Below are positions 1 to 64,000 of a stretch of 64,000 nucleotides of DNA, piece after piece. The DNA is from an uncultured Candidatus Saccharibacteria bacterium (GTDB taxonomy: Bacteria > Patescibacteriota > Saccharimonadia > Saccharimonadales > Saccharimonadaceae), in the NCBI GenBank assembly GCA_964584145.1, contig CAZOYU010000002.1, positions 19,956 to 83,955 of the forward strand, in the 5' to 3' direction. The stretch's first letter is position 1. Every line of letters starts with the position of its first letter. Below the pieces are notes generated by a model. That model saw nothing but the letters and a program-made list of their open reading frames with translations, made no database searches and was not told the origin of the DNA. The position numbers were made by a program, and so were the translations under genes.

Positions 1-134
1 ATAAAAAAGCCTTTCATGGCGAGGAAGTGCATTATATCGGCTCTTATGAATTGCCGCTCTCGAACTGGTATTATCTTTACACTAAAGCACTGCCAGCCGG
101 TAAGACGCTTCTGCATGCGCTCGATAAAATCCAT
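1..134 (-). CDS. ORF leaving the window at the left edge (first 44 codons visible); function unknown
   Basis: Reverse-strand ATG at 132-134 opens a frame (MDFIERMQKRLTGWQCF...) that stays open to position 1. It is absent from the ORF track, presumably because it has no stop inside the window. No family recognised. Confidence 0.25.
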   Translation of the reverse strand, partial: MDFIERMQKRLTGWQCFSVKIIPVRERQFIRADIMHFLAMKGFF

Positions 135-155
135 AAAAAATAAATACCCTTTCAA

Positions 156-232
156 TGGTAGCACCGACTGGGATCGAACCAGTGACCTTAGGCTTATGAG
201 TCCTACGCTCTAACCAGCTGAGCTACGGTGCC
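156..232 (-). tRNA. tRNA with CAU anticodon (elongator Met or lysidine-dependent Ile2)
   Basis: The reverse complement folds as a 77-nt cloverleaf: GGCACCG acceptor, GCTC/GAGC D stem, anticodon loop CTCATAA, GGTTCGATCC T arm, encoded CCA. G1-U72 and a weak anticodon stem argue against an initiator tRNA. Confidence 0.9.
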
Positions 233-289
233 ACTTATGAAAAGGTATTTACTCCATAAAGTATAGCATAAGATAGCGCGCTTGTCAGC

Positions 290-2314
290 TTATTTCTTCT
301 TGAAAACTACCGCCGTGCGGCAGGGCAGATATATTTCGAAACCTAAGCCGCGACGTGCATCGTCTTGCGTATAATAAGTATAATTTTTACTAATTCGTTC
401 TTGTCCGCCGAAGTTCGCATCGTCCGTCGAGAAAATCGCCTGATATTCGCCTGCGCCTGTCGGGTGTGCATGCAGGAAGAAATTTGTCAGCGAATTGTCG
501 GGATGAAAATTGAAAACAAATAGCAAATTTCCGCGCGCAAAAGCCAACACTTTGTCTTTCTCATCTATCCATAAATTCTCCGCACCCGCGCTTTTCATGA
601 TATGGTAGCGTTTCGCCAATTTCAGCATCGCTTTATCAAAATTTTGCAGCCATTCATATTTTAATAACGGATTGTCTACCAGCGACCATTGTCGTCGCGC
701 ATATTTATAATCCCAGCCATTGCCTTCGCGCGGAAAATCGATCCATTCCGGATGCCCAAATTCATTACCCATGAAGTTTAAATACGCTTCGCAACTCATC
801 GATAAAGTCGCTAACCGCATTAATTTATGCATCGCCATCGCGCGGTCAATTACCGGCGAATGATAATCTTTGCTCATGCCAGTATACATTTCCGCATCTG
901 CCATTCTGAACATCAATGTTTTGTCCCCTACTAGCGCTTGGTCATGCGATTCTGTATAGCCGACACTTTTTTCGCTTGGTCGCCGCGTCGTTAATTCATG
1001 CCACATTTTGTGCATATCGCGTTTTTCGTCACGCTCTTCGACGACCGACTTCGCCCAATAATCTGGAATGCCCATTGCTAAGCGGTAATCAAAACCAATC
1101 CCGCCCCATTTAATTGGTAAGCACATCCCTGGCATGCCACTCATGTCTTCTGCAATTGTAATTGCTTGCGGATTTTTTTCGTGTACTAATTCGTTTGCTA
1201 ATTGTAAATAAGTTAGCGCATCAATGTCCGTATTTAAACTAAAATATTTACTATAATCCGTAAAATCTGTGCCCAGCCCGTGGTCGTGATAGCACATGCT
1301 CGTCACGCCATCAAAACGGAAACCGTCAAAATGATACTCGTCCATCCAATAGGCTAAATTCGACAGCAGAAAATGCAATACTTCGTATTTAGCATAATTA
1401 AATAATTTTGTCCCCCATGCGGGATGGTTGCCAGCATTGCCTGCGCGGAAGAATTGTGTACGCGTGCCGTCAAACATGTTGATTCCCTCAGCTGTATTCG
1501 CGCTCGCATGCGAATGCACGACATCTAGCAATACTTTCAGCCCCAAATTGTGCGCTTTATTAATCAGATATTTCAAATCATCTGGCGTACCATACCAACT
1601 CGACGCCGCAAAGAAATTTGTCACCTGGTAACCGAAGGATGCATAATAAGGATGTTCTTGGATTGCCATCAACTGAATTGCCGTATAGCCATCCTTAACA
1701 ATCCGCGGCAAAATTTTATCCGCGAAATCGCGATAGCTACCTACGCCACCTTGTTCTTGCGCCATACCCACATGTGTTTCGTAAATAAACAACTGCTCAG
1801 CTTTTCTGTTCAAATAGCCTGCATCCGTCCAGTGGAATTTTCTAGCCGGCGCCCAAATTGCTCCCACAAAACTTTTCTCGTCTGTATCTTTTACGACGCG
1901 GTGAATATATAACGGAATTCGGTCAAAGGTTCGTCCGTTTCGGATCACCTGCACTTTGACACGTTGCTCATGCTGTAGCGCATCTTTGCCTTTTAATTCA
2001 ATTTCCCATACGCCACCTGCTTTCAGCTTCAATGGATGTGATGTGCGATTCCATTTATTAAAATCGCCAATCAAATACAGCGCATCTGCGCCAGGTGCCC
2101 ACTCGCGATATAGCCAGCCATCAGCCGTCTGAATGAAGCCGAATTTTTGATAACCATCTGCAAAAGATTTCAAATCCGCCGTATCGCCCAGCAAACCTGC
2201 GCGCACTTCCTCATAGCGGTCCATGCGCAATTCAATGTCTTGCGCAAACGGCTCCAGCCACGGATCGATTTCAAATATTTTGTAGTCGGTTTTTTTAACT
2301 TTTATTTTGCCCAT
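290..2314 (-). CDS. glgB: 1,4-alpha-glucan branching enzyme, eukaryote-like GH13 type
   Basis: 674 aa. The N-terminus (IFEIDPWLEPF...YREWAPGA...LIGDFNKWN) and catalytic-region motifs (LDVVHSHAS, GFRFDGVTSM, AEDMSG, ESHDQALVGDK) match GBE-type branching enzymes. I moved the start to the internal ATG at 2314 because the ORF-track start (2365) overlaps tRNA-Ser. Confidence 0.9.
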   Translation of the reverse strand: MGKIKVKKTDYKIFEIDPWLEPFAQDIELRMDRYEEVRAGLLGDTADLKSFADGYQKFGFIQTADGWLYREWAPGADALYLIGDFNKWNRTSHPLKLKAGGVWEIELKGKDALQHEQRVKVQVIRNGRTFDRIPLYIHRVVKDTDEKSFVGAIWAPARKFHWTDAGYLNRKAEQLFIYETHVGMAQEQGGVGSYRDFADKILPRIVKDGYTAIQLMAIQEHPYYASFGYQVTNFFAASSWYGTPDDLKYLINKAHNLGLKVLLDVVHSHASANTAEGINMFDGTRTQFFRAGNAGNHPAWGTKLFNYAKYEVLHFLLSNLAYWMDEYHFDGFRFDGVTSMCYHDHGLGTDFTDYSKYFSLNTDIDALTYLQLANELVHEKNPQAITIAEDMSGMPGMCLPIKWGGIGFDYRLAMGIPDYWAKSVVEERDEKRDMHKMWHELTTRRPSEKSVGYTESHDQALVGDKTLMFRMADAEMYTGMSKDYHSPVIDRAMAMHKLMRLATLSMSCEAYLNFMGNEFGHPEWIDFPREGNGWDYKYARRQWSLVDNPLLKYEWLQNFDKAMLKLAKRYHIMKSAGAENLWIDEKDKVLAFARGNLLFVFNFHPDNSLTNFFLHAHPTGAGEYQAIFSTDDANFGGQERISKNYTYYTQDDARRGLGFEIYLPCRTAVVFKKK

Positions 2315-2337
2315 AAATAATCGCCTACCCTCAAAAA

Positions 2338-2426
2338 TGGCGGAAGGAGTGAGATTCGAACTCACGGTGGTTATGCGCCACGCCGGTTTTCAAGACCGGT
2401 GCCTTAAACCGCTCGGCCATCCTTCC
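2338..2426 (-). tRNA. tRNA-Ser(UGA)
   Basis: 89-nt class II tRNA on the reverse strand: acceptor GGAAGGA/TCCTTCC, anticodon arm CCGGT-CTTGAAA-ACCGG, long variable arm, TTCGAAT T loop, encoded CCA. Confidence 0.92.
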
Positions 2427-2469
2427 ACTAGGCCAAATTATACCATACAATGCTACAATTGCCTCAGCT

Positions 2470-2901
2470 ATGAAAGTAAAGATTGTAAAATTTTATGACG
2501 ATGCGATTATTCCGCAATATCAAACAGCGGGCGCGGCGGGCTTCGATTTTTGCGCCCATCTTGCCGCACCCGTTACTTTGAAACCGGGCGAGATTCATGC
2601 TTTTGATACGGGCGTCGGAGTTGAATTGCCTGCTGGCTACGAGCTGCAAATTCGCAGCCGTAGTGGCCTCGCTTACAAACATTCTGTCACGTTGCTCAAT
2701 GGCATCGGCACAATTGATTCCGACTATCGTGGCGAAATGCGCGTGTTACTCAAAAATCATGGTGACCACGATTTCGTTGTCGAACCGGGTATGCGTATCG
2801 CGCAAGGCGTAATCGCACAGTATGCTCACGTTGAATGGGAAGAAGTAACTGAATTATCTGAATCTGACCGCAACGGCGGCTTCGGTTCGACTGGTCTATG
2901 A
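2470..2901 (+). CDS. dut: dUTP diphosphatase
   Basis: 143 aa with typical dUTPase motifs (AAGFD, RSRSGL, GTIDSDYRGE, GGFGSTG). Confidence 0.93.
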   Translation: MKVKIVKFYDDAIIPQYQTAGAAGFDFCAHLAAPVTLKPGEIHAFDTGVGVELPAGYELQIRSRSGLAYKHSVTLLNGIGTIDSDYRGEMRVLLKNHGDHDFVVEPGMRIAQGVIAQYAHVEWEEVTELSESDRNGGFGSTGL

Positions 2902-2948
2902 CCGTCAATAGACCGCATTGCTACTAGTTAGCATTTCGCCAACTGTAA

Positions 2949-3650
2949 TTATTCTGCGTTCGTATGCACGGCGACCACGTCGTCCAACTCGTCAATTGCG
3001 TCTAAAATCTTTTCGACTTTTGTGCTCGTCTCTTCATCGACTGGCACGTTGTTGTTTGGTACATATTGCAATTCCGCTGAATCAACTTCGATTCCGGCTT
3101 CAATCAGTGCACTGCGCACTTTCATTAGATCGCTCGCTGCGGTATAAATTGTCGTACCGTCTTCTTCATCCAACACATCTTCTGCACCCGCATCTAGCGC
3201 CGCCATCATTAGTTCGTCGCCTTTCGCCTTCGTAAAAATAACGCCTTTGCGCGTAAATTGGAACATTACTGACCCAGGATCCGCCATTCGGCCGCCATTT
3301 TTCTCCAGAGTGTGGCGTACTTCTGGCATTGTCCGGTTTTTATTATCGGTTGCGACTTCAATAATAATGCCCACGCCGCCAGGACCATACGCTTCATAAG
3401 TTTCTTCAATCAGCGCCGCTGCATTCTTGTCCGCTACGCGTGCAATTGCGCGCTCAATATTGGCTTTTGGCATATTTGCCAAGCGAGCTTTTTCTAGCAC
3501 CATCGCCAACGAAGGATTCATCGCGGGGTCGGTACCACTACGTGCTGCAATTGCAATTTGGTTACCGATTTTCGTGAACAACGCACCGCGTTTTGCATCA
3601 ACAACAGCCTTTTGGCGCTTGGTGGTTGCCCATTTACTGTGTCCGCTCAT
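2949..3650 (-). CDS. yebC: YebC/PmpR-family transcriptional regulator
   Basis: 233 aa starting MSGHSKWATTKRQKAVVDAKRG, the hallmark N-terminus of the YebC/TACO1 family. Confidence 0.92.
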   Translation of the reverse strand: MSGHSKWATTKRQKAVVDAKRGALFTKIGNQIAIAARSGTDPAMNPSLAMVLEKARLANMPKANIERAIARVADKNAAALIEETYEAYGPGGVGIIIEVATDNKNRTMPEVRHTLEKNGGRMADPGSVMFQFTRKGVIFTKAKGDELMMAALDAGAEDVLDEEDGTTIYTAASDLMKVRSALIEAGIEVDSAELQYVPNNNVPVDEETSTKVEKILDAIDELDDVVAVHTNAE

Positions 3651-3793
3651 TCGAACTCCCTCATTATATTTTTATCTACTATTATCTGTTATTTTAACAT
3701 ATTCAGGCGCTAAATGCAAAAACATCATGCTGATGCTTTTACGTCTTTTCTCGAAGTGTTATTTTTGCCTTGTAAAGACGAAAGGAGAAGAGA

Positions 3794-4189
3794 ATGCTGT
3801 ATTTGCGAAAAATGCGCTTCACGGAGGATGAGTTGAATAAACTTCGTGATGAGTTTGGCGGTTATCTTTGGACAGCCATTGATATCCACCGTGGCATTAT
3901 TTCCGCCGGCGATGAATATTTAGCCGACTTGCGGGACTTTTTATTAATTAAACGTAGCAAACCTCAAGATATTTTATGCGCCGGTCTCGATCTTGAAACT
4001 GGCGAAATTTTTTATCCCGCCCAGATTAACCGTCGCAATCCTTTCGTCAACCGCGATGGCGTCCCCGATGTTTTTCGCAAACGCGTCGATACTCTCATGC
4101 GCTATTTCTTTGAAGCGATTCCTAATTATCGCGCTGAACGTAGCTGTCCACGCTATTCCCGCAAGCCGACTGCCTTATCCTTCGACTAG
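3794..4189 (+). CDS. hypothetical protein (131 aa)
   Basis: Complete ORF with an AGGAG-like site (aaaggagaagaga) upstream of the ATG. No family recognised with confidence. Confidence 0.6.
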   Translation: MLYLRKMRFTEDELNKLRDEFGGYLWTAIDIHRGIISAGDEYLADLRDFLLIKRSKPQDILCAGLDLETGEIFYPAQINRRNPFVNRDGVPDVFRKRVDTLMRYFFEAIPNYRAERSCPRYSRKPTALSFD

Positions 4190-4241
4190 ATTTTAAAGTG
4201 TTTATTAGCTAAAATTATTACTAACAAGAAGGAGGTTTTCA

Positions 4242-5297
4242 GTGGCTAAAAAAAGTCAGGAAGTGGTGGGCGCAGATAAAGACAAAAAATCTAAAGACGC
4301 AGCTCAGGATGACGGTAAGAAACAGGCCTTAAACTTAGCCCTGTCTCAAATTACTAAACAATTTGGCGATGGCTCAATTATGAAATTGGGCGAGCAATCA
4401 AAAATTAATGTTGAGCTATTTTCATCTGGCTCGTTGGCACTGGATTTAGCACTAGGTGGCGGTTATCCAAAAGGGCGTATTATTGAGATCTATGGCCCTG
4501 AATCGTCCGGTAAAACCACGCTTGCTTTGCATGCAATTGCCGAGATTCAGCGCAAAGGTGGCCAAGCTGCCTTCATTGATGCTGAGCATGCGCTTGACCC
4601 GTCCTATGCTCGCAAGATTGGTGTAAAAACTGATGATTTATTGATTTCGCAGCCAGACAACGGGGAACAGGCACTCGAAATTTGTGAAACGCTCGTACGT
4701 TCTGGCGCAGTGGATCTAATTGTTGTCGACTCCGTCGCCGCCCTCGTGCCGCAAGCCGAAATTGATGGCGATATGGGCGATGCGCAGATGGGCTTGCAAG
4801 CGCGCTTAATGTCGCAGGCTATGCGCAAACTTACTGGCATTATTAGCAAGACTAAAGCAACTGTTATTTTCATCAATCAGATTCGCATGAAGATTGGCGT
4901 AATGTTTGGCAATCCCGAAACAACTACCGGCGGTAACGCACTTAAATTTTATGCCTCCGTCCGTGTCGATATTCGCCGTATCGGCCAGATTAAGGATGGC
5001 GAAAATATTTCTGGTAACCGTACAAAGATTAAGGTTGTGAAAAATAAGATTGCGGCACCATTCCGTACTGCCGAATTCGATATCATGTATAACGAAGGTA
5101 TTTCCAAGACGGGCGACGTGCTTGACCTTGGCGTCCAATACAATATCATCGAGAAAGCCGGTGCTTTCTTCAAATATAATGGCGAAACTATCGGGCAGGG
5201 GCGGGAGGCCGTTAAGCGCCTCTTCAAAGAGAAGCCTGAGCTCATGAACGAAATTGAAGCCAAAGTACGTGAAGCCGCCAAGACCGACGAAGATTAA
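4242..5297 (+). CDS. recA: recombinase RecA
   Basis: 351 aa. Walker [19 protein letters not shown] and the L1/L2 regions are present. GTG start preceded by AAGGAGG. Confidence 0.97.
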
Positions 5298-6016
5298 TGC
5301 TCGAAACCATTACGCTCAGTAGCGCGATGCCTCCCGCCTCGCGCTACCGCATTACTGATATCAAAGCCGCCATGCGCGATCAGAATCGCGTCAATATTTA
5401 TCTTGACGATAAATTTTTCTGCTCGCTCGACATTTCGCAAGTTGTTGATTTTCATCTCAAAATTGGCAAGACACTTGATGATACCGAGCGCATCCAACTG
5501 CGGCGTGCCTCTGATTTCGGCAAATTCTATGCGCGTGCGCTTGAATACGCCCTAATGCGGCCACGCTCCAGCAAAGAGATTCGCGACTATCTTCAGCGCA
5601 AAACGCTTACGCGTAAAATTCGTGTCAAAAATCGCAAGACCGGCGAGTATCAGACTGAAGATAAGGCCGGTTATGATGCCAGTCTCGTGCCGCTCGTTTT
5701 TGCGCGCCTCGAAGAGCGTGGCTATATTAACGATTTGCATTTTGCCACGCTTTGGCTTGAAAATCGTCATGTTAGCAAGGGCGCTAGTCTCAAAAAACTC
5801 CGTCAAGAATTGCAACAAAAAGGTATTAGTCAGACAATTATCGAACAGGTGCTTGCCGAGACCGATCGCAATGACAGCGACGAGTTGCGTAAACTCATCA
5901 CTAAAAAACGCGCCAAATATCCCGACGAGCAAAAATTTATTCAATATTTATTACGGGCAGGTTTTAACTATTCGGATATACTTGATGCACTCTCCGAACT
6001 TTCTTCTGGTGCATAA
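5297..6016 (+). CDS. recX: RecX-family regulatory protein
   Basis: 239 aa directly after recA (TAATG overlap). Three-helix-repeat-like sequence and recA-recX synteny. Confidence 0.75.
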   Translation: MLETITLSSAMPPASRYRITDIKAAMRDQNRVNIYLDDKFFCSLDISQVVDFHLKIGKTLDDTERIQLRRASDFGKFYARALEYALMRPRSSKEIRDYLQRKTLTRKIRVKNRKTGEYQTEDKAGYDASLVPLVFARLEERGYINDLHFATLWLENRHVSKGASLKKLRQELQQKGISQTIIEQVLAETDRNDSDELRKLITKKRAKYPDEQKFIQYLLRAGFNYSDILDALSELSSGA

Positions 6017-6606
6017 CTTGGCTTGCGAAAAGGATTCACGAATTCGCGTTTTTGTTCTTCAATTTCTTCCGCGACTGCTGCTTCTTTTTTCTCTGGTACT
6101 TTCACTTGCTCTTTATCGTGCTTAATTGTCACGGTATAATCATCAATTTCCACAATTTGCGAGCGGTTAATTGTCAGCTGCGGGTCGCTCAAAGACATCA
6201 ATCCCATTGGCCGTTGTACAATCAGCTGGTAAATCATTAGACTCTGCGAATCGAGCGTATAATCCGCAACTTTGCCTAGCTTGCGCTTGTTGGGTGTTAA
6301 CACTTTTAGTCCAATCACATCAAAATTCAGCGACATGACTTTATCAATGCGAATTACGTCTTCGCGCACCACGAATACATCCGACGAATCGATAATTATC
6401 CCTTCAGGGCTCATTTCGCGCACATCTTCTGCCATCAAGATATTGCCAACTTCGGGATCATTTTGAATAATCGGCCCTTCAACTACATAAGCAATCACGC
6501 GCAAATCTTCTGGGTCAATAATTGCTTTTTTGACAATCGCAATTTTACCTCCCAGATGTAAGCTCAGTACCGGCATGCCGATTACCTTTGAGCCAATCAT
6601 TAGCAT
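5968..6606 (-). CDS. PRC-barrel domain protein
   Basis: Two PRC-barrel-like halves (VIGMPVLSL..GKIAIVKKAIIDPEDLRVIAYVV ; VIGLKVLTPNKRKLGKVADYTLDSQS). The start is set at the internal ATG 6604-6606, which has GGAG upstream. The ORF-track start 6645 would overlap tilS. Confidence 0.7.
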   Translation of the reverse strand: MLMIGSKVIGMPVLSLHLGGKIAIVKKAIIDPEDLRVIAYVVEGPIIQNDPEVGNILMAEDVREMSPEGIIIDSSDVFVVREDVIRIDKVMSLNFDVIGLKVLTPNKRKLGKVADYTLDSQSLMIYQLIVQRPMGLMSLSDPQLTINRSQIVEIDDYTVTIKHDKEQVKVPEKKEAAVAEEIEEQKREFVNPFRKPSYAPEESSESASSISE

Positions 6607-6643
6607 TTTCTTTCCGCTCCTTATCTTGTTAAAATTATAACAC

Positions 6644-7480
6644 ATGAAAAAAATCTTAGCGGTGTCGGGTGGCGTCGATTCGGTCGTGATGCTGCATTTA
6701 TTTCGCCACGATCCCGATGTTATCGTTGCGCATTTCGATCATGGTATTCGCCCCAACTCCGTCGATGACTGTAATTTTGTGAAACGGCTCGCGGCTGAAA
6801 ATGGGAATGATTTTCATTTTGCGCGAGCGCAACTTGGACCGAATTGTTCTGAAGCTACCGCCCGTGCTGCGCGTTATGATTTTTTGCAGCAACTCACTCG
6901 CGACTTAAATGGCAAGATTTATACTGCACACCACTTAGACGACCTCGCTGAAACTGTCGTAATTAATTTATTGCGCGGCACGGGCTGGCGCGGACTCGCG
7001 GCGCTCAATAATTCCAATATCGAGCGGCCGCTTCTAACTTGGTCGAAGCGCGAAATTTATCAATATGCCGCTCAGCATCAATTGCACTTTCGTCTCGACC
7101 AAACTAATTCCGATCCAAAATATTTGCGCAACCGTGTCCGTGTCGCTTTGCAACGAGCCGACCGCGCGCAAGTTGATCGACTCGCGCAACTCGCCTTGCG
7201 CCAGCGTGCACTCGCTACGCAAATTGATGCCGAACTCGCCGACTTGCCTCGCGATAATTATCCGCGCGCACTCGCTACACTTGACCAAGTTGTTGCGCTG
7301 GAAATTCTTCGCGCAATTTTGCAGCGTCAACAAATTTCGCAAACTCGTCCGCAGCTGCAGCGCGCGCTTGCCGCGATCCGCGATTATACCAATGGCAAAC
7401 AGTTCCCTCTCAATCAGCATTACGCGCTTATGATGGGGCGCTACTGCTTCCGTATCGTGCCCACGATTTGCCCGCAGTGA
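6644..7480 (+). CDS. tilS: tRNA(Ile)-lysidine synthase (short form)
   Basis: 278 aa with the PP-loop SGGVDS at the N-terminus and a TilS-like core (HHLDDLAETVVINLLRGTG). Confidence 0.85.
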   Translation: MKKILAVSGGVDSVVMLHLFRHDPDVIVAHFDHGIRPNSVDDCNFVKRLAAENGNDFHFARAQLGPNCSEATARAARYDFLQQLTRDLNGKIYTAHHLDDLAETVVINLLRGTGWRGLAALNNSNIERPLLTWSKREIYQYAAQHQLHFRLDQTNSDPKYLRNRVRVALQRADRAQVDRLAQLALRQRALATQIDAELADLPRDNYPRALATLDQVVALEILRAILQRQQISQTRPQLQRALAAIRDYTNGKQFPLNQHYALMMGRYCFRIVPTICPQ

Positions 7481-7486
7481 GCGAAC

Positions 7487-8722
7487 ATGTTAAAATATGT
7501 ATGCATGAGAATACGTAAGACGAGGGTCAACCTCTCTATACTTATCCTTGGTCTAATTATTTCAACTCTTCTTTTTGGGATTATCTGTAAGAAGCAGTCG
7601 CTTTTTGCGAGCGCAACTTCTGGCGACTCTTCCGCGACGTCTGACTCAATTAGTAGCACTGAACATTACATCACTTTTTACGACAATGGCACCGTCTTGA
7701 CTGTGCGCAGTGACGCGCAGACCGTTCGCGAAGCAATCGAACGCGCCGACATTAAACTCGGCAACTACGATACGGTTGAGCCTGCTCTCGACGACGAAAT
7801 TAACGAAGAGGATTTCAATATCAATATTTATCGTGCGCGCGAAGTTGTTGTGGTTGATGGCTATACGCGCAAATATCTTAAAACCGCTAAGACTGATCCC
7901 GCCGAAGTCGTCGCTGCGGCTGGCGTTGAATTGCTCGATGCCGATACGGTCGCAGTTGTTGCAAATAATAATATCCTCGAAAGTGGCACACTTACGGCCT
8001 ACCAGGTTAATCGTGCTAAAGTAATTAATCTCAATTTCTTTGGCAAAAATACGCAGGTGCGCACGCAGGCTAAAACTGTCGGTGCCTTCCTAGAAGAGCG
8101 GGGCATTAGCGCTGATTCTGCCGACAACTGGATTTCCGCCACCACCGATACGCCAATTACCGATGGCATTGCGCTTACAGTCTACCAGCAGGGCAAGCAA
8201 ACGCTTACCGTCGAAGAAGATATCGCTTTCTCTGAAACTTATACTTATGATTACGCACTCGACTATGACACGCGTACGATTACCCAGGCAGGGAAGCTGG
8301 GCAAAAAAGTTGCAACTTATGAAGTTGAAATGCGAGATGGCGTTGAGCTTTCGCGCGTGTTAGTTTCCGAAATTATTACTCAAAATCCCGAAACACAGCA
8401 GGTCACGATTGGTATGAAGGTAAATCTACCGCCAGGCACGCACCAAGATTGGATGGCCGCCGCCGGCATCGCTGCCAGCGACTATGGTTATGTCAATTAC
8501 ATCGTCGACAAAGAGTCGCATTGGAATCCGCTCTCGAAAAATACTCGCAGTGGCGCAACTGGCCTCTGCCAAGCTCTGCCAGGCAGTAAGATGGCTTCTG
8601 CTGGCTCCGACTGGGAGACAAATCCAATTACACAATTGCGCTGGTGCAATAGTTATGCCGTCGGGCGTTATGGTAGTTGGGCAAAGGCATATGAATTCTG
8701 GACACAGAAACATTGGTGGTAG
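7487..8722 (+). CDS. secreted DUF348-repeat / G5-domain protein with C-terminal Apf/transglycosylase-like muralytic domain
   Basis: 411 aa. N-terminal TM/signal, three DUF348-like repeats, and a G5-like segment (TITQAGKLGKKVATYEVEMRDGVE). The C-terminus (ESHWNPLSKNTRSGATGLCQALPGSK...GRYGSWAKAYEFWTQKHWW) resembles Apf/IsaA-type domains. The start could instead be the ATG at 7505. Confidence 0.7.
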   Translation: MLKYVCMRIRKTRVNLSILILGLIISTLLFGIICKKQSLFASATSGDSSATSDSISSTEHYITFYDNGTVLTVRSDAQTVREAIERADIKLGNYDTVEPALDDEINEEDFNINIYRAREVVVVDGYTRKYLKTAKTDPAEVVAAAGVELLDADTVAVVANNNILESGTLTAYQVNRAKVINLNFFGKNTQVRTQAKTVGAFLEERGISADSADNWISATTDTPITDGIALTVYQQGKQTLTVEEDIAFSETYTYDYALDYDTRTITQAGKLGKKVATYEVEMRDGVELSRVLVSEIITQNPETQQVTIGMKVNLPPGTHQDWMAAAGIAASDYGYVNYIVDKESHWNPLSKNTRSGATGLCQALPGSKMASAGSDWETNPITQLRWCNSYAVGRYGSWAKAYEFWTQKHWW

Positions 8723-8738
8723 AATTAGGTAACAAAAT

Positions 8739-9515
8739 ATGGCACTCCAAAATAAAAAATCACTTGGCCAAAATTGGCTAAAAGATCGCGACATCTTGCT
8801 CGACATTGCTGACGCTGCTAGCTGTGCCGATGTTGATGAAGTGCTCGAAATCGGTCCAGGTCTCGGCACGCTTACCTCTGCGCTTTTTCAATTTTTTGAT
8901 AAAGTTACTGCCGTTGAATTTGATGCGCGTCTTGCTCAAAATCTCCCCAAATCCTTTCCAGGCAAAAATCTCACCGTTATTAATCAAGACATTCTGAGCC
9001 TTAACCTGAATGAGCTTGACTTGCCCAAAAAATATGTTGTCGCTGGAAACATTCCGTATTACATTACTTCGCCGATTATTCAGAAATTTCTTCATGCCGA
9101 GCATCGTCCTCAGAAAATCGTGTTGCTTGTTCAAAAAGAAGTTGCGCAGCGACTTGTGGCTGGCCCAGGTGATTATTCTATCCTCGGTCTTTCCGCTCAA
9201 ATTTATGCTGACGTTGCGCTTGGTGGTATTGTTAAACGCGAATTCTTTACGCCGCCACCAAAAGTTGATAGTCAAGTGGTGATTTTGGCGCCACTTGCGC
9301 AGCCGCGCGCGTCCGAATCAACAATGGGTCTCATTAAAGCTGGCTTCAGCGCGCCGCGCAAAAAACTTGTTTCTAATCTCGCTGCAAGTTTACAGTTGCC
9401 TCGCGAACAAATTCTAACTATCTTTGCTAATAATCATATCTCCGAAAATGCGCGTCCGGCCGACCTTACTATCGCTGACTGGTGCGCTCTTGAAAAAAAT
9501 ATCCATAAGCATTAA
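8739..9515 (+). CDS. rsmA: 16S rRNA (adenine1518/1519-N6)-dimethyltransferase
   Basis: 258 aa. KSLGQNWL, the SAM motif VLEIGPGLGTLT and NIPYYITSPI are typical of KsgA/RsmA. Confidence 0.93.
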   Translation: MALQNKKSLGQNWLKDRDILLDIADAASCADVDEVLEIGPGLGTLTSALFQFFDKVTAVEFDARLAQNLPKSFPGKNLTVINQDILSLNLNELDLPKKYVVAGNIPYYITSPIIQKFLHAEHRPQKIVLLVQKEVAQRLVAGPGDYSILGLSAQIYADVALGGIVKREFFTPPPKVDSQVVILAPLAQPRASESTMGLIKAGFSAPRKKLVSNLAASLQLPREQILTIFANNHISENARPADLTIADWCALEKNIHKH

Positions 9516-9557
9516 TATATAAACAGCTAAGAATATTTTTAATGGAGCAAAGCGCCT

Positions 9558-10211
9558 ATGAAACCAGCTGATGAAGCGGCAAACAATCAATCAACTGACA
9601 TTCCGGCTGTGACCGCGCCGGAAGACATGGACCTCTCGGCAATCAACGCTGCGATTGCTGAGTCTGCCAATGCCGCTGCGCAAGATCTCCAAAATACTTT
9701 TGATGTCGAAAATATCAGCCTCGACAACACGCCGACTACCGACGCCGAGCTCGCCGCTCAGCAAGCCGCCGATCCAAACCTTAGTCTCGCCGGCGCGCCT
9801 GCTGCTGAGCCTGCCGCCAATTCTGCAGCTACTCCCGTTGCTACTCCGACTGCCACTCCAGCGCCTGCCGCACCTGCTCAGCAAGCACCTGAAACCGCCG
9901 GTTTTGTTGACGGTGATTTAATGGACGACCCTGCTGCGCCTACCACAGCTTCTGCCGCGCCAGATTATGAAGCGATTAAAGCTGACCCAGTTGATTCCTT
10001 TGACGAGTCCGCCACTGCGGCCAACTCTGCGACTGACCCCGCTGAGGCGGCTGCCCCTGAAGCCGGCAAGCTCAAGCAGCCAATTAAAATGCCAAAAACC
10101 AATCTCGATTTTAATTCCGTCCTCCACAACAACGTTGCTATTATCGGCATCGTCGTTGGTGCGATTCTTATTCTTGTCCTCGCTCTTGTTGCCATCATCG
10201 TCCTTGCTTAA
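9558..10211 (+). CDS. Ala/Pro/Asp-rich low-complexity protein with a single C-terminal TM helix
   Basis: 217 aa. No signal peptide. Long acidic A/P/T-rich region followed by IIGIVVGAILILVLALVAIIVLA at the extreme C-terminus. Confidence 0.6.
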   Translation: MKPADEAANNQSTDIPAVTAPEDMDLSAINAAIAESANAAAQDLQNTFDVENISLDNTPTTDAELAAQQAADPNLSLAGAPAAEPAANSAATPVATPTATPAPAAPAQQAPETAGFVDGDLMDDPAAPTTASAAPDYEAIKADPVDSFDESATAANSATDPAEAAAPEAGKLKQPIKMPKTNLDFNSVLHNNVAIIGIVVGAILILVLALVAIIVLA

Positions 10212-10249
10212 GCTCGTCTTTATCTGTAAAAGATGTTACTATATGATTC

Positions 10250-11659
10250 ATGAAAGAATCATATATCACTACAGCTATTCCATACGTCAACGGTAATCCG
10301 CACCTTGGCCATGCTATGGATTATCTTCTTGCGGACACTCTCCGTCGATATATGATGTCTAAAGGCGAGAAAGTGCGCTTGCAGGCGGGTACTGATGAGC
10401 ATGGTAATAAGATTTTCAAAAAAGCCGCTGAGCTAAATATTCCTACACAGGAGTTTGTTGACCAAAATGCCGCAAAATTCCAAGATTTCATTCACTCGCT
10501 TGGTGTTGAATATACTGATTTTGTTCGCACTACCAATCCCGATCATGAACGTCGCTGCCAAGCTATTTGGCAACGCCTCTCCGACCATATCTATAAAGAC
10601 AGCTACGAAGGTTGGTACTGCGAGGGTTGTGAGAATTTCGTGACCGATAAAGAGCAAGCCGAAAATAATGGAGTTTGCCCAGATCATAAAAAGCCCTATA
10701 TTAAACTTAGCGAAGAGAATTATTATCTGCGCATTGCGGATTTCAAAGATCGTATTCGTGCCGCTATCGAAAGCGACGAGCTTAAAATTACCCCAACTTT
10801 CCGCAAAAAGGAATTTCTCAATCTCCTGAAAGATATGCCCGATGTTTCGATTTCGCGCCCGAAAGCGCAGGTTGCGTGGGGTGTGCCGGTGCCTGGCGAC
10901 GATTCGCAGGTTATGTACGTCTGGATTGACGCGCTCGCAAATTATCTCACCGTGCTTGGCTATCCTGACGAAGATATTTCGGATATTTGGCCAGCTCATA
11001 CCCAGATTGTTGGCAAAGATATTTTGCGCTTTCATGCTGGTATCTGGCCTGCCATGTTGATGGGGTTGGACTTGCCGCTGCCGCATAATTTGCTTGCGCA
11101 CGGTTTTATCACTGCCAACGGTGAAAAAATGTCCAAGTCGATTGGTAACGTGATTGATCCGCAGGAGATCCTCGCTAAGCATGGGCTTACGCCTTTCCGC
11201 TATTATTTCCTTCGCCACGCTTCGACGACCGATGACTCGGATTTTACTTGGGAAAAATATGAAGCGTCCTACAATGAACTCGCTAACGACCTTGGTAATC
11301 TTGTTCAGCGTCTAGCGACGCTCTGCAAAAAGAATGCATTAACTGGTCGCAAAGTGCAGAAAGTCGCCAATGCCGATTTTGACACGCGCATGCAGAATTA
11401 CGAATTCAATCTCGCCTTTGATTTGCTCTGGGAAGGTATTACGGAGTTGAACAAACGCATCGATGCCGAAAAGCCGTGGGCGGTCGCCAAAGAGGACCCT
11501 GCGCGAGCGCAAGCGATTCTCGCTCAAATGGTCGACGATTTACTCGCTATTAACGATCGTCTCGCTATCTTCTTGCCTGATACCGCTCAACAGATTGAGG
11601 GCATCTTTACGGCTGGCGAAATTCTGCCACCCGCCACGCCGCTTTTCCCTAAGAACTAA
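10250..11659 (+). CDS. metG: methionine--tRNA ligase (core form, no C-terminal tRNA-binding domain)
   Basis: 469 aa. HIGH-type motif (NGNPHLGHA), KMSKS motif and a Cys-containing knuckle (CEGCENF...CPDH). Confidence 0.95.
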   Translation: MKESYITTAIPYVNGNPHLGHAMDYLLADTLRRYMMSKGEKVRLQAGTDEHGNKIFKKAAELNIPTQEFVDQNAAKFQDFIHSLGVEYTDFVRTTNPDHERRCQAIWQRLSDHIYKDSYEGWYCEGCENFVTDKEQAENNGVCPDHKKPYIKLSEENYYLRIADFKDRIRAAIESDELKITPTFRKKEFLNLLKDMPDVSISRPKAQVAWGVPVPGDDSQVMYVWIDALANYLTVLGYPDEDISDIWPAHTQIVGKDILRFHAGIWPAMLMGLDLPLPHNLLAHGFITANGEKMSKSIGNVIDPQEILAKHGLTPFRYYFLRHASTTDDSDFTWEKYEASYNELANDLGNLVQRLATLCKKNALTGRKVQKVANADFDTRMQNYEFNLAFDLLWEGITELNKRIDAEKPWAVAKEDPARAQAILAQMVDDLLAINDRLAIFLPDTAQQIEGIFTAGEILPPATPLFPKN

Positions 11660-11690
11660 AAAATAACTCCCGCAAGGGAGTATTTTTTTA
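11657..11690. terminator. bidirectional rho-independent terminator
   Basis: aaaaaataaCTCCCgcaaGGGAGtattttttt lies between convergent metG (+) and the LtaS-like gene (-). Confidence 0.8.
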
Positions 11691-11714
11691 GTGCGTTTAT
11701 TCTTGTCGCGTCCT

Positions 11715-13628
11715 TTAGCGCATCCAATATTTTTTACCGCCAAGAATATCGTAAGTAAATAATTCATAGTCGCGCAGAATTTCTGCTTGTGACAATTCGC
11801 GCCCTTCCAGCCAAGTTGCCGCCAGAATTGGTTCTGCCGAACAAACGTCGTCCACCAGGTAATAGTACGAATCTTTCTGCCAATTCAGCAAATTATACAT
11901 TGTATTTACTAAACAGTTTGGCGTCGTCGTCGGTAAGTAGCTCGTACTAAAATCCGCATCATAATTCGCATAGACAAAATATGGCGTTACCCGCGACAGA
12001 TCTCGTACTTCTTTCACTTCATTGCTGTTCGTATTATCGAATAAGCCCGCCGAATGATCGCCAAAGAACAATACGACCACTTTCTTATCCAATTCTTCCA
12101 GACTATCGATAAATTCACCCAAATATGTGTCCGAATTATGCAAACTCTGATAATAAATTGAGATATCCGAACGCTTATCTTCCGTGATATCTTCGTTTGT
12201 TACCGCAAATTCCGTTTCTTCATAATTGCCCGCATTGTATGGCGTGTGATTTTGCATTGTAATTAGGCCAATCATCTGATTCTCGTCGGAGTTTTTCAGC
12301 ATGTCCAGTGTTTCTTGATATGCTGAGCGATCATTAATGTATTCAGAATTGCCATCATGCTCTTGATGCGTCATTTCATGCTCGTCGATAAATGTATCGA
12401 AACCTTCATTTATCAGTGCAATGTTGCGCTTATACATGCCGCCATTGTAGGGGTGAATTGCCGTCGTCTTATAACCTAATTTTTTGTAAGTCTGCGCAAT
12501 GCTCGGAATTTCGCTCGCTTTCGGGATCAACGCTGTGTATGGTACCGTATTTACCCAATAATTCGTCATGCTTGTGAATGCCTCAAATTCGACATTCGCC
12601 GTGCCGCCACCATAATCCAGCGAATACATATAGCCGCTCGGATATTTGCGCATAATTCGGTGTAGGTTTGGCAAAATATCGCCGCCCGTATGTGGATAAT
12701 AATCTTCAAATTTCAAGCCCTGGAATTCTACGCTCGGATCATAGAATGATTCATTTAAAATCACCACGATGTTTACATCTTCGTCCGCTGCCGAAATGCG
12801 GTTTTTGTTTTCTTTCTCGGCGCGGTCGTCATATTCCGCTTTTAGCTCAGTAATTTTCGCTTCGCTATACTCGTCCGGCTTCGATAATTGCAATTTCTGT
12901 AAGTTATACAAAAAGCCCAGAATAAAGCCATTGTCGTCGTAGTTGCGGTTTTGGTTCCAGGCCGTAAAATGCGTACCTAGGAAAGTGTCTTCGTAGCGGC
13001 TGCCATCATTGTGGCGCACGAAATCCGTTACAAAGAAAAATGATAAGCCCGCTATCGTAATAACCGCTAGTCGCATCACTAAGAAATGCCGTTTCGCAAA
13101 ACTCGGGCTAGGATTTTTATAGCCAAGATATAATTTATTTGCCACTTTGTGATTAAAGAAAATTGTCAGCGCGATAATCAGCGCAATCGCTGCAATCATG
13201 CGCATAATTGATTCAGCCGTTACGAATTTCGTCAGCGAAGATGCTTCGCTCGCCAGCTGAAAATCTTCCGGCAGTAGCGGAAAACCGCGCGAATTATATT
13301 TATTGATATGCGCATAAGTTATGACGGTGACAATGATCCACATCGCGCCCGCTGCTGTGCCAGGTTTTTCGCAAATCCCCCACAGTAGCACTAACATTAG
13401 CCACATCAAGAAGGCATTAAAGAAAAATGGTGCCGGACTACCAATTGCAAAGCTCCAAGTCCGACTAAAATCGTTGATAAAATAGCGATATTCCAGAAAC
13501 CATGTCAAAAAAATCGCCGCTAACGCCAAGAAGATTATTGAATTCAGAAAATACATCTTGCGATTATCTAATCGCCGAAAAAACCGCAACTTCAACTTCA
13601 GTTTCTTCGTTTTGATTTTTTTCATCAT
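11715..13628 (-). CDS. LtaS-family sulfatase-domain membrane protein (phosphoglycerol/alkaline-phosphatase superfamily transferase)
   Basis: 637 aa. About 5 N-terminal TM helices are followed by an extracellular sulfatase-like domain (VVILNESFYDP ... GGTANVEFE ... VVLFFGDHS). Confidence 0.75.
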   Translation of the reverse strand: MMKKIKTKKLKLKLRFFRRLDNRKMYFLNSIIFLALAAIFLTWFLEYRYFINDFSRTWSFAIGSPAPFFFNAFLMWLMLVLLWGICEKPGTAAGAMWIIVTVITYAHINKYNSRGFPLLPEDFQLASEASSLTKFVTAESIMRMIAAIALIIALTIFFNHKVANKLYLGYKNPSPSFAKRHFLVMRLAVITIAGLSFFFVTDFVRHNDGSRYEDTFLGTHFTAWNQNRNYDDNGFILGFLYNLQKLQLSKPDEYSEAKITELKAEYDDRAEKENKNRISAADEDVNIVVILNESFYDPSVEFQGLKFEDYYPHTGGDILPNLHRIMRKYPSGYMYSLDYGGGTANVEFEAFTSMTNYWVNTVPYTALIPKASEIPSIAQTYKKLGYKTTAIHPYNGGMYKRNIALINEGFDTFIDEHEMTHQEHDGNSEYINDRSAYQETLDMLKNSDENQMIGLITMQNHTPYNAGNYEETEFAVTNEDITEDKRSDISIYYQSLHNSDTYLGEFIDSLEELDKKVVVLFFGDHSAGLFDNTNSNEVKEVRDLSRVTPYFVYANYDADFSTSYLPTTTPNCLVNTMYNLLNWQKDSYYYLVDDVCSAEPILAATWLEGRELSQAEILRDYELFTYDILGGKKYWMR

Positions 13629-13750
13629 TTCATTATAACATGCAGGCCTTGCGCTGGGGCTTCATGCTTATGCTTTTAATTCCGACATTTTCTCGGCAAA
13701 CTGAGAGTATGCAATGATTCCGACGCGATTATCATGCTTCACTGATTCCG

Positions 13751-15184
13751 TTGCTTTTTTGCTTTGCGCTGATTTTTGGAATCATTCTTGCTCGGATTCT
13801 TGGCATGATCGTTGATGTATTATTATTGTGTCTGCTTGCTTTGCTGTGTCTCGGGTTAAGCTTGGCCTATCGCAACTTCCTGCGTCTTATCTTTGCGTTC
13901 GTTTCTGGTATCTGTGCTGGTTATGCGCGCCAAGTTGTTATTCTGCAGGACCAAGCAAAACTCGCCGCATATTACGGACAAGAGATAGTTCTGGTAGGTG
14001 TTCTTTTAGAAGATGCTACCGAGCGGGAAGCGCAGCTTCGCCTTCGTATCGGCGGCTTATCCCTTAATTATAGCACAAATATTAAAAATTGTCAAGTATA
14101 TGCCATTCTGGCGAGCTCTTCGGCGGGTGCTTCGACAGATTTGCGCCGTTCTGACCGTGTTACTCTGCGCGGGCGTCTCTCTGAAGGCTTTGGCGAATAT
14201 GCTGGTTTCGTTTATCGCCCCGAACTTGTTTCGCTGGGCAAACCTAGTCCGCCCGATTTTGCCAATCAGCTCAAGCAACGTTTTGCGGAGAATATCCAGT
14301 CGCTTTTTGAACCAGAAGTTTCTAGCCTCGCCCTCGGCTACCTCGTCGGCGACAAGAGTGGCATGTCTGAAGATTTTACTGAGCAATTACGCCTTGCTGG
14401 TCTTTCTCATCTCGTCGTCACTTCTGGCTTTCATCTCTCAATTCTGCTTTCTGTCGTCAAGAAAATTCTTGGCAAAATTTCTCGCGCCGCCATTATTCTT
14501 GGCACGCTCGCTGTTGTACTTGCTTTTATTTCCGTCACAGGCTTCAGTGCCAGCATGGCGCGCGCTGGTTTAATGAGTCTACTCGCGCTATTTGCTTGGT
14601 ATTTTGGTCGTAAATTCCACCCCGCTCGGCTTTTTCTTTATGTTGTCGCGCTCACGCTATTGCTTAATCCTTATAACCTCCAGAATATTGGCTGGCAACT
14701 TTCTTTTGCTGCCTATTTCGGCATTATCTTTTTTGCGCCGGTCCTGACGAAATACCTCTATGGCTGCGCTAAGCCCGGCTTTCTTACTGGCGCTTTTCTC
14801 GTTTCGCTTTCTGCGCAACTCTTCTGTCTGCCGATTAGTATTTACTATTTTGGCATGTTCTCAGTTGCGGGCCTGTTTCTCGGTCTCATCATCTCGCCCA
14901 CCATCGCACCCATCATGGCGCTTACTTTGCTTAGCGGTACATTCCTGCCGCTTGCTGCTAAGCCAACAGTCCTCATCATCCGGATTCATCTCTATCTCAT
15001 TAATCTTGCTGCGCAAATTCCTTGGGCGAGCTTTACGCTACCTGCCGGCAATGCCGTTATCCTGCTGGCTTACTTGCCCCTATGCGTACTTCTTTTCATC
15101 CTCAAGCGGCGCAGTCATTACGATTTCCGTCCACAGGCTACCCTAGCTAAAAGCCAAAAATATGGTAGAATATATGCATGTTAA
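13751..15184 (+). CDS. comEC: ComEC/Rec2-family DNA internalisation channel, short form without C-terminal metallo-beta-lactamase domain
   Basis: 477 aa and polytopic. Competence-domain signature (LAGLSHLVVTSGFHLSIL ... SVTGFSASMARAGLM). TTG start from the ORF track, so the exact start is uncertain. Confidence 0.8.
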   Translation: MLFCFALIFGIILARILGMIVDVLLLCLLALLCLGLSLAYRNFLRLIFAFVSGICAGYARQVVILQDQAKLAAYYGQEIVLVGVLLEDATEREAQLRLRIGGLSLNYSTNIKNCQVYAILASSSAGASTDLRRSDRVTLRGRLSEGFGEYAGFVYRPELVSLGKPSPPDFANQLKQRFAENIQSLFEPEVSSLALGYLVGDKSGMSEDFTEQLRLAGLSHLVVTSGFHLSILLSVVKKILGKISRAAIILGTLAVVLAFISVTGFSASMARAGLMSLLALFAWYFGRKFHPARLFLYVVALTLLLNPYNLQNIGWQLSFAAYFGIIFFAPVLTKYLYGCAKPGFLTGAFLVSLSAQLFCLPISIYYFGMFSVAGLFLGLIISPTIAPIMALTLLSGTFLPLAAKPTVLIIRIHLYLINLAAQIPWASFTLPAGNAVILLAYLPLCVLLFILKRRSHYDFRPQATLAKSQKYGRIYAC

Positions 15185-15582
15185 TTCATTCTGAAACCGA
15201 GATGCTCGAATATGGCCGCACGCTAGGCGCGAAACTCCAAGCTCCCGCTGTTTTAGAATTGCTTGGCGATGTGGGCGCCGGCAAAACTACACTCGTACGT
15301 GGTATTGCGCAGGGACTTGGTGTCAAGGAAGCCATCACTTCGCCTTCCTTTACTATCTCCAAAGAATATCTTGGCACTAACTATCGTCTCGTTCATTATG
15401 ATTTCTATCGTCTCGCCGACCCAGGCATCATGTCTGAAGACCTCGCCGAGGCTATTAATGACCCCAACGCTATCACGATTATTGAATGGGGCGACAGCAT
15501 TCAAAATGTCCTACCTAAACAACACCGTATCATCGAAATTAAATACATCGACGAGCAGACACGGGAGCTTACCGAAAAATGA
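15178..15582 (+). CDS. tsaE: tRNA t6A37 biosynthesis ATPase TsaE
   Basis: 134 aa. P-loop GDVGAGKTT, SPSFT and HYDFYRL motifs. Confidence 0.9.
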   Translation: MLIHSETEMLEYGRTLGAKLQAPAVLELLGDVGAGKTTLVRGIAQGLGVKEAITSPSFTISKEYLGTNYRLVHYDFYRLADPGIMSEDLAEAINDPNAITIIEWGDSIQNVLPKQHRIIEIKYIDEQTRELTEK

Positions 15583-15911
15583 AACTTTATCTCGACACCT
15601 CTACGCCAACCACTGTTCTGAAACTCGACGACCAGACCTACGAATGGGCATCTGGCCGTACGCTGGCGCGCGACTTACTTAAATTCATCCATGATAAACT
15701 CCAAGCTAATGGCAAAGATTGGCACGACCTTAGCGAGATTACTTTCATGTCTGGTCCAGGTAGTTTTACTGGTTTGCGTATTGGCGCCGTCGTTGTTAAT
15801 ACGCTCGCTAACGACCTCAAAATTCCGCTTTATAATCATCGTGGTGAACGCGTCGAGCTAATTCTGCCTGAATATGGCCGCCCCGCCAACATTACGCCGC
15901 CACGAAAATAA
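15579..15911 (+). CDS. tsaB: TsaB-like protein, N-terminal half only
   Basis: 110 aa. MKLYLDTST... and MSGPGSFTGLRIG match the TsaB N-domain. Overlaps the tsaE stop (ATGA). About half the usual TsaB length. Confidence 0.75.
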   Translation: MKLYLDTSTPTTVLKLDDQTYEWASGRTLARDLLKFIHDKLQANGKDWHDLSEITFMSGPGSFTGLRIGAVVVNTLANDLKIPLYNHRGERVELILPEYGRPANITPPRK

Positions 15912-15993
15912 TCTCTGTGTTAAAATGACTTCAGGGGGATTTTAATTTTTATCAACGATTTTATTTTCATTTCACAGAAAAGAGAGGGACCGT

Positions 15994-17511
15994 ATGGAAT
16001 ATCTTATTCCAGTTATCGCGCTCATTTTGGGCGCGGGCGCTGGCGCAGGCAGTATTTTTGTCTACAATAAACATAATGAAACAGGTGGCAAGGCCAAAGC
16101 TGACGACCTCGTGCGCAAAGCTAAACACGAAGCTTCCGAGATTGTTTTGAATGCCAAAAAAGAGGCCTCTAACATCAATGAAAAAGCTCAACGCGAAGAA
16201 GATAGCCGCCGCAAAGAGTGGAAGCGTACCGAAGACCGCCTAGTTGAGCGTGAGAATTTGCTCGATACTAAACTCGACCAAATCGAGAAGAAGTCCGATC
16301 ATCTGCGCAAGCAAGAAGGCGAAATTGAAGAGCTCAAAGACGAAGTCCGCGCTATTCGCACTAAGGCGCAAGAAAAGCTCGAAAAAATCGCTGGTCTCAG
16401 CAAAACTGAAGCAAAAGAAAAGCTCATGACTATGACTGAGCGCGATATTAAAGAGGATCTCAGCAATCTCGTAATTAAGCAGCAAAAAGCTTTCAATGAC
16501 CATATCGACGACACTGCCGAAGCAATGTTGCTTACTGCTATGGAGCGCATGTCCTCTGAAGTTACCGCTGATCGCACTGTTACTAGCCTTAAACTACCCG
16601 ATGATGACATGAAGGGGCGCATTATTGGCAAGGAAGGGCGCAATATTCAAGCTCTCCAACATGCGACCGGCGTTGATGTATTAGTCGATGATACTCCGGG
16701 CATGGTTGTCCTCAGTAGCTTCGATCCAATTCGTCGCCAAGTCGCTCGCTATGCTTTGGAACGTCTCATGAAAGATGGCCGCATTAATCCGTCCAGCATC
16801 GAAGAGGCTGTTGCCAAAGCTGAGCGTGAAATCGAAAAAGAGGTCGTGCGTGCTGGCGAAGATGCCGCCCGCGAAGTTGGTGTCATTGGCATTCCTTCCG
16901 AAATTCTTCATCTTCTCGGCGAGCTCAAATTCCGCACCAGCTATGGCCAAAATGTTCTATTACATTCCATTGAGATGGCGCATATGGCCGGCATGATTGC
17001 CGAAGAAATCGGTGCCGACGTGCGCATTACTAAAACTGCTACCCTACTCCATGATATGGGCAAAGCGGTTACGCATAAAATTGAGGGGAAGCACGCCGAT
17101 ATTGGTGCCGAGCTGGCGAAAAAATATGGTATGGAAGATGCGATCGTGCATGCTATCGCCGCACATCATGACGATATCGAGCCAACCACGCCAGAAGCAA
17201 TCATTGTTAAAATCGTTGATGCCATTTCTGCTGCCCGCCCAGGCGCACGCAATATTTCTGCCGAGAACTTCGCTGAGCGTATGAAAGCGCTCGAGAATGT
17301 CGCCACCAGCTTTCAGGGCATCGATAAAGCCTACGCTATTTCGGCTGGTCGCGAAATTCGTGTCATCGTTGAACCGAAACAAATTGACGACCTCTCGGCG
17401 CTCAAGCTTGCGCGCGATATCGCCGACAAAATCGAAGCCACTATGCAGTATCCGGGTGTCGTCAAAGTTAATGTCATCCGCGAGACTCGCGCAATTGAAT
17501 ACGCTAAGTAG
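15994..17511 (+). CDS. rny: ribonuclease Y
   Basis: 505 aa. N-terminal TM helix, coiled coil, KH domain (GRIIGKEGRNIQ) and HD domain (LLHDMGK ... HHDD). Confidence 0.95.
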   Translation: MEYLIPVIALILGAGAGAGSIFVYNKHNETGGKAKADDLVRKAKHEASEIVLNAKKEASNINEKAQREEDSRRKEWKRTEDRLVERENLLDTKLDQIEKKSDHLRKQEGEIEELKDEVRAIRTKAQEKLEKIAGLSKTEAKEKLMTMTERDIKEDLSNLVIKQQKAFNDHIDDTAEAMLLTAMERMSSEVTADRTVTSLKLPDDDMKGRIIGKEGRNIQALQHATGVDVLVDDTPGMVVLSSFDPIRRQVARYALERLMKDGRINPSSIEEAVAKAEREIEKEVVRAGEDAAREVGVIGIPSEILHLLGELKFRTSYGQNVLLHSIEMAHMAGMIAEEIGADVRITKTATLLHDMGKAVTHKIEGKHADIGAELAKKYGMEDAIVHAIAAHHDDIEPTTPEAIIVKIVDAISAARPGARNISAENFAERMKALENVATSFQGIDKAYAISAGREIRVIVEPKQIDDLSALKLARDIADKIEATMQYPGVVKVNVIRETRAIEYAK

Positions 17512-17534
17512 CTGAAGTGAAACTGGAAGCATCC

Positions 17535-17562
17535 AAAAGCTAGCGTTCTTCGCTAGCTTTTT
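17535..17562 (+). terminator. rho-independent terminator after rny
   Basis: AAAAGCTAGCGttcttCGCTAGCTTTT followed by a T run. Confidence 0.8.
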
Positions 17563-17576
17563 CAGCTCTGTTTTAG

Positions 17577-17582
17577 TATAAT
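17577..17582 (+). promoter_or_regulatory. -10 box (TATAAT) 7 nt upstream of the A1 ATG; possible leaderless start
   Basis: tagTATAATattaagcATG. No Shine-Dalgarno sequence between the box and the ATG. Confidence 0.45.
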
Positions 17583-17589
17583 ATTAAGC

Positions 17590-18342
17590 ATGAGCTCAAA
17601 TAATCACCAATCTATTAATGAGCCAAATCAAGCCCCCGCACCTGATGATGTGTCGCTTCTTACTCCACCGAGTAACGACATCTCATCTGCGGATTCCGAG
17701 GTGAAGTTCAAGAGCGAAGATATTTCTAAGAAAAAACATACTCATTTCTTCCTCCATGTCAAAGAAGATGAAGATTCCGCAAAGGCCGCCCTGCGCCAAG
17801 CCAAAGCTGATAAGCGTCGCCGCACCTGGCGCCGTCATTGGCTGAAATTTTCCCTTGCTGGTGTTCTTGCACTTGCCGTTTTGATTGGCGGCGGCATCTA
17901 TATTAAGCACGTTGTTGATACTAAGGTTCAAGAAACCGCCGAAGCTGAAGCACTAGAGATTACTATTGCCGCCACATCGGCTGCCGGTGACAAAATTGTT
18001 GAAATTCGTAATTTGATGTATTCTGGTTCGCCTACCGCTCTTGACGACGTTAGAGATGCCTACGAAGACGCCATTTCTAACTCTGACGATATTATAGAGC
18101 GTCGCACTTTGGAGATCAGCTATGTTGAATATCTAACTTTTTTTGAAAAGCGGTATGCTGAAGCGCTCGAAAAACTTAATGTTTATGTTGAGCAATATGA
18201 AGATAAGGACCAATGCATAATTATTAATAGCTACATTGATATTTACATTGGCCTCGAAGACACTGAAAACATTGAAAAATATGAGGAACTTCGCGCGCAA
18301 AAATGTGCTACGGGTGAAAGCGACAATGAAGACTATCTCTAA
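17590..18342 (+). CDS. cassette protein A1: bitopic membrane protein with disordered/basic cytoplasmic head, one TM helix and an acidic helical ectodomain
   Basis: 250 aa. Motifs KSEDISKK..HFFLHVKEDEDSAKAA, basic stretch KRRRTWRRHW, TM LAGVLALAVLIGGGIYI, then a helical Asp/Glu/Tyr-rich C-terminal domain. Same architecture as A2 and A3. Confidence 0.85.
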   Translation: MSSNNHQSINEPNQAPAPDDVSLLTPPSNDISSADSEVKFKSEDISKKKHTHFFLHVKEDEDSAKAALRQAKADKRRRTWRRHWLKFSLAGVLALAVLIGGGIYIKHVVDTKVQETAEAEALEITIAATSAAGDKIVEIRNLMYSGSPTALDDVRDAYEDAISNSDDIIERRTLEISYVEYLTFFEKRYAEALEKLNVYVEQYEDKDQCIIINSYIDIYIGLEDTENIEKYEELRAQKCATGESDNEDYL

Positions 18343-21300
18343 GTTTCCGAAGGTCGTTCGAGCGTTCGTTCTTGCGACGATTATCTGTGCGCTTTTTGCG
18401 CAGAATATCTTTGCGAGTGGGTGGGGGGATTATGGGGGTGGTGCCGGTGGCGGGAGCTGCGCACCGCAAAATGCTACTCTTTGGGAAGATACCTGCTTTG
18501 GCGGTGCATGGGAATACTATGAGTATGTCGATAATTATATAGGTGAAGTTACTACTTATAGCTACGGCAGGTATGCGACAGGTATGACAATTCCCAAAGT
18601 TTGCTCTGAAATTGGCGGTTTTTATAGTTTTGGTATGATTCCTTACAATAACAGATACACCAGTGTTTACGATAGGATACAGAATGCTAACTGGGGCGTT
18701 TATCCAAGTAAACAACAAATGGGCACACTGAGGAAAGTCGGAAGTGCCGTAATACCTTTTTTGCCATATGATCAGATAAAGAACATCAAATCGAATTCGG
18801 TTGCAAAAAAGGGGTCAGGGGAATTTAGGGGTTATTCAGGAACGGGATTAAGCTATAAAGAGACTGGCGCTAAGTCTACGGGATATGCGGACCCAGATCA
18901 GGTATCAAAGGACTTTGAGAAAGCGAAAGATGCTGGTGTTATAGAGAATGGCGTTACGAAGGAAAATGTTGCCGCCTTCTGCTATGGCCCAAATATGCCG
19001 GGGGGAAGTAAAGCCAGTACTTTCGATTCCAGCTCCAAAGCGACAGTTAGTGGCGCCAGTGTAACTACTGGCTGGTCTGGTTGGGATTCGAAAACTACCA
19101 CTTCATATACTACAACTAGCTCAAGTGTCACGCTTGATTTTGAACATAAATTACGCAGAGTAGGCACTGGTGACAATATTAGTAATGCGGTGAGTGTTGG
19201 CTGGACTATTAGTAGTGCTTATAGTGCTTCTGGCACCGCCAGCTGGCCAGCCAATGTTGCCGGCGAAAAGAGTAATATTGGCGGGAAAAGCGTCACGGTT
19301 AATATAGCGCGCGGCGAAACAAAAACTGTCTGCGCCACCATTACGCACGCCAGCAAGATTAGCGGCAATACATCGAGCGGCAGCGAGAGCTCTACTGCCT
19401 GCATTACAATCACCCGCGAAGGTGGCGGTAGTAGCACTTGTGAGACTGGCAGAGGCGCATACCATAACAACATCGGCAGCACTGGCGTCAGCAAAAATGG
19501 CGGAGACTTCTCCTTTTCTGGCGATAATCCTAATGGAGATTTTAGTCGAAGTAACGAATTCGGCAATTATGTTAGTCTGACTAGTATCTGGGCCAAACCG
19601 GGCGATTCTATTCAATTTATGCATAGGATTTGTGCCGGCGCACAGAGCGTCGTTGACGATCCGAAGTCCGATCTCGGCAGTAGTTACAATACCTCTTATG
19701 ATTTTTCTGCTATTACCGCTTTCGACGGTGGTGCAAATATTGACTATCTCTTCGGTAATACGCTCGGGCAGCGCAAGAATAGCATCTCCGCCTCCGAACT
19801 AGAAGGGGAAAATTACGAGCTAGCTATTAGTTCGCCTAGTGAGGGCGCCAATTATGGCTGTAATCAAATGTCTGGCTCATCGATTATCGGTTACTATCGT
19901 ATTCCGAGCCTTTCCCATAACAACAACTGTCGGTCCGCTTCCGCAACTAGGCTTTCCGATGCCGGCAATACTATTACTCAGACTATGTCCTGGAAAGATC
20001 TTCGGGCCAAAGTGACTAGACATCATGAGAGCTGGACGGATAGCGAAGGTCATCACCATAGTCGTACCTGGTATACCACGGACGTCGATAGCACGCATAA
20101 CGGTAGTCGTACCTTTACTTCCGCCGCCAGCGTCTATGTTCCTTACAACTACATCATTAAGCCTTATATCGTGAGAACGGACGAAAGTAATTCGATTGTC
20201 ACGCTGGGCGGCGAAATCTCGACCAACGTTTATCTCCCCGTCGATAAGCGCGAAAACAAGCAAGTTGGCGGGACCTATGCCACTCAAACTAAACCGACTA
20301 AGGTTAAGGTCATTTCCTACGTTGCCAGCTCATTAAATACGCCTACTTCCGAAATTAGCTACTACGTCGACACGAATGGCGTCGCCACCAATAATCTTTG
20401 CTCAAGAATCAAGGGTAATGGGAGCGATCGGACCGTCACTAGGACTTGCAGAGTTGTCAAAGAAGAATCTGACGTAATCCTTAACGAGAACCCTACCGGC
20501 AATCTTGATGGCACCTATTCTTCTTCCGATTCCAAAAACAATAACGTCAATGCTGGCGGTTCATACTATGGAAATATTTCTGCAACCGTCCCTGACGCCG
20601 GTGATGATAACTATAATATCGGCGATCACTTCTGCATTGCTGTTGCGACTTGGCCAGGCGACAGCCATAATAGTGGCGCAGCGTCGTCCATCAATAAATC
20701 CAATCAACAGGTCGCCCTCTCCGATGATGCTGGCTCCGGCGCTCAGTGGTCCATCTCGGCGCCAACTTGTGTCACAATCGCCAAGAATCCAACTTTCAGC
20801 GTTGAAGGCTCGCAATTAGCTACTACTGGCAATGTTAGCTCGTCGGTCTTCAATCGTAGCGGCAAATATTATTATAGTTCTTGGTCTGAATATGGCATTG
20901 TTGCCGCCGGAGCTGTCAATAATACGGCTTCTGGTGCGGCAACCACCTACATTAATGCACTTGGTCTTAAATCTTTCAACAACCCCAATTACACTATTGG
21001 TCTAAAAGAGACAAATCTTGCTAGCGTTAGCGCCGGTGCTCATAATGGTGGCGGTCAAATCTTTAACTCACAGACTATGTATAATAAAAATGTTAACAAA
21101 CCGGGTGGCGCTACTAATTTGGGCATTGGTGAAGATATTCGTGACTTCTATGAATCTATTAAGAATGTCTATACACGCAAAGCAGACGATGCGTACCGGG
21201 ACGAGGCTGGCGTAAAATCCTATAACGATATATATCGCGTAAAGAATTCGTGGGGGCGGTATGTTTCGCCTACCAAATATAATGGTTATTATGATATCAC

Positions 21301-22123
21301 GCCTAATGCGGCTTACGCTTGTAAATATGACGCCCAGAAGGGTTATTACGTTGTGGCCAGTGGAGATATGGCCCGCGCTACGAAAATAGATTCTAAGACC
21401 GGAAGAGAAGTTAATACTGCGCCATACTATTGTCTAGACAATGGCGCCAAGTATCACCATGTTGTTGGCAATGCTTATATTGGTAACGCTAACGATGATA
21501 GTATCGCAACTCAGCTTCGTCTCTTTGTTGACGACCTTAAGAGCGGTGACAGTCAAGAGACTTATCGCAACCAGACTATGGTCATTCATGTCGAGGGTAA
21601 ACTCGTAATTGACGCTAATTTTATAATCGCAAACTATTATAACGGCCAAGAAGCCGACCGCTTTACAGATATTCAGCAAATTCCGCAAATTATTATCATT
21701 GCTGACAGTATTGATATTACCGCCAACGTCACTCGTATTGATGCCTGGCTTATTGCGGACATTGATAATGGTACTATTAATACCTGTGCCTACGACAATT
21801 TTAACGGTTTTCGTAGTGGGCAATATATTAATAGCGTTGGCAAGAGTTCTACGCTCACTGCGAATAAATGCAGTCGCGAGCTAGTTATTAATGGCCCAGT
21901 CACGACTAAGAATCTCATCCTTAATCGCACTGCTGGTGCTGGCACTCAGCCTTCGCGATTCAACTACAGTGGCACCTCGCTTCAAGCCAACGATGCTTAT
22001 TATGTTCAGCGCGGCGAAATCTTTAATCTCCGCCCTGATGCATATCTTTGGGGGTACTACCAAGCCCAGCGCAACGGTATCATTACGACCGTCTATTCGC
22101 ACGAATATCCAACCCGTTATTAA
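18326..22123 (+). CDS. cassette protein B1: giant secreted protein (1265 aa), unknown family
   Basis: The ATG at 18326 gives a Sec-type signal peptide (MKTISKFPKVVRAFVLATIICALFAQNIFA/SG) and overlaps the A1 stop by 17 nt. The ORF-track start 18236 lies inside A1. Shares its C-terminal ~845 aa with B2 and B3. Confidence 0.9.
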   Translation: MKTISKFPKVVRAFVLATIICALFAQNIFASGWGDYGGGAGGGSCAPQNATLWEDTCFGGAWEYYEYVDNYIGEVTTYSYGRYATGMTIPKVCSEIGGFYSFGMIPYNNRYTSVYDRIQNANWGVYPSKQQMGTLRKVGSAVIPFLPYDQIKNIKSNSVAKKGSGEFRGYSGTGLSYKETGAKSTGYADPDQVSKDFEKAKDAGVIENGVTKENVAAFCYGPNMPGGSKASTFDSSSKATVSGASVTTGWSGWDSKTTTSYTTTSSSVTLDFEHKLRRVGTGDNISNAVSVGWTISSAYSASGTASWPANVAGEKSNIGGKSVTVNIARGETKTVCATITHASKISGNTSSGSESSTACITITREGGGSSTCETGRGAYHNNIGSTGVSKNGGDFSFSGDNPNGDFSRSNEFGNYVSLTSIWAKPGDSIQFMHRICAGAQSVVDDPKSDLGSSYNTSYDFSAITAFDGGANIDYLFGNTLGQRKNSISASELEGENYELAISSPSEGANYGCNQMSGSSIIGYYRIPSLSHNNNCRSASATRLSDAGNTITQTMSWKDLRAKVTRHHESWTDSEGHHHSRTWYTTDVDSTHNGSRTFTSAASVYVPYNYIIKPYIVRTDESNSIVTLGGEISTNVYLPVDKRENKQVGGTYATQTKPTKVKVISYVASSLNTPTSEISYYVDTNGVATNNLCSRIKGNGSDRTVTRTCRVVKEESDVILNENPTGNLDGTYSSSDSKNNNVNAGGSYYGNISATVPDAGDDNYNIGDHFCIAVATWPGDSHNSGAASSINKSNQQVALSDDAGSGAQWSISAPTCVTIAKNPTFSVEGSQLATTGNVSSSVFNRSGKYYYSSWSEYGIVAAGAVNNTASGAATTYINALGLKSFNNPNYTIGLKETNLASVSAGAHNGGGQIFNSQTMYNKNVNKPGGATNLGIGEDIRDFYESIKNVYTRKADDAYRDEAGVKSYNDIYRVKNSWGRYVSPTKYNGYYDITPNAAYACKYDAQKGYYVVASGDMARATKIDSKTGREVNTAPYYCLDNGAKYHHVVGNAYIGNANDDSIATQLRLFVDDLKSGDSQETYRNQTMVIHVEGKLVIDANFIIANYYNGQEADRFTDIQQIPQIIIIADSIDITANVTRIDAWLIADIDNGTINTCAYDNFNGFRSGQYINSVGKSSTLTANKCSRELVINGPVTTKNLILNRTAGAGTQPSRFNYSGTSLQANDAYYVQRGEIFNLRPDAYLWGYYQAQRNGIITTVYSHEYPTRY
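21557..22123 (+). repeat. paralogous C-terminal module of B1 (ETYRNQT ... EYPTRY)
   Basis: FTDIQQIPQIIIIADSIDITANVTRIDAWLIA ... QRGEIFNLRPDAYLWGYYQAQRNGIITTVYSHEYPTRY. Near-identical blocks occur in B2 and B3. Confidence 0.9.
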
Positions 22124-22148
22124 AAAATCACGAAATTTTGCTAAATAG

Positions 22149-22157
22149 TGCTAGTAT
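22149..22157 (+). promoter_or_regulatory. extended -10 (TGcTAGTAT) 6 nt upstream of the A2 ATG
   Basis: agTGcTAGTATataaacATG. No SD sequence and no terminator hairpin in the 40-nt B1-A2 spacer. Confidence 0.4.
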
Positions 22158-22163
22158 ATAAAC

Positions 22164-23249
22164 ATGAGCGAAAACGACTCAAGGCTTTTTGGCGAAGTTG
22201 ATTTTGATCCAACTGCAGCGTCTGACTCTCCCGCGACTCCCATTACCGATTCGCCGAATATTTCTAGTGCCGCTGACGAAGAGCGAAAACAAGAGGCTGC
22301 CGTCGATGCCGCGCGGCGCCGTACTGAAACTGTCGATATTGATAGCATTCCACTTGATAAAAAAGATGTGTATTTTAAAGCTGAAGATATTAAGAAACCG
22401 ACCGACGCAAGTTATTTTGTGAATGTTGAGGGTGAAGCGGAGCGTAAACGCGACGAAGCGCGTCGCGCTCGCGAACAAGCTGAACTTAAACGGCGCGCCG
22501 CCGCCGAAGATGCACAAAAGGCTGCTGCTAAGAAAAAAGCTGCGGAGCAGGCCGCTGCCCGCAAAGCTGCTGCCGAAAAGAAGGCCGCCGCTGCGACCGA
22601 CAAGCGTGTGCTAGGCGAACTTATGCGCAAGGCTCATGCTCGCAAAAAAGAAAATCGTCGCGTGCGTTTTCGTCGCCATCGGCAAAAGCTACGCGATCGC
22701 CTATTCAAAGGTGGCAATAAATTTATCACACTCGGCGCCACTCTCGCCGCCGCGGCATTGGTTCTAACTTTTGTCGTCATTCCGCTGCAACAAGCCGACG
22801 AGCGCCGTCAAGCCGACGAGCTTGCTCGACAGCAAGCTGCGGAATATGAACGGCGAAAAGAAACTGACGAATCGTTAATCGTTGAGGCAATTATAAATGA
22901 GGCTGATGAGCGTCTTGAATCGTATGATCTGGATGGCGCAGACGTTATTTACAATAATGCACTCGACAAGGCAACAAGCGATGAGTTGCGCTCTTATATC
23001 TACTTACATCGGTCACAGAAAATCTATCGGCTCATGTATGATTTGGAGCCAGAACGGGTCTACGAGGATGCTCTGAAAGCCTATGAATATGGACAAAAAT
23101 CTTATGAGGCTGTCAGTTGGTTGGCGTGGATTTATGAGTGTCGCAACGAAGATAATAAAGCTGCCGAGCTTCAGGGGCTACTTGAGCAAATCGTAAAAGA
23201 GCAAGCGAGCGAATCCTCTGAAAATAATACTGGAGAAGGACAAGGATAG
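22164..23249 (+). CDS. cassette protein A2: bitopic membrane protein with acidic head, long Ala/Lys/Arg coiled coil, TM helix and TPR-like ectodomain
   Basis: 361 aa. MSENDSRLFGEVDFD, VDIDSIPL, YFKAEDIKK, YFVNVEGE, about 60 aa of AEQAAARKAAAEKKAAA-type sequence, TM ITLGATLAAAALVLTFVVIPL, then a helical repeat domain (ALDKATSDELRSYIYLHRSQ...ALKAYEYGQKSYEAVSWLAWIY). Confidence 0.88.
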   Translation: MSENDSRLFGEVDFDPTAASDSPATPITDSPNISSAADEERKQEAAVDAARRRTETVDIDSIPLDKKDVYFKAEDIKKPTDASYFVNVEGEAERKRDEARRAREQAELKRRAAAEDAQKAAAKKKAAEQAAARKAAAEKKAAAATDKRVLGELMRKAHARKKENRRVRFRRHRQKLRDRLFKGGNKFITLGATLAAAALVLTFVVIPLQQADERRQADELARQQAAEYERRKETDESLIVEAIINEADERLESYDLDGADVIYNNALDKATSDELRSYIYLHRSQKIYRLMYDLEPERVYEDALKAYEYGQKSYEAVSWLAWIYECRNEDNKAAELQGLLEQIVKEQASESSENNTGEGQG

Positions 23250-23255
23250 TGCAAA

Positions 23256-26200
23256 ATGACGAATAACTTTTTAAGAGTGGTTGCGGTGGTCGCAACGATA
23301 ACTATATGCAGTCTTTTTCTGTGGACTGATAATGCTAATGCTGCAAGGACAAGCTGTGATAGTAGTAAAATATTTATCAATACAAGTTTGATTGCAAACT
23401 CGATTACGGACGCGAGCATTCAAGATATTGGCGCACTCGATGGTACCAGAGACTCGTCTATTGTTGGCACGGGCGCATGGGCGTGCGCTGAAACTAGCCG
23501 GGGAATTTTCTTTATTGCCGATAGTGTTGACCATGATGTGAATACCGGTAAATATATTATCAATCTTGATGTGAAAGTTAATCCAGAAAGTACGCGAAAC
23601 ACCGCGATTGCCATGGGCATGATTAACTATAAGCAAGAATCCGTAATCGATCAAAACGTTTATGCTATAAATATAAAATATTGTACCCAGGATTTTGAAT
23701 ATAGCTTCGTCTATGGTAAAGGCTATGATAACGTTGAATGTCCGGACGGGAGAGATGATGCGGGTGGCATAATAAATCAATATGGCTCAATTGTGCAGCG
23801 ACAAGGTGCCAATGATAATGTCTCAAGCGGGGCGTATGCCTATTGGTCGGAGCCTAAATATACATCCTCAACAATAAATGTTGATGGAACCGTTTTGAGT
23901 GCTAAATTAAATAATACTACTTTTAAACACGATAATGTCGTGAGGACTATTAATAATGGCAACACTTACGTAATAAAGTTATGGCAATGGCGCTGTTGGT
24001 CCTATGACATGTATAATTATAATAAATATAATAAAGATGCTTGCGCATCGAACCCGATTCTATTGGCAGTCGATATGAGTTGGAGTACGACTTTTGCCGG
24101 TAAGGTGGATAATATTAACGTCTCGGGCGCGAGCTATAATTCTTCTGACGGTAAATATTATACCGATAATGACGAGATTGATATTAAATATAACTATTAT
24201 CTTGCGAGAAATAATAATGGGCCAGACAAATCAGTGCAGGGGGGGTATACTACATATATATCATCCGGTGATGGCGCAAATGGCAATGTGAAATTATCAA
24301 AAAATTCTGGTTGGGCATGGGTGGCTTCTAGGACGGAGAGTGGACGTTCATTGAGTTATGGCGATAATACAATCTGCGGTAGAATTGGCTATTTTGTTAC
24401 AGTTAGTAGTGAAGGTGGCGGTAAAAATAAAGATTGGACCGAATCGTCAAAGTGTATTACTGTTCATAAATACAGTTGGTATGAATTTGAAGGTCAAGTC
24501 GTTCCATATGTTAATGATGTCTCAAAATCGAGCGGTAGCACCGTCTGGATTGACGGCAATTCTGCGAAGCTCAAGTTTGTACACCAACTTAAACGCACTG
24601 GCAGTGCCCAGACTCGCTACGGTACCAGCAAAAGCTCCAACTTGTCCAGTATTTTTAGTATTCAAAATTGGTATGGTACTTCTTCGTTAACTAACAATAA
24701 TAGTTGGCAGACGCAGAAAACTAGTGGCGATTCTGATTCTACTGTGAATATTGCTAAAAGCGATAGCGGATCTACCTATTGTCAATATCTGAAGTACTAT
24801 AAAACGGTACGCGATGATAGTAAAGATTTTAGAAACCAAGAAGAAAAGAGCGCCTGTGTCACCCTCAAACGTTATAAAACCAATTTTACTGGTAAGACTA
24901 CGGTTACTGTCAATGGCAAGGAATATAGTGATGGTGACACGATTACCGTTGAGAGTTCCGATGGTAAAATACCTGTGACCGTGCCGGTTGTCTTTAAGCA
25001 TACTGTTACGCGCAACTCTGAAAGCACGCCGCCATCCGCGCCAAGCAATAAAAAATCTAGTATCGCGATCTCGACTTCTGGCACTTCTGGCTGTCGTTCT
25101 GGCGATCCTTGCGGAACCAATACTAGTGCCGAGGATACCGACGAGCTCGCTTCTGGCGCCTCCTATACAAAGACACAGTCCATCAATACCAAAGTTTATC
25201 CAGACCAGACTATTAAAATCTGTCAACAAATGACCTACAAGAATCAAATTTGGGGCAGTAGCGAAAGCACTGCAACTGCCGACCAGGTCTGCGTTACGCT
25301 CAAGATGGATAAGGCGCTCTGCTCGGATAATACTCAATTTGGTATTCACGACGGTCAAAACCTCGGCTCGCTCAGTATTAGTAAAAATGTTAATAATAGC
25401 GACAGTAATACCGTCGTCAAATCTGGCGCCAAGAATACTGGCAGTACCGAAATAACAATGTGGGCTAAACCGGGTGACAATATCAGCTTCACGCACGATT
25501 CCTGTGCCGCCGCCGACTTGCCGAACCAGTTCCATAATAATGGCAAGACTACCACCTATAACGTCTCCGCCGGCCGCTCTAGCTCCTCCGGTTCGCTCGA
25601 CGCGACGGGTTATCTTTTTGGCAATAGTATCGGCTCCGAGCCATATACTAGCTCTTCTGCCACTATCGCTACTACCAACGCCAATTCCGGCACTGGACCA
25701 TTCAAGAGTGGCCAATATGCCGCGACTTATAAATCGCCAAGTACTAAATCCGACACCGACTATACTTGTACGACCGACTATTATGGTAATAGTCATCAAT
25801 CGAAAACTAATTATTATCAAATTACTTCTGATGTCGCCAAGACCAGTACGCTCACTAGCGCCCGCTGCAATTCTTACGTGAAAACTATTAATAATTCTAC
25901 GGACTATGCGATTGGCTCCAACGTCGGCACCTCTTTCTCGCAAACGCTTTCTTGGACCGACCTCTGGATTAGCAATGATTCTGTCGACAGTAGTCACAAC
26001 GGCTCTAAGACTGCCAGTATTAAAGGTACCGTTAGCGTGCCATACAATTACTACCTCTATCCGTATGTCGGCAATAATAGCACTAGCACTACTCAGACCG
26101 TCACTCCAGGGGCAAGCCTGAAAGCTAATGTTTACTTACCTGTCATGCAGCGCGAGAATAAGCAAGTTGGCGAAACTTATGCCACGCACACTAAGCCAAC

Positions 26201-28169
26201 CACTATTCGTGTCGTTTCTTTCATTATGCGTAGCGGTAGTCCGGCCAGCGACATTTCCTATACTAACGGCACCGAAACGCTTAACTATTCCAATATTTGT
26301 CGAATTGCCGCAGGTGGCAATAGTACGCTCAGTTGCACTATTCTCAATAACGGCGAAACGGATAACACTTACGAAAAACGCTATGTCTTAAATGCCTCGA
26401 CCAAAGACCAGCTAGGCGGCACGCTGAACGACACTAGCTTGATTACTTCTAGTGTCGCTGATACTAACGATAGCAATATTGTCTTGTCGCGTTCTGGATC
26501 AGTCGTGATGAATAGTGTTTCTGTTGATGTGCCGGAAACCACTATCAATAATCAGCAGGGCAGCCTTCGTCTTGGTGATAAGGTTTGTATCGCGGTTGCG
26601 GCTTGGCCAAGCGACAGCCATAACCTCGGCGCTGCTACCTCCGTCGACAGCACTAACCAATCTGTCGCGCTGACTAGCTCTGGCTCCGGCTCGCAATGGG
26701 TCGTTTCTGTGCCATACTGTTCGACGGTCGCCAAAACACCAAGCTTTAGCGTAGAAGGCTCGCAGCTTTCCGTTTCCGGCGATGTTACGACTTCTAATGT
26801 AACTCACAACGGTCGTCGCTACGGTTCATGGACAGAATATGGTTTGCTCGCTGGTGGCACAGTTACGAATATGACTTCAGGCGCTGCTACCGCTTATATT
26901 GATGCTCAATCGCTCGTTGTAACTAGTGGCACGGAATATGTTCTTAAATATAGCGCCGCTAACCGCACCGCTAGCGCTACTAAAGCAGGCGCCAATAGTA
27001 AAACGGCTAGTGTTTGCCTTTATAATTCGCAGACTTATCTCAAAGATTACGATTGTAATAATGCAGGTGGTGCGTCTACGATCGTGACCGAAGATAGTAT
27101 CAACGATATTCTTGAACGTATCCGCGATGTTTATACCCGCAAGAATAGTACTAGCAATTATCATGAAGAAGCGGGCGTCAAACGCATTAATGACCTTCAA
27201 TATGCTTGGGACTACGACGGCTCTAGGACTGATATCAAGATTGATGTTAATGGTAAATCTTACTACGACCTCTCGCCGCGCAATGCTTATGCTTGTGAAT
27301 ATAGCGAAGACCTCGGCTACTATGTCCCGAACAGCAAAGATGCCGAGCGTGCTATTACTACCGACGGCAAGAAAACTGCGCCATTTTACTGCCTCTCTAA
27401 CGGTGCCCATTATTACTATGTCGAAGGTGATGCCTATATTGGCGCGCAGAGCGATAGTATCTATGGTCAGTACCTCAACTTTGTTGATGACCTTACTGGT
27501 AGCTCCGATCAAGAAACTTATCGCAACCAGACCATGGTTGTACACGCTACTGGTACGCTCGTGATTGACACCAATCTTATTGTCGATAGTTACTATTCGG
27601 CTTACAACGGCTATCACCGCGTCGATCTCTTTACGGATATTCAGCAGATTCCGCAGATTATCATTATCGCCGACAAGATTCAAATCACCTCTAGCGTGTC
27701 CCGTATTGATGCTTGGCTAGTCGCGGATGGGCTCGACAGCGGCAATGGCGAGATTAATACCTGCGCCTACGAAAACTTTAATGCCTTTAAGCGCGGCGAA
27801 TATATCAAACAGGCGGGCAACGGTAGTCTCTTAAGCGCCAAGAATTGTGACCGCACGCTCATGTTTAATGGCCCAGTTTTCGCTAAGAGTATTATTCTGA
27901 ATCGCACTGCTGGTGGCGGTACTAAGGTGCTTGGCGCAGCCGAGCAATGGAATAGCTCTAGCGGTGGCGGTCATGGTCGCTATGACTGGTGGTATGGCCA
28001 TGTTCAGCAGAGTTCTGGCCAAACGCTCGCCATTGACGCAACCACTTATGCTCAGCGTGGCGAAATCTTCAACCTTCGTGCTGACACTTATCTTTGGGCC
28101 TACTATCAAGCTCAACGTAACGGCATTCTTACGACCGTCTTCACCAAAGAATTGCCAACGCGTTATTAG
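23256..28169 (+). CDS. cassette protein B2: giant secreted protein (1637 aa), unknown family
   Basis: Signal peptide MTNNFLRVVAVVATITICSLFLWTDNANA/A. Starts 6 nt after the A2 stop, with a GGAGAAGGA SD-like site inside the A2 3' end. N-domain shared with B3, three ~100-aa Cys-bracketed modules, then the common core. Confidence 0.92.
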   Translation: MTNNFLRVVAVVATITICSLFLWTDNANAARTSCDSSKIFINTSLIANSITDASIQDIGALDGTRDSSIVGTGAWACAETSRGIFFIADSVDHDVNTGKYIINLDVKVNPESTRNTAIAMGMINYKQESVIDQNVYAINIKYCTQDFEYSFVYGKGYDNVECPDGRDDAGGIINQYGSIVQRQGANDNVSSGAYAYWSEPKYTSSTINVDGTVLSAKLNNTTFKHDNVVRTINNGNTYVIKLWQWRCWSYDMYNYNKYNKDACASNPILLAVDMSWSTTFAGKVDNINVSGASYNSSDGKYYTDNDEIDIKYNYYLARNNNGPDKSVQGGYTTYISSGDGANGNVKLSKNSGWAWVASRTESGRSLSYGDNTICGRIGYFVTVSSEGGGKNKDWTESSKCITVHKYSWYEFEGQVVPYVNDVSKSSGSTVWIDGNSAKLKFVHQLKRTGSAQTRYGTSKSSNLSSIFSIQNWYGTSSLTNNNSWQTQKTSGDSDSTVNIAKSDSGSTYCQYLKYYKTVRDDSKDFRNQEEKSACVTLKRYKTNFTGKTTVTVNGKEYSDGDTITVESSDGKIPVTVPVVFKHTVTRNSESTPPSAPSNKKSSIAISTSGTSGCRSGDPCGTNTSAEDTDELASGASYTKTQSINTKVYPDQTIKICQQMTYKNQIWGSSESTATADQVCVTLKMDKALCSDNTQFGIHDGQNLGSLSISKNVNNSDSNTVVKSGAKNTGSTEITMWAKPGDNISFTHDSCAAADLPNQFHNNGKTTTYNVSAGRSSSSGSLDATGYLFGNSIGSEPYTSSSATIATTNANSGTGPFKSGQYAATYKSPSTKSDTDYTCTTDYYGNSHQSKTNYYQITSDVAKTSTLTSARCNSYVKTINNSTDYAIGSNVGTSFSQTLSWTDLWISNDSVDSSHNGSKTASIKGTVSVPYNYYLYPYVGNNSTSTTQTVTPGASLKANVYLPVMQRENKQVGETYATHTKPTTIRVVSFIMRSGSPASDISYTNGTETLNYSNICRIAAGGNSTLSCTILNNGETDNTYEKRYVLNASTKDQLGGTLNDTSLITSSVADTNDSNIVLSRSGSVVMNSVSVDVPETTINNQQGSLRLGDKVCIAVAAWPSDSHNLGAATSVDSTNQSVALTSSGSGSQWVVSVPYCSTVAKTPSFSVEGSQLSVSGDVTTSNVTHNGRRYGSWTEYGLLAGGTVTNMTSGAATAYIDAQSLVVTSGTEYVLKYSAANRTASATKAGANSKTASVCLYNSQTYLKDYDCNNAGGASTIVTEDSINDILERIRDVYTRKNSTSNYHEEAGVKRINDLQYAWDYDGSRTDIKIDVNGKSYYDLSPRNAYACEYSEDLGYYVPNSKDAERAITTDGKKTAPFYCLSNGAHYYYVEGDAYIGAQSDSIYGQYLNFVDDLTGSSDQETYRNQTMVVHATGTLVIDTNLIVDSYYSAYNGYHRVDLFTDIQQIPQIIIIADKIQITSSVSRIDAWLVADGLDSGNGEINTCAYENFNAFKRGEYIKQAGNGSLLSAKNCDRTLMFNGPVFAKSIILNRTAGGGTKVLGAAEQWNSSSGGGHGRYDWWYGHVQQSSGQTLAIDATTYAQRGEIFNLRADTYLWAYYQAQRNGILTTVFTKELPTRY
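27513..28169 (+). repeat. paralogous C-terminal module of B2 (ETYRNQT ... ELPTRY)
   Basis: FTDIQQIPQIIIIADKIQITSSVSRIDAWLVA ... QRGEIFNLRADTYLWAYYQAQRNGILTTVFTKELPTRY. Confidence 0.9.
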
Positions 28170-28204
28170 CGATTAACCCTCTCAGAGAGGCTAACCAAAA
28201 TTCC

Positions 28205-28235
28205 AAAAAGCTAGCATTTTTTCGCTAGCTTTTTT
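28205..28235 (+). terminator. rho-independent terminator after B2
   Basis: AAAAAGCTAGCattttttcGCTAGCTTTTT. Sequence-related to the rny terminator at 17535-17562. Confidence 0.8.
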
Positions 28236-28248
28236 AGTTCGATTTCAG

Positions 28249-28254
28249 TAAGAT
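28249..28254 (+). promoter_or_regulatory. -10-like box (TAAGAT) 6 nt upstream of the A3 ATG
   Basis: cagTAAGATataagcATG. No SD sequence. Confidence 0.4.
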
Positions 28255-28260
28255 ATAAGC

Positions 28261-29052
28261 ATGAGCGCCAATGATTCTCGGCCTTTTGGCGAGGTGAATC
28301 CAGATTCTTCCACAGATTCCTCTGCGGATTCTCCACATTTTGTTTCCCCGAATATTACTGATGCTGCCGAAGAGGAGCAAAAGGCGCAGGCGCAAGCCGC
28401 CGCCGAGCAGAGGCAAGCCGAAACTGTGAATATTGATGGTGTTCCGATTGCTGATCAGGATATTCAATACAAAACGCGCGATATTGTTGCTAAGAAAGCT
28501 GATGCGAAATATTTCGTGAATGTTAAGGAAGAGGAGGATGCTGCGAAAGCGCAGGCGCATCAAGCTAAAGCGGCTCAGCACAAAACTCGTTGGCGTCGCT
28601 ATGGCCGCCCAATTTTGGTTGTCGCTATTGTTCTTATTCTCGCTGCTGCTGGCGGTTTTGTCGCAAGATATTTTCTCGATCGGCAGGACGAAGAGGCAAA
28701 AGCGGCTGTTGAGGAATTGCTCTATGAAGCGGCTGATTGTTTAGAGGCGTCCAATCTCGATTGTGCGAATGAATACTATGAGAAGGCGCTCAGTCGTGCG
28801 GCGACGGATGAAGAGCGTTCGTTTGTCTATCTTCATTACTCTCAGTCCCTCGATGGGCTTATGCGTGATCAAGAATCAAATCGAATATATGAGTATGCGC
28901 TCAAGGCCTATGAGTTGAATCCTAATGACCGCAGTATAGTTTGGTGGCTTGTTGATGTTTATAATAATCGCGGCGAGGAAGATAAAGCGAAGGAATTTGA
29001 AGAGAAGCTAGAAGCATTGCCGGTAGATGAAGATGAATATGGAGAAGGGTGA
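28261..29052 (+). CDS. cassette protein A3: bitopic membrane protein, paralog of A2
   Basis: 263 aa. MSANDSRPFGEVNPD, VNIDGVPI, YKTRDIVAKK, YFVNVKEEED, RWRRYGRP + TM ILVVAIVLILAAAGGFV, then a TPR-like ectodomain (YYEKALSRAATDEERSFVYLHYSQ...ALKAYELNPNDRSIVWWLVDVY). Confidence 0.88.
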   Translation: MSANDSRPFGEVNPDSSTDSSADSPHFVSPNITDAAEEEQKAQAQAAAEQRQAETVNIDGVPIADQDIQYKTRDIVAKKADAKYFVNVKEEEDAAKAQAHQAKAAQHKTRWRRYGRPILVVAIVLILAAAGGFVARYFLDRQDEEAKAAVEELLYEAADCLEASNLDCANEYYEKALSRAATDEERSFVYLHYSQSLDGLMRDQESNRIYEYALKAYELNPNDRSIVWWLVDVYNNRGEEDKAKEFEEKLEALPVDEDEYGEG

Positions 29053-29053
29053 A

Positions 29054-32000
29054 ATGAAGATTAAAATAAAGACCGTTGCCTTGATTGCTATCGTTGCTAT
29101 TTTTTCTACGACGCTTTTGGGGTTTGGTAAAAATGAAGCTTATGCGAAGGCCTGGACTCTGTCTAGATCTAACGATAGGGGTAATTGTCTAACTGGCGGT
29201 GGCCGTATTGATGTTGTTTCTAAAGCGAAGAAAAACGGCAAAACAGTAATCAGAGATATTGGTGACTTGGGCAATTTTGGTCAATTGGGTAATGAGAATA
29301 AATACGATGAATATAGTGGCGGTTGGGCATGCGCACGATGGTACGAAACGGGGAATATGTGGCATGGAATTATGTTCATAGCTAGCAGTGTCGAGGAGAC
29401 CGGAAGCGGGAATAATAAACAGTACAAAATCAACGTCGATGTCAGTGTTAATTTGAAAAGTAGCAATAACACGGCAATTGCTATGGGCATGGTTCATACT
29501 GGTAGCAATGCAACGAATAAGGCTATAAATATCGAGTATTGTACGCATTATTATGCTAATACAGGGTGGTGCACGGATAAGACTAAAGGTGCAGATGGTA
29601 TTATATCTAGTTACGACAAAACCGTGCTTCGGCAGAACTCACGCAACCGGCCAACTAGTAGCTATAGTTACTGGACCCCGCCAATTCACGCGTTAGCGAC
29701 CAGTTCGGAGCAATCATTTATAACAATTGATGGTCCAAGGCTTGCTGAAAAAATGCAAGAAACGGAGTTTGCTACAAAGAACGTTAAATATTTAGATGAC
29801 GGTTATACCGCAATCGTGCTTTATCAATACCGCTGCTGGTCGAAGAATGGTGGCACTGGAGAATGTGGCGTAAGTCCGATAGTTTTAATATTGGACACTA
29901 GCGGTACGACTGATGATCCTCCAAGCTCAACTTCTTGCGACTCCACGAACTCATATAGCAATAGCGGTAAATCCGGCGTCCGTAAAAACGGTGGCAGCAT
30001 CGCTTATACGAATAATAATTCTGGCACAGTTAGTACTTGGGCGAAACCAGGAGATTCTATTCAATTTACGCACACAACTTGTGCTGCCGCCCAAAAGCTT
30101 ATTGATGACAATCAGGCGTATCTGGGTTCTTATGATTCTAACTATACCGTTTCTGCAAGTACCACCAACGGCACCAATGGCAGAGGCTATATATTTGGTA
30201 ACGACTTGAGCGGTAACTCGTCCGCTAGTATCCCAAGTTCCACGCTAAAGAATAATGAGTATGCTTATACTGCGAATTCGCCGAGCGATGACGCTGGATC
30301 TACATATAGCTGCGATGGTGTTTACGATGGTTTCATATCGGGCCATTATCAGATTCCGGATTTGAATATTAGGAGTGACAAATGTGGGGCATCTAGGAAA
30401 ACTGTTGCGTCTGATGCTGGCAATACAATTACGCAAACATTAGCATGGCGCGACTTCGACATTAAATGGCAGACTATCTATCATGACGCCGAAATAGATG
30501 AGGCGGGCAACGTTATTAAGCCGAGAACATCTGAAAATATCCCTTATGTAAATAGTTCTACCGACTACTCCACTAGCGCCAGCGTCTATATTCCATACAA
30601 CTACATTCTCAAGCCCTATATTGAAGGAAATAAAAATGACACAGGGGATAAAAGCCAAACCGCTACCATCGGTGGCAAATACGACGTTACTGCTTATGTT
30701 CCCGTTGATGTTCGTAAAAATAAACAAGTTGGTGATACTTATGCTACTAGCACGAAAGATACCAAAATTAAAATTGTGTCGTTCGTATTGGATTCTAGTA
30801 GCCAGCCAACCAGTAGCGTTACTTATCACGCTAATAATGGCGATGCGGGGGCGAGCAGTATTTGTAGATACGCCGCTGCCAGCGGAAATGTTAAGCATTG
30901 TGCAAATATCGCCGATGAGACTATTACGCTTAACCAAAATACTTCCGGTAATCTCAGCGGCACGCTAGGCAATGAAGCTTCGATTAGTGAGGGTGGTTCT
31001 AAGCTTGTTCTTAATGACGGCATCGAGGCTTCTGTACCAAAAAATAACATCAGTCTCGGCGATAAAATTTGTGTCGCAGTCGCCACCTGGCCGAGCGATA
31101 GCCATAATCTTGGCGATGCTGCAACTGTCGATAGCTATGACCAGAGTGTTGCTCTCACTAATAGTGCGGGAAGTAACGCTAAATGGGCCGTCTCTGCGCC
31201 AAGCTGCGCCACCATCACGAAGCGCCCAATCTTTAGCGTCGAAAGTTCGCAACTTTCCGCTACTGGCACAATTAACTCCTCGACCTATACGCGTGATAAG
31301 CTCACCTTCAGCTCTTGGGCAGAATATAGCATTGCCACCTCTGAGGAAAATGGCGTTGAAGATACCGCTTCCGGCGCAGCTACTGCCTATATCGACGCGC
31401 TCAATCTTAATTATCGCTATAATCCTTACGAGCCTAAATACGCCATTGCTTCCAGGGAAGTTAATCTTGCCAATACGCGTGCTGGCACAAAAAGTACCAG
31501 AACCTTTACTGCGCAAACTATGCTCAATTCTGGTAATGGCAGCCCCGGTGGCGCTACCACGCTTGAGCTCGCTGAGAATATCGAAAAATTCTATACATCT
31601 ATCGAAAATATCTATACGCGCAAAGGCAAGACTAAGACTCAATCTGGTGCCGGTATTGCAAATTTCAATGACCTTAGCGAACTAAAAGGCTCCAAAAAAC
31701 TAACCGTCAAGAATAATTATTATGATCTCTCGATTGGGTCCTCGTATGCTTGCGTTTACGATGAAAATAAAGGTTATTATGTCGCCTATGATAGCGACGC
31801 TACGCTCGGCAAGGATAAAAAAGGCAACCCAACTGCGCCATATTATTGTCTAAGCAATGGCTCCAAGTATTATCATGTCGAGAATGCTAATGCTTATATT
31901 GGTGGTGGCGGCGAGAGAAATAGTGGCGGCTATACTCAATTTCGTCTTACTGTGAACGATCTTGATGGTTCTGGCGGTCAAGAAACTTTCCGCAACCAAA

Positions 32001-32536
32001 CTACGGTTATTCATGTTGAGGGTACGGTTGTAATTGATACTAACTTCGTCATTGCCTATAACTATGGTGGTAGGATGCTGGATTATTTCACTGATATTCA
32101 GCAGATTCCGCAAGTTATCATCATTGCCGACAATATCGATATTACTAACAATGTCTCGCGCATCGATGCATGGCTGATTGCTAAAAACAAGATTAATACT
32201 TGTGCCTACGATAACTATAGTGGCTTCATGAAAGGGAACTATATCAGTAGCGCGGCTAATGGCGGCCTAAACGCGAACCGCTGCAATAAAGAACTAGTTA
32301 TCAATGGCCCAGTCGTTGCTAATGAGATCACACTTAACCGTACCGCTGGCGCCGGCACAACTCCGGCCGAATACTACAGTAAAAAAGCCTCTCTCTCCGT
32401 CGAAGATGCCTATTATGCCCAACGCGGCGAAATCTTTAATCTCCGTTCCGACGCCTATCTTTGGGGTTATTATCAAGCTCAGCGTAATGGCATTTTGACT
32501 ACAGTCTATTCGAAAGAATTGCCGACCAGATATTAA
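29054..32536 (+). CDS. cassette protein B3: giant secreted protein (1160 aa), unknown family
   Basis: The ATG at 29054 lies 1 nt after the A3 stop, preceded by GGAGAAGGG. It gives signal peptide MKIKIKTVALIAIVAIFSTTLLGFGKNEAYA/K. N-domain shared with B2, followed directly by the common core. Confidence 0.9.
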   Translation: MKIKIKTVALIAIVAIFSTTLLGFGKNEAYAKAWTLSRSNDRGNCLTGGGRIDVVSKAKKNGKTVIRDIGDLGNFGQLGNENKYDEYSGGWACARWYETGNMWHGIMFIASSVEETGSGNNKQYKINVDVSVNLKSSNNTAIAMGMVHTGSNATNKAINIEYCTHYYANTGWCTDKTKGADGIISSYDKTVLRQNSRNRPTSSYSYWTPPIHALATSSEQSFITIDGPRLAEKMQETEFATKNVKYLDDGYTAIVLYQYRCWSKNGGTGECGVSPIVLILDTSGTTDDPPSSTSCDSTNSYSNSGKSGVRKNGGSIAYTNNNSGTVSTWAKPGDSIQFTHTTCAAAQKLIDDNQAYLGSYDSNYTVSASTTNGTNGRGYIFGNDLSGNSSASIPSSTLKNNEYAYTANSPSDDAGSTYSCDGVYDGFISGHYQIPDLNIRSDKCGASRKTVASDAGNTITQTLAWRDFDIKWQTIYHDAEIDEAGNVIKPRTSENIPYVNSSTDYSTSASVYIPYNYILKPYIEGNKNDTGDKSQTATIGGKYDVTAYVPVDVRKNKQVGDTYATSTKDTKIKIVSFVLDSSSQPTSSVTYHANNGDAGASSICRYAAASGNVKHCANIADETITLNQNTSGNLSGTLGNEASISEGGSKLVLNDGIEASVPKNNISLGDKICVAVATWPSDSHNLGDAATVDSYDQSVALTNSAGSNAKWAVSAPSCATITKRPIFSVESSQLSATGTINSSTYTRDKLTFSSWAEYSIATSEENGVEDTASGAATAYIDALNLNYRYNPYEPKYAIASREVNLANTRAGTKSTRTFTAQTMLNSGNGSPGGATTLELAENIEKFYTSIENIYTRKGKTKTQSGAGIANFNDLSELKGSKKLTVKNNYYDLSIGSSYACVYDENKGYYVAYDSDATLGKDKKGNPTAPYYCLSNGSKYYHVENANAYIGGGGERNSGGYTQFRLTVNDLDGSGGQETFRNQTTVIHVEGTVVIDTNFVIAYNYGGRMLDYFTDIQQIPQVIIIADNIDITNNVSRIDAWLIAKNKINTCAYDNYSGFMKGNYISSAANGGLNANRCNKELVINGPVVANEITLNRTAGAGTTPAEYYSKKASLSVEDAYYAQRGEIFNLRSDAYLWGYYQAQRNGILTTVYSKELPTRY
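31982..32536 (+). repeat. paralogous C-terminal module of B3 (ETFRNQT ... ELPTRY)
   Basis: FTDIQQIPQVIIIADNIDITNNVSRIDAWLIA ... QRGEIFNLRSDAYLWGYYQAQRNGILTTVYSKELPTRY. Confidence 0.9.
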
Positions 32537-32566
32537 AAGAGAAGTTTTAAAAATCGAAAACGTTAA

Positions 32567-32574
32567 TGTATAAT
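32567..32574 (+). promoter_or_regulatory. extended -10 (TGTATAAT) 6 nt upstream of the pseudopilin-1 ATG at 32581
   Basis: aaTGTATAATattactATGagtaaa. No SD sequence. The alternative ATG at 32566 lies inside the box itself. Confidence 0.45.
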
Positions 32575-32580
32575 ATTACT

Positions 32581-33549
32581 ATGAGTAAAAATGGTGGTAG
32601 GGACGTAGCGAGCGGCTTTACGATTATTGAAGTTATGCTTGTGCTTGCCGTGACGGGCTTTCTCTTCATTGGTATCCTTGGCGGCATGAGTGGCAGTCTC
32701 GCTCGCCAGCGCTACAAGGACGCCGTGCAGGATACTGCTGATAGTCTCCGTCGCATGTATTCTTATGTTGTTGATACGCAGGTCTATACACGCGAAAATG
32801 ACTCTGTCTGTTATGGTCTTACTTCTGATGCTATCGGAAATAGCAGTTTAATCTCTAATAGTAAAAATACTGGCCGTGGCCGCAGCGATTGTGTCGTTTA
32901 TGGCCTAGTTGCAACCATTGCCAATAGCCATATTGAATTCACTGAATTGGTTGGCAAAGAATACGAGGTCGTGCGTGAGGAAGTTGCCGATAAAGACAAA
33001 AAAGATACCGACACTATGAAAGACATTGAAGTCCTACAACTCGCTGGCGCAAATAATGTCGTCGCATCCGCTAAGCAGAATGGTACTTGCTCGAATATTG
33101 GCCTAGTTAATCTGCTCGAGTCTTCTGATTCACGCTGGGGTACGCGCATTCTCGATACGGATGGCAATGAACTCGCCACCACGATTCTAATCTTCCGTTC
33201 GCCGCAGTCTGGCGTCATCCGCACTTATGTTATGGACGGTACACCGAAGAATGGCGACAATATTATCCGCTATGACGAATTTAGCGAAGAGACGCATGAC
33301 TGCACTGAAAAGAATATACTCGACACTTATGGTATCAATGAATACATTGGTAAATATGAGACCGAAGGCGACGAGAAGGTTTTCAAAAGCAATTTTACCG
33401 AAAAAGAATTGAAGATCTGTATTAGTAGTGGTGATACGGGCGTGTATGACGGCCGCATGCGTATGATTAAGATCGCGAAAGGTGGTCGCAGCTCATCTGC
33501 TATCGCGCTGATTGACATGGATGACGAGGACGCAAACGAATGCAACTAG
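32581..33549 (+). CDS. type IV prepilin-like protein 1 (oversized, 322 aa)
   Basis: Class III signal MSKNGGRDVASG/FTIIEVMLVLAVTGFLFIGIL: Gly at -1, Phe at +1, Glu at +5, then a hydrophobic helix. Confidence 0.85.
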   Translation: MSKNGGRDVASGFTIIEVMLVLAVTGFLFIGILGGMSGSLARQRYKDAVQDTADSLRRMYSYVVDTQVYTRENDSVCYGLTSDAIGNSSLISNSKNTGRGRSDCVVYGLVATIANSHIEFTELVGKEYEVVREEVADKDKKDTDTMKDIEVLQLAGANNVVASAKQNGTCSNIGLVNLLESSDSRWGTRILDTDGNELATTILIFRSPQSGVIRTYVMDGTPKNGDNIIRYDEFSEETHDCTEKNILDTYGINEYIGKYETEGDEKVFKSNFTEKELKICISSGDTGVYDGRMRMIKIAKGGRSSSAIALIDMDDEDANECN

Positions 33550-34364
33550 ATAAAGTTAAGCCAGGTGATACGATTATTGAAGTAGCTCTTTCGATGGCTG
33601 TCTTTGGAGCCGTGGCGCTGTTCTCGGTCGAAATGATGAATAGTGGTCTCAATAAAATTCAACGCACGCTCGAAACTACTATGGCGCGCACTGCGATCGA
33701 TTCGCAGACCGAAGCGTTGCGTTTTATTCATAATAACTATCTCGCTGAGCGCAACTTCGCTGATAGCACGGCGCAATTTCAGCGTATCTGGGAGCAACTC
33801 AAGGGAGCATCGCGCAATCCTCGTGACATCAAAGCTGGCGATACTGTAAACAGCTTCGATGTTAATACTTACACTTCTTGTGACGAGATTTATAGTAATG
33901 CAGGCCAGATTAAACAATATAAAGCATTTGTGATTAATCCGCGCTACATTGTGCCAGACTACGGTGATAACGTTAGTTACAATGGTGTTAAATATACTTA
34001 TGGAAATGGTTCTAACTCGGACGATACCGGCATTCTCAAGAATATAATTATTGGCGGCAATGATACCGAAGAACAGAGCAGCTTGATGACTTATAGTCAG
34101 ATTTATCCGCGAATTATCTATAGCGCCAAAAAAGGCGATAGTAAAAATACCGACAATAGTTCCCTTAAAGAAGCCAACATCTACCAAGTGGCCGAAAGTG
34201 TGCAAGGTCTTTGGGACATCGTTGTCTATAGTAATGAACGCAATAAAGATCGTTCCGAATATTTTGATTTTTACATTAACACTTGTTGGAATGCTGCTGG
34301 TACACACGTTCCGTCGACCATTACGACTATCGTCCGCCTATATAACCCAGAGGTGATTGAATAA
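33540..34364 (+). CDS. type IV pilin-like protein 2 (274 aa)
   Basis: MQLDKVKPG/DTIIEVALSMAVFGAVALF: Gly at -1, Glu at +5, hydrophobic helix. Overlaps the end of gene 1 by 10 nt. Confidence 0.75.
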   Translation: MQLDKVKPGDTIIEVALSMAVFGAVALFSVEMMNSGLNKIQRTLETTMARTAIDSQTEALRFIHNNYLAERNFADSTAQFQRIWEQLKGASRNPRDIKAGDTVNSFDVNTYTSCDEIYSNAGQIKQYKAFVINPRYIVPDYGDNVSYNGVKYTYGNGSNSDDTGILKNIIIGGNDTEEQSSLMTYSQIYPRIIYSAKKGDSKNTDNSSLKEANIYQVAESVQGLWDIVVYSNERNKDRSEYFDFYINTCWNAAGTHVPSTITTIVRLYNPEVIE

Positions 34365-35227
34365 TGAAACACAAGAAAGCCTTCACGATTATCGAATTCG
34401 TCCTCGCTATGGGGCTATTTTCCACTATGCTGCTGATGATTGCCGTGCTCACCATTCGCATTACCGGCATCTATCAAAAAGGTCTCTCAATTCGTTCCGT
34501 CAATGCTGTTGGTAGGGAATTGATCGACGACATTACTAAAATCGTTCAAAGTTCACCGATTCAGGAATCAATCAATCCAGAAGTATCATCATCTGGTAAC
34601 GTTACCGCTAGCAACATTGTCGCTAAGCGCTCTGAATATTTTACTTATTACACGGGTTCAGACCAGACTAAGCAAGAGACTCAGGGCAAAACTCAGAGCT
34701 CTGGCCTCTTCTGTACGGGCTCATATACTTATATCTGGAATACTGCGCAAACTTTGACTACTTTCGAAAATAACGACGATGCAATTACAATTACTAATGA
34801 AACTGGCAAACATGTCTATAAATTTATTCGCGTGCCTGATTACGACCGTAGCTATTGCGCAAAATTCAACGAAGATAAGGCTAGTAATCGCACTTTCGAA
34901 ATCGCCGAAGACCAGATTGTCAATTTAATTAACGACGATGAATCCGACCTCGCCATTTATGATTTTACTGTCTTGCCGGCAACTCAGAGCGATACAACTG
35001 GCCATGCGCTTTACCCAATCAGTTTCATCCTCGCGACCAAGAAGGGCGGTATCAATATTTTGAGCAATGGCGATTATTGTTCTGGCCAAGAAGTTCCGTC
35101 CGATCTCAATAGTGAAGATTCGGAATACAATTCGATTGATTTTAATTATTGTGCCGTCAATAAATTTGATTTCGTTGTTCGCCAAACCGGCGAAGCAGAA
35201 GATGTAAATGGTTATGGTTCAAGATAG
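34364..35227 (+). CDS. type IV pilin-like protein 3 (287 aa)
   Basis: MKHKKA/FTIIEFVLAMGLFSTMLLMIAVL: Ala at -1, Phe at +1, Glu at +5. TAATG overlap with gene 2. Confidence 0.75.
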   Translation: MKHKKAFTIIEFVLAMGLFSTMLLMIAVLTIRITGIYQKGLSIRSVNAVGRELIDDITKIVQSSPIQESINPEVSSSGNVTASNIVAKRSEYFTYYTGSDQTKQETQGKTQSSGLFCTGSYTYIWNTAQTLTTFENNDDAITITNETGKHVYKFIRVPDYDRSYCAKFNEDKASNRTFEIAEDQIVNLINDDESDLAIYDFTVLPATQSDTTGHALYPISFILATKKGGINILSNGDYCSGQEVPSDLNSEDSEYNSIDFNYCAVNKFDFVVRQTGEAEDVNGYGSR

Positions 35228-35236
35228 AGGAGGTAT

Positions 35237-36799
35237 ATGATAACACAACCTAAAACCAAGCGGGGAGCAGCATCGATGTATGTCGTCATCTTTACGGCTA
35301 TGCTGTTAAGTATTATCGCGCTCAGCTTCGTGCGCATTATGCTGTCGGAAGCGCAGCAGACTAACAACTATAGCCTTTCCCAATCTGCTTACAACTCCGC
35401 TATGGCGGGCGTTGAGGATGCGAAAGTCATCTTACTCAAGTACCAAAACTGTCAGAGTACGAATAATCGCGTCGGTCGCGAAGAGTGCACGCGCATTTCG
35501 AACGCGCTCGAAGCCGAGGATGCTGAAGATAACTGCGACGTAATTCGTGAAGCGCGCGGTATTACGACTGGCGAAAAAGAAACCCTCATCTCCTCCTCTG
35601 AAACCAGCAACAAATCCATCGAGTCTACCGCCGAATCTATCGACCAGGCCTATACTTGCGTCAAGGTTAATGTCGAAAGTTCCGACTATATCGCTAAATT
35701 AAACAAGAACAATTCCTCGAAGATTATTCCTGTGCGCGTGCGCGATACGGACGATAATGGCAATAGTATTAATAATATTAACCGCATCGTTGTTCAATGG
35801 TTTAGCGACGCCGATATGGAGAAGCTTAGCTCCAATGGTACTCGCAACATCGATACGACTATGTATCGCCTTGTCGGTAATAGCAGCACCGTCAACATTA
35901 CGCATATTAACCAAGATAGTGATGCTGCGGCTAATTATGCCGTGAATGATTTTAGCAGTCAAGCTACCGTTGCCCCTTATCTAAAAATTGAACTTTTCCA
36001 GACTAATGATGCGTTTGGTCTTAATCAATTTTATGCTTCTGATGGCACCACTACTAACCGCGGCACGCTTACGCTGCGCCCAACCAATAATGATGTTGGC
36101 GGTTCGGGCACGACTGGCTCTACGCATATTGGTAACACTCTAACAACTGGCTTTGCTGCTTCCGCTCAGAAAACTTATAATTTCCCGATGGACGTAAAAT
36201 GTACGCAGTTTAAGACGGACGGCACCGTTGCGAATGGTGAAAGTAGCTTTTCTTATGCTTGTACTGCCGATATTGTCATCCCAGATCCGGTCGTTTCCTT
36301 GGTCTATGATTACACGACTGATTCTTATCAAAACTATGCTAGCAATTCAAAGAGCCGCAACGCTACTACTATGTTCTTCCGCGTTAGTTTGCCATACCGT
36401 AATCCAGAAACTACTGTGCGCATTGCCTTAAAGAGCTGCAAGACCGACGACTCTAGTATTGCGAATTCTAGCAAAGCTAATGGTGGCTGCGATACTGTTA
36501 ACTTCTTTGGCGTGCAGCCAACCGTTGATTCAACCGGTCGCGCCGCCGACCTCTTCCGCCGTGTCGAATCGCGCCTCGAGATGGTTAATACTTATTTCCC
36601 ATATCCAGATAGCGCGCTTAGTGTAACGGGCAATGTGAACAAGAACTTCTGGGTCACCGACAACTGTTTCTCGCAGACGACCTACGTTGAGAATGGTAAA
36701 GTTATTACTGAAACATACTCCGCCAATGCCGAAGAGAGCTGGAGCACAGATACGCATAAATATAAGAAATGCTACAACTCTGGCGGTTCCTCTAAATAG
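35237..36799 (+). CDS. PilX-N-like pseudopilin/pilus-associated protein (520 aa)
   Basis: The N-terminus KRGAASMYVVIFTAMLLSIIALSFVRIML resembles the PilX N-terminal (RGxAL + hydrophobic helix) type. AGGAGG lies upstream. Large Ser/Thr/Asn-rich ectodomain. Confidence 0.7.
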   Translation: MITQPKTKRGAASMYVVIFTAMLLSIIALSFVRIMLSEAQQTNNYSLSQSAYNSAMAGVEDAKVILLKYQNCQSTNNRVGREECTRISNALEAEDAEDNCDVIREARGITTGEKETLISSSETSNKSIESTAESIDQAYTCVKVNVESSDYIAKLNKNNSSKIIPVRVRDTDDNGNSINNINRIVVQWFSDADMEKLSSNGTRNIDTTMYRLVGNSSTVNITHINQDSDAAANYAVNDFSSQATVAPYLKIELFQTNDAFGLNQFYASDGTTTNRGTLTLRPTNNDVGGSGTTGSTHIGNTLTTGFAASAQKTYNFPMDVKCTQFKTDGTVANGESSFSYACTADIVIPDPVVSLVYDYTTDSYQNYASNSKSRNATTMFFRVSLPYRNPETTVRIALKSCKTDDSSIANSSKANGGCDTVNFFGVQPTVDSTGRAADLFRRVESRLEMVNTYFPYPDSALSVTGNVNKNFWVTDNCFSQTTYVENGKVITETYSANAEESWSTDTHKYKKCYNSGGSSK

Positions 36800-36810
36800 G
36801 GAATGCGTAC

Positions 36811-36841
36811 AAAAATATCCCCCGCAATCGGGGGTATTTTT
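36811..36841 (+). terminator. rho-independent terminator closing the pilin-like operon
   Basis: aaaaatatCCCCCGcaatCGGGGGtattttt. Confidence 0.8.
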
Positions 36842-36853
36842 AAATTCAAATTT

Positions 36854-36940
36854 TGGTGCCCGCGACTGGAGTTGAACCAGCACGCCCGTGAAGGCACTAG
36901 CACCTGAAGCTAGCGCGTCTGCCAATTCCGCCACGCGGGC
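36854..36940 (-). tRNA. tRNA-Leu(CAG)
   Basis: 87-nt class II tRNA on the reverse strand: acceptor GCCCGCG/CGCGGGC, anticodon arm CTAGC-TTCAGGT-GCTAG, long variable arm, encoded CCA. Confidence 0.92.
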
Positions 36941-36980
36941 ATGGCTCTATTTTACCACAGGCGGACAAAAAATCGAGAGA

Positions 36981-36989
36981 TGTTATAAT
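36981..36989 (+). promoter_or_regulatory. extended -10 (TGtTATAAT) 6 nt upstream of the rnhA ATG
   Basis: gaTGtTATAATataaacATG. Confidence 0.45.
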
Positions 36990-36995
36990 ATAAAC

Positions 36996-37412
36996 ATGTC
37001 TTATTACTACACAGACGGTAGCGCTAGTCCCAATCCGGGCCCAGGGGGCTATGCAGTTATTTGTGATGGCGCACCGGTTGCGCTCGGTCGCGAGGCGGAT
37101 TCCACTAATATTCGCATGGAGGCACAAGCACTGATTGCTGCTTATCGAATCGCTCAAGCTGGCGACACGATTTATACTGATAGCGAATTTTGGGTGAATG
37201 TTGTGACTAAATGGGCTGCTAGTTGGCAGAAAAATGGCTGGACTAAAAAATCTGGCCCCATCAGGAACCTCGAACTCGTAAAAGATCTTTATGCGCTCTA
37301 TCTCGCGCATCCCGACGTAAAACTAACCTGGACGCGTGGCCATGTTGGCACTGATGGCAACGAACTTGCCGATGAATGGGCCAATAAAGCTCGCGCTGGC
37401 GTTAGCTTATAG
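36996..37412 (+). CDS. rnhA: ribonuclease HI
   Basis: 138 aa. YTDGSASPNPGPGGYA, NIRMEAQAL, TDSEF and GNELADEWA match the RNase HI DEDD core. The ORF-track start 36888 overlaps tRNA-Leu, so the ATG at 36996 is used. Confidence 0.9.
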   Translation: MSYYYTDGSASPNPGPGGYAVICDGAPVALGREADSTNIRMEAQALIAAYRIAQAGDTIYTDSEFWVNVVTKWAASWQKNGWTKKSGPIRNLELVKDLYALYLAHPDVKLTWTRGHVGTDGNELADEWANKARAGVSL

Positions 37413-37419
37413 GAGGATT

Positions 37420-37989
37420 ATGAAAAAATCTATCGTCAAAATGAAATTAAGCAGCCGCGCCGAGTTTGTCTCGACGCTCGAAGAGATTAATTTCAAGTTC
37501 AGTGAACCTTATTGGCAACATGATCGCATCTTCGTGCCGCGCAATTATAATCGCGATAAAGCCATGCCGCGCCTGTCACTGCGCACAATTGTTAAAGACC
37601 CGAACAAAGATGCGACTTATGCGCTTGTTCTACGTCGTCACTTTGAAGAAAAGAAAATCGACATTACTAACGCAATTGTCTTTAAAGACTATTCCGAAGC
37701 TGCTCGGATTCTTTATCAGCTTGGCTATGAGCTCAAAGCCGAAATTAGTCGTCGCCGCGAAGAACTCAACATGGGTAACACTATTAAAATTTATATCGAC
37801 AAAATCGATAGCCTTCCTGGCTACTATGCCAAAATCGAGTCTGATTTGTCCGACGAAGACGACCCGCATGCCGCTAGGGAAGACCTTATCGAAACTTTTC
37901 GGGTGCTTAATGTTAAGCAGGGGCAACCGCTCGACCAAACCTACGCCGAGATTATTAATTCCTCTGCGCACGAAACTATCGTTGGCTAG
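37420..37989 (+). CDS. CYTH-like domain protein (CyaB/ThTPase fold) with non-canonical N-terminal motif
   Basis: 189 aa with AGGAGG upstream. IKIYIDKIDSLPGYYAKIES resembles the CYTH LD.V.GLG.F.EIE strand. The usual N-terminal ExExK is replaced by VKMKL. Confidence 0.5.
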   Translation: MKKSIVKMKLSSRAEFVSTLEEINFKFSEPYWQHDRIFVPRNYNRDKAMPRLSLRTIVKDPNKDATYALVLRRHFEEKKIDITNAIVFKDYSEAARILYQLGYELKAEISRRREELNMGNTIKIYIDKIDSLPGYYAKIESDLSDEDDPHAAREDLIETFRVLNVKQGQPLDQTYAEIINSSAHETIVG

Positions 37990-37990
37990 A

Positions 37991-38017
37991 AAAAATCTCC
38001 CGCAAAGGGAGATTTTT
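37991..38017. terminator. bidirectional rho-independent terminator
   Basis: aaaaaTCTCCCgcaaaGGGAGAttttt lies between the convergent CYTH-like gene (+) and rpsT (-). Confidence 0.8.
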
Positions 38018-38029
38018 GAATTCAGATAT

Positions 38030-38416
38030 TTATTTCTCAGCTTTTTTGCTTGCAGTCTTCTTTGCTGCTGGCTTCTTGGTGGCAGTCTTTTTCGCTTCTG
38101 CTTTTGCGGCAGGTTTTTCGGCGGCAACTGCTTTTTCGGTTTTTGGTGCAGCTTTTTTGCTGGCGACCAATTTTACATCATTTGCTTTCGCGAATGCAGC
38201 CAATTTTGCTTTGCGGCGGCTAGCGGTATTCTTCTTCAATAAGCCTTTTTTCACAGCTTTGTCATATTCAGATTGCACAATCGCGAGCTTTTCGGCGCTT
38301 GGTTTTGCATGGAAATCCTTCAAAGCGCTACGAATAGTCTTCTTGATCTGCTGGTTGTTGCTACGGCGCTTTTCTGCTTGGCGCGCAGCCTTCTTTGCGG
38401 ATTTAATAATCGGCAT
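38030..38416 (-). CDS. rpsT: 30S ribosomal protein S20 with Lys/Ala-rich C-terminal extension
   Basis: 128 aa. MPIIKSAKKAARQAEKRRSNNQ is a typical S20 start. The last ~40 aa are KKAAPKTEKAVAAEKPAAKAEAKK-type sequence. Confidence 0.92.
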   Translation of the reverse strand: MPIIKSAKKAARQAEKRRSNNQQIKKTIRSALKDFHAKPSAEKLAIVQSEYDKAVKKGLLKKNTASRRKAKLAAFAKANDVKLVASKKAAPKTEKAVAAEKPAAKAEAKKTATKKPAAKKTASKKAEK

Positions 38417-38574
38417 TTAAATATCTTTCCTTAACTTATTATTTTCAATTGATGTATATTATATTCTAAAAAGCGAAAATTGTAAAGTGTGCATATGGGA
38501 AGGGCTTGCAAAAGCAAAAAGATTATGCTAATCTGTACTCAAATAAGGTCAAAATAAACAAGAAAAACATCAAA

Positions 38575-40947
38575 ATGGCAGATAAAAAATCGCAGGCTAA
38601 AACTAGCATCATCGATCAAGTCGCCGAGCGTATCTTGACTAGTGATAATGTGCTAGTTGCGCTTTCTAAAGATCCGAGCGTCGATGAACTTTCGGCTGCT
38701 CTCGGCTTGACATTCATATTAGACAAAATGGGCAAATATGCCACTGCGATTTTCTCCGGCGCTGTGCCAAACGCCATTGAATTTTTGGAGCCAGAAAAGA
38801 CTTTTGAGACTAATACGAATAGCCTGCAAGATTTTATTATTGCCCTCGACAAAGAGAAGGCTGACCACCTTCGCTACAAAATCGATGGCGATTATGTCAA
38901 AGTTTTTATCACACCATATAAGACCACGATTGAAGAGAGTGATATCGAATTCAGCCATGGTGACTATAATGTTGACCTCGTGGTTGCGCTCAATGTCGCT
39001 AACGCCGCCGACCTCGACTCTGCCTTGACGGAGTATGGTCGCATCATGCACGATGCGAGCTCGATTAATATTCATGCCGATGTTGCTGGCAATTTCGCCG
39101 ATCTCGAATGGGGCGACCCAAACGCATCCTCGATTTCCGAAATGATCTATTGTCTGTCCGAAAAACTCCGCGAAGAAGAAGCGCGCAAACTGGTTGATAA
39201 GCCAATTGCAACCGCTTTGATGGCAGGTATCGTTGCGGCAACCAATCGCTTTTCAAACGAACATACTAAACCAGAAACACTTAGCATTGCTAGCAAGCTG
39301 ATGACTGCTGGCGCCGACCAACAATTGATTTCTTCGAGTATTCCAGTCGATATTCTCACGACGGATGTTGTTGATGCAAATGAAGATGCCGAAGCTGCCG
39401 CCGATGTGACCACTGCCGAAGCAGCCACTAAAACGGCTCCTGCTGAGTCTGATACTGTTAGTGTCGATGAATTGGAAGCGCTTGAAAAAGACTCCGCTGA
39501 TAAAACTGCTGCTCCGGCTGCCACTAAAGCCGACCAAGTCGCCACTGAAGCCACTGCTGCCACTACGGAGCCAGCCGAGCCGGCCCCTGCACCTGCGCCT
39601 AAACCTGCTAAGAAAGCCGATCCAACCGCTTTGGAAATTCGCCATGGCGCCGTCGATTTTGAATTAGACGAGAACGGAGAAGAGAAGATTGAACCGGAGC
39701 CGGAATCTGAATCCGAATCCAAGTCTGAATCTGAACCGGAGCCAGTAGCTGCTCCCGTTGAGGTCGAGCCAGCTACTGAGGCTGCTCCAGCCGCCGTCGC
39801 TCCTGAGGCTGTTCCTGAAATTACTCCTGAAGCGGCCGCTCCCGCTGCGCCAATTATTCCAGTTATTGAGTCTAAAAAAGATCATGTTAGCCTAGCACCA
39901 CTCACTGCGCCAGCTGCTGTCGCGTCGGCTCCGGTCGCCGCTGCGCCTACTGCAGAAATGCCAGTAGCTGATGCGCCTGCGTCTATTCCAGTTCCAGAGC
40001 CTGTGCCTGTTCCTGAGCCGACACCGGTCACTGAGCCGACTTTGCCAACTGCCGAATCCGTGATTGTTGCGCCGGAAGTCTCGCCTGAAGAAGCTGCCCG
40101 CGAAACACATGTTGCTGAACCGCTCAACGAATCGGATTTAAATCCAGAAGATAATGCCGCTGAAGATGCTATCGATGCTGCGCTTCAAAAAGCTGCCGCT
40201 GCCGCTGCGCGTCAACAGGCCGAAGCAACTGCGCAACTCGACCAAATGGTTGCCGCTAGTATGCCTACTACTGCAGCCGCACAAAATCCGGTTATGACCG
40301 AACTTGCTACTGCCTCGGGTATTAAAAATATTGCGCCGCTCAACCAAAATGTCCAAGCACCAGCTCTACCAAAAGATTATTCTGCCATGATGAACGAGGC
40401 ACTCGCTGAGCCACTCGTCGCCGAGCCGGTTCAGGCGCCCGTCGAAGCCGCGCCCGTCACTGCGCCGCAAATGCCGGGTGTAACAGCCGCACCCGTAGCC
40501 GCACCTGCGACTGCTATACGAGTGCCTGCGCCACAGGCCGCTGCGCCAGTTGAATATGCCAATGCTTTACCTATGCCTGATCCAAATGGCATTCTGCCAC
40601 CTGCGCCCGCGCCTTTTGCGCCAGAGGCCTCGCTACCTGTCGCCAGCCCTGCTGATTTACCTACTGCACAAGCTTATGCTGAGCAAATTCAGGCCACTAA
40701 TCCAATGGTACAATCTCAGCCAGCCGCTCCTGTTGCTGTGCCGACTATGCCTGAGCCAGTTTTGCCAGTTGAAGCTTCTGTTGCGCCGATTGCGCCAGCT
40801 GTCCCTGAAGATCAGCCCACTCTCAGCGCTGGTAATAGCCAATATTATGGCCAAAGCGCCAGTGCCGCCGTCCAGGGTGTAAATCCGGTAATGCAAGACC
40901 AGATTTATCCGTCCGATCCGAGTGCATATCATATTCCAGGGATGTAA
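38575..40947 (+). CDS. degenerate DHH-like N-terminal domain fused to a ~500-aa Pro/Ala/Glu-rich low-complexity region
   Basis: 790 aa from the ATG at 38575 (the ORF-track TTG 38506 is less likely). The N-terminal ~290 aa is NrnA/DHH-like in layout but lacks the DHH catalytic residues by eye. The remainder is PAPEPV/ESESE-type sequence. Confidence 0.55.
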   Translation: MADKKSQAKTSIIDQVAERILTSDNVLVALSKDPSVDELSAALGLTFILDKMGKYATAIFSGAVPNAIEFLEPEKTFETNTNSLQDFIIALDKEKADHLRYKIDGDYVKVFITPYKTTIEESDIEFSHGDYNVDLVVALNVANAADLDSALTEYGRIMHDASSINIHADVAGNFADLEWGDPNASSISEMIYCLSEKLREEEARKLVDKPIATALMAGIVAATNRFSNEHTKPETLSIASKLMTAGADQQLISSSIPVDILTTDVVDANEDAEAAADVTTAEAATKTAPAESDTVSVDELEALEKDSADKTAAPAATKADQVATEATAATTEPAEPAPAPAPKPAKKADPTALEIRHGAVDFELDENGEEKIEPEPESESESKSESEPEPVAAPVEVEPATEAAPAAVAPEAVPEITPEAAAPAAPIIPVIESKKDHVSLAPLTAPAAVASAPVAAAPTAEMPVADAPASIPVPEPVPVPEPTPVTEPTLPTAESVIVAPEVSPEEAARETHVAEPLNESDLNPEDNAAEDAIDAALQKAAAAAARQQAEATAQLDQMVAASMPTTAAAQNPVMTELATASGIKNIAPLNQNVQAPALPKDYSAMMNEALAEPLVAEPVQAPVEAAPVTAPQMPGVTAAPVAAPATAIRVPAPQAAAPVEYANALPMPDPNGILPPAPAPFAPEASLPVASPADLPTAQAYAEQIQATNPMVQSQPAAPVAVPTMPEPVLPVEASVAPIAPAVPEDQPTLSAGNSQYYGQSASAAVQGVNPVMQDQIYPSDPSAYHIPGM

Positions 40948-41006
40948 AGTAATAAACAAAAAATATTTCACACATCGCGAGATATTTTTTAAGAGCTGAA
41001 AGTCGA

Positions 41007-41029
41007 CAAAAAAGAAGCTAATAGCTTCT
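41007..41029 (-). terminator. rho-independent terminator downstream of tRNA-Pro(UGG)
   Basis: The reverse strand reads AGAAGCTattAGCTTCTtttttt. Confidence 0.65.
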
Positions 41030-41044
41030 AGGTTTCTCTAAAAA

Positions 41045-41120
41045 TGGTCGGGGTTAACAGGCTCGAACTGTTGACCTCGCGCTCCCAAAGCGCGCGCGCT
41101 ACCAACTGCGCCAAACCCCG
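41045..41120 (-). tRNA. tRNA-Pro(UGG)
   Basis: 76 nt: acceptor CGGGGTT/AACCCCG, anticodon arm CGCGC-TTTGGGA-GCGCG, TTCGAGC T loop, encoded CCA. Confidence 0.92.
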
Positions 41121-41146
41121 ACTAACTGTTATTATACCACAAAACA

Positions 41147-41155
41147 TGCTAAGAT
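41147..41155 (+). promoter_or_regulatory. extended -10 (TGcTAAGAT) 6 nt upstream of the GT39 ATG
   Basis: caTGcTAAGATtaaagcATG. Confidence 0.4.
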
Positions 41156-41161
41156 TAAAGC

Positions 41162-42700
41162 ATGAAAAATTACTTTCGCCAGCGGCGGCGGATCTTTTGC
41201 TTAATCGCACCCGCGTTCATTGGCCTATTATATTTAATCTTATGCTTGCTTAACATTAATCAATCAATTTGGTTCGACGAGTCCTATAGCTCTTACATTA
41301 CGCGTTTCGATTTCGCGCAGATGATCGATTTTACTGCCGACGACGTCCATCCGCCACTTTATTACATCGTGCTCAAAACTTGGGCGCATTTCTTTGGTCA
41401 CAATGTAGCTACGATGCGCATTCTCTCTGCTGTGCTTGGCGCACTCGCCATTGTCTTTATCTTCCTTTGGCTTAAATATAAATATGGCGCCTCAATCGCC
41501 ATTCTCGGCTCGTTTATGGCTGCGATCTCGCCGATTTTCGTCCGCTATGGCCAAGAAATGCGTATGTATACGCTAGTTGCATTGATTGTCTTTGCTGCTA
41601 CTTATTTCCTCGAACTCGCAATTAATAACGGCGCCAAAAAATGGTGGGCCATTTACGCAATCTTGCTCGCTGCGGGTATGTATACGCATTATTTCTGTGT
41701 CTTCGCTTGGATTGCGCATCTTATTTACCTCATTAAAATTTATGGCAAAAAGATTTTCCAGAAAAAGATTTTTCTTGTTTATTTTGGCGCAGTTGTTCTG
41801 TATTTGCCTTGGTTGCCGAGTTTCATTCGTCAAGCAACCGACGTTCAGGGTGGCTTTTGGATTAGCGAATTAAATGCGACGGGCGTTCTCGATTATTGGA
41901 CCGAAGTTTTTCTCTATGACAAAGCTGACAATATCAAAAATTGGTTAATCGTTTTACTGGTTGCTGCGATCATTACGCTCATTTATCTAGCTGTACGCTA
42001 TCGCAAGCAGCTTGGTATGTTCTTTTGTCTCGCTTTCGTACCATTTATTGCGCTCGTGTTGCTGTCGATGCCGCCATTTACGCCTGTTTTTGTTTCGCGC
42101 TACCTTGTTTATGCCATGCTTGCCGTGTCCATCCTCGAAGCTGCACTAATTGTCTTCTATGCGCGCGATAAATTCGCCGCCATAAAGCCCAAGAAAAAGA
42201 CGCCATTCTACCAATATCCAGCCGTACGCGTCGCCCTAGTCGCTGCTATTTTCATCGGCTGCAGTATCTGCGGCCTCAGCTCCGTTTATGCCTACGGCAA
42301 CTCGGATTTCGATGCCACTTCGCGCCCGACCGCCAAGGATATGTTTGAAAATCTCATCGCGCTCGATAATGGCGAAAATCTCCCAATTATTTCGAGTGAC
42401 GATTGGCTCTATTACGACTTGGCCGCCTATAGTGACGATGACCATAATGTTTATTTCCTCAATGAGCAAACCGAATATTCTTACGGCTCGCTTTATCCGC
42501 TGCGCGACAGCTACTTTGGCCGCATCGATAACCTCGACGCTTTTCTGGAAGACCGTGATGCAATTTGGTATGTTGGCAAATATTCCGAAGACGAAGAGCT
42601 GACTTTTCCGCGCGATGGTTGGCGGGCTACTACCGAAGCGACTTGGCGTTTTGCCGACAATGGTGACCGCTACCAAATCTTGAAATTAGAGCGCGAATAG
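41162..42700 (+). CDS. GT39/PMT_2-type (ArnT-like) membrane glycosyltransferase
   Basis: 512 aa and polytopic. First-loop DE motif (SIWFDESYSSY) and HPPLYY motif, followed by a soluble C-terminal domain. Confidence 0.75.
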   Translation: MKNYFRQRRRIFCLIAPAFIGLLYLILCLLNINQSIWFDESYSSYITRFDFAQMIDFTADDVHPPLYYIVLKTWAHFFGHNVATMRILSAVLGALAIVFIFLWLKYKYGASIAILGSFMAAISPIFVRYGQEMRMYTLVALIVFAATYFLELAINNGAKKWWAIYAILLAAGMYTHYFCVFAWIAHLIYLIKIYGKKIFQKKIFLVYFGAVVLYLPWLPSFIRQATDVQGGFWISELNATGVLDYWTEVFLYDKADNIKNWLIVLLVAAIITLIYLAVRYRKQLGMFFCLAFVPFIALVLLSMPPFTPVFVSRYLVYAMLAVSILEAALIVFYARDKFAAIKPKKKTPFYQYPAVRVALVAAIFIGCSICGLSSVYAYGNSDFDATSRPTAKDMFENLIALDNGENLPIISSDDWLYYDLAAYSDDDHNVYFLNEQTEYSYGSLYPLRDSYFGRIDNLDAFLEDRDAIWYVGKYSEDEELTFPRDGWRATTEATWRFADNGDRYQILKLERE

Positions 42701-42719
42701 GGGTATAATTGCACTTAGT

Positions 42720-42795
42720 CGGGGCGTGGCGCAGTTGGTAGCGCGCGCGGTTCGGGACTGCGAGGTCGCCTGTTCGAGTCAGGTCGCCCCGACCA
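42720..42795 (+). tRNA. tRNA-Pro(CGG)
   Basis: 76 nt: acceptor CGGGGCG/CGCCCCG, anticodon arm CGCGG-TTCGGGA-CTGCG, TTCGAGT T loop, encoded CCA. Confidence 0.92.
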
Positions 42796-42850
42796 GATGT
42801 GATAAAGAGTAGAGCAGAAATGCTCTATTTTTGTTAAAATAATATACAAT

Positions 42851-44248
42851 ATGACGGATCGTAAAATCGTAGAAAACATCTGTTTGGGCAAGATGAATGA
42901 CGCTAGTATCCGTAAATTCTTTCAAGCCGCCCTCGACAACACGCGTAAGAAAAGTCTCGCCAATATTTTTCCTGCCGCTTGTTATGTCGTACTAAACACT
43001 AATGATTATGCTTGCTTTAGCCTTGCGCAGGATATTATTAATCAAATCTGGTTACGTCTCTCGCCGTGGCACGCTTATTGGCGCTTTGAACGCGTTGTTT
43101 ATAATCTTTTTTGGCCACGCGTCCGCAGCATTCGTCAGATTAAGCTTCGTCTTGCCGAGCCGGACGATGACGACTTCTTCTGGGATGCGCTCAGTTGGAT
43201 TCGTAGCATCCGCAACATCAAGCATTATAATCGCGAGCTCTATCAATATTTCATCAATCTCGCTCAACTAGACGCCGATACGCTCAAAAGTCTGCCACTC
43301 GAACTCAAAGGTCGCGCGCTTGAGATTAAAACTCAAAAAGCTACGCCTGTCGAACTCATGCAAACTACGCTCGCTAGTAACCAAATTCAGGATGCTATTT
43401 CCGAATTCGCCTATATTACCGGTAGTGTCGACGAGGCACGCGTTCTGCTTGACGCGATTATTCAAAAAACTGGCGCAATTGAACTCGACGATGGCGTAAT
43501 TTGCATTAATAAACTTTTGCGTTGTAACCGTAGCAAGCGTGTCCGCCGTTATGTCCTCGCGCGCATTCAGAACGAAAAATTCTTCTTTGCCGAGCGTGAC
43601 CTTGCTGATTTTTACACTTCCGCCGCAATTGGTATTATGACTGATCGTGAGTTGCAAATTCTCAAAGAGCTCACTCCAGGATTAAAACAGAATTATCCAA
43701 ATATCGGCGAGACTTATAAGCTCGCGCGCGACAATCTTGCTACTGAAAAATTCCAGACTGAAACCATCCGTAATAGCCAACTTGTCGCCGAGACGATCAA
43801 GCAATATAGCTATCATTATCGCCCGACTTATGACCTTGCGCGCTTCCATAAAATGGACGAAATTTATTACGAAACTGCTGTCGCCGAGCTGCGCGCTGGC
43901 CGAAAGCGAAGTCATTATATGTGGTATCTTTTTCCGCAGCTCAAGGGGCTAGGAGAGAGTCGCAATTCCGAATATTATGGCATTGAGGACCTCATCGAAG
44001 CGAAGCAATATTTTGCCGACCCCATTCTTCGCCGCCACTTGCTCAATCTTACGCAAATCATTCTCGATTCCGATGTTAAGAGCATTCAAAAACTATTGCC
44101 TAGTCCTGACTATCTCAAACTACATTCCTGCATGACGCTTTTCCATCTCGTTGCGCCGCGTCGCGCCATTTTCGAACAAGTAATCGATAAATACTTCAAA
44201 GGCGAACCTGATCGCGCTACTCTCTATCTCCTTTCCAAAACCGAATAA
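42851..44248 (+). CDS. two-domain protein: unknown ~330-aa N-terminal region + C-terminal DUF1810 domain
   Basis: 465 aa. The C-terminus (RSHYMWYLFPQLKGLGESRNSEYYGI...EAKQYFADPILRRHL...LHSCMTLF) matches my recollection of DUF1810. The N-terminal region is not recognised. Confidence 0.7.
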   Translation: MTDRKIVENICLGKMNDASIRKFFQAALDNTRKKSLANIFPAACYVVLNTNDYACFSLAQDIINQIWLRLSPWHAYWRFERVVYNLFWPRVRSIRQIKLRLAEPDDDDFFWDALSWIRSIRNIKHYNRELYQYFINLAQLDADTLKSLPLELKGRALEIKTQKATPVELMQTTLASNQIQDAISEFAYITGSVDEARVLLDAIIQKTGAIELDDGVICINKLLRCNRSKRVRRYVLARIQNEKFFFAERDLADFYTSAAIGIMTDRELQILKELTPGLKQNYPNIGETYKLARDNLATEKFQTETIRNSQLVAETIKQYSYHYRPTYDLARFHKMDEIYYETAVAELRAGRKRSHYMWYLFPQLKGLGESRNSEYYGIEDLIEAKQYFADPILRRHLLNLTQIILDSDVKSIQKLLPSPDYLKLHSCMTLFHLVAPRRAIFEQVIDKYFKGEPDRATLYLLSKTE

Positions 44249-44327
44249 ATATGATATAATATAAAAATCATTTCATCATAATGATGTACTTTTTGATTGA
44301 TGAGTGAAAATCCAAGGAGGTGTTTTG

Positions 44328-44864
44328 ATGAATCTACCCAACAAACTCACACTCATTCGCGTTCTACTAATACCCATTTTCGTTGTCGTTCTGCTCGTTC
44401 CGCTGGGGATTTCGTGGCAAAACTGGCTCGCATTGGCGATTTTTGTCATTGCCAGTCTTACCGATTTCGCCGATGGTTATCTTGCCCGCAAGTATCAATT
44501 AATTACTAATTTTGGCAAATTCATGGACCCGCTCGCTGACAAATTACTCGTTTGTTCAGCTCTAGTCTGCCTCACTAGCCTCGGCCGCATCGCTGCCTGG
44601 ATGGTCATCGTGATCGTTGCCCGCGAATTTATTATTAGTGGTCTGCGCCTCGTCGCTGTCGACCAAGGTGTTGTGATTGCGGCTAGCTATTGGGGCAAAT
44701 TCAAGACTGTTGCGCAAATGACAATGATTATGCTCTTGCTTGCCAATCTTACGTCTCTCACTATTCTCACCAAGATTATCACTTGGCTCGCACTAATCCT
44801 TACCGTCGTTTCGCTAATCGACTATATTGCGAAGAACGCCCATCTCATCAACGATGCAATTTAG
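44328..44864 (+). CDS. pgsA: CDP-diacylglycerol--glycerol-3-phosphate 3-phosphatidyltransferase
   Basis: 178 aa. NKLTLIRVLLIP and the CDP-alcohol transferase motif DFADGYLARK...GKFMDPLADK. AAGGAGG lies upstream of the ATG at 44328. Confidence 0.9.
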   Translation: MNLPNKLTLIRVLLIPIFVVVLLVPLGISWQNWLALAIFVIASLTDFADGYLARKYQLITNFGKFMDPLADKLLVCSALVCLTSLGRIAAWMVIVIVAREFIISGLRLVAVDQGVVIAASYWGKFKTVAQMTMIMLLLANLTSLTILTKIITWLALILTVVSLIDYIAKNAHLINDAI

Positions 44865-44865
44865 C

Positions 44866-44898
44866 AATAAAAATCCCCGGTCAACCGGGGATTATTGC
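44866..44898. terminator. bidirectional hairpin between pgsA and dgkA
   Basis: AATCCCCGGtcaaCCGGGGATT. The dgkA stop codon lies in the loop. Confidence 0.6.
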
Positions 44899-45297
44899 TT
44901 GCCACCACGCGAAATTCGCTAAGTGGCAAATAATGAAACCAATTACGCAAACAATATAAACTAAGTGACAAATCCAGACGCTAGCCGAAGCTAAATCTTT
45001 TGAGCGTTTTACGCGCTCATCTTCCTCCAAAGTTACTAAGTCATTGACTTCCTCTACGGCCGTATTCATCGTTTCGATAATGAATAGCCAGACCAAGAAA
45101 ATCAACATAATAATGTATTCCAGCGCAATGAAGCGGAAGATCAGGCCAATCGCGATGCCCGCACCTAGCTCTATCGGAGCGAGCTGTCGGACTGTGCTCG
45201 ACTCTCTGAACATAATCTTCAAGCCATTGTTGGAATCAGAGATGTTGCGAAAGATTTGATAGAAGACATTCTTCTTATCTGGTTTCTTGAATTTCAA
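44881..45297 (-). CDS. dgkA: DgkA-family (diacylglycerol/undecaprenol) kinase
   Basis: The motif IIETMNTAVEEVNDLV (E..NTA.E) and three TM helices match the family. I place the start at TTG 45295-45297, 8 nt after GGAGGTG. The ORF-track ATG at 45375 would add 26 aa. Confidence 0.75.
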   Translation of the reverse strand: MKFKKPDKKNVFYQIFRNISDSNNGLKIMFRESSTVRQLAPIELGAGIAIGLIFRFIALEYIIMLIFLVWLFIIETMNTAVEEVNDLVTLEEDERVKRSKDLASASVWICHLVYIVCVIGFIICHLANFAWWQAIIPG

Positions 45298-45473
45298 GGT
45301 GCTCACCTCCCGAAAGAAATTTAGTAGCGCATGACTACCATACCTTATTATATCACAGAATGCGGAAAAAGTCAATAAGCCCGCGCTGTCGCCAGTCTAA
45401 ACTAGTAGTGTTATACTAAGATATAGGCGCAGCCACAACTGCGCAAGATTCAGATTATTATTTAGGAGTGTCA

Positions 45474-47366
45474 ATGCCAGAATATAAAAATACTGCCGGT
45501 AAGAAAAAACCGCAAAAAAACCATAAACTCAGCAACGCGATTCGCGCACTGTTGTTTTGGGTAATTATTGCGATTTTTGTAGTTGCAATTAGTGGCGGTT
45601 TTAATCAAGCTAATAACGCTAATACTGAAGAGAAGAGCCTCACCGAGGTCTTGACTTTGGTTAACGAGGGTTCGATTGATAAAATCGTCGTCAAGGGTGA
45701 TACGCTCTATGTTACGCCTAAGAATGCCGCCGATATGAATCAGATTATTTCTCGCAAGGAATCTGGCAGTTCGCTCCAAGAGCAGGGTTTTGCTGAGGCT
45801 GTCCAAGAGGGCAAAGTTAACATCGAAGTCCAAGAAGATGTCGATACGCTTGGCATTATGTTTGATGCTGCCATTGTTGTTGTGCCAGTTATCTTGCTCG
45901 GCGCTTTCCTGATCTATATGGTTCGCCAGGCCCAGAGTATGAATAATCAAAATATTGGTTTTGGCAAAGCTAAAGCGCGTCTTTATGGCAACGAAAAGAA
46001 AAAGGTACTTTTCTCCGATGTGGCCGGCAATGAGGCCGCCAAGCAGGACCTCGCCGAAGTGGTTGATTTTCTCAAGAATCCAAAAAAATATGAGCGCCTT
46101 GGCGCTAAAATCCCGCGTGGCGTCTTGCTGGCTGGCGATCCAGGTACTGGCAAAACTTTGATGGCGCGCGCTGTTGCCGGCGAAGCTGGTGTGCCTTTCT
46201 TTTCTATCTCTGGCTCCGAATTCGCTGAAATGTTTGTTGGCGTTGGCGCTTCGCGCGTGCGCGACCTCTTTGGCAAAGCTAAGAAAAATGCCCCGAGCAT
46301 TATCTTCATCGATGAGATTGATGCCGTTGCCCATAAGCGCGATGCGCGTGGTGGTGCTGGCCGCGAAGATGAGCAGACCCTCAACCAAATCCTCGTCGAG
46401 ATGGACGGCTTCGATAATGATACGGGTGTAATCGTCATGGCTGCAACTAACCGCGTTGACATGCTCGACAAGGCTTTGCTCCGTCCGGGACGCTTTGACC
46501 GCCATGTCAATGTTACTTTGCCGGAACGCAAAGACCGTGTCGATATTCTCAATGTCCATTTCAAGAACAAGCCAGTTGCCGACGACGTGAATCTTGATGC
46601 GCTTGCCGCTAAAACTGCTGGCTCTAGTGGCGCTGACCTTGCTAATATTGCCAACGAGGCTGCTATTACTGCTGCTCGCGAAAATCACAAAGTTATTACG
46701 AATGCCGACGTCACTGAAGCTTTTGAGCGCGTCGCAATTGGCCCAGAGCGCAAATCTAAAGTCATGAACGAGCAGGAGCGCAAGATTACCGCTTACCATG
46801 AAGCTGGTCACGCCATTGTTGGCCATGTCTTGCCAGATTCTGATCCCGTCCATAAAGTTACTATTATTCCGCGTGGCCATGCTGGTGGTGTCACTTGGTT
46901 CTTGCCGCCAGAGGATCGCAGCTATAAGAATATCTTCGAGCTCAAAGATGTCCTCGCCCGCGCAATGGGTGGTCGTGTCGCTGAGCGCATGATTTTCGGT
47001 GAAGATGGTATTACGACTGGTGCCAGCTCCGATTTGCAACACGTCGCCGAACTCGCGCGCGAGATGGTTTCCGAAGAGGGTATGGGATCCAAGCTGCGTG
47101 ACCAAGTCTTCAATACCAACGAAGTTAACTTCTTCGGCGATCGCGCCAAGATTTATTCCGAAAAAACTTCCGAAATTATCGATGCTGAAATCGCTGATTT
47201 AAATAAAGAAGCAGCTAAGCGCGCCGAAGCTGTGCTGAGTGCTAACCGTAAATTCCTCGATGCGCTCGCCGAAGCCTTGCTTGAAAAAGAAACCCTCGAA
47301 GAAGCCGAAGTTAACAAAATCCTCAAAGGTACGACCCTTCCTGACACCGCAAAATTACACGATTAA
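45474..47366 (+). CDS. ftsH: ATP-dependent zinc metalloprotease FtsH
   Basis: Walker A GDPGTGKT, Walker [13 protein letters not shown] region and the zinc motif HEAGHA. AGGAG lies 7 nt upstream of the ATG at 45474. Confidence 0.97.
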
Positions 47367-47374
47367 GGAGCAAA

Positions 47375-48040
47375 ATGGCCCGTTCCAAAACTCGCGAACA
47401 AATCCAATTTGAGCGGCGCAAGCAGCTGATCAAACTCGGCGTCATTGTCTTTACTTTGCTCGTTGTCGTTGCGCTTGTCGCCTGGATCATTGAATCGCCT
47501 AAGACTGCTAAGATTACCGTCTTGGTTGCGCCGACAGATGCAACCGTCACGATTGGTGGCAAGCGTTTCAAAAATGGCACGCATCGCATCGAACCGGGGA
47601 CTTACGATGTTGAAATTACGCGCGCTGATTTTGGCTCATATTCGGGCCAAATTACCGCAACAGCGGGGCAGACCGAGCGGCTCTATGTTTGCCTCGAAAA
47701 GAACGAAGATAATGACGCCTATTACGACGCCAATGCCAATCAGAAAGATTACGAAGCTTGTTACACTGTCCAAGAATACCAAGCCGAACAACTCGAAAAG
47801 GAGACCTATTCCGACCCCGTCTTCGCTGTTGCACCTTATCATAATTACCAAAAAGGTTTCTATATCGATCCCTACATTGCCGATGACGAATCTGTGCACA
47901 TCCGCATCACGCTTATCACCTGCTTGACGGAGCGTGCCGAGGGGCTTAAACAAAATGCTCTCGAATGGCTAGGCGGCAAGGGGATTGATACGAGTAAGTA
48001 TCCGCTCGAATATAAAAGTTGTGCATATGGAGATAAATAA
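47375..48040 (+). CDS. membrane-anchored PEGA-like domain protein
   Basis: 221 aa. One TM helix followed by ITVLVAPTDATVTIGGKRFKNGTHRIEPGTYDVEITRADF, which is PEGA-like. Confidence 0.6.
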   Translation: MARSKTREQIQFERRKQLIKLGVIVFTLLVVVALVAWIIESPKTAKITVLVAPTDATVTIGGKRFKNGTHRIEPGTYDVEITRADFGSYSGQITATAGQTERLYVCLEKNEDNDAYYDANANQKDYEACYTVQEYQAEQLEKETYSDPVFAVAPYHNYQKGFYIDPYIADDESVHIRITLITCLTERAEGLKQNALEWLGGKGIDTSKYPLEYKSCAYGDK

Positions 48041-48978
48041 TGTCCGAAACTGAACGACGCAAACGCACTTGGTGGCGCATTGCTTTATATATCATTCTTG
48101 TTCTCGCCATCATTGGCTTAATTTATTTGCGTAGCCTCATCGCTGGCAAAGTCTACTTTTTCATTTCTTACGCACCTTTTTCTTCCACCGTGCGCATTGG
48201 CGACAAATATTACAAAAACAACGCCTACAATTATATCGAACCAGGTGAATATGATTTAATCATCGAGCATGAACATTTTGCCACTGTCACGGAGCACATC
48301 ACCATTCCGAATGAATTCAATAGCGTCTACGGTGCGCTCGAGTCGGTTGACGATGAAGGCGACCGCATTGCCGCCGAGGCCGAAAAAGACTATCAACAAG
48401 TCGGCAAAGGCTCCGCTTCCGAATCTTCGCCGAAACTAGATTACGAAATTGAGCAATATTTGCCAATCGAAAATTCGCTCTATTCTATCGCAGGCAATTT
48501 CACACCCGAAACCGAAGATAGCGACAAACTGCTCTATAGTATCGATATTGACGCCGAAGAAACCTATATCGATTCCGCCGTCAAAAAACTCTTTGGTTTT
48601 CTCGATAAAGACCCCGCGCTCTCGGCTTATAATATTCGTCTACTTAACTATGATAATCCTTTCGTCGAGCATGATTATGCTGAATTTACCGAGGATGCCA
48701 ATGAATATATCAAAAATACCTATGCGACTGTTATTAATGATGGCGAATATACTTTTGCTGAGCCGATTAAGAGCGGTCGCTATGTTGGTGTCGTTATGTG
48801 TTCAAATAAAAATACTGGCAGTGCTACGCTCTATAAAACTTCACGCGTAGTCTTAAAGCGCGAAGGTGATAGCTGGACTATTCTCAATAATCCTTATCCT
48901 GTCCTAACCAAAACTCTGCTGCCCGACCTACCGACGACTTTCTTAAACCGCATAAATCTCGTAAATTGTGCCGCATGA
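48040..48978 (+). CDS. membrane-anchored PEGA-like domain protein, second of a pair
   Basis: 312 aa. TM helix followed by ISYAPFSSTVRIGDKYYKNNAYNYIEPGEYDLIIEHEHF. ATAATG overlap with the preceding gene. Confidence 0.6.
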   Translation: MSETERRKRTWWRIALYIILVLAIIGLIYLRSLIAGKVYFFISYAPFSSTVRIGDKYYKNNAYNYIEPGEYDLIIEHEHFATVTEHITIPNEFNSVYGALESVDDEGDRIAAEAEKDYQQVGKGSASESSPKLDYEIEQYLPIENSLYSIAGNFTPETEDSDKLLYSIDIDAEETYIDSAVKKLFGFLDKDPALSAYNIRLLNYDNPFVEHDYAEFTEDANEYIKNTYATVINDGEYTFAEPIKSGRYVGVVMCSNKNTGSATLYKTSRVVLKREGDSWTILNNPYPVLTKTLLPDLPTTFLNRINLVNCAA

Positions 48979-48992
48979 TTGGCGCGCTAGGG

Positions 48993-48998
48993 TATAAT
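48993..48998 (+). promoter_or_regulatory. -10 box (TATAAT) 7 nt upstream of the murJ ATG
   Basis: gggTATAATtaataagATG. Confidence 0.45.
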
Positions 48999-49005
48999 TA
49001 ATAAG

Positions 49006-50637
49006 ATGAAGCGTCGATTACATTTTCGATCTGTAGTTTCGCTTGCGAACTCAGAATTATCCGTCAAAACTGCCGCGATTGTGCTTGCTAGCTCGACTCT
49101 CGTTTCTGCTTTGCTTGGCATCTTCCGCGACCGCTGGCTCAATTCGATGTATTACGATACTTATCCTGCTGGTCTCGACGCTTATACGGCTGCTTTTACC
49201 GTGCCGGATTTTCTCTTTTTCTTGATTACTTCTGGCGCGCTCGCGGTTACTTTTATTCCGGTTTTTAATCAGCGTCTTGTTAGTGGCAATAAAAAATCCG
49301 CTTGGGAGCTTAGCTCCAGCTTGCTCAATCTGCTCGCGCTGATTGCTCTGATTTCTTCGGTATTTATGATGATTTTTGCCGACCCGCTCGTGCGCTACAT
49401 TGTTGCTCCGGGTTTGAATGAGTCTGCCATGTCGCTCGCGATTAACATGATGCGCGTAATCGCGATTAATCCATTCTTATTCTCGATTTCGACTGTTCTC
49501 TCCAGTATGCAGCAAGCCGTCAAGCGTTTCATTTTCTATGCGATCGCCCCGGCGCTCTATAATGTTGGCATTATCGTGGGTATTCTTAGTTTTACTAATG
49601 GCATCAACATCTTCGGCTGGCAGATTTTTGAGGGCGGTATCATGGGTGTCGCAATTGGTGTCGTCTTTGGTGCGCTTCTGCAGCTCTGCGCTAGTATTAT
49701 TGGACTCGTCGGCCTCGGCTTCGATTATGAATTTAAAATTCATTGGAAAAACCAAGGTTTTCGCTCTGTCTTAAAAATGTTGCCAACTCGCTCGATCGAT
49801 CAAGGCATCGACTATGTTACGGGTATCATGAACACCAACCTTGCTTCACGTATGGGTGAGCAATCTATTCGCGCTTTCCAGCAGGCTTCTTCTCTGCGCG
49901 GCATGCCGGTCAATTTGATTGGTGTTGCCATCTCGACCGCTTTTTATCCGAAGTTGAGTGACGAAGCGGGGAAGCAGGATGAAACTGCTTTTCGCGACAC
50001 GCTCCGCTCTGCGCTCAGCACAATTATTTGGATTTCGCTACCTGTCTCAATCATTGCCTTCTTTATTCGTGGCTATGTCGTCTTCTTCATCAAAAATGGC
50101 GGCGACGCCAAAATCGCTAGCGTACTTGGCGCTCTCGTTGTCGCAATCTTTACGCAATCGCTTTATCATATCGTTGCTCGTGGCTATTATGCTAAACAGC
50201 AACTTAAAAAACCGCTCATCATTTCCATCATTGCTTTCGTCGTGCAAGTTGTGTTTGCGATTTTGCTCAGCTATCTTAATTTTGGTCCTGAAGGTCTGGC
50301 TTATGCCATGTCGATTAGCGCACTCTTCGAGGTCGTCGTTCTGCTTGCCTGCGAGAATCGCGACATGAATCACGAATTGCTCAACAAAAAGTTCTGGGTC
50401 TCGATGGGTAAGACCTTAGTTGCTTCGGTTATTGCCGGTGTTGTTTCTTATATTCTCACTAAACTTTTGCCGCTTCGCGCCACTGACATTTCTTTCCTCG
50501 CCGTCTTCCCAAAATTCTGTCTGATTGTCTGCGGTAGCTTGCTGGTTTATGTTTTTACTTGCGTTTTGCTCGGTGTCGAAGAAGTTAGGCCGGTTGTCGA
50601 TAAAGTCTTTGGCGTACTCTTTAAGAACGTCAAATAG
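49006..50637 (+). CDS. murJ: lipid II flippase MurJ/MviN
   Basis: 543 aa with ~14 TM helices. The N-terminal region (SALLGIFRDRWL...FTVPDFLF) is typical of MurJ. Confidence 0.88.
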   Translation: MKRRLHFRSVVSLANSELSVKTAAIVLASSTLVSALLGIFRDRWLNSMYYDTYPAGLDAYTAAFTVPDFLFFLITSGALAVTFIPVFNQRLVSGNKKSAWELSSSLLNLLALIALISSVFMMIFADPLVRYIVAPGLNESAMSLAINMMRVIAINPFLFSISTVLSSMQQAVKRFIFYAIAPALYNVGIIVGILSFTNGINIFGWQIFEGGIMGVAIGVVFGALLQLCASIIGLVGLGFDYEFKIHWKNQGFRSVLKMLPTRSIDQGIDYVTGIMNTNLASRMGEQSIRAFQQASSLRGMPVNLIGVAISTAFYPKLSDEAGKQDETAFRDTLRSALSTIIWISLPVSIIAFFIRGYVVFFIKNGGDAKIASVLGALVVAIFTQSLYHIVARGYYAKQQLKKPLIISIIAFVVQVVFAILLSYLNFGPEGLAYAMSISALFEVVVLLACENRDMNHELLNKKFWVSMGKTLVASVIAGVVSYILTKLLPLRATDISFLAVFPKFCLIVCGSLLVYVFTCVLLGVEEVRPVVDKVFGVLFKNVK

Positions 50638-50703
50638 TCCAGCGACCCCGTGGTGTGCTAACCATACTCGATATCAAAAACGCCAGTCAACTACTCCCGC
50701 ATC

Positions 50704-50734
50704 AAAAAACTCCGACTCATGAGCCGGAGTTTTT
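50704..50734. terminator. bidirectional rho-independent terminator
   Basis: aaaaAACTCCGactcatgagcCGGAGTTttt lies between murJ (+) and the YtxH-like gene (-). Confidence 0.75.
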
Positions 50735-50744
50735 CTAGGCAATA

Positions 50745-51065
50745 TTATTTTTCTTTCTTGCTTGCACCTGTTTTCTTGTCGATTGCTTCTTCAATCTCGT
50801 CTACTTTTTCCTGGACGTCCTCCTCGATTTTCTCAGCTTCATCCTCCGCCTCATCGCTCAAGCTCTTCAATGCCTTCTTGCCTCGCGCAAAGATGCAGTG
50901 CCCAGATTTTTTCACGTCTTTCACGGCTTGGTCGCCCGCTTTCTTCAAGTCCTCGCGCGTTTCTTTGCCAGATTTTGGCGCCAGTACGACCCCCGCAATC
51001 GCACCTGCTACTGCGCCAAACAGCGCGCCGAGAAAGAATTTGCCCGTTTCTTTATTCTCGCTCAT
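50745..51065 (-). CDS. YtxH-domain protein
   Basis: 106 aa. GKFFLGALFGAVAGAIAGVVLAPKSGKETREDL is the YtxH signature. Confidence 0.8.
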   Translation of the reverse strand: MSENKETGKFFLGALFGAVAGAIAGVVLAPKSGKETREDLKKAGDQAVKDVKKSGHCIFARGKKALKSLSDEAEDEAEKIEEDVQEKVDEIEEAIDKKTGASKKEK

Positions 51066-51084
51066 TTTTTTACTCCTCCTTGCT

Positions 51085-51360
51085 TTATTTCTTACTTTTT
51101 CGCTTCGAAACGCTTTTTTCTTCGCTCGCGTCTAAATATGTTTCCGCAAAATGCCTGACTAATCCCCCCACCGTCGTCATGTCGCGCACATTGCCTGCAA
51201 TATCATCCGCTTTCTCGGCAATATCTTGACCTTGTAGCATAATTTTCTTAGCTTCTTTAGTTATGCCAATTAGCTTAATAATCAAGATGATCCCCACCAC
51301 CAGGAAGATGAACAACGTCACCGATAGCATAATTACTAATATCCAAGCAGGAGTTTCCAT
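51085..51360 (-). CDS. DUF948-like small membrane protein
   Basis: 91 aa. N-terminal TM helix followed by a helical region (ITKEAKKIMLQGQDIAEKADDIAGNV). Confidence 0.65.
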   Translation of the reverse strand: METPAWILVIMLSVTLFIFLVVGIILIIKLIGITKEAKKIMLQGQDIAEKADDIAGNVRDMTTVGGLVRHFAETYLDASEEKSVSKRKSKK

Positions 51361-51363
51361 GGC

Positions 51364-52206
51364 TTAAGCCTCCATTTTGTTAAATTCTTCGTAGGCTTTG
51401 TAGTAATTCTTTGGATCGCCTGTCGTCAACCACTTGCCCTTGCTCTTCACGACATAAACATCGCCAGCCTTGGCTAGTTTCGTGATTGCATCGACTGTCC
51501 ACAATTCATTATCCAAACCAGTATTCTTTGGAATCAAATGACCAAACACCTCTGGTGTCAACAAGTAACGGCCATAAGAAGTCAAATTCGATGGCGATTC
51601 AGCTGGTGTGGCTGGTTTTTCGACAATGTGGCTCAGGGTTTGTTTCTGCTTGTCTTTCATTGCAATCATGCCATACTTGTTCCAAACTTCTTCTGGCATT
51701 TCCTGCGCAGCAATAATTGCCTTAGCTTCCGGATATTTCTCATAGGCTTCCATCAAGGTTGCGACATCGCCTTTACCGAAAATCAAATCGTCGCTGTATA
51801 GCGCTAAGAAGGCTTCGTCGTCATTCAAGTATGGGCGAGCTGACGCAATTGGCGAGCCGTTGCCGTATGGATAGCTTGGGTCCTGCTCGATCACCGTAAT
51901 ATCAGCCATGTCCAGCACGCGCTTGACGGCTTCGAAACGATCCAATTTGCCTTGCGATTCGAGTTGCTTATAAACTTTCTCACATGGATTATTGAAATAG
52001 TCTTCATAGATCGGCTTACCTTCGTGTGTGGCTACGATGATAATATCCTTGATGCCTGCCGCCACACATTCCTCGACTACGTATTGCATGATTGGCTTTG
52101 CGCCCAGCGGAATCATCGCTTTTGGAATTGTTTTTGTGATTGGCAAGAAACGGCTGGCAAATCCGGCGTCAGTAATTACTGCCTTAGTTGGTGCTTTATA
52201 TGACAT
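51364..52206 (-). CDS. galU: UTP--glucose-1-phosphate uridylyltransferase
   Basis: 280 aa. KAVITDAGFASRFLPITKTIPKAMIPL and VEKP motifs. Confidence 0.9.
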   Translation of the reverse strand: MSYKAPTKAVITDAGFASRFLPITKTIPKAMIPLGAKPIMQYVVEECVAAGIKDIIIVATHEGKPIYEDYFNNPCEKVYKQLESQGKLDRFEAVKRVLDMADITVIEQDPSYPYGNGSPIASARPYLNDDEAFLALYSDDLIFGKGDVATLMEAYEKYPEAKAIIAAQEMPEEVWNKYGMIAMKDKQKQTLSHIVEKPATPAESPSNLTSYGRYLLTPEVFGHLIPKNTGLDNELWTVDAITKLAKAGDVYVVKSKGKWLTTGDPKNYYKAYEEFNKMEA

Positions 52207-52217
52207 AATTTTCCTCC

Positions 52218-53639
52218 TTAGGATAATTTCTTTTTTATTAACTCGTTCACAGTCGTCGGGTTTGCTTTGCCTTTGGACTTTTTCATCACTTGACCGACCA
52301 AAAAGCCAATCGCTTTCATTTCGCCATTACGTACGTCTTCCGCGGCTTTGGCGCATTCTGGTGCGGTCAAAACTTCATCAATAATCGCTTCAATTGCGTT
52401 TTCGTCATTCTCCTGAAGAAGATTCATCTCTTTCGCGAGCGTGTGCGGCGTCTTAGATGTATTCTTCTTGTCGTACATCTCCAGTAACACCTCTTTCGCT
52501 GCGGTCGAGGAAAGTTCTTTCTTTTCTACCATTTCCGATAATTCTGCCAGCTCTGGCGCTGTCGCGAGACTATAATTTTTGTCAGCATTTTCTTCTGCCA
52601 GCAAAATACTCGAGAACCAATGCGCTACGCGTGGTGCCAATTTAATATCCTTGTCGCACACTTCGCTTAGTCGTACTGCCAAAATTGGGTGATTAATAAT
52701 CGCTTCACTTTCGCTATGATCCAGATTCAAAATACCGAATTTTGCCCGATACTCATCTGGCATCATTGGCATATTTGCGGCAATCTTGTCGACATAGCTC
52801 TGCTCCAGCACTACTGGCGGCACATCCGGTTCTGGCATATAGCGATAATCTTGCGCTTCCTCTTTACTGCGTTGCGAAGTCGTCTTGCCGGTTGTGTCAT
52901 TCCAGCCGCGCGTTTCCTGCTTCACTTTTTCGCCACGTTCCAGCACTTCAATTTGGCGCTTGACTTCATATTCCACTGCGCGCTCAATCGAACGGAAAGA
53001 ATTCAAATTCTTTGTCTCCGTTCGCGTGCCGAGCTCATCGGTTTTCGATACGGACACATTAATATCGAAACGCATATTACCTTGATACAGATCGCCATTC
53101 GTCACGCCCGCATACATCATCAAGCGATGCAGCTCTTCGCAGTATGCGCGTGCTTGTGCCGCTGAATGGATGTCTGGCATCGATACAATTTCGATTAGAG
53201 GCGTACCCGCCCGGTTCAAATCTACCAAAGAATATGTACCAAAATGCGTCAACTTGCCGGCATCTTCCTCGAGGTGCGCATGTTCAATTTTTACATCCGA
53301 ACCATCCGGCAAATGCACCACGCCCGCACCGATAATTGGTTGATACATCTGTGTAATCTGATAACCTTTTGGCAAATCCGGATAGTAATAATGTTTGCGA
53401 TCGAAGCGGCTAACTAAATTAATTTGGCAATTCATTGCCAATCCCGCTCGTACGCACTTTTCGATTGCGGCTTTATTCAATGCCGGCAACATTCCCGGCA
53501 ACGCATAGTCAATCGGGCTCACGCAGGCATTCGGTTCTTTGTCGACCGCATCGTTGTCGACTGCGCTAAATAATTTTGTGACGGTATTGAGCTGTACATG
53601 ACACTCAATTCCAATTGTTGTCTTATATTCGCTCATCAA
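52218..53639 (-). CDS. gatB: Asp/Glu-tRNA amidotransferase subunit B
   Basis: 473 aa. IGIECHVQL, NRAGTPLIEIVS and a C-terminal YqeY-like domain. Confidence 0.95.
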   Translation of the reverse strand: MMSEYKTTIGIECHVQLNTVTKLFSAVDNDAVDKEPNACVSPIDYALPGMLPALNKAAIEKCVRAGLAMNCQINLVSRFDRKHYYYPDLPKGYQITQMYQPIIGAGVVHLPDGSDVKIEHAHLEEDAGKLTHFGTYSLVDLNRAGTPLIEIVSMPDIHSAAQARAYCEELHRLMMYAGVTNGDLYQGNMRFDINVSVSKTDELGTRTETKNLNSFRSIERAVEYEVKRQIEVLERGEKVKQETRGWNDTTGKTTSQRSKEEAQDYRYMPEPDVPPVVLEQSYVDKIAANMPMMPDEYRAKFGILNLDHSESEAIINHPILAVRLSEVCDKDIKLAPRVAHWFSSILLAEENADKNYSLATAPELAELSEMVEKKELSSTAAKEVLLEMYDKKNTSKTPHTLAKEMNLLQENDENAIEAIIDEVLTAPECAKAAEDVRNGEMKAIGFLVGQVMKKSKGKANPTTVNELIKKKLS

Positions 53640-54058
53640 ATTGCTCCTAAATCTTTTAAGGCCTGTCGGTAAACATCTAATGCATGTTTCGCTTGCGCAA
53701 AACTTGGCTGGAAATCTTGTTCATGCGCAATCTGGTTGCGCATTTTGTGTGCGTGCCACACGGCATTTAACTGCGTAAACTTTTCTTTGCCAATTTTCTT
53801 CATACGGTCGCCCATCGTTCGCCCCGGAATACCCATTTCGCACAGCGCTTTGTCTAGCAGTTTGTCGCCATTAATAATCGTCATCGCGTAGGACTGTTCA
53901 TTGCCTTCCGTGAGCGCATTTTCAATCCGCAGGAAATCCACCTGATAATCTTCCTTATTAAAAGATGGTCCGCGTTTTTTCGAGATACAAATCGCCACAA
54001 ACAACAGAATCCCGACCACAATCACTGCAATCAAGAAAGTAATCAGAGATCTATCCAT
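53636..54058 (-). CDS. membrane-anchored protein with Rx4H motif (HEPN/DUF4145-like), nested in gatCAB
   Basis: 140 aa. TM helix LITFLIAVIVVGILLFVAICI followed by a helical domain ending AHKMRNQIAHEQDF...AKHALDVYRQAL. Start and stop codons overlap gatA and gatB. Confidence 0.7.
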   Translation of the reverse strand: MDRSLITFLIAVIVVGILLFVAICISKKRGPSFNKEDYQVDFLRIENALTEGNEQSYAMTIINGDKLLDKALCEMGIPGRTMGDRMKKIGKEKFTQLNAVWHAHKMRNQIAHEQDFQPSFAQAKHALDVYRQALKDLGAI

Positions 54059-55446
54059 TATTTAATCTCCTCAACCGTTTGCGCAATTTTTAGCAATAGC
54101 TGATCGCTCTGGCGTGGCCCAATTAGTTGCACGCCAATTGGCAAACCCTCTTTTGACGTGCCTGCCGGGGCTGCCAATGCCGGCAAACCGGCCATACTCG
54201 GCGGCACGCTCATTACGTCTTCCATATACATCTGCAATGGGTCGTTCGTTTTCTCGCCAAATTTAAAAGCCGGCGCTGGTGCTACTGCGCAGAGCAGCGC
54301 ATCGTAATCCTCGAACGCCTTATTATAAGCATTGATCAGCAAAGTTCGCGCTTTTTGCGCTTTCAGATAATAAGCATCAAAGAAGCCTGAACTCAACACA
54401 AAGTTGCCAATCATAATTCGACGCTTGTTTTCTGGCATAAAGCCCTCGTCGCGCGTTTTGCTGTAAACACTGTTCAAATCCGTTACTTCCGCTGCGCGAT
54501 GGCCATAGCGAATTCCGTCATAACGACTCAAATTCGACGCTACTTCTGCTGGTTGTACGATGTAATAAATCGCCAAACCATATTTCATAATTGGCATTTC
54601 AATTTCTTCAACTGCGTAGCCAGTTTTTTGCATCTTCGCGGCGTAATCGCGCACAGTTTTTACGACTTCCGAATCGACCCCCTCGCCCATGAAATCCTTA
54701 ATAATGCCAATCTTTTTGCGTTTTGGTGCTACTTCAGCCAAATTTTTATTCCAAAAATCATCCAGTGTCGTCGAATCTTTCGCGTCTTTACCCGCCATAA
54801 TACTCATCACGAGGTCGACATCTGCAATGTTTTTTGCAAAACAGCCCATCACGTCTGTTGATGAGGCCATTGCTACCACGCCATAACGACTGACCGTGCC
54901 ATAAGTTGGCTTAATGCCATATACGCCGTTATAACTGGCCGGTTGGCGAATCGAGCCACCCGTATCCGAACCGAGCGCAAACGGCACGATGTCCAGCGCT
55001 ACTGCTGCCGCCGAACCGCCCGACGAGCCACCCGCGACTCGTGTCTTGTCGTGCGCATTGCAGGTTGGGCCAAAATAGGAATTTTCCGTACTTGAGCCGT
55101 GTGCATAAGCGTCCAGATTTGTTCGCCCAATCATAATTGCGCCTTCTGCTTCTAGCCGCGCCACCGCGGTTGCTGTAATTGGCGCCGGGAAATTATCCAA
55201 CATCCGCGCTGCTGCCGTTGTTACGCCATCGCGACTCAAATAATTATCCTTCAAAGCATAGGGCACGCCTGCCAGTCGCCCTACTTTTTCGCCGCGGGCA
55301 ATTTTTTCATCAATTTCGCGTGCTTTGTCGAGCGCATGTGCTTCATTCATCGAAATAAAGCAGTGATAATCTTCGCATTCTTTCGCGCGTTCCAACGCTG
55401 CGCGCACCAAATCAACTGCTTTCGTATTCTTGTCTGCGATTTTCAT
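54058..55446 (-). CDS. gatA: Asp/Glu-tRNA amidotransferase subunit A
   Basis: 462 aa. Amidase signature GGSSGGSAAAVA and GSDTGGSIRQPAS. Confidence 0.95.
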   Translation of the reverse strand: MKIADKNTKAVDLVRAALERAKECEDYHCFISMNEAHALDKAREIDEKIARGEKVGRLAGVPYALKDNYLSRDGVTTAAARMLDNFPAPITATAVARLEAEGAIMIGRTNLDAYAHGSSTENSYFGPTCNAHDKTRVAGGSSGGSAAAVALDIVPFALGSDTGGSIRQPASYNGVYGIKPTYGTVSRYGVVAMASSTDVMGCFAKNIADVDLVMSIMAGKDAKDSTTLDDFWNKNLAEVAPKRKKIGIIKDFMGEGVDSEVVKTVRDYAAKMQKTGYAVEEIEMPIMKYGLAIYYIVQPAEVASNLSRYDGIRYGHRAAEVTDLNSVYSKTRDEGFMPENKRRIMIGNFVLSSGFFDAYYLKAQKARTLLINAYNKAFEDYDALLCAVAPAPAFKFGEKTNDPLQMYMEDVMSVPPSMAGLPALAAPAGTSKEGLPIGVQLIGPRQSDQLLLKIAQTVEEIK

Positions 55447-55730
55447 AAAACTTTTGGCACCTTTATCTGATTATCTTCACTCTCGACCGTAAGTTCCAGC
55501 AAATCTTCGCGATTCGCCTCAAATTCTTCAATCACGTCCTCGCGCCATACGTTTTGCATATCAAAACATTGATAAGTTGGCTCGACGCCCTCGGTGTCCA
55601 GCTCGTCGAGCTGCGAAATATAACCGACAATATTGTCGAGATCTTTCATCAATGGCTCAATCTGTTCTTCGCTCAGCGAAATATTTGACAACTCTGCCAA
55701 ATGTAAGACGTTTTCTCTAGTGATAGCCAT
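55443..55730 (-). CDS. gatC: Asp/Glu-tRNA amidotransferase subunit C
   Basis: 95 aa. VLHLAELSNISLSEEQ...L..I..Y...L.E.DT matches the GatC pattern. Overlaps the gatA start. Confidence 0.88.
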   Translation of the reverse strand: MAITRENVLHLAELSNISLSEEQIEPLMKDLDNIVGYISQLDELDTEGVEPTYQCFDMQNVWREDVIEEFEANREDLLELTVESEDNQIKVPKVL

Positions 55731-55751
55731 AGAATCATTATAACAAGAAAA

Positions 55752-57293
55752 CTAGATATCAGATAGAGCTTCGATATCGGCGCCCAAACTCTTCAGGCGA
55801 TTAGCGAAATCTTCATAGCCGCGCGCGATTGAATAAACGTTGCGCAGAATCGACTCGCCAGGGGCGGCTAACATCGCTAGCATAATTACTACCGCCGGCC
55901 GTAGTGCTGGCGGTGCCATCATTTCTGCTGGTCGCCAATTCGTTGGGCCAGTAATGAAAATCCGATGTGCGTCCAGTAGCTCTACTTTTGCATTTAAATT
56001 ATTCAGTTCCGTCGAATAAATTGCGCGATTCTCGAATACCCAGTCATGAATCATCGTTCGGCCTTCCGCCGTCGCCGCAATCAGTGAGAAGAATGGCAAA
56101 CTGTCGATATTCAGGCCAGGGAAAGGCATCGGATGAATTTTATCAATCGGCGCTTTCAGGTCTGACGCAAACAATTTCACATCGACTAAGCGCGAGCGTC
56201 CATTTTCCGACACATATTCCTCGCTCATCTTCATTTTCTGCCCCATGCTGCGCAGAATCTCGAATTCGATTTCCAAAAATTCAATCGGTACGCGTTTAAT
56301 TTCAATCTCCGACTTCGTTGCTACGCCTGCCGCCACGAAGCTAATCGCCTCAATTGGATCCTCTGCGGGTGCATATTTGACATCGCGACTGATTTTCTCT
56401 TTGCCATACACGACCAAATTCGTTGTGCCGACCCCCTCGATTCGCACGCCTAGCGCTTGCAGGAAGAAACAGACGTCTTGCACCATATAATTTGGACTTG
56501 CGCCTACAATTGTGGTCTTGCCGGGATATAATGCCGCCGCCATCAATGCGTTCTCTGTCACTGTGTCGCCCCGCTCAATCAATACGATTTTCTTATCAAC
56601 CGGTTTCAGATCGCGCACTTTTGCCAAATAAAAGCCCGACTCTGATTTCGCATCCACTTCCAGCCCAAACTCTTTCAGCGCATGTAAATGCGGCTCGACT
56701 GTACGGGAGCCCAACGAGCAGCCGCCTGCATAAGGCAGCTTAAAATGTTTGAAACGATGCATCAGCGGTCCCATAAACATGATAATTGACCGTGTCCGCC
56801 GCGCCGCTTCAATATCTAGATTCTCCAACTGCAAGCGCTTTGGCGGTGTAATTTTTAGGTCATGATTGTCATGAATCCATTCCGTTTTTACGCCAATCGA
56901 TTCCAGTACTTCGATAATCCGATATACTTCTTCGATATGCGCCAGATGAATAAGTGTCGTGCTGCGATTGTTTAAGAGGGAAGCACAGAGCAGACCTACT
57001 GCTGCATTCTTCGACGTATTCACCGTTACGGAGCCATGCAGCTTTTTGCCCCCATGAATGCGATAGCCCGTTGTCGCGCTGTCATTCACGGTTACGATCT
57101 GCGTGCGCAACGCTTTACTAATCTTGCTAATGATCTCAAGCGAAGCATTTTGCTTGCCGTGTTCAATTCGATTAATTGCCGACTGGCTCGTCCCCACCTT
57201 CTTGGCCAATTCAACCTGCGTCATGTTCTGGCGGGTGCGTGCCGTCGTAATCAGCTCGCCAATTTCCACCATGTAGTCTGCTTGCTTCTTCAT
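55752..57293 (-). CDS. murA: XRE-type HTH domain fused to UDP-N-acetylglucosamine 1-carboxyvinyltransferase (MurA-like)
   Basis: 513 aa. The N-terminal ~70 aa (RQNMTQVELAKKVGTSQSAINRIEHGKQN) is a Cro/C1-type HTH. The rest aligns by eye to MurA (GSVTVNTSKNAA..., catalytic-Cys loop LPYAGGCSLGSRTVEPH, C-terminal IARGYEDF). Confidence 0.8.
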   Translation of the reverse strand: MKKQADYMVEIGELITTARTRQNMTQVELAKKVGTSQSAINRIEHGKQNASLEIISKISKALRTQIVTVNDSATTGYRIHGGKKLHGSVTVNTSKNAAVGLLCASLLNNRSTTLIHLAHIEEVYRIIEVLESIGVKTEWIHDNHDLKITPPKRLQLENLDIEAARRTRSIIMFMGPLMHRFKHFKLPYAGGCSLGSRTVEPHLHALKEFGLEVDAKSESGFYLAKVRDLKPVDKKIVLIERGDTVTENALMAAALYPGKTTIVGASPNYMVQDVCFFLQALGVRIEGVGTTNLVVYGKEKISRDVKYAPAEDPIEAISFVAAGVATKSEIEIKRVPIEFLEIEFEILRSMGQKMKMSEEYVSENGRSRLVDVKLFASDLKAPIDKIHPMPFPGLNIDSLPFFSLIAATAEGRTMIHDWVFENRAIYSTELNNLNAKVELLDAHRIFITGPTNWRPAEMMAPPALRPAVVIMLAMLAAPGESILRNVYSIARGYEDFANRLKSLGADIEALSDI

Positions 57294-57371
57294 AGAACAA
57301 ATATATCACTATATGCATAAAAACGCCAATAGTCGAAATAATGTTGTATTATTTACATTTTCTATTGAAAA

Positions 57372-57387
57372 ACCCTACATATAGCGT
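57372..57387 (+). promoter_or_regulatory. NrdR box 1 (ACCCTACATATAGCGT)
   Basis: 16-bp imperfect palindrome matching the published NrdR-box consensus acaCwAtATaTwGtgt. Lies upstream of nrdD. Confidence 0.6.
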
Positions 57388-57404
57388 TAAGCTTATGTTA
57401 ACAA

Positions 57405-57420
57405 ACACTACATGTAGTGT
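57405..57420 (+). promoter_or_regulatory. NrdR box 2 (ACACTACATGTAGTGT)
   Basis: Perfect 16-bp palindrome with a 17-bp spacer after box 1. Lies 50 nt upstream of the nrdD ATG. Confidence 0.7.
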
Positions 57421-57469
57421 TTAGGATGAAATAAGATTAGTCAATTGATTCAGAACAACGGAGGTAAAT

Positions 57470-59818
57470 ATGTTCAAGTCAATTCGAAAGCGTGACGGCA
57501 AAGTCGTCGCTTTCAAACCTGATAAAATCACTGAAGCTATCGCCAAAGCTGGTGCGGCGACGGGCGAATTTGGCCACGATCGTGCCGAAAACATTGCCGA
57601 AAAAGTTTTGCGCGTCGCTGAAACCGAAATTAAAAGTCGCATTCCGACCGTCGAGCAGATTCAGGACATTGTTGAAGAAGTATTGATGGAATCGGCCTTC
57701 AAAAACACCGCTAAGGCCTATATTGAATATCGCGCCGAACGCTCTCGTGTGCGTGAAGCTAAAACCAAGCTCATGCAGACCTATAATACCATCTCGCAGC
57801 TCGACGCCGAAGAGGATTCCGATGTCAAGCGTGGCAACGCTAATGTCGATGGCAACTCCGCGATGGGCAAGATGCTTCAGTTTGGCGCTGAAGGCTCCAA
57901 GGAATATGCCAAAATCTGTATCCTAAAGCCGGAATTTAGCTGGGCACACGACCATGGCGACATTCACATTCACGACCTCGATTTCCTCGCAACTGGTACG
58001 CTCACTTGCTGCCAGACCGACGTGCTGAAGCTCTTCGAAAAAGGATTCAATACCGGTCACGGTTTCTTGCGTACGCCACAATCCATCGGCACCGCTGCTG
58101 CGCTTGCTGCCATTATTCTTCAGGCTAATCAGAACGAGCAGCACGGTGGTCAGTCCATTCCTTATTTCGACTATTGTCTTGCTCCATCCGTCAACAAAAC
58201 TTTCCGCAAATCCCTCAAAGAAAATCTCAAAAAATACGAAGAATTCACCGGCAAAGATCTTAAAATTACTATTAAAGACGACATCACGCTTGGCGACGAG
58301 AAAAAACTCAAGAAAGCCAAAGTGCCTGAGAGTATTATTAAAGCCTCGATTGAGGATACCGAGCATCAAACGCTCCAAGCCATGGAAGGCTTCGTGCATA
58401 ACCTCAATACGATGCATAGCCGCGCCGGCGCCCAGGTGCCATTTACCTCAATCAACTTCGGTACCGACACTTCGCCGGAAGGTCGCCTTGTCTCCAAAAT
58501 GCTGCTCGAAGCTACAATGAATGGTCTCGGCCATCACGAAACGCCAATTTTCCCAATCTCAATCTTCAAAGTCAAAGAGGGCGTCAATTATAATCCCGAA
58601 GACCCGAATTACGACCTCTTCAAGCGTTCGATGGAAGTCTCCGCGAAGCGTCTCTTCCCGAACTTTACCTTCATCGATGCGCCATTTAACCTCCAATATT
58701 ACAAAGCTGGCGATCCGGACACCGAAATCGCCACGATGGGCTGCCGCACTCGCGTCTTCAGCTCGTGCTTCAAAGAGACTGATGGTCATGTTGCTGGCCG
58801 TGGCAATCTTTCCTTCACGACTATCAACCTTGTCCGCATCGGCATCAAGCATGGCATTGCTCTTGGCGAACGCAAAGAGGCCGACTGGGATGGTTTTTAT
58901 AAAGAACTCGACGAAAAGCTTAATCTTTGCGCCGAACAGCTTTTACAGCGTTTTGAATTCCAGGCCAACCAAAAAGTTAAGAACTTCCCATTCTTGATGG
59001 GGCAGGGCAACTGGGTTGGTAGCGAAAAGCTTGGCCCAAATGACAAGCTCCGCGATGTTATCAAGCACGGCACGCTTTCGATCGGCTTTATTGGTCTCGC
59101 CGAGACGCTGGTTGCCATGACCGGCAAGCATCATGGCGAATCAACTGAGAGCCAAGAGCTTGGCCTCGATATCATCGGCCATATGCGCGAATTCTGCGAC
59201 GATATGACCAAAAAGCATAAGCTTAATTTCTCGCTGCTCGCCACGCCTGCTGAAGGTCTTTCTGGCCGCTTCACGCGCATGGATCGCAAAGAGTATGGCA
59301 AGATTAAAGGTGTGACTGATCGCGATTTCTATACCAACTCCTTCCATGTGCCAGTATATTATCCGATTTCCGCCTTTGATAAAATCGACATTGAAGCGCC
59401 ATATCACGCTCTCTGTAACGCTGGCCATATTACTTATATTGAAATGGATGGCGACCCGTCCGATAACATCGAAGCTTTCGAAGCGGTAATTCGTCACATG
59501 AAAGAGAAGGGCATCGGCTACGGTTCCGTTAACCATCCAGTCGATCGTGACCCAGTCTGTGGTTACTCTGGCATCATCGCTGGTGATGTCTGTCCAAGCT
59601 GTGGCCGCCACGAATCTGATGGCGAAATTGGCTTTGAACGTCTCCGCCGTATTACCGGTTATCTAGTTGGCTCGCTCGAGCGCTGGAATGATGGCAAGAA
59701 AGCCGAGGAGGCTGCTCGCGTCAAACATAATGTCTCTGTTGGCCAATACGACCTAGAAACTAAAGCTAAACGCGAAGAAGCTAAAGCTAGCGCCGAAGTC
59801 GCGCTTGGAAAACAATAA
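57470..59818 (+). CDS. nrdD: anaerobic ribonucleoside-triphosphate reductase (class III) with ATP-cone
   Basis: 782 aa. N-terminal ATP-cone (IRKRDGKVVAFKPDKI), C-terminal Zn site CPSCG and glycyl-radical motif RITGYL. GGAGG lies upstream. Confidence 0.95.
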   Translation: MFKSIRKRDGKVVAFKPDKITEAIAKAGAATGEFGHDRAENIAEKVLRVAETEIKSRIPTVEQIQDIVEEVLMESAFKNTAKAYIEYRAERSRVREAKTKLMQTYNTISQLDAEEDSDVKRGNANVDGNSAMGKMLQFGAEGSKEYAKICILKPEFSWAHDHGDIHIHDLDFLATGTLTCCQTDVLKLFEKGFNTGHGFLRTPQSIGTAAALAAIILQANQNEQHGGQSIPYFDYCLAPSVNKTFRKSLKENLKKYEEFTGKDLKITIKDDITLGDEKKLKKAKVPESIIKASIEDTEHQTLQAMEGFVHNLNTMHSRAGAQVPFTSINFGTDTSPEGRLVSKMLLEATMNGLGHHETPIFPISIFKVKEGVNYNPEDPNYDLFKRSMEVSAKRLFPNFTFIDAPFNLQYYKAGDPDTEIATMGCRTRVFSSCFKETDGHVAGRGNLSFTTINLVRIGIKHGIALGERKEADWDGFYKELDEKLNLCAEQLLQRFEFQANQKVKNFPFLMGQGNWVGSEKLGPNDKLRDVIKHGTLSIGFIGLAETLVAMTGKHHGESTESQELGLDIIGHMREFCDDMTKKHKLNFSLLATPAEGLSGRFTRMDRKEYGKIKGVTDRDFYTNSFHVPVYYPISAFDKIDIEAPYHALCNAGHITYIEMDGDPSDNIEAFEAVIRHMKEKGIGYGSVNHPVDRDPVCGYSGIIAGDVCPSCGRHESDGEIGFERLRRITGYLVGSLERWNDGKKAEEAARVKHNVSVGQYDLETKAKREEAKASAEVALGKQ

Positions 59819-60342
59819 TGAATGCGCTCTGTGGGCCACAAATGGATGTGCCGGCAGGGCACATCCTCCTCTCGGGGGATCTCGAGCACGATTCCATCGT
59901 GAACGGCCCAGGATTACGCGCTGTCCTCTGGACGCAAGGTTGTCGCCAACATTGTCCGGGCTGCCAGAATCCCGAGACTTGGTCTGAGGCGGGCGTAGGT
60001 GTGCTCGTGTCACTCGATAAGGTGAAAGATGAACTGCGCGCGCTCAAAGGACAAGCAGGTCTCACTTTCTGCGGTGGTGAACCGCTTTTGCAAGCCGCCG
60101 CTTGTCTCGAGGTCGCTCAATTTTGCCATCAAGAACTCGGTTGGAATGTTTGGTCTTTTACGGGGCTAATCTATGAACAAATTCCGCGCGATTCTATTGC
60201 TTGGCAATTCGTTCAAGAACTCGACGCGCTCATCGACGGCCCGTTCATCATGGCGCAGCGCGACTTAACGCTGAAATTCCGCGGTAGCCGCAACCAGCGC
60301 ATTTTGCACCTCAATCATGGCGAAATTGTTTCGCAAGAATAA
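59818..60342 (+). CDS. nrdG: anaerobic RNR activating protein (radical SAM)
   Basis: 174 aa. NGPGLRAVLWTQGCRQHCPGCQNPETW contains the CxxxCxxC cluster. ATAATG overlap with nrdD. Confidence 0.9.
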   Translation: MNALCGPQMDVPAGHILLSGDLEHDSIVNGPGLRAVLWTQGCRQHCPGCQNPETWSEAGVGVLVSLDKVKDELRALKGQAGLTFCGGEPLLQAAACLEVAQFCHQELGWNVWSFTGLIYEQIPRDSIAWQFVQELDALIDGPFIMAQRDLTLKFRGSRNQRILHLNHGEIVSQE

Positions 60343-60369
60343 TACTATATAACTCCATTATATCACATT

Positions 60370-61020
60370 ATGCCAAAAAAGTCAAGTATAAGCTTAAAAC
60401 AACTCTATTTTGACCTTTTCCGCCGTTCGCTCGCCGCCGCTCTTCTGATTGGTCTCGGCAATTATGTTCTCTTAAAAATTGGCCAACCGCTCGGCCCCTT
60501 CCTTTTCTCGCTCGGTCTGCTCGGTGTCTGTGTTCTGGGCGCCAATCTCTTTACTGGGAAGTGCGGCTTTCTTTTTGCCGACAAAATTCCGCCATTGCGG
60601 CTCGTGATTATTCTCGCCGGCAATCTTCTGGCGGGCTACCTTGTTGGCCTTATCTTTAGTGTTAGTGATACTGTGCTGATTGAGGCCGCCCAAGCCAAAG
60701 TTGCTAGCTGGGATTTTTCCTGGGGCTTTCTGGTTAAATCTCTGCTTTGCGGTGTCGTTATGTATCTTGCCGTCGCGATTTATCGCCGCGGCTCCAAGCT
60801 CGGCATCTTGCTCGGCGTGCCGCTCTTTATTTTCTGCGGCTTCCAGCACTGCATTGCTAATATTATTACGCTCGGTGTTGCGCGCGCCTTTAGTTGGACG
60901 ATCTTGCTCTGTATTTTCGGTAATTTTATCGGCGCACTTATCGCTTACTATCTTTGCTGCGAGCCGCTTAACTCAGTCGCCAAAACGCCCGCCCCTAAGC
61001 GCAAAAATCGCCAAAGCTGA
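60370..61020 (+). CDS. formate/nitrite transporter (FNT) family protein, short form
   Basis: 216 aa with 6 predicted TM helices. ANLFTGK and GFQHCIANI resemble the FNT signatures. Confidence 0.7.
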   Translation: MPKKSSISLKQLYFDLFRRSLAAALLIGLGNYVLLKIGQPLGPFLFSLGLLGVCVLGANLFTGKCGFLFADKIPPLRLVIILAGNLLAGYLVGLIFSVSDTVLIEAAQAKVASWDFSWGFLVKSLLCGVVMYLAVAIYRRGSKLGILLGVPLFIFCGFQHCIANIITLGVARAFSWTILLCIFGNFIGALIAYYLCCEPLNSVAKTPAPKRKNRQS

Positions 61021-61048
61021 AAAATTTTTCATGCTATAATTTAAGCAA

Positions 61049-62083
61049 ATGCAGTTACTTACTTTTTTCGCTGAAACTTGTATGGATACACTGCTTTTTG
61101 GTCAGATTTGTGACGACTGTCAGGGTGGTCCAATCTTGAAACTTGTTCTTATGGCCGTACGGATTCTTACTTACGGCTTTGGTCTGCTTGCTACTATCGG
61201 CATTATTATTGTTGGCGTTAAATATCTGACTGTCCGCGATAATCCTGATCAAGTTGCTCACGCCAAAAAGCGCCTATTCGAAATTGTTATAGGTATTGTT
61301 GTCTACGGCATGATGTATTTGATTATTGGCCTGCTTACGCCGGGAAATATTATGAATATTACTGCCGATACTAGCACTTCGACTTGCAGTAACCCAACTG
61401 TTGCTGAGCCTTCGCCAATTAACGGCGGTCCAGTCGATAGTGGCGTCGATTACGATGGCAATAACACTAGCACATCTGCCATCAGTACGCCTGCTAAAGC
61501 CAGCACCAAAGCTCGGCAATTAGCCATCAATGCTGTTTATGCCGCTTGGCCATATACGAGCGGCGAACATGCCGGCAAATGCCAGAAGCCAAACGGTAGT
61601 TGGGTAACTTGGAATGAAGACAAATGGGGTGGTAACGATAAAAATTGGTGCGGCTATAGTCTTAAGCCGGAAAACAAGGAGCTCTATAAGACTGCTCGCA
61701 AGACGGGCGACTTTACTGCCAAAGACAAAATTTTTAACACTTATGTTCAGGACTGCGTATATTTTATGCAAGCGCTAGTGTACTATACGGGTATAACGAG
61801 TAAACTGAGTGAGTTCCCGACAAATCGCGCAACTAGCCAGTGGAATTATATGAAAGGGTCCAGTAAATGGCAGGAGATCACTAATAATAGCAATACTAAA
61901 AACCTTCAACCGGGCGATATTCTCGTGAACGATAAGCATGTGATGGTTTATGTCGGCGAATATGGCAATGGTTATGGTAATACGGTCGGTGCTTCGCGGG
62001 GGACTTGGGCGGCGCGAATTCATAGTATCTATTATTCGAATAGTTCGGGTAAATTTCACATTTTTAGGTATATTGGCTCATGA
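61049..62083 (+). CDS. T4SS-pilin-like two-TM N-domain fused to a putative NlpC/P60-like (papain-fold) cell-wall hydrolase domain
   Basis: 344 aa. GLLATIGIIIVGVKYLTVRDNPDQVAHAKKRLFEIVIGIVVYGMMYLIIGLL resembles TrbC/VirB2-like small pilins. The C-terminus has candidate Cys (YVQDCVYFMQ) and His (LQPGDILVNDKHVMVYVG) motifs. Confidence 0.55.
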   Translation: MQLLTFFAETCMDTLLFGQICDDCQGGPILKLVLMAVRILTYGFGLLATIGIIIVGVKYLTVRDNPDQVAHAKKRLFEIVIGIVVYGMMYLIIGLLTPGNIMNITADTSTSTCSNPTVAEPSPINGGPVDSGVDYDGNNTSTSAISTPAKASTKARQLAINAVYAAWPYTSGEHAGKCQKPNGSWVTWNEDKWGGNDKNWCGYSLKPENKELYKTARKTGDFTAKDKIFNTYVQDCVYFMQALVYYTGITSKLSEFPTNRATSQWNYMKGSSKWQEITNNSNTKNLQPGDILVNDKHVMVYVGEYGNGYGNTVGASRGTWAARIHSIYYSNSSGKFHIFRYIGS

Positions 62084-62478
62084 GATTTGATGGATTAAAC
62101 ATGCAACAAAAGAAAATCGCACTACTGGTTTTTGGTGGCATTGTCGCGATTTTGGCAATCATTTCAGTCGTTGTTATTACGACTCAGTCTGGCGGCGAGA
62201 TCGGTGGTGGCGGTAGCTATGAAGATGACCGCGCTCATGATGAAGAAGCGGCGGCCTATTATGAACAATACCCAATTATTTCGCACTTGCCGATTATTGG
62301 CGATGGCTACCGTATTGACTATGGTATTTGCGAGCAACGCGATGCGGATTTTTGTATCATGATTTCGTCCAACTCGCCCGAAGCGCGCGAGCGTGCTCAG
62401 GTCGCACTCTACAACGCCGACAGTAGTCAATCTGGTAAATATCCAATTGAATATTATGATTTGGAGGATAGTGAATAA
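62080..62478 (+). CDS. small membrane-anchored hypothetical protein
   Basis: 132 aa. TM helix IALLVFGGIVAILAIISVVVI followed by an acidic ectodomain. Start and stop codons overlap both neighbours. Confidence 0.6.
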   Translation: MRFDGLNMQQKKIALLVFGGIVAILAIISVVVITTQSGGEIGGGGSYEDDRAHDEEAAAYYEQYPIISHLPIIGDGYRIDYGICEQRDADFCIMISSNSPEARERAQVALYNADSSQSGKYPIEYYDLEDSE

Positions 62479-64000
62479 TGCTTGATAAAATTTGCTCGAT
62501 ATTTAAACGGCTTCGGGGGGGGGCAGTTAAATGGCCTGCCGCGCCATATGTATATACGGTATTACTAGTTGTCATTATTTTATCTATTACGTTGATTAGT
62601 CTCGGAATTTATCCTTTCGGTGATCGCGCTTATCTTTGGGCAGACGCAGATCAATACCTCGGCATTGAGCAATATTTCAGCACACTCGCCAGTGGTGATA
62701 ATGATATTTTTTACTCATGGGGCAATGTTCTCGGCGGCAATGCGCTTTCGCAGCTTGCCTACTATTCATTTAGCCCATTTAATCTGCTATTTATTATTTT
62801 TAGTGGCCACCTCATTTTTGCTGCTCATGCCGTAGTCTACCTCAAAATTTTATGCTGTGCACTAGCTTTCTGTTTTTGTCTTAATTATTTCCATCGACAA
62901 AAATATCCATTCATGCAGGCATTATTCTCGGTCAGCTATGCTTTTATGGGCTATCTTGTTTTTTATGGCTGGAACGCCTCTTGGATGGATGGAGTTATCT
63001 TATTGCCATTAATGTTTGTCGGCATTTATCGCATCATTGAAGCCAGACGTAGTTTGCTATATATCATAGCGCTCGCTCTTGCTCTTATCTCTAATTTTTA
63101 CATCGGGTTTATGCTCTGTCTCAGTTCGTTGATCTTTTATTTCGCGCTTATCTTACGTCTTTGTCCAAAATTTTGGACGAGCATTCGCAAAACTATTCGC
63201 GTGTATTTGTCCGCATCTGCGGTGAGCGTTGGCCTTTCGGCCTTTATACTTATTCCAACCTACTTCGCATTGCCCGCCGACCGTAAGCTATCGATTTTTG
63301 ACATGATCTGGCATAGTTCGCTTAATGCTACTCCCGCCGAAATTCTTTCTGGTCTTTTTACTGGGCAAAGCAACACACTCAACGCCAATTCGCCACTCAT
63401 CTATGTTGGCATTCTTCCGCTTGTTCTGAATATTTTATTCTTTGTCCGCCGCCAAAATCCGCTCAAGCATAAATTGCTTGCCGTTGGTCTGCTATTAGCA
63501 TTAGTCTTTAGCTTCATGAATAGCTTCATTAACCAGATTTGGCACGGCTTTAGTAATAATTCTTGGTTTAATTATCGCTATTCTTTTGTACTCAGCTTCA
63601 TTATTTTGCTGATTGCCTACGAGTCCTATCTTCAATTGCGTCGGTGGGCTTGTACTAAACGCGATTGTCTCCTTGTTGTCGCCGTTCTACTTTTGCTGAC
63701 TACTTTCGTTTTGCAAAACGCTAACCATAAAATTTTTCTCGCTACACTCAGCCTCGATCTTATTTTTGCGATTCTTGCGATTGCTTTATTATCCCAGAAA
63801 CGACATTGTGCTGAAATTTTCGGCATAATTTGTGCTGGCGGTATTGTCTTTTCGCTTTTAGTTAACAACTATCTCTATCTTCGTGCGCAGAATTTTCAAT
63901 CCGTCTCTGCCTATGATGCTAGTAGCGCTATCGTGGCCGATGCTAAACAGGTGATTAATGATGACTCTTTCTATCGTATGGATAAAAATTGGACGCACGG
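62478..64000 (+). CDS. YfhO-family polytopic membrane glycosyltransferase (3'-truncated by the window end)
   Basis: The frame opened by the ATG at 62478 (TAATG overlap with the upstream gene) stays open to position 64000. It is absent from the ORF track because there is no stop in the window. GIYPFGDRAYLWADADQYLGIEQYFS...FYSWGNVLGGNALSQLAYYSFSPFN is YfhO-like. Confidence 0.8.
   Translation, partial: MLDKICSIFKRLRGGAVKWPAAPYVYTVLLVVIILSITLISLGIYPFGDRAYLWADADQYLGIEQYFSTLASGDNDIFYSWGNVLGGNALSQLAYYSFSPFNLLFIIFSGHLIFAAHAVVYLKILCCALAFCFCLNYFHRQKYPFMQALFSVSYAFMGYLVFYGWNASWMDGVILLPLMFVGIYRIIEARRSLLYIIALALALISNFYIGFMLCLSSLIFYFALILRLCPKFWTSIRKTIRVYLSASAVSVGLSAFILIPTYFALPADRKLSIFDMIWHSSLNATPAEILSGLFTGQSNTLNANSPLIYVGILPLVLNILFFVRRQNPLKHKLLAVGLLLALVFSFMNSFINQIWHGFSNNSWFNYRYSFVLSFIILLIAYESYLQLRRWACTKRDCLLVVAVLLLLTTFVLQNANHKIFLATLSLDLIFAILAIALLSQKRHCAEIFGIICAGGIVFSLLVNNYLYLRAQNFQSVSAYDASSAIVADAKQVINDDSFYRMDKNWTH
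62515..62523 (+). repeat. G9 homopolymeric tract in codons 13-16 of the YfhO-like gene
   Basis: cttcGGGGGGGGGcag, counted directly across the line break (6 + 3 G). Confidence 0.95.

Follow-up and report, generated by a model that had tools for sequence, protein, structure and literature searches.

An undescribed gene pair, present in three tandem copies beside pilin-like genes in a Saccharibacterium

Three tandem gene pairs, each encoding a membrane protein (A) and a very large exported protein (B), lie in a 64,000-nucleotide stretch of DNA (the window) whose source organism, a Saccharibacterium, agrees with the small-genome epibiont assumed in the original prediction. Do these pairs act on their own at the cell surface, or do they work together with the pilin-like genes that follow them?

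Cassettes and transcription units

The six open reading frames that had been proposed are all present on the plus strand: A1 (17590-18342; a 250-aa bitopic membrane protein) and B1 (18326-22123; 1265 aa, exported), A2 (22164-23249; a 361-aa bitopic partner) and B2 (23256-28169; 1637 aa, exported), and A3 (28261-29052; a 263-aa bitopic partner) and B3 (29054-32536; 1160 aa, exported). The junctions are also as described, with a 17-nt overlap for A1/B1, a 6-nt gap for A2/B2, and a 1-nt gap for A3/B3, and the SD-like GGAGAAGG is encoded at the 3' end of both A2 (23232-23239) and A3 (29041-29048). The mechanical start of the B1 frame is a TTG at 18236; its signal peptide starts at the ATG at 18326. 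The proposed paralog expansion is real, with similarity far above chance. The alignment of B1 with B3 covers 917 aa at 46% identity (E = 0); B2 aligns with B3 over 1052 aa at 38% and, in the N-terminal 300 aa, at 32%. A2 and A3 are 43-47% identical in two blocks (E 2e-21), and A1 is weakly similar to A3 (32%, E 3e-8).

The terminator hairpin of the upstream RNase Y gene (17535-17561, plus strand; fold -15.5 kcal/mol, z -4.8) is followed by a -10-like box, TATAAT, at 17577-17582. The 3' half of this terminator and the box form a terminator-promoter module, a second copy of which is located upstream of A3 (repeat D8, 17546-17584 versus 28218-28256, 79% identity). Another hairpin follows B2 (28205-28234, plus strand; -14.1 kcal/mol, z -5.6, none of 200 shuffles folding as well), and a strong one closes A3-B3-P1-P4 (36811-36841, plus strand; -15.2 kcal/mol, z -4.3). 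Hairpin terminators occur at the locus only after RNase Y, B2, and P4; the fold scan detected none in the B1-A2 interval or in the 44 nt between B3 and P1. The terminator after B2 is predicted to split the unit A1-B1-A2-B2 from A3-B3-P1-P4. The unit had been taken to end at 32536, but four further, pilin-like genes extend it to 36799. By halting at 32536, the original prediction missed the minor-pilin set directly downstream, which is the most informative context of the array.

This arrangement bears on the main alternative to a role at a pilus, namely that A and B form a self-contained surface adhesin or fibril that is independent of any pilus, with A as anchor and B as exposed filament. Co-regulation, or a grouping together of genes for host contact, would then be all that places the pilin genes nearby. 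In essence, this is the model first put forward, and we consider it possible, if on the doubtful side. Each A gene is preceded by its own -10-like box, and this, together with the terminator after B2, favors such an independent adhesin, whereas the B3-P1 interval without a terminator argues against it.

The A and B proteins

A is a single-TM obligate partner of B, translationally coupled to it, with a conserved short cytoplasmic motif. In A1, the cytoplasmic N-terminus with this motif (..VKFKSEDISKKKHTHFFLHV..) is followed by a TM segment at about residues 87-105 and by a helical, acidic ectodomain. A2 has a long cytoplasmic K/E/A-rich linker and its TM segment at about residues 188-206. In A3, the conserved motif occupies residues 56-89 (nt 28426-28527), the TM segment residues 117-136 (nt 28609-28668), and a helical, TPR-like ectodomain residues 137-263, the final codons of which encode the SD of B3. 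The matches behind the earlier description of A as TPR-like are all sub-threshold; no TPR model reached its threshold.

The predicted adjacency of A and B extends to relatives, where an A-like bitopic gene abuts every B for which upstream DNA was at hand. At the 31 abutting junctions the gap ranges from -29 to +6 nt, the commonest form being an ATGA overlap, and a purine-rich SD is embedded in the 3' end of A. In distant loci the upstream proteins were linked through profile-profile comparison (83% probability, E 9e-6). In three loci the cytoplasmic motif and TM segment of A are fused to the N-terminus of B, and the A profile matches the fusion N-terminus (E 6.5e-7); these natural fusions fit the assignment of A as the membrane partner and B as the exposed part. 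They make B a type II membrane protein, as expected for a pilus-independent adhesin. Because its N-terminus anchors it in the membrane, a fused B would have to be cleaved before it could travel on a pilus tip, which counts against the pilus reading.

Searches of Pfam, NCBIfam, PADLOC, PHROGs, and PDB sequences gave no match above the curated thresholds for either A or B; the gene pair is undescribed. These empty searches agree with the statement that no family could be recognized; the companion statement, that there is no sorting signal, failed, because a Sec-type signal peptide, with n-region, hydrophobic core, and A-x-A-like site, is present at the N-terminus of every B copy. The cleavage-like sites of the three copies are FA-S, ANA-A, and AYA-K, and the signal peptide of B1 is MKTISKFPKVVRAFVLATIICALFAQNIFA-S. 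B is Sec-exported, disulfide-rich, with ten invariant cysteines, and mostly beta.

B has three parts. Its N-terminal head diverges fast and varies in length, the body that follows (~850 aa) is conserved, and the tail at the C-terminus is near-invariant. In B3, the signal peptide (residues 1-31) is followed by a hypervariable head (about residues 32-300), a conserved, beta-rich middle (residues 300-840), a conserved C-terminal domain (residues 841-1146, nt 31574-32491), and the near-invariant tail ILTTVYSKELPTRY (nt 32492-32533), which is predicted to be disordered. B1 has a head (about residues 31-370) with no relationship to the heads of the other two copies, and its C-terminal ~850 aa are conserved; the head of B2 spans residues ~30-690, its first 280 aa being 32% identical to the B3 head, and the C-terminal part of B2 is conserved. 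All three copies end in ELPTRY, and the near-invariant tail of B in general ends in RELPxRY. The sequence stops at PTRY, and sequence inspection and profile searches revealed no C-terminal TM segment or wall-anchoring signal.

Divergence was measured against L002, a relative 68% identical to the window. The heads of orthologous B proteins share 23-35% identity (pN/pS 0.5-0.8), their C-terminal parts 76-94% (pN/pS 0.06-0.24), and P1-P4 87-90%. Among close relatives the heads are swapped, and copy number varies from one to three. The view of B as the exposed, diversifying component is thus supported in part, by its export signal and by an N-terminal part that diverges much faster than the neighboring genes. 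The most conserved part of B is its membrane-distal C-terminus with the invariant tail, which points to a conserved partner of the bacterium's own rather than to a variable host ligand, and argues against the pilus-independent adhesin. A tail that is near-invariant yet predicted to be disordered is what a partner-binding motif should look like, and it possibly serves as a docking element.

B could also be a structural envelope protein (an S-layer or wall coat) with a wall-binding C-terminal part and A as assembly factor, having no specific role in pili or host contact. With 2,766 representative clusters the family is large and widely distributed, B is rich in G, A, S, and T (38% combined) and also in N, and in one related locus (L017) an SLH-domain gene adjoins A-B, all of which would suit a coat. 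We nevertheless think this very unlikely: profile searches of B detected no SLH, CWB, LysM, or other wall-binding domain, one to three copies with swapped heads in close relatives are atypical for a coat protein, and the linkage to type IV pilus (T4P) genes would be left unexplained.

The AF2 model of B is beta-rich, and its middle is predicted to be a string of Ig-like beta-sandwich domains. In Foldseek searches this middle had weak matches to AgI/II C123, CfaE/CfaB, and RrgB (E 5e-6 to 1e-3), with TM-scores of at most 0.2 and 8-10% identity. B thus resembles the stalks of Gram-positive adhesins and pilins of the antigen I/II, CfaE/CfaB, and RrgB type; it differs from them in having no LPXTG sorting signal and no Pfam match. 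This likeness, the ten invariant cysteines, and the G+A+S+T content of 38% suit an extracellular, adhesin-like protein and favor an adhesin associated with the pilus. The Ig-like stalk architecture, known from cell-wall adhesins, speaks for the pilus-independent adhesin as well. The C-terminal domain (AF2 pTM 0.82) had no significant PDB neighbor, and PilY1 was not among the matches. Its best Foldseek neighbor, not significant (E 0.6, probability 0.15, TM 0.25/0.17), was ComZ, the tip pilin of the Thermus thermophilus competence pilus with a large beta-solenoid. ComZ, as a T4P tip protein, is a lead only, and unlike B it is itself a pilin.

Pilin-like genes and linkage to type IV pilus genes

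The four genes downstream of B3 are all on the plus strand. P1 (32581-33549), with a likely start at 32581 and a TATAAT at 32569-32574, is prepilin-like (..ASG-FTIIEVML..) and weakly GspH-like (NCBIfam GspH E 1.2e-3; Pfam N_methyl E 6e-4). P2 (33540-34364; ..KPG-DTIIEVAL..) is prepilin-like and matched NCBIfam gspI below the cut-off (E 1.2e-4). P3 (34364-35227; ..KKA-FTIIEFVL..), also prepilin-like, matched Pfam N_methyl (E 3.6e-3), and the profile of its homologs weakly matched pilin N-termini in the PDB. P1-P3 thus carry prepilin motifs of the form G/A-[FD]TxxE. P4 (35237-36799) is, at 520 aa, the largest of the pilin-like proteins and has a hydrophobic helix at its N-terminus but no Glu5 (..KRG-AASMYVVIFTAML..); Pfam, NCBIfam, and PDB searches did not support it, and in its missing Glu5 and last position it resembles GspK/PilX.

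The order and features of P1-P4 match the core minor pilins, which prime and cap the filaments of T4P or T2SS. Judged by motifs, gene order, and sub-threshold HMM matches, these prepilin-like proteins would make up a GspH/I/J/K (FimU-PilVWX)-type set. As in the GspH-GspI-GspJ-GspK tip of the T2SS, there are four genes in the same order, the first three with Glu5 and the last and largest without. They differ from it in that all matches fell below curated cut-offs, and profile searches of the window found neither a secretin nor any other T2SS-specific gene. P1-P4 (274-520 aa) also exceed the typical size of Gsp pseudopilins.

An alternative that we judge unlikely is that P1-P4 form a T2SS-like pseudopilus, with B as a cargo that, once exported by Sec, is pushed through the wall or S-layer by the piston-like pseudopilus and released, and A as a membrane-bound targeting chaperone. 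Besides the weak GspH and GspI matches of P1 and P2, there are faint NCBIfam matches of A3 and A2 to GspL and GspM; B has no wall-anchoring signal, and its conserved C-terminal module could be a secretion signal. However, the GspL and GspM matches reach 15-21 bits, where the cut-offs are 60-65, and are confined to the TM region, profile searches detected no catalytic or toxin domain in B, and in the fusions the cargo would stay anchored in the membrane. Neither an outer membrane nor a secretin is known from Saccharibacteria, which also argues against this alternative, as does the missing secretin gene in the window.

We surveyed 37 informative loci, comprising the window and 36 of the 43 related loci fetched. 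B is located beside a pilin set in 21 of these; in L012 it lies directly upstream of pilM-pilN-pilO-pilB-pilT-pilC (confirmed with Pfam). T4P-linked B genes therefore occur in 22 of 37 loci, in about 12 flanking contexts and with B identity down to 25-30%, counts that are not independent because many surveyed loci share ancestry. That B keeps its T4P neighbors in these contexts while the other flank changes, and that one such neighbor is an assembly ATPase operon rather than pilins, argues against a pilus-independent adhesin. The other 15 loci (about 6 contexts) have A-B pairs alone, with no T4P gene close by, which favors that adhesin and counts against the pilus reading, as does the terminator separating cassettes 1 and 2 from the pilin genes. 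In the cultured S. epibionticum, murB and glyA border the minor-pilin cluster and no B-like gene adjoins it, so B is not a universal T4P component.

Comparison with known systems and a proposed function

In the T4aP priming and tip complex of P. aeruginosa, Neisseria, and M. xanthus, PilY1/PilC acts with FimU-PilV-PilW-PilX, and B is likewise found beside four minor pilins. Neisseria has two paralogs, PilC1 and PilC2, and several paralogous copies per genome are a trait that B shares. PilY1 varies at its N-terminus, is conserved at its C-terminus, and is encoded in clusters with minor pilins, of which M. xanthus has three (PMC7541494); B has the same layout, including a type I signal peptide. 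The systems differ in that the B gene precedes the pilin genes whereas PilY1 follows them, in that PilY1 has no counterpart of the obligatory bitopic, sometimes fused, partner A, and in that no outer membrane or secretin is known from the organism that carries B. Homology of B to PilY1 was rejected: the C-terminal domain is predicted to have a fold other than a beta-propeller, and no PilY1/PilC domain was matched in sequence.

We propose that the locus is a non-homologous analog of the PilY1/minor-pilin module, with B as a swappable pilus-associated adhesin and A as its membrane tether or loader, a reading whose chances we put at about even. The locus would supply interchangeable accessory modules for the Saccharibacterium T4P. 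Exported B would be held at the membrane through contact between the A ectodomain and the N-terminal region of B, parts that are contiguous in the natural fusions, and A would bring B to the site of pilus assembly. B would dock on the P1-P4 complex through its conserved C-terminal domain and its tail, and would then be displayed on or beside the pilus as the host-binding element, like proteobacterial PilY1/PilC. As their heads are of at least two unrelated types, the three cassettes could provide alternative specificities on a single common pilin set. The pilus-tip gene neighborhood makes the A/B pair a strong candidate for the epibiont's grip on its host bacteria.

PilX1 and PilX2 of Nanosynbacter lyticus TM7x, encoded with minor pilins, are proposed T4P tip adhesins of Saccharibacteria; they are pilin-like, with an N-terminal helix and a jelly-roll or RCC1 propeller domain, and genes resembling A/B are not mentioned in that paper (PMC11623550). 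They share with B the phylum, the minor-pilin gene neighbors, and the proposed host-binding role at the T4P; B, by contrast, is not a pilin, is 1160-1637 aa long, carries a Sec signal, and has the partner A.

The sub-threshold TPR-like matches of the A ectodomain recall the TPR assembly factors of T4P (the PilF/PilW/Tgl pilotins) and TPR carboxylate-clamp receptors. Pilotins are lipoproteins acting on the secretin, whereas A is bitopic with a cytoplasmic domain. TPR clamps bind free C-terminal peptides; that TPR-like A might bind the invariant free C-terminal peptide of B is pure conjecture.

The gene pairs and their products

An ORF check confirmed the placement of the six predicted A and B genes, all on the plus strand, which form three tandem pairs of a bitopic membrane protein (A) and a giant exported protein (B). 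The start of B1 is most plausibly the ATG at 18326, which overlaps A1 by 17 nt and is followed immediately by the signal peptide. The A2 stop is separated from the B2 start by 6 nt, and the A3 stop from the B3 start by 1 nt; the SD-like sequence GGAGAAGG was located within the final codons of A2 and A3, as predicted. Pairwise sequence comparison identified the pairs as true paralogues. B1 and B3 are 46% identical over 917 residues, B2 and B3 38% over 1052 residues (with a further 32% over the N-terminal 300), and A2 and A3 43-47% in two blocks; A1 and A3 are weakly similar. The DNA of the paralogous segments is 64-87% identical in short stretches of at most 151 nt; the duplications are therefore old and have not been homogenised, and recent gene conversion was rejected on the same evidence.

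A hairpin scan revealed strong plus-strand terminators after the RNase Y gene upstream of A1 (17535-17561), after B2 (28205-28234), and after P4 (36811-36841), the last of four prepilin-like genes, P1 to P4, located directly 3' of B3 (32581-36799). The B1-A2 and B3-P1 intervals contain none. Transcription is thus predicted to run in two units, A1-B1-A2-B2 and A3-B3-P1-P2-P3-P4. TATAAT-like boxes are located 6-8 nt 5' of the ATG of A1, A2, A3, and P1 (17577-17582, ~22150-22158, ~28247-28254, and 32569-32574), and each of these genes begins with ATGAG; the distance from box to ATG suggests near-leaderless transcripts. For P1, a start at 32581 fits better, and the listed start at 32566 is probably wrong. 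Antisense ORFs of up to 436 aa were found inside B2 (24687-25997 and 26877-27683, both on the minus strand), with others within the B genes; the long ORFs, entirely antisense to the conserved B2 coding frame, are probably not genes.

Library searches with single sequences and with profiles of A and B returned nothing at threshold in Pfam, NCBIfam, PADLOC, PHROGs, or the PDB sequences, in agreement with the earlier failure to recognise a described family. With respect to phage or anti-phage defence, none of the six proteins had a PHROGs or PADLOC match. A heuristic reading of B1, B2, and B3 gives each a Sec-type signal peptide, with a basic n-region, a hydrophobic core, and an A-x-A-like site; all full-length B homologues have an N-terminal hydrophobic segment, and none contains the GFxxxE motif. 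Each B contains 18-29 cysteines, ten of which are invariant across the family, and G, A, S, and T together make up 38% of each protein. The C-terminus reads ...YLW(G/A)YxQAQR...TTYx(R/K)E(L/Y)PxRY-stop, and its last residues are almost invariant even in relatives with 25-30% identity (variants ELAPRY, EIPPRY, and EYPTRY). A sortase-anchored LPXTG protein was considered and rejected, as B ends in ...ELPTRY-stop with no Gly, TM segment, or basic tail.

A word-index protein search, which included a 16-sequence profile and in which low-complexity words saturated the candidates, recovered at least 11 full-length B relatives; the C-terminal 230 aa of B as query added 39 fragments. An exhaustive profile search using the trimmed alignment matched 2,766 representative clusters (defined at 50% identity) at E <= 1e-3, of which 721 reached E <= 1e-30. 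Members are typically 1,000-2,000 aa long, the match spans the C-terminal ~850 residues, and the source names, where given, are "hypothetical protein". The B family is undescribed; the literature searched being incomplete, a prior description elsewhere is possible.

The model of full-length B3 is of moderate quality (mean pLDDT 67, pTM 0.49) and nearly all beta. In a Foldseek search against the PDB, it weakly resembled the Ig-like stalks found in adhesins and pilins of Gram-positive bacteria (E as low as 5e-6, TM <= 0.2), and against viral models it matched generic Ig strings. A BLAST search of the long B2 head, the N-terminal part of the protein, found no internal repeats. The C-terminal 321 residues of B3, modelled alone with AF2 from 48 sequences, gave a pLDDT of 78 and a pTM of 0.82. 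A fold search with this domain found no significant PDB neighbour; the top non-significant matches were beta-solenoids, the first being ComZ, the tip pilin of the Thermus competence pilus (E 0.6). The conserved 14-residue tail is predicted to be disordered in both models, which fits a peptide that would fold on a partner.

The N-terminus of the bitopic protein A is cytoplasmic; it includes a conserved motif, (F/Y)-x-(S/T)-x-(D/N)-I followed after 6-8 residues by (F/Y)-F-x-x-(V/I/L), and continues into a basic stretch, the single TM segment, and an acidic helical ectodomain. The description of A as TPR-like is plausible for the ectodomain, with all TPR-type matches below threshold. The Pfam matches, all below cut-off, were TPR_19 (E 0.76), ARM_TT21 (E 0.014), and DUF4919 (E 0.005), and the A profile matched a bacterial kinesin-light-chain TPR (E 0.06) and IFT88 (E 0.12) in the PDB. 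The T2SS components GspL and GspM were rejected as identities for A, since the scores were below the cut-offs (20.7 bits against 65, and 14.5 bits against 60); both matches came from the TM region alone.

Linkage with type IV pilus genes

The original prediction holds for the gene pairs, the partnership of A and B, and the undescribed family; by ending the array at 32536, it overlooked a type IV pilus (T4P) connection immediately downstream. P1 to P4 have the features of class III signals, i.e., G or A at -1, Glu at +5, and a hydrophobic helix, with the last member lacking Glu5. The prepilin starts (arrow after position -1) are G↓FTIIE in P1, G↓DTIIE in P2, and A↓FTIIE in P3; P4, the largest, retains the hydrophobic helix and reads G↓AASMY. 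The same pattern recurs in related loci. The core minor pilins GspH-I-J-K and FimU-PilV-W-X prime and cap type IV filaments (PMC7541494), and, as far as can be read from the sequences, the pattern of P1 to P4 is theirs. Profile matches were weak: 18.9 bits for P1 to GspH (NCBIfam cut-off 80), 22.6 bits for P2 to GspI (cut-off 44), and 17-20 bits for the Pfam N_methyl domain (cut-off 21.2). The matches of the P3 profile were confined to pilin N-termini, and the P4 profile matched no pilin.

We surveyed 43 related loci, of which 14 came from reference genomes, 4 from homologue-encoding contigs, and 25 from metagenomes; the window and 36 of these were informative. B adjoins a P1-P4-like set in 21 of the 37 informative loci (the window and 20 others). 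This set is mostly directly downstream of B; in one locus (L017), it is 2.3 kb upstream. In a further locus (L012:683-7477), a B homologue is directly upstream of a complete pilM / pilN-like / pilO-like / pilB / pilT / pilC operon, in which Pfam recognised PilM_2, T2SSE (twice), and T2SSF. The 22 T4P-linked loci represent about 12 different flanking contexts, and the 15 loci without T4P neighbours about 6; these counts are not phylogenetically independent. Despite this non-independence, the linkage persists through changes of the other flank and of the T4P partner genes. For annotation, A and B are two new protein families, and a recognisable operon signature is provided by A/B genes whose stop and start codons overlap and which precede four prepilin genes.

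Several other genes were observed in these neighbourhoods. A PMT_2-family (protein O-mannosyltransferase-like) membrane glycosyltransferase is encoded ~4 kb downstream of P4 (41162-42700); the pilins or the Ser/Thr-rich B proteins might be its substrates. ORFs of similar size (512-552 aa; family unscanned) with many TM segments directly follow P4 in five loci (L009:17283-18941, L011:16618-18228, L013:15629-17167, L027:15284-16942, and L030:15284-16942). In one clade, a conserved single-TM protein of 146-156 aa with the motif NYDYSKGR lies between B and the first pilin gene (L009:12583-13023, L010:17955-18413, and L011:11823-12293; likewise in L025-L028 and L030); the window does not encode it, and Pfam gave no match for it. 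A second type of giant surface protein occurs in this neighbourhood on another Saccharibacteria-like contig, where a gene that exceeds 3,200 codons and weakly matches MucBP (L016:1-5831) is located just upstream of an A-B pair.

Partnership of A and B and divergence of the heads

In relatives, an A-like single-TM gene ends at the start of every B for which upstream DNA is present, as anticipated. Across 31 A-B junctions, gaps of -29 to +6 nt occur, most commonly -4 (ATGA), and a GGAGG-like run lies inside the coding end of A; A proteins recurrently end in ...GEG, GKG, or GRG because the SD is embedded there. For the upstream proteins of more distant loci, recognisable homology is confined to the last helical hairpin (hhalign 83%, E 9e-6). 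Three loci have no separate A; their B ORF opens with the A cytoplasmic motif and TM segment (A profile E 6.5e-7) and encodes a fusion of 1683-1761 aa (L023:798-5849, L038:2134-7311, and L029:943-6228, minus strand). Minor pilin genes are still found downstream of the fusion in L023 and L038. The fusions speak for A as the membrane tether of B, and they suggest that the A ectodomain and the N-terminal region of B are neighbours in a complex. A SurA/PpiD-like chaperone domain after the TM segment of the fusions was considered and dropped, as Pfam returned nothing. In a test for co-variation between the A ectodomain and the B head, the Spearman coefficient was 0.42, compared with 0.30 for the conserved part; one locus pair is a clear counter-example, and the adjacency of the two coding regions on the DNA is a confounder.

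All three cassettes and the pilin set are shared with L002, the closest relative of the window; the array therefore predates the split of the two species. Between the two, P1 to P4 are 87-90% identical, RNase H 88-93%, B 67-71%, and A 57-73%. The divergence of B centres on the head: over the initial 600 residues in B2 and 300 in B3, identity falls to 23-35% (pN/pS 0.5-0.8), against 76-94% (pN/pS 0.06-0.24) for the remainder, with pN/pS usable as a relative pattern alone because synonymous sites are saturated (pS 0.57-0.70). Given this saturation, we describe the evolution of the heads as relaxed or diversifying and make no claim of positive selection.

Judged by these comparisons, the heads and bodies (the conserved remainders) of B have different histories: L019 and L024 have similar heads and diverged bodies, and the reverse holds for B2 of the window and its L002 orthologue. 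The window contains at least two unrelated head types, one in B1 and the other in B2 and B3. The L002 orthologue of A3 has an A1-like C-terminus; this gene (L002:9199-9993) is a mosaic whose first ~197 residues are 64% identical to A3 and whose last ~65 resemble A1. The head/body mismatch and the mosaic A indicate modular recombination.

Likeness to PilY1 and possible roles

The PilY1/PilC and minor-pilin module of T4aP resembles the A-B loci in several respects. Like B, PilY1/PilC is not a pilin, has a type I (Sec) signal peptide, a variable N-terminus, and a conserved C-terminus, clusters with four core minor pilins, and occurs in several paralogous copies. In contrast to PilY1, B has no C-terminal (Neisseria_PilC) beta-propeller domain. 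No PilY1/PilC domain was matched by Pfam or NCBIfam in B1-B3 and five distant homologues, and PilY1 was not among the PDB matches of the B C-terminal model. Since the defining propeller was tested for and is absent, B is not a member of the PilY1/PilC family. For pilus biology, B would offer a counterpart to PilY1 that is not homologous and comes with an additional membrane partner.

We give roughly even odds to a model in which B acts as an interchangeable adhesin associated with the pilus, A tethers it to the membrane and loads it, and the conserved C-terminal domain and tail of B touch the conserved complex of P1 to P4. Several observations weigh against this model: the membrane-anchored A-B fusions, the stand-alone A-B pairs, the terminator between cassettes 2 and 3, and, in the published gene table of cultured S. 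epibionticum, the lack of a B-like gene next to the minor pilins. In that table, RNase Y has no B-like neighbour either. The chief rival, an A-anchored adhesin that acts independently of pili, corresponds to the original prediction of a paralog-expanded cell-surface module; we rate it as possible and rather improbable. Readings of B as the cargo of a T2SS-like system or as part of a structural coat are less likely.

A wider form of the pilus-accessory model is tentative, and we would not bet on it: A-B would be an unrecognised pilus-accessory class of Saccharibacteria, possibly of Patescibacteria more widely, that works as a cartridge system. A, the bitopic tether, would reach the T4P machine through its conserved cytoplasmic motif and pass B, a giant adhesin that is not a pilin, to a shared tip of minor pilins, where B would dock by its new C-terminal fold and invariant C-terminal peptide. 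Arrays with recombining heads would then set and switch host range. If this holds, the missing determinant of host specificity in the epibiotic lifestyle would be A-B, and evolution would have solved the PilY1 problem a second time, independently.

T4P are implicated in the recognition of, and attachment to, particular host bacteria by the ultrasmall Saccharibacteria, with no established adhesin (PMC11623550, PMC10633639). These two T4P studies do not mention A- or B-like genes, and in the literature text, of which coverage was incomplete, we found no pilus tip adhesin or large surface protein in Saccharibacteria. A family of giant exported proteins with linkage to pilus-tip genes, heads that change fast and recombine, and a copy number of one to three per locus has the profile expected of a specificity determinant. 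Saccharibacteria are now genetically manipulable, so this idea is directly testable.

Some genes of the window outside the array are also of note. A TsaB/TsaD-family ORF of 110 aa (15579-15911) matches positions 27-85 of the 264-position TsaD profile and may be truncated or have a mis-called start. The genes recA and recX adjoin a PRC-barrel gene (4242-6645); in TM7x and S. epibionticum, this trio lies inside T4P locus 2, and within the window it is not flanked by pilMNO or pilBC. A 344-aa protein (61049-62083) has a sub-threshold match to T4SS_pilin (PF18895; E 1.5e-5, 25.4 bits, cut-off 26.6) and may be part of the type IV secretion locus of Saccharibacteria that has been reported from S. 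epibionticum. A MurA-like enolpyruvyl transferase with an N-terminal HTH_3 domain is encoded on the minus strand (55752-57293), and S. epibionticum has the same fusion annotated as SEML1_0687.

Follow-up and report, generated by a model that had tools for sequence, protein, structure and literature searches.

The window analysed here, a 64,000-nt stretch of DNA from an uncultured Candidatus Saccharibacteria bacterium, contains a gene cluster in the order A1-B1-A2-B2-A3-B3-H-I-J-K, with all genes on the forward (+) strand and a terminator behind them. The A genes encode bitopic membrane proteins, a small one in the case of A1 (17590..18342), and each A protein is the partner of the giant protein encoded downstream, namely B1 (18326..22123) for A1, B2 (23256..28169) for A2 (22164..23249), and B3 (29027..32536) for A3 (28261..29052). 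B3 is the last giant of the array and ends 29 nt before the first of four minor pilin genes, which are of the H type (32566..33549), I type (33540..34364), J type (34364..35227), and K type (35237..36799). The junctions from A1 to K are overlapping or short. The A1 to K transcription unit likely ends at a strong terminator, a GC-rich hairpin (36819..36834) that has T-runs on each of the two strands.

In the giant B1, the signal peptide is followed by an N-terminal part that is variable and then by a conserved core (19589-22123). Its open reading frame was listed from a TTG at 18236, and the ATG at 18326, which opens the signal peptide (MKTISKFPKVVRAFVLATIICALFAQNIFA), is the probable start. 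B2 has an N-domain in common with B3, followed by a B2-specific N-terminal region and the core (25461-28169), and the core of B3 lies at 30038-32536. By inspection, the N-termini of B1, B2, and B3 showed n-, h-, and AxA-type c-regions and no G↓FTxxE motif, and all three giants appear to be large non-pilin proteins with Sec-type signal peptides and no prepilin leader.

The initial annotation of this DNA had claimed that the three giants share a colinear C-terminal core with a PTRY end, and translation, MAFFT, and BLASTP all bore this out. The translated cores (19589-22120, 25461-28166, and 30038-32533, + strand) started with WAKPGD and ended with PTRY and a stop codon in three of three cases, and every conserved block that had been quoted was found in them. 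The cores were 832–902 aa long, with pairwise BLASTP identities of 41–47% (E = 0 to 1e-176). Aligned over 954 columns, they had a mean column identity of 64% and identities to B1 of 47–50%. Gene conversion as a source of the near-identical blocks was ruled out, since synonymous sites have diverged and no exact DNA match exceeded 23 nt (the longest match between any two cores was 17–23 nt). Where paralogues share a residue within the final 36 codons, the codon itself differed in about half of the cases. At the level of these codons, the likeness of the core blocks is attributable to selection and not to recent copying.

To place the giants among other proteins, we used a profile of the trimmed cores for an exhaustive family search, as the initial annotation had proposed. 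The profile retrieved 4,085 cluster representatives, and with >4,000 clusters at 50% identity the B proteins form a very large, unnamed protein family, of which we found no description in the literature searched. Core matches extended to the C-terminal end in nearly every listed protein, while the N-terminal regions ahead of the core ranged from about 0 to 1,400 aa. This family-wide N-terminal variation, the position of the core, and the Sec signal peptides support the adhesin-like polarity noted earlier, with a variable N-terminus and a conserved C-terminus. That this is the opposite of polymorphic toxins also holds: such proteins combine a conserved N-terminal delivery part with a C-terminal toxin that varies and are accompanied by an immunity gene, and the polarity of B is reversed.

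The C-terminal peptide was conserved among orthologues, so the lack of conservation that the initial annotation had named as counter-evidence was not seen. Among 169 family members fetched, 155 ended with RY, and the other 14 ended with R[FLM] or KY, except for the truncated member P0009. The last 36 residues, encoded on the + strand at 22013-22120 in B1, 28059-28166 in B2, and 32426..32533 in B3, reached the C-terminus without gaps in 168 members, and of the 153 members that contain the YLW motif, 152 have it at a distance of exactly 26 residues from their end. The consensus of this 36-aa module was (A)EIFNL....YLW.Y.QA.R......TT(V)Y..ELPTRY, and that of the tail in the family was ..TTY.REL[PA].RY-COOH. 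Across the 168 diverse members, R-2 and Y-1 were among the most conserved tail positions. Neither extension nor deletion is tolerated at the very end, which points to recognition of the free terminus itself.

Searches for known relatives of B gave no accepted match. B1 and B3 had no Pfam match at E <= 1 and B2 had two sub-threshold matches to unrelated families; no NCBIfam match at E <= 0.1 was found for the three giants, and phmmer single-sequence and profile searches of PDB sequences with B yielded nothing relevant. The giants contain several conserved cysteines and have a beta-rich fold. The B3 core was modelled with AF2 from a shallow alignment of 36 sequences, with a pLDDT of 75 and a pTM of 0.64. 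Foldseek searches of this model against PDB and BFVD returned no match at E < 1e-3 (best PDB E-value, 6e-3). The weak matches, with Foldseek probabilities of <= 0.18, were to Ig-like adhesin, sortase-pilin, and CDC-like folds, and homology to these was not accepted. B was also rejected as a PilC/PilY1 homologue, since there was no match to their C-terminal beta-propeller domain (Neisseria_PilC or PilY1) in Pfam, none in NCBIfam or the PDB sequences, and no PilY1 structure among the Foldseek matches listed. Neither in sequence nor in predicted fold does the core correspond to a known family among Pfam, NCBIfam, PDB, and BFVD, which is in line with the initial annotation.

The minor pilin genes downstream of B3 showed a division of N-terminal motifs. 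H (SG↓FTIIE), I (PG↓DTIIE), and J (KA↓FTIIE) all carry Glu+5; H and J have N_methyl motifs, and weak matches were found to GspH for H, GspI for I, and ComGE for J. K, the last in the H-I-J-K order, has a prepilin-like N-terminus (G↓AASMY) without Glu+5. The same holds at the family level, with Glu+5 in the H, I, and J families and F or Y at +5 in 18 of 18 K family members. Published work names the absence of Glu+5 as the hallmark of tip pilins in the PilK family (PMC13533445). In the AF2 model of K, a 66-residue pilin-type N-terminal helix is followed by a beta domain. Some K homologues carry the name PilX in JGI and NCBI, and PilX_N matched 1 of 40 K homologues in Pfam, weakly. GspK/XcpX of type II secretion systems and ComGG of Com pili are tip pilins with the terminal strand in cis; like K, they are fourth in the set, lack Glu+5, and have a long N-terminal helix. 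However, neither Foldseek nor profile searches with K recovered GspK. The K model had no PDB match at E < 1e-3, with GspK/XcpX absent and leukocidins and picornavirus jelly rolls as top matches (E >= 0.09), and the K profile had no match in PDB sequences. By analogy with monoderm Com pili, K might carry its own terminal strand in cis, and the B tail would then be unneeded there.

To examine the gene context of B more broadly, we used loci gathered via B only, a sample that is unbiased toward pilins, with B genes from unrelated metagenomes. Downstream sequence of 1 kb or more was available for 57 B genes; an H-I-J-K set was located directly behind 19 of these, another A-B unit followed 13, and neither pilins nor a further A-B unit followed 24. 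The 19 B genes ahead of H-I-J-K were that of the window and 18 from independent contigs, and they had 14 distinct tail sequences. In genomes of ~1 Mb, we infer, chance would place B directly next to H in far fewer than the 14 distinct lineages observed. The linkage of B to pilins occurs with and without an A gene, and loci L010/L038, L023-L029, and L050 had B plus pilins without any A. This context, with B directly ahead of H-I-J-K, is new information beyond the initial annotation. The four minor pilin genes downstream had been overlooked there, and they would provide a better docking partner than the A ectodomain. Of the proposal that the conserved end of B is a cell-proximal anchoring or docking part, docking is retained, but the cell-proximal placement is not, as the pilin neighbours favour the cell-distal pilus tip.

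The A proteins are conserved in their cytoplasmic motif and transmembrane helix and variable in their ectodomain. In A1, the conserved motif VKFKSEDISKK..FFLHV lies in the cytoplasmic N-terminus, and a single transmembrane helix leads to a ~149-aa ectodomain, which had no detectable similarity to those of A2 and A3. The A ectodomain of locus L002 was different again in appearance. A-B could be a self-contained two-component surface adhesin, with A as membrane anchor, B displayed at the cell surface, and the pilin neighbourhood reflecting co-regulated attachment genes only. Among 45 B genes whose 5' end was complete, 25 had an A-family HMM match directly upstream, and the stop codon of A often overlapped the start codon of B; A and B were duplicated jointly as units in the window and in loci L001, L009, L019, and L022; and the surroundings of many A-B pairs contain no pilin gene. 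In the window, identity is 42% between the ectodomains of A2 and A3 and 32% over ~300 aa between the N-domains of B2 and B3, yet the closest cores are those of B1 and B3. However, conservation is poor in the ectodomain of A, which faces B, in contrast to the invariant B tail, and A is therefore unlikely to be the tail receptor. The suggestion that a TPR-like ectodomain of A binds the invariant peptide is not supported for the same reason and because B-plus-pilin loci without A exist. B-H-I-J-K loci lacking A occur in at least three lineages, and the frequent B-to-H adjacency also argues against a system confined to A and B. In 19 A-B pairs, the partial correlations of A ectodomains with the B N-domain and with the core were both ~0.27, so a specific covariation of the A ectodomain with the N-domain was set aside, as the pairs failed to separate N-domain from core tracking. 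Overall, we consider the two-component adhesin unlikely.

The closest functional parallels to B are found in type IV pilus systems. PilC/PilY1 proteins (Neisseria, Pseudomonas, Acinetobacter, Myxococcus) are, like B, large, Sec-exported, non-pilin proteins encoded with H-I-J-K-type pilins, in which the C-terminal half is conserved and the adhesive N-terminal half varies, and several paralogues per genome are possible in both. They differ in showing no sequence or detectable fold homology to B, in having their genes after K whereas B lies upstream of H, and in their organisms, as B belongs to a monoderm epibiont. The pilY1 gene is usually after pilX, and we know of no PilY1 counterpart for the paired bitopic membrane protein A. 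The last ~10 residues of PilC/PilY1 are reported to complete the beta-sheet of PilK in trans and are required for piliation and tip retention, and most N. gonorrhoeae strains have the paralogues PilC1 and PilC2 (PMC13533445). Membership in this class of adhesins also implies that PilJ clasps the docked strand. AlphaFold modelling predicts the same C-terminal strand donation to a PilK homologue for the non-homologous MshQ, whose gene adjoins pilIJK homologues (PMC13533445). MshQ of the Vibrio cholerae MSHA pilus (~1,200 aa) is similar to B in this adjacency and in being unrelated to PilY1, and is thus a precedent for an unrelated family in the PilC/PilY1 role; unlike B, it is a diderm protein with its gene downstream of the pilins, and no relation to the B profile was detectable. 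As in this class of trans-strand tip adhesins, a conserved extreme C-terminal peptide of ~10 residues in B ends at the free terminus. Within the Saccharibacteria, PilX1 and PilX2 of Nanosynbacter lyticus TM7x are T4P proteins without a predicted PilD signal that were proposed as tip adhesins (PMC11623550). In contrast to the B proteins, which are Sec-exported giants ending in a conserved RY tail, both are modular pilins with lengths of a few hundred residues, and a B-like protein was not mentioned in that study.

On the precedent of the PilC/PilY1 and MshQ C-terminal strands in PilK, we therefore read B as a non-homologous analogue, and think it somewhat probable that the B proteins are non-pilin tip adhesins of a Saccharibacterial type IV filament, functionally analogous to PilC/PilY1 and MshQ, with a variable adhesive N-terminus and the RY tail as docking strand. 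The variable N-terminal regions would serve as interchangeable adhesive or host-recognition modules, and the conserved ~830-aa core as stalk and docking body. The last 13 residues, the proposed docking strand, would insert in trans as a beta-strand into K (35237-36799), and the I-J pair would then clasp it, so that B is mounted on the priming complex and with it reaches the pilus tip. This genome has three B paralogues, and competition of such paralogues for one H-I-J-K set would explain why several of them keep the same tail. In a cell that lacks a periplasm, A would be a paralogue-specific membrane-anchored accessory protein, perhaps holding or escorting its B at the membrane. Counting against the tip-adhesin reading are the lack of homology to known adhesins, the K fold match that was not recovered, and the non-uniform context, in which A is as frequent a neighbour of B as the pilin set. 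The Southlakia T4P1 locus also counts against it: its essential four-gene set (one GspH-family, two pilin-fold, and one TadG-like protein) resembles H-I-J-K, and no giant is adjacent to the Southlakia T4P loci.

The tail could instead be an intramolecular element of the core, a strand or latch folding back, with B still an adhesin or in another extracellular role. The whole of the last 36 residues, with a predicted helix at core residues 804–816 in the AF2 model, forms one conserved block continuous with the core. In the B3 core monomer the last 13 residues had pLDDT < 50, which could merely reflect the shallow alignment; yet the rest of the C-terminal domain was modelled confidently from the same alignment, and low pLDDT together with high conservation fits a partner-bound peptide. 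The strict end point of the tail, suggestive of a recognised free terminus, further speaks against an internal latch, which we judge improbable. A sorting, secretion, or processing signal (cell-wall attachment, dedicated exporter, or peptidase) that leaves B wall-bound or released is very improbable: ELPTRY superficially resembles the LPxT sortase motif and a sortase gene lies ~7 kb from B in locus L007, but Thr is not conserved, with APRY in 61 members outnumbering PTRY in 38 at the family's last four residues, no Gly, hydrophobic segment, or charged tail follows the motif, sortase, peptidase, and exporter genes are not conserved B neighbours in the loci examined, and sorting-domain models of NCBIfam and Pfam gave no match. 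A sortase LPXTG signal in particular was rejected, as B ends with ...LP(T/P/S)RY or ...LAPRY and has no basic tail, and an outer-membrane beta-signal was rejected on sequence features.

Type IV pili are required for host binding in Saccharibacteria/Patescibacteria, and published work has assigned no adhesin to the essential type of pilus (PMC11623550, PMC10633639). If the B proteins are tip adhesins, a dark family would gain a function, and its invariant 12–13-residue tail is a precise experimental handle. Tentatively, the A-B units may be swappable host-recognition cassettes, with thousands of giants across the phylum sharing one universal C-terminal plug by which any paralogue could be loaded onto the same minor-pilin priming complex and so onto the pilus tip, escort by A replacing the periplasmic retention of diderms, and the repertoire of B N-domains determining in a readable way which host bacteria can be attached to. 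As tip adhesins, the B proteins would make their variable N-domains and the A-B arrays candidate host-range determinants readable from metagenomes, and trans beta-strand addition would extend to a third unrelated adhesin family and to a monoderm lineage. If true, this extension would support the view that trans beta-strand addition applies generally to the assembly of type IV filaments.

The three giant secreted proteins in the window, all encoded on the forward strand, were B1 (open reading frame from a TTG at 18236, with a probable ATG start at 18326, to 22123; listed as 1,295 aa), B2 (23256-28169; 1,637 aa), and B3 (29027-32536; 1,169 aa). As proposed in the initial annotation, they were colinear from the WAKPGD motif to the stop, at exactly the coordinates given there (19589-22123, 25461-28169, and 30038-32536, respectively), and all of the conserved blocks it quoted were recovered, with PTRY followed by the stop in all three giants. 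The alignment of these core regions had 954 columns with a mean column identity of 64%, and pairwise BLASTP comparisons showed 41–47% identity (E-values from 0 to 1e-176). Of the final 36 codons, roughly half of those specifying the same residue differed between the paralogues, and the longest exact DNA match between the cores was at most 23 nt. Recent gene conversion was ruled out by these differences, and the conservation of the core is at the protein level, reflecting purifying selection.

A word-indexed search with B retrieved only 25–33 relatives, the named ones all being 'hypothetical protein [Candidatus Saccharibacteria]'. An exhaustive HMM search using a profile of 11 trimmed B cores retrieved 4,085 cluster representatives (clustered at 50% identity) at E ≤ 1e-3 and 2,116 at E ≤ 1e-30. 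Among the matches listed, the core match reached the C-terminal end in nearly all proteins, and the N-terminal region ahead of it ranged from ~0 to 1,400 aa. The invariant C-terminal peptide noticed in the window was also conserved in orthologues. RY were the terminal residues in 155 of 169 fetched B-family sequences, and the remainder ended in R[FLM] or KY, except for one truncated member (P0009). The final 36 residues contained no gaps up to the terminus across 168 members, and YLW was located exactly 26 residues before the C-terminus in 152 of the 153 members bearing this motif. The tail consensus was AEIFNL....YLW.Y.QA.R.SQA.TTY.REL[PA].RY-COOH, with the highest conservation at E-35, F-33, W-24, Q-20, E-6, L-5, R-2, and Y-1. 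The C-terminal peptide is among the most constrained parts of this very large family.

Each B gene in the window was preceded by a gene for a small bitopic membrane protein (A1, 17590-18342; A2, 22164-23249; A3, 28261-29052) with tight or overlapping junctions. Downstream of B3, after a gap of 29 nt, were four minor-pilin-type genes with tiny or overlapping junctions, H (32566-33549), I (33540-34364), J (34364-35227), and K (35237-36799), followed by a GC-rich terminator hairpin (36819-36834). The gene order, the tight junctions, and the hairpin after K show that the unit is (A-B)x3 followed by H-I-J-K. A promoter-like site (32546-32574; TTTAAA or TTAAAA, a 16–17 nt spacer, and TATAAT) was present in the gap separating B3 from H, so separate transcription of the pilin set may also occur. 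H (G|FTIIE), I (G|DTIIE), and J (A|FTIIE) carried prepilin motifs in which position +5 is Glu, and weak matches to GspH, GspI, and ComGE were detected among them, while the K motif (G|AASMY) was without Glu+5. K was modelled by AF2 (pLDDT 76) as a 66-residue N-terminal helix followed by a beta domain. Some K homologues were named PilX by JGI and NCBI, and a Foldseek search with the K model did not recover GspK.

No pilus machinery genes were found within the window. Upstream of the A-B array, recA-recX (4242-6016) and comEC (13751-15184) were located at distances of 12 kb and 3 kb, respectively; in the Nanosynbacter lyticus strain TM7x, a recAX operon lies inside a T4P machinery locus (PMC11623550). 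A 344-aa open reading frame (61049-62083) with a sub-threshold match to the Pfam family T4SS_pilin (PF18895, E = 1.5e-5, 25.4 bits; gathering cut-off 26.6) may be part of the Gram-positive-like type IV secretion system reported from Saccharibacteria. An 813-aa protein (38506-40947) showed weak DHH-family similarity at its N-terminus, behind which lay a very long low-complexity region rich in Ala, Pro, and Glu.

To examine gene neighborhoods elsewhere, loci were gathered with B as the only query; genomes supplied 4, encoding contigs 7, and metagenomes 52, and all were annotated with HMMs made in this analysis. At least 1 kb of downstream sequence was available for 57 B genes, which were directly followed by the H-I-J-K set in 19 cases (14 distinct tails), by another A-B unit in 13, and by something else in 24; one case was ambiguous. 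For lone or array-ending B genes, which have no further A-B unit after them, the pilin set was directly downstream in 19 of 44 (43%). Since a genome of ~1 Mb has roughly one H-I-J-K set among ~1,000 genes, we infer that this linkage is far beyond chance. It occurred both with A (the window, L002, L013, L017, L039, and L040) and without A (L010/L038, L023-L029, and L050). Phe or Tyr occupied position +5 in all 18 K-family proteins, and wherever an H, I, or J protein had a recognizable prepilin motif, its +5 residue was Glu. At one locus (L008, 2-9767), H-I-J-K was upstream of B, separated from it by the genes for an SLH-domain protein and a bitopic protein of 216 aa, and a CotH-family gene came after B, indicating that the linked genes do not keep a fixed order. 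At another (L010), a 1,738-aa RCC1-repeat-rich protein was encoded (1-4914, minus strand) upstream of B-H-I-J-K on the opposite strand, separated from it by ~2 kb and three small genes, which recalls the RCC1 beta-propeller of PilX2, a candidate adhesin of TM7x. An A-B pair was also found on a 5.4-kb contig labelled as a Clostridiales MAG (JAISVU010000052.1), which is probably a wrongly binned piece of a Saccharibacterial genome rather than a sign of the B family outside the phylum.

In PilC/PilY1, the last ~10 residues complete in trans a small beta-sheet of a PilK-family pilin, from which Glu+5 is invariably absent; this peptide is required, and in part suffices, for pilus initiation, and it also retains the adhesin at the tip (Ellison et al., PNAS 2026, PMC13533445). 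The same role was predicted by AlphaFold modelling for the non-homologous MshQ, encoded beside pilIJK homologues, and the strand is supplied in cis in T2SS and Com systems (PMC13533445). Like the members of this class, the B proteins are large non-pilins with Sec export that are encoded alongside H-I-J-K. Their C-terminal half is conserved while their N-terminus varies, and their peptide is strictly terminal, tolerating neither extension nor deletion. On the basis of these genomic and sequence attributes, we propose with moderate confidence that, in Saccharibacteria, the B giants are the analogues of PilC/PilY1. The RY tail would dock onto K as a strand, placing B at the pilus tip as a putative adhesin, and multiple B paralogues, in arrays or scattered, would retain a common tail because a single priming complex serves them all. 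However, B showed no homology to PilY1, and its gene precedes H instead of following K. Further points count against the proposal: Foldseek does not retrieve GspK with the K model, K may carry its own terminal strand, many B genes are away from pilins, and at the T4P1 locus of Southlakia an essential set of four pilin genes resembles H-I-J-K, with no giant beside it.

The best-placed alternative is that B is a pilus-independent surface adhesin anchored by A. The A proteins had a cytoplasmic N-terminal region of ~35–200 aa with a conserved motif ([VI]x[FY][KRS][ST]x[DE]I.KK....[YF]FVNV), one transmembrane helix, and an ectodomain of 95–170 aa, which is the variable part. The ectodomains of A2 and A3 shared 42% identity, while that of A1 had no detectable similarity to either. 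The receptor of an invariant peptide would be expected to be invariant too, which argues against the earlier suggestion that the tail is bound by the A ectodomain. We consider such A-anchoring unlikely. A reasonable role for A would be that of a membrane escort for the secreted giant in a periplasm-less cell.

An N-terminal domain of ~280 aa was common to B2 (23256-24100) and B3 (29027-29900; 32% identity, E = 6e-30) and absent from B1, yet the closest core pair was B1 and B3. In the window, A-ectodomain similarity thus follows the B N-domains, not the cores; a tracking test across 19 A-B pairs did not discriminate between the two. The arrangement in the window suggests that N-domain and A-ectodomain cassettes are shuffled modularly relative to the core. 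A syntenic locus (L001, 8356-22576; window 17590-32536) also had three A-B units, but its first unit, unlike that of the window, combined a B2/B3-type N-domain with an A2/A3-type ectodomain, indicating that array composition turns over between related genomes.

The B giants had no match above threshold in Pfam and NCBIfam, and sequence searches of the PDB gave nothing relevant. The AF2 model of the B3 core, built on a 36-sequence alignment (pLDDT 75, pTM 0.64), was mainly beta; core residues 448-508 formed a disordered linker, and a helix (804-816) closed the C-terminal domain. Foldseek searches of the PDB and BFVD with this model gave nothing at E < 1e-3. Judged from these searches and the predicted structure, the core is not a known domain. 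A near-invariant W-P-S-D-S-H-N motif in mid-core (P352, D354, S355, and H356 in B3-core numbering) and several conserved cysteines (C15, C116, C345, C390, C722, and C749) could represent a metal or catalytic site and disulfide bonds. The final 13 residues of the model had pLDDT < 50; in the modelled monomer, the packing of the highly conserved tail is of low confidence, as would be expected of a partner-binding peptide, and an intramolecular role for the tail appears less probable still than anchoring by A. That the tail is a sorting or processing signal is highly improbable.

The B family was not described in the literature that we searched on Saccharibacterial T4P and tip complexes. The proposed mechanism belongs to a known class; what is new is the protein family itself, its size, its A partner, and its organization in arrays.

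Follow-up and report, generated by a model that had tools for sequence, protein, structure and literature searches.

Class II chaperones of type III secretion (LcrH/SycD, IpgC, PcrH and SicA) are acidic, three-TPR proteins of ~15–18 kDa, whose genes lie directly upstream of those of their cargo. Being soluble proteins of the cytoplasm, they do their work before the cargo is secreted. The general description of Saccharibacteria is that of monoderms that lack a secretin. Among the proteins encoded in pilus loci, PilN, PilO, GspL and GspM span the membrane once in the N-in/C-out orientation and carry a ferredoxin-like domain on the outside. In PilN and GspL, a short cytoplasmic N-terminal peptide binds a part of the machine (INLLP of PilN binds PilM, and GspL binds GspE). 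TfcP of Myxococcus xanthus, a soluble non-canonical cytochrome c, is a small extracytoplasmic protein from one minor-pilin/PilY1 gene cluster that supports the large adhesin of this cluster; PilY1 systems comprise several alternative adhesin sets per genome, and the PilY1-type adhesins combine a conserved C-terminal part with a variable N-terminal part (PMC8833165). Saccharibacteria are naturally competent (PMC10633639) and live attached to other bacteria, a lifestyle whose known keys are surface adhesins and type IV pili (PMC11623550, PMC10633639).

We analyzed a 64,000-nucleotide stretch of DNA (the window) from an uncultured Candidatus Saccharibacteria bacterium. It contains three cassettes, all on the plus strand, in which a gene for a small membrane protein (A) is followed by a gene for a giant secreted protein (B). 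A1 (17590..18342, 250 aa) is the cognate of B1 (18326..22123), the first 17 nt of which, starting with the ATG, still lie within A1. A2 (22164..23249, 361 aa) is followed by B2 (23256..28169), a protein of 1637 aa with a signal peptide and the C-terminal sequence ...KELPTRY, and A3 (28261..29052, 263 aa) by B3 (29054..32536). Similar to class II TPR chaperones, A is a small acidic TPR protein encoded directly upstream of a large secreted protein. However, the TPR domain of A is anchored and predicted to lie outside the membrane. The top 60 profile hits of the A family in PDB include no class II TPR secretion chaperone, and the window shows no type III secretion genes.

Architecture of the A proteins

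As judged from their open reading frames, which are all present and alignable, A1, A2 and A3 are true paralogues. A2 is predicted to be a type-II (N-in/C-out) single-pass membrane protein. Its cytoplasmic head (residues 1–91; 22164..22436, plus strand) is predicted to be disordered, with pLDDT values below 50 across most of residues 1–88 of the AlphaFold model, and contains short motifs that are conserved in family alignments: MSENDSRLFGEV (residues 1–12), SPNI (30–33), ETVDIDSIP (55–63), VYFKAEDIKK (69–78) and YFVNVEGE (84–91). Searches of PDB, Pfam and NCBIfam returned no match for this head. The first-pass annotation of this DNA had proposed that A2 and A3 share the motifs MS(E/A)NDSR(L/P)FGEV, V(D/N)ID(S/G)(I/V)P and YFVNV(E/K)(G/E)E, and that a degenerate version of the head is kept in A1. 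Both statements are borne out by the alignment, in which A3 has the full head and the reduced head of A1 retains FKSEDISKK and HFFLHVKEDED. The further motif 'DI..KK' is present in A2 and A3, but its spacing had been misread, as A2 reads DIKK with a one-residue gap relative to A3.

In A2, the head is followed by a long cytoplasmic helix rich in Ala, Lys, Arg and Glu (residues 90–182; 22431..22709, plus strand), as indicated by the AlphaFold model, K/R counts, and gaps in the alignment with A1 and A3, the latter of which lacks the long helix. This helix is ~90 residues long in the model rather than about 60 as previously estimated, and across the A family its length varies from near zero to ~90 residues. 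Its end is formed by the basic patch RRVRFRRHRQKLRDR (residues 165–179). As had been expected, basic patches precede the transmembrane segment in all three paralogues (RFRRHR in A2, RWRR in A3 and WRRH in A1), and each protein combines a single strong hydrophobic segment with an acidic C-terminus. The transmembrane helix of A2 (approximately residues 187–207; 22722..22784, plus strand) was placed using both the Kyte-Doolittle profile, with a maximum of 2.43 at residue 188 and a next-best segment of 0.14, and the AlphaFold model, in which an unbroken helix (residues 186–234) covers it. The AlphaFold model of A1 has the same layout as that of A2.

The sole hydrophobic segment begins at residue 87 in A1, 188 in A2 and 117 in A3, in agreement with the earlier statement that these proteins have no signal peptide. 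Since it is the only such segment and is located after the charged head, it is predicted to act as a signal-anchor. The N-in/C-out topology with a single transmembrane helix, also suggested earlier, is predicted by the positive-inside rule for 52 of 52 family members. In this set, the N-terminal flank of the transmembrane segment contains 7.4 K/R residues versus 2.8 in the C-terminal flank, and the net charge is +5 on the N-terminal and −16 on the C-terminal side.

The A family is not covered by curated models, which agrees with its initial description as new-looking: Pfam and NCBIfam scans with A1–A3, with the head alone and with the 52 family members gave nothing above cut-off. Matches below cut-off to PBP_N, GspL, GspM, TolA and anti-sigma models span only the basic patch and transmembrane stretch or the low-complexity helix, and were rejected. 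A word-index search of 5.8 billion proteins retrieved six close relatives of A, and an HMM run against all 1.84 billion cluster representatives retrieved 122 of them at E ≤ 1e-3. All A loci whose records name an organism come from Candidatus Saccharibacteria MAGs. The full head is largely restricted to the genus, whereas the pilus machine is phylum-wide. Full-text literature searches found no description of the A family in Saccharibacteria pilus or Tn-seq papers.

The extracytoplasmic domain

The ectodomains span residues 106–250 in A1, 208–361 in A2 and 136–263 in A3. The part of A2 that follows the transmembrane helix has, as a whole, a mass of 18 kDa and a pI of 4.4. It contains a three-TPR-like domain (residues 236–354; 22869..23225, plus strand) composed of seven helices that are modeled with pLDDT values of 96–98, and this domain is the hypervariable part of A2. 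Its best Foldseek matches are three-TPR peptide-binding domains, with an E-value of 2e-3 and a target TM-score of ~0.6. In profile searches against PDB, the A family matched consensus and designed TPR proteins, with multi-repeat chains reaching an E-value of 5e-18 and CTPR3, over profile positions 193–307, one of 5.5e-5. The ectodomain of A1, which belongs to a different class, comprises five confident helices, and its best Foldseek match (E = 0.08) is not significant. The helical-repeat fold proposed in the first-pass annotation is therefore confidently modeled in both A2 and A1. The more specific assignment of TPR-like repeats is strongly supported for the A2/A3-type domains, but A1 can be described only as a generic helical repeat; with five helices and no significant match, it belongs to the TPR superfamily in a loose sense.

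Curated Pfam TPR models remained below cut-off for A1–A3 taken singly, with the best matches, also sub-cut-off, being DUF4919 and ARM_TT21. At E ≤ 0.01, any single TPR model was matched by at most two of the 52 family members. Close homologues of A bear precomputed PF14559 and PF13432 annotations. From their sequences, the ectodomains of some relatives look beta-rich and non-TPR. The ectodomains in the family nevertheless share their bulk properties whatever their class: they comprise ~145 aa, with a median mass of 16.9 kDa and a median pI of 4.36 (range 4.1–5.1). Their net charge averages −17, while that of the N-terminal domain of B averages about −1, and electrostatic complementarity between the acidic ectodomain and the B N-domain, which we considered, was thus not found in these averages. 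Within A, conservation is lowest in the ectodomain, with a median normalized similarity of 0.07.

Pairing of A with B and the pilus neighborhood

In 19 fetched loci, all 27 well-matching A genes are located directly upstream of a B homologue. In loci from the same genus, 16 of 17 A profile hits are followed by a long open reading frame with a signal peptide, and the 17th is a false hit. The suggestion that A homologues would not commonly occur without a B-like neighbor is thus upheld, as no well-matching homologue was found that lacks a B-like gene directly downstream. In genomes in which the matches to A are all weak, an A protein with a reduced head is still encoded upstream of B, between rny and pilV. 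The profile used to search for related loci was built from an alignment of 15 closer sequences. A broad A profile matched 59 of 59 genomes of the genus at E ≤ 0.001, with the weakest matches corresponding to the low-complexity helix, and strong A matches lie 3–5 kb upstream of matches to the B C-terminus in ~20 cases inspected by eye. A single-sequence search across the order with the C-terminal 499 residues of B found matches in three of 121 genomes, including that of the window. Outside the genus, the A–B pairing is based on two hand-inspected cases: similar pairs of a small bitopic protein and a giant precede pilM-pilN-pilO-pilB in two other Saccharibacteria families. A second bitopic and giant pair, unrelated in sequence, is located on contig C4 of the same genome.

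The neighborhood of A comprises comEC, tsaE, rny, B and pilins. The order rny-(A-B)n-pilV is conserved among relatives. Directly 3′ of the three cassettes in the window are four minor-pilin-like genes (32566..36799, plus strand) with N_methyl Pfam hits; they belong to the context of the cassettes and not to A. The synteny of these minor-pilin genes is maintained in relatives, in which G-F-T-[LI]-I-E motifs are present. The stretch from comEC to rnhA showed no sigma-factor or regulator gene, and neither did the rny-(A-B)n-pilV synteny of relatives. The B proteins end in a conserved ...PTRY sequence, and Pfam searches found no toxin or enzyme family in them. B is probably an adhesin carried by the pilus, possibly at its tip.

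Putative promoter and A–B junction

An extended −10-like box, TGcTAGTAT (22149..22157, plus strand), is located 6 nt before the ATG of A2, and no Shine-Dalgarno sequence is present there. Of 34 A genes, 32 have such a box, most often TGcTAAAAT, ~6 nt ahead of the start codon, compared with 13% of all ATGs in the window, and only one of the 34 has a Shine-Dalgarno-like sequence upstream of its start. Because the extended −10 element is so near the ATG and a Shine-Dalgarno sequence is missing, the promoter of A2–B2 is putatively leaderless, and the mRNA of the A–B operon probably starts at the AUG of A itself. Intergenic hairpins upstream of A1 and A3 were seen by eye, and were missed by a consensus terminator scan.

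The Shine-Dalgarno-like sequence of B2, GGAGAAGGacAAGGA (23232..23246, plus strand), is embedded in the last codons of A2 (..GEGQG), with the A2 stop codon at positions 23247–23249 and the B2 ATG at 23256. The same arrangement was found in 31 of 33 A–B junctions, in which the distance from the A stop to the B start ranges from −41 to +29 nt. The G-E-G sequence at the end of the acidic tail of A can be explained by these last codons doubling as the ribosome-binding site of B. Judging from these sequence features, each A and its downstream B are probably on one transcript and translationally coupled.

A hypervariable block that spans A and B

When the cassettes are compared with their closest relatives, the head and transmembrane helix of A are 80–100% identical in the A2 and A3 cassettes, and in A1 this applies only to the motif core. 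Identity in the ectodomain is 10–60%, reaching 80% immediately past the transmembrane helix in A2. In B, the first 280–400 residues have 0–50% identity (mostly 20–40%), whereas the core is mostly 60–100% identical, and 70–100% in B2. For B2 compared with L027, the first ~400–520 residues have 10–40% identity (mostly 20–40%), two windows near residues 440–520 reach 60% and 40%, and beyond approximately residue 560 the identity is 70–100%. The A ectodomain and the B N-terminal domain therefore form one hypervariable block between the conserved head and the conserved B core.

The two variable parts co-vary. Among 32 non-redundant pairs, similarity of the ectodomain correlates with that of the B N-domain (Mantel r = 0.49, p ≤ 0.0005), and the correlation is retained when the head is controlled for (partial r = 0.465). 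In contrast, ectodomain similarity correlates with that of the equally adjacent head with r = 0.24 and does not track the B C-terminus (r = 0.05). Ectodomain classes nest inside B N-domain classes, with one exception: in the third cassette of the closest relative, an A1-type ectodomain is combined with a B N-domain of the class found in B3 of the window. In addition, one broad B N-domain class (class 8) is paired with five ectodomain classes. A strict one-to-one match between classes was rejected because of this clear exception and the broad B class.

Proposed role of A and alternative explanations

We tentatively favor the interpretation, with rather less than even confidence, that each A serves the B of its own cassette as a specific TPR partner anchored in the membrane, be it chaperone, tether or loader, and that its constant head docks to a shared cytoplasmic component. 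A disordered, motif-bearing head combined with a TPR domain fits the original suggestion that A is an adaptor rather than an enzyme. The further suggestion that the head might connect B to a pilus ATPase or platform would have its support solely in genomic context, namely in the minor-pilin genes beside the cassettes of the window and in pilM-pilN-pilO-pilB beside such pairs in two other Saccharibacteria families. Speaking against the favored interpretation are the exceptional third cassette of the closest relative, the five ectodomain classes paired with B class 8, the lack of electrostatic complementarity, and a full head that is largely confined to the genus while the pilus machine is phylum-wide. 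Unlikely, in our estimate, is that A is an independent envelope protein, such as a wall or membrane organizer or scaffold, which shares an operon with B and does not contact it. Co-variation of A and B can arise without function through recombination in the conserved flanks, since recombination within the head and the B core would exchange everything between them as a single block, and a common outside pressure could add to the joint variability. Such an explanation would accommodate the finding of one B N-domain class with unrelated ectodomain classes, the uniform bulk properties across ectodomain classes, which suggest a generic physico-chemical role, and the unrelated bitopic and giant pair on contig C4. 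However, the tight pairing (27/27 and 16/16) and the embedded ribosome-binding site are hard to explain by unrelated functions, the ectodomain follows the B N-domain (r = 0.49) far better than its own head (r = 0.24), and a domain of 130–160 residues on a short stalk would be unlikely to project past the wall and thereby be exposed to outside selection. Still less likely is a role of A as a transmembrane signal transducer, comparable to anti-sigma factors and ToxR/CadC-type sensors, in which the ectodomain would monitor whether B is loaded, being pulled or has been lost through contact with the host, and the constant head would signal by a partner switch or by regulated proteolysis that sets it free. 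The layout of A, with a cytoplasmic N-terminal motif region, one transmembrane helix and a variable outside domain, is that of bitopic sensors and anti-sigma factors, and short linear motifs such as those in the head are typical of regulated binding. An anti-sigma NCBIfam model (14.2 bits, cut-off 100) and the periplasmic domain of CadC (a weak Foldseek match) were also retrieved, neither being significant. Against this, the head is predicted to be disordered and Pfam and NCBIfam identify no anti-sigma or DNA-binding domain in it, no sigma-factor or regulator gene is found nearby in the window or in the synteny of relatives, and A is probably made coupled with B rather than separately.

The remaining two explanations concern the ligand of the ectodomain. 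It is improbable that A is an immunity-like inhibitor, the cognate ectodomain of which masks a harmful or sticky B N-domain on the surface of the producer. A variable domain beside a small co-varying partner gene is indeed what toxin–immunity and fiber–chaperone modules contain, but no toxin or enzyme family is detected in B, an immunity protein would not need a conserved cytoplasmic head of 90–190 residues, and a single ectodomain class is found alongside two classes of B N-domain. We assign the lowest probability of all to the ectodomain being a carboxylate-clamp-type receptor that anchors B by its near-invariant C-terminal peptide (...ELPTRY), in the manner of HOP, CHIP and SGT, which hold Hsp70/Hsp90 by the EEVD tail. 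The shared ...PTRY end of B would be in line with this, as would the Foldseek matches that score best for the A2 ectodomain, namely three-TPR domains that bind C-terminal peptides. However, these matches have weak E-values and most small TPR structures in PDB are C-terminal-peptide binders. Moreover, an invariant ligand predicts a conserved groove, yet no part of A is less conserved than the ectodomain (median 0.07), the alignment contains no conserved Lys/Asn/Arg clamp columns, and some ectodomain classes look non-TPR from their sequences.

For the favored interpretation, A as the membrane-anchored partner of its own B, we infer that A physically binds B, that it chaperones or tethers B, and what the head may bind, as follows. 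A2, like A1 and A3, is the first cistron of a two-gene module, and is predicted to have its constant part in the cytoplasm and its variable part, a small (~17 kDa), very acidic (pI ~4.4) domain of helical repeats or TPRs borne on a short helical stalk, on the outside. B would be translated from the ribosome-binding site embedded in the last codons of A, so that A and B would be made together. When the N-terminal domain of B leaves the Sec translocon, the ectodomain of A would capture it and chaperone or tether it at the membrane; a monoderm cell has no periplasm to hold B. A would retain B until the conserved B core passes to the minor-pilin complex of the type IV pilus, and the constant head would dock the A protein of each cassette to one partner in the cytoplasm that all cassettes share, which would be the pilus machine or the translocon. 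By virtue of this shared docking, different A–B cassettes could serve as interchangeable plug-ins. The fullest version of this proposal, in which the cassettes are plug-in specificity modules of the type IV pilus, with an ectodomain that co-evolves with the host-binding N-domain of the giant tip adhesin as its dedicated chaperone-loader, and with the head as a new docking peptide that recruits each cassette to the motor, platform or neighboring translocon, we regard as doubtful.

A is a concrete candidate for the missing step of handling or loading giant adhesins in a wall-bearing cell without a periplasm. A varies together with the presumed host-binding end of the adhesin and may in addition help to determine host specificity, and its constant head is a possible bait for the docking machine. 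Members of the family can now be recognized from their motif set, architecture and position together with two sequence signals, the −10 box located 6 nt ahead of the ATG and the ribosome-binding site in the last codons. This recognition also helps to fix the start codons of A and B. If the plug-in proposal is true, A would represent a previously unrecognized class of type IV pilus components that couples the choice of adhesin to the machine, and would provide a handle on how these episymbionts switch or diversify host recognition. If A–B contact is not borne out, the finding shrinks to a lineage-specific TPR membrane protein.

Comparison with known systems

With PilN, PilO, GspL and GspM, A shares the single-pass N-in/C-out topology and the location in pilus loci, and with PilN and GspL potentially also the use of a short cytoplasmic peptide. 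The outside domain of A, however, is all-helical and TPR-like rather than ferredoxin-like, and A is multi-copy, hypervariable on the outside and paired with a cargo gene. A was not classified as PilN-type, as no A head contains INLLP and a canonical PilN (MIQINLLPDVK) is encoded by a separate gene in related genomes. Assignment to GspL or GspM was likewise rejected, the NCBIfam scores being 20.7 versus a cut-off of 65 bits and 14.5 versus 60, over the juxtamembrane and transmembrane stretch only. The modules of phage tail fibers with Tfa-type chaperones and of toxins with immunity proteins resemble A–B in that a contiguous hypervariable block extends over two genes between conserved flanks, and in the class-level match between the two variable parts. 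They differ in their gene order and polarity, which are reversed in A–B: here the partner gene comes first, and it is the N-terminal domain of the large protein that varies. A, moreover, spans the membrane and has a constant head in the cytoplasm, and neither phage nor toxin families were detected. The TPR pilotins (PilF/PilW/Tgl) are, like A, type IV pilus-linked TPR proteins located outside the cytoplasmic membrane. They are outer-membrane lipoproteins that serve the secretin, whereas A has a transmembrane anchor, a cytoplasmic head and a pairing with an adhesin gene.

The PilY1 systems introduced above (PMC8833165) resemble the cassettes described here in three respects: like TfcP, A is a small protein with an extracytoplasmic part that is encoded beside minor pilins and may support the large adhesin of its own cluster; several alternative A–B sets are present in one genome; and B, for which no sequence relationship to PilY1 was detected, also consists of a conserved C-terminal and a variable N-terminal part. 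In contrast to the soluble cytochrome TfcP, A is membrane-anchored and TPR-like with a long cytoplasmic head, and it is hypervariable, probably translationally coupled to its adhesin and present strictly once per adhesin.

Family and head motifs of the A proteins

Translation and alignment of A1, A2 and A3, the three paralogous single-pass membrane proteins encoded in the window, bore out the motif list of the first-pass annotation. A2 and A3 have in common MS(E/A)NDSR(L/P)FGEV, SPNI, ETV(D/N)ID(S/G)(I/V)P, a (Y/F)K..DI..KK block and YFVNV(E/K)(G/E)E, and A1 has only the last two of these blocks, in degenerate form (FKSEDISKK and HFFLHVKEDED); a minor correction concerns the DI..KK motif, which is DIKK in A2. 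Beyond the motifs, each of the three proteins carries a basic patch, then a single hydrophobic helix and then an acidic C-domain. No Pfam or NCBIfam match above cut-off was obtained for A1–A3, for the motif-bearing cytoplasmic head alone or for 52 relatives. A word-index search among 5.8 billion proteins returned six close relatives, and searching 1.84 billion cluster representatives with a profile gave 122 matches at E ≤ 1e-3 (42 at E ≤ 1e-10). The head motifs are present in about 50 of these 122; the other matches are shorter, with a reduced head or just the transmembrane (TM) helix and a helical domain of ∼150 residues. The head consensus across the family is MSANDA..GEV....F.SPNI.S ... ETV.IDGVPI.E.DIKFKA.DI.KK....YFVNVEGAE.R, and the core retained most broadly is (V/I).F.S.DI.....(Y/F)F(V).V.

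Among 24 further species of the genus, a narrow A profile matched 12, and it found nothing in 16 genomes belonging to other families within the order; a broad 52-sequence profile matched all 59 genus genomes at E ≤ 0.001, the weakest matches covering the low-complexity helix only. In a genus-wide search, the head motif was confined to A-like ORFs of 230–390 residues, and longer ORFs matched through the low-complexity helix only. Related A loci with an organism name in the record all belong to Candidatus Saccharibacteria MAGs, many from goat, sheep and roe-deer gut. The A proteins are a real, unnamed, small family.

Membrane topology and fold

Each of 52 family members contains one strong hydrophobic segment (mean Kyte–Doolittle value of 2.8; the mean for the second-best segment is 0.5). 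Lysine and arginine average 7.4 in the 20 residues before this segment versus 2.8 in the 20 after it, and the two sides differ in net charge (N side, +5; C side, −16), so the positive-inside rule supports the N-in/C-out topology proposed earlier across these members. The sole hydrophobic segment is far from the N-terminus and is therefore a signal-anchor, in agreement with the described lack of a signal peptide.

In the AlphaFold2 model of A2, our example protein (29-sequence alignment; mean pLDDT of 79), residues 1–88 are disordered (pLDDT below 50) apart from a weak helix (residues 36–55), an unbroken helix spans residues 90–182, the TM helix runs on into a stalk (residues 186–234), and residues 236–354 form a seven-helix domain (pLDDT 96–98). 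The charged helix previously noted in A2 is thus present, with a modeled length of ∼90 residues and not ∼60. Lying within predicted disorder, the head motifs may act like short linear motifs that fold on a partner. Foldseek matched the seven-helix domain to three-TPR peptide-binding domains, among them HIP, CHIP, HOP and SGT, with E-values starting at 2e-3 and a target-normalised TM of ∼0.6. In the PDB, the family profile matched consensus TPR proteins, reaching 5e-18 with multi-repeat chains and 5.5e-5 with CTPR3 (profile positions 193–307). The A1 model has the same layout, with a disordered head (residues 1–56), a helix that includes the TM segment (residues 57–143) and five confident helices (residues 150–239), for which Foldseek gave only insignificant helical-repeat matches. 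The description of the ectodomain, the part beyond the TM helix, as TPR-like therefore holds for the A2/A3 type and is a generous label for A1. Judged from sequence, the ectodomains at three related loci (L012, L014 and L015) look beta-rich. All ectodomains are small (median 16.9 kDa) and acidic (pI 4.05–5.06, mean net charge −17).

Pairing with B and pilus context

The window's genome (796 kb, 97.7% complete) contains only three A copies, each paired with a gene for a giant secreted protein, B: A1 (17590–18342) with B1 (18326–22123), A2 (22164–23249) with B2 (23256–28169), and A3 (28261–29052) with B3 (29054–32536). These tandem cassettes are flanked by rny (15994–17511) on the 5′ side and by four minor-pilin-like genes (32566–36799) on the 3′ side. 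Three related loci contain an additional 261–264-aa ORF with an N-terminal TM segment (MKIFKKKFSKKAKIQIAVGSAVILALIV...) between rny and the first A (L034, 9178–9963; L041, 9084–9878; L053, 1197–1982), which is absent from the window. The comEC gene is one 477-aa ORF in the window (13751–15184) and two or three ORFs in several relatives (L034–L037 and L040, upstream of tsaE), a split that could stem from assembly errors or from a decaying competence channel in some members of the genus.

We tabulated 19 loci, 18 of them from the GTDB genome collection and one from a near-duplicate assembly of the closest relative; each of the 27 well-matching A genes in them lies directly upstream of a gene whose product has the conserved B core. 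Among fetched loci of same-genus genomes, a long signal-peptide ORF directly follows 16 of 17 profile hits; the 17th is a false hit, a generic TPR protein. The B-like neighbor expected by the first-pass annotation is thus found in both counts. Most tabulated loci have one to three cassettes between rny and pilV-pilZ-pilW-pilX; six have an A–B pair elsewhere, and in two of these six a canonical pilin gene (KKGFTIIEVVLV...) comes next. In two complete genus genomes where only weak A matches were found, an A with a reduced head nevertheless lies between rny and B, and in the genus-wide search strong A matches were located 3–5 kb upstream of B C-terminal matches on the same strand (∼20 cases by eye). 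In two genomes from two other Saccharibacteria families, a bitopic ORF of 175–209 residues precedes each B-like giant, which ends in ...ELPPVY or ...SLPPTL, beside pil genes (L056, G069:C1:220000–238000; L057, G031:C6:9000–24000); pilM, pilN (MIQINLLPDVK; INLLP), pilO and pilB adjoin these cassettes downstream. This pairing across loci, including the two genomes outside the family, strengthens the pilus link.

Several cassettes look broken: the first B of one relative (L037, 11345–14744) is divided between two ORFs (753 aa and 424 aa), and several A matches in other species of the genus (G155, G169, G014, G013, G145 and G168) contain one or two in-frame stop codons, which suggests that individual cassettes turn over. 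A second small-membrane-protein and giant pair is located on contig C4 of the window's own genome (G000; 73861–74733 and 70245–73874, both on the minus strand). Its bitopic protein (at least 290 aa, as the contig end cuts the ORF) has a TM segment at residue 40, a helical outside part and only marginal similarity to A (E 2.4e-4), and its gene overlaps by 14 nt the start of that for a 1209-aa signal-peptide giant without the PTRY end. The arrangement may be more general in this genome.

Expression signals

The distance from the A stop to the B start ranges from −41 to +29 nt (33 junctions), and in 31 of the 33 an SD-like GGAG, GAGG or AAGG is located inside the last codons of A. A2 ends with ctGGAGAAGGacAAGGAtag, followed by six bases and the B2 ATG, and A3 ends with GGAGAAGGGtgaaATG; the SD-like elements in the window read GGAGAAGG or GGAGGG (18311–18325 for A1/B1, 23232–23249 for A2/B2 and 29041–29053 for A3/B3). 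Because of this placement, the C-terminal G-E-G, G-K-G or G-R-G of 18 of 35 A proteins is an imprint of the ribosome-binding site of B and need not be a protein motif. Ahead of the A genes themselves, an SD sequence was found in only 1 of 34. In 32 of 34 A genes (window and loci L005–L044), an extended −10 box, in most cases TGcTAAAAT, stops ∼6 nt short of the ATG, against a background of 13% of all ATGs in the window; the window's boxes are TATAAT for A1 (within 17575–17592), TGcTAGTAT for A2 (within 22149–22166) and TAAGAT for A3 (within 28249–28263). On these signals, the simplest reading would be that each cassette produces a leaderless A–B transcript from which B is translated by coupling. 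The arrangement may also help account for the conserved ATGAGCGC (Met-Ser-Ala) at the start of A. Ahead of the A1 and A3 promoters are near-identical hairpins (aaaagctagc...gctagcttttt; 17531–17560 and 28205–28236) that a consensus terminator scan missed; the gctagctttttt hairpin element is also present in the closest-relative locus (L027).

Joint variation of the A ectodomain and the B N-domain

When the window was compared with its closest relatives (L027/L024 and the Logan contigs L060/L061), the A head and TM helix were 80–100% identical in the A2 and A3 cassettes, and in the A1 cassette conservation of the head was limited to the motif core. Ectodomain identity was 10–60% (up to 80% just after the TM helix in A2), that of the first 280–400 residues of B was 0–50% (mostly 20–40%), and that of the B core was mostly 60–100% (70–100% in B2). 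With the constant head and constant B core as flanks, the variable unit therefore comprises the A ectodomain and the B N-domain. Near-identical A3-type heads (normalised score 0.85–0.95) carry three different ectodomains: that of the window, that of P0006–P0009 and an A1-type one in P0010. Across 32 non-redundant A–B pairs (Mantel tests, Spearman), the ectodomain correlated with the first 300 mature residues of B (r = 0.49, p ≤ 0.0005; partial r = 0.465, p = 0.0005 with the head controlled) and with its own head (r = 0.24, p ≤ 0.0005); correlations of the ectodomain with the C-terminal 400 residues of B (r = 0.05) and of the B N-domain with the B C-terminus (r = −0.02) were not significant. 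When clustered, the ectodomain classes fall within B N-domain classes, the one exception being A1 and the third A of the closest relative, which share an ectodomain class and have different B N-domains; one broad B N-domain class includes five ectodomain classes. There is no simple charge complementarity, as the B N-domains are near neutral and the ectodomains acidic.

This joint variation fits functional coupling, and it would arise just as well if recombination simply used the conserved flanks. The reading that we tentatively favor, at somewhat short of an even chance, makes A a membrane-anchored TPR partner that is specific to its cassette and serves the B encoded there. A would be made together with its B, its ectodomain would take up the N-terminal part of B on the outer side of the membrane and act as its chaperone, tether or loader, and the constant head would tie A to one shared cytoplasmic component. 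The analysis establishes the architecture, topology, pairing, junction and promoter features and joint variability, and from these the binding, the role and the partner of the head are inferred. That A is a linked but independent envelope protein, its co-variation with B a by-product of recombination in the flanks, we consider unlikely. Rather less probable is a role for A in signaling across the membrane, of the anti-sigma or ToxR kind; neither a domain of these types nor a neighboring regulator was found. An immunity-like mask for the N-domain of B is improbable. The Foldseek matches suggest a carboxylate-clamp receptor for the invariant ...ELPTRY tail of B, but the ectodomain has no conserved groove; this is the least probable of the readings.

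Comparison with known systems

In size, charge, fold and gene position, A seems nearest to the TPR chaperones of type III translocators. Its layout comes closest to that of bitopic platform proteins of the PilN and GspL type, and its proposed function to that of helpers that belong to one cluster with a PilY1-type tip adhesin, TfcP (PMC8833165) being an example. A lacks the defining features of all three families, and no such protein is described in the accessible Saccharibacteria pilus and Tn-seq papers. We class A as a dedicated accessory of a pilus-linked adhesin, with an unprecedented architecture and a clearly defined modular structure.
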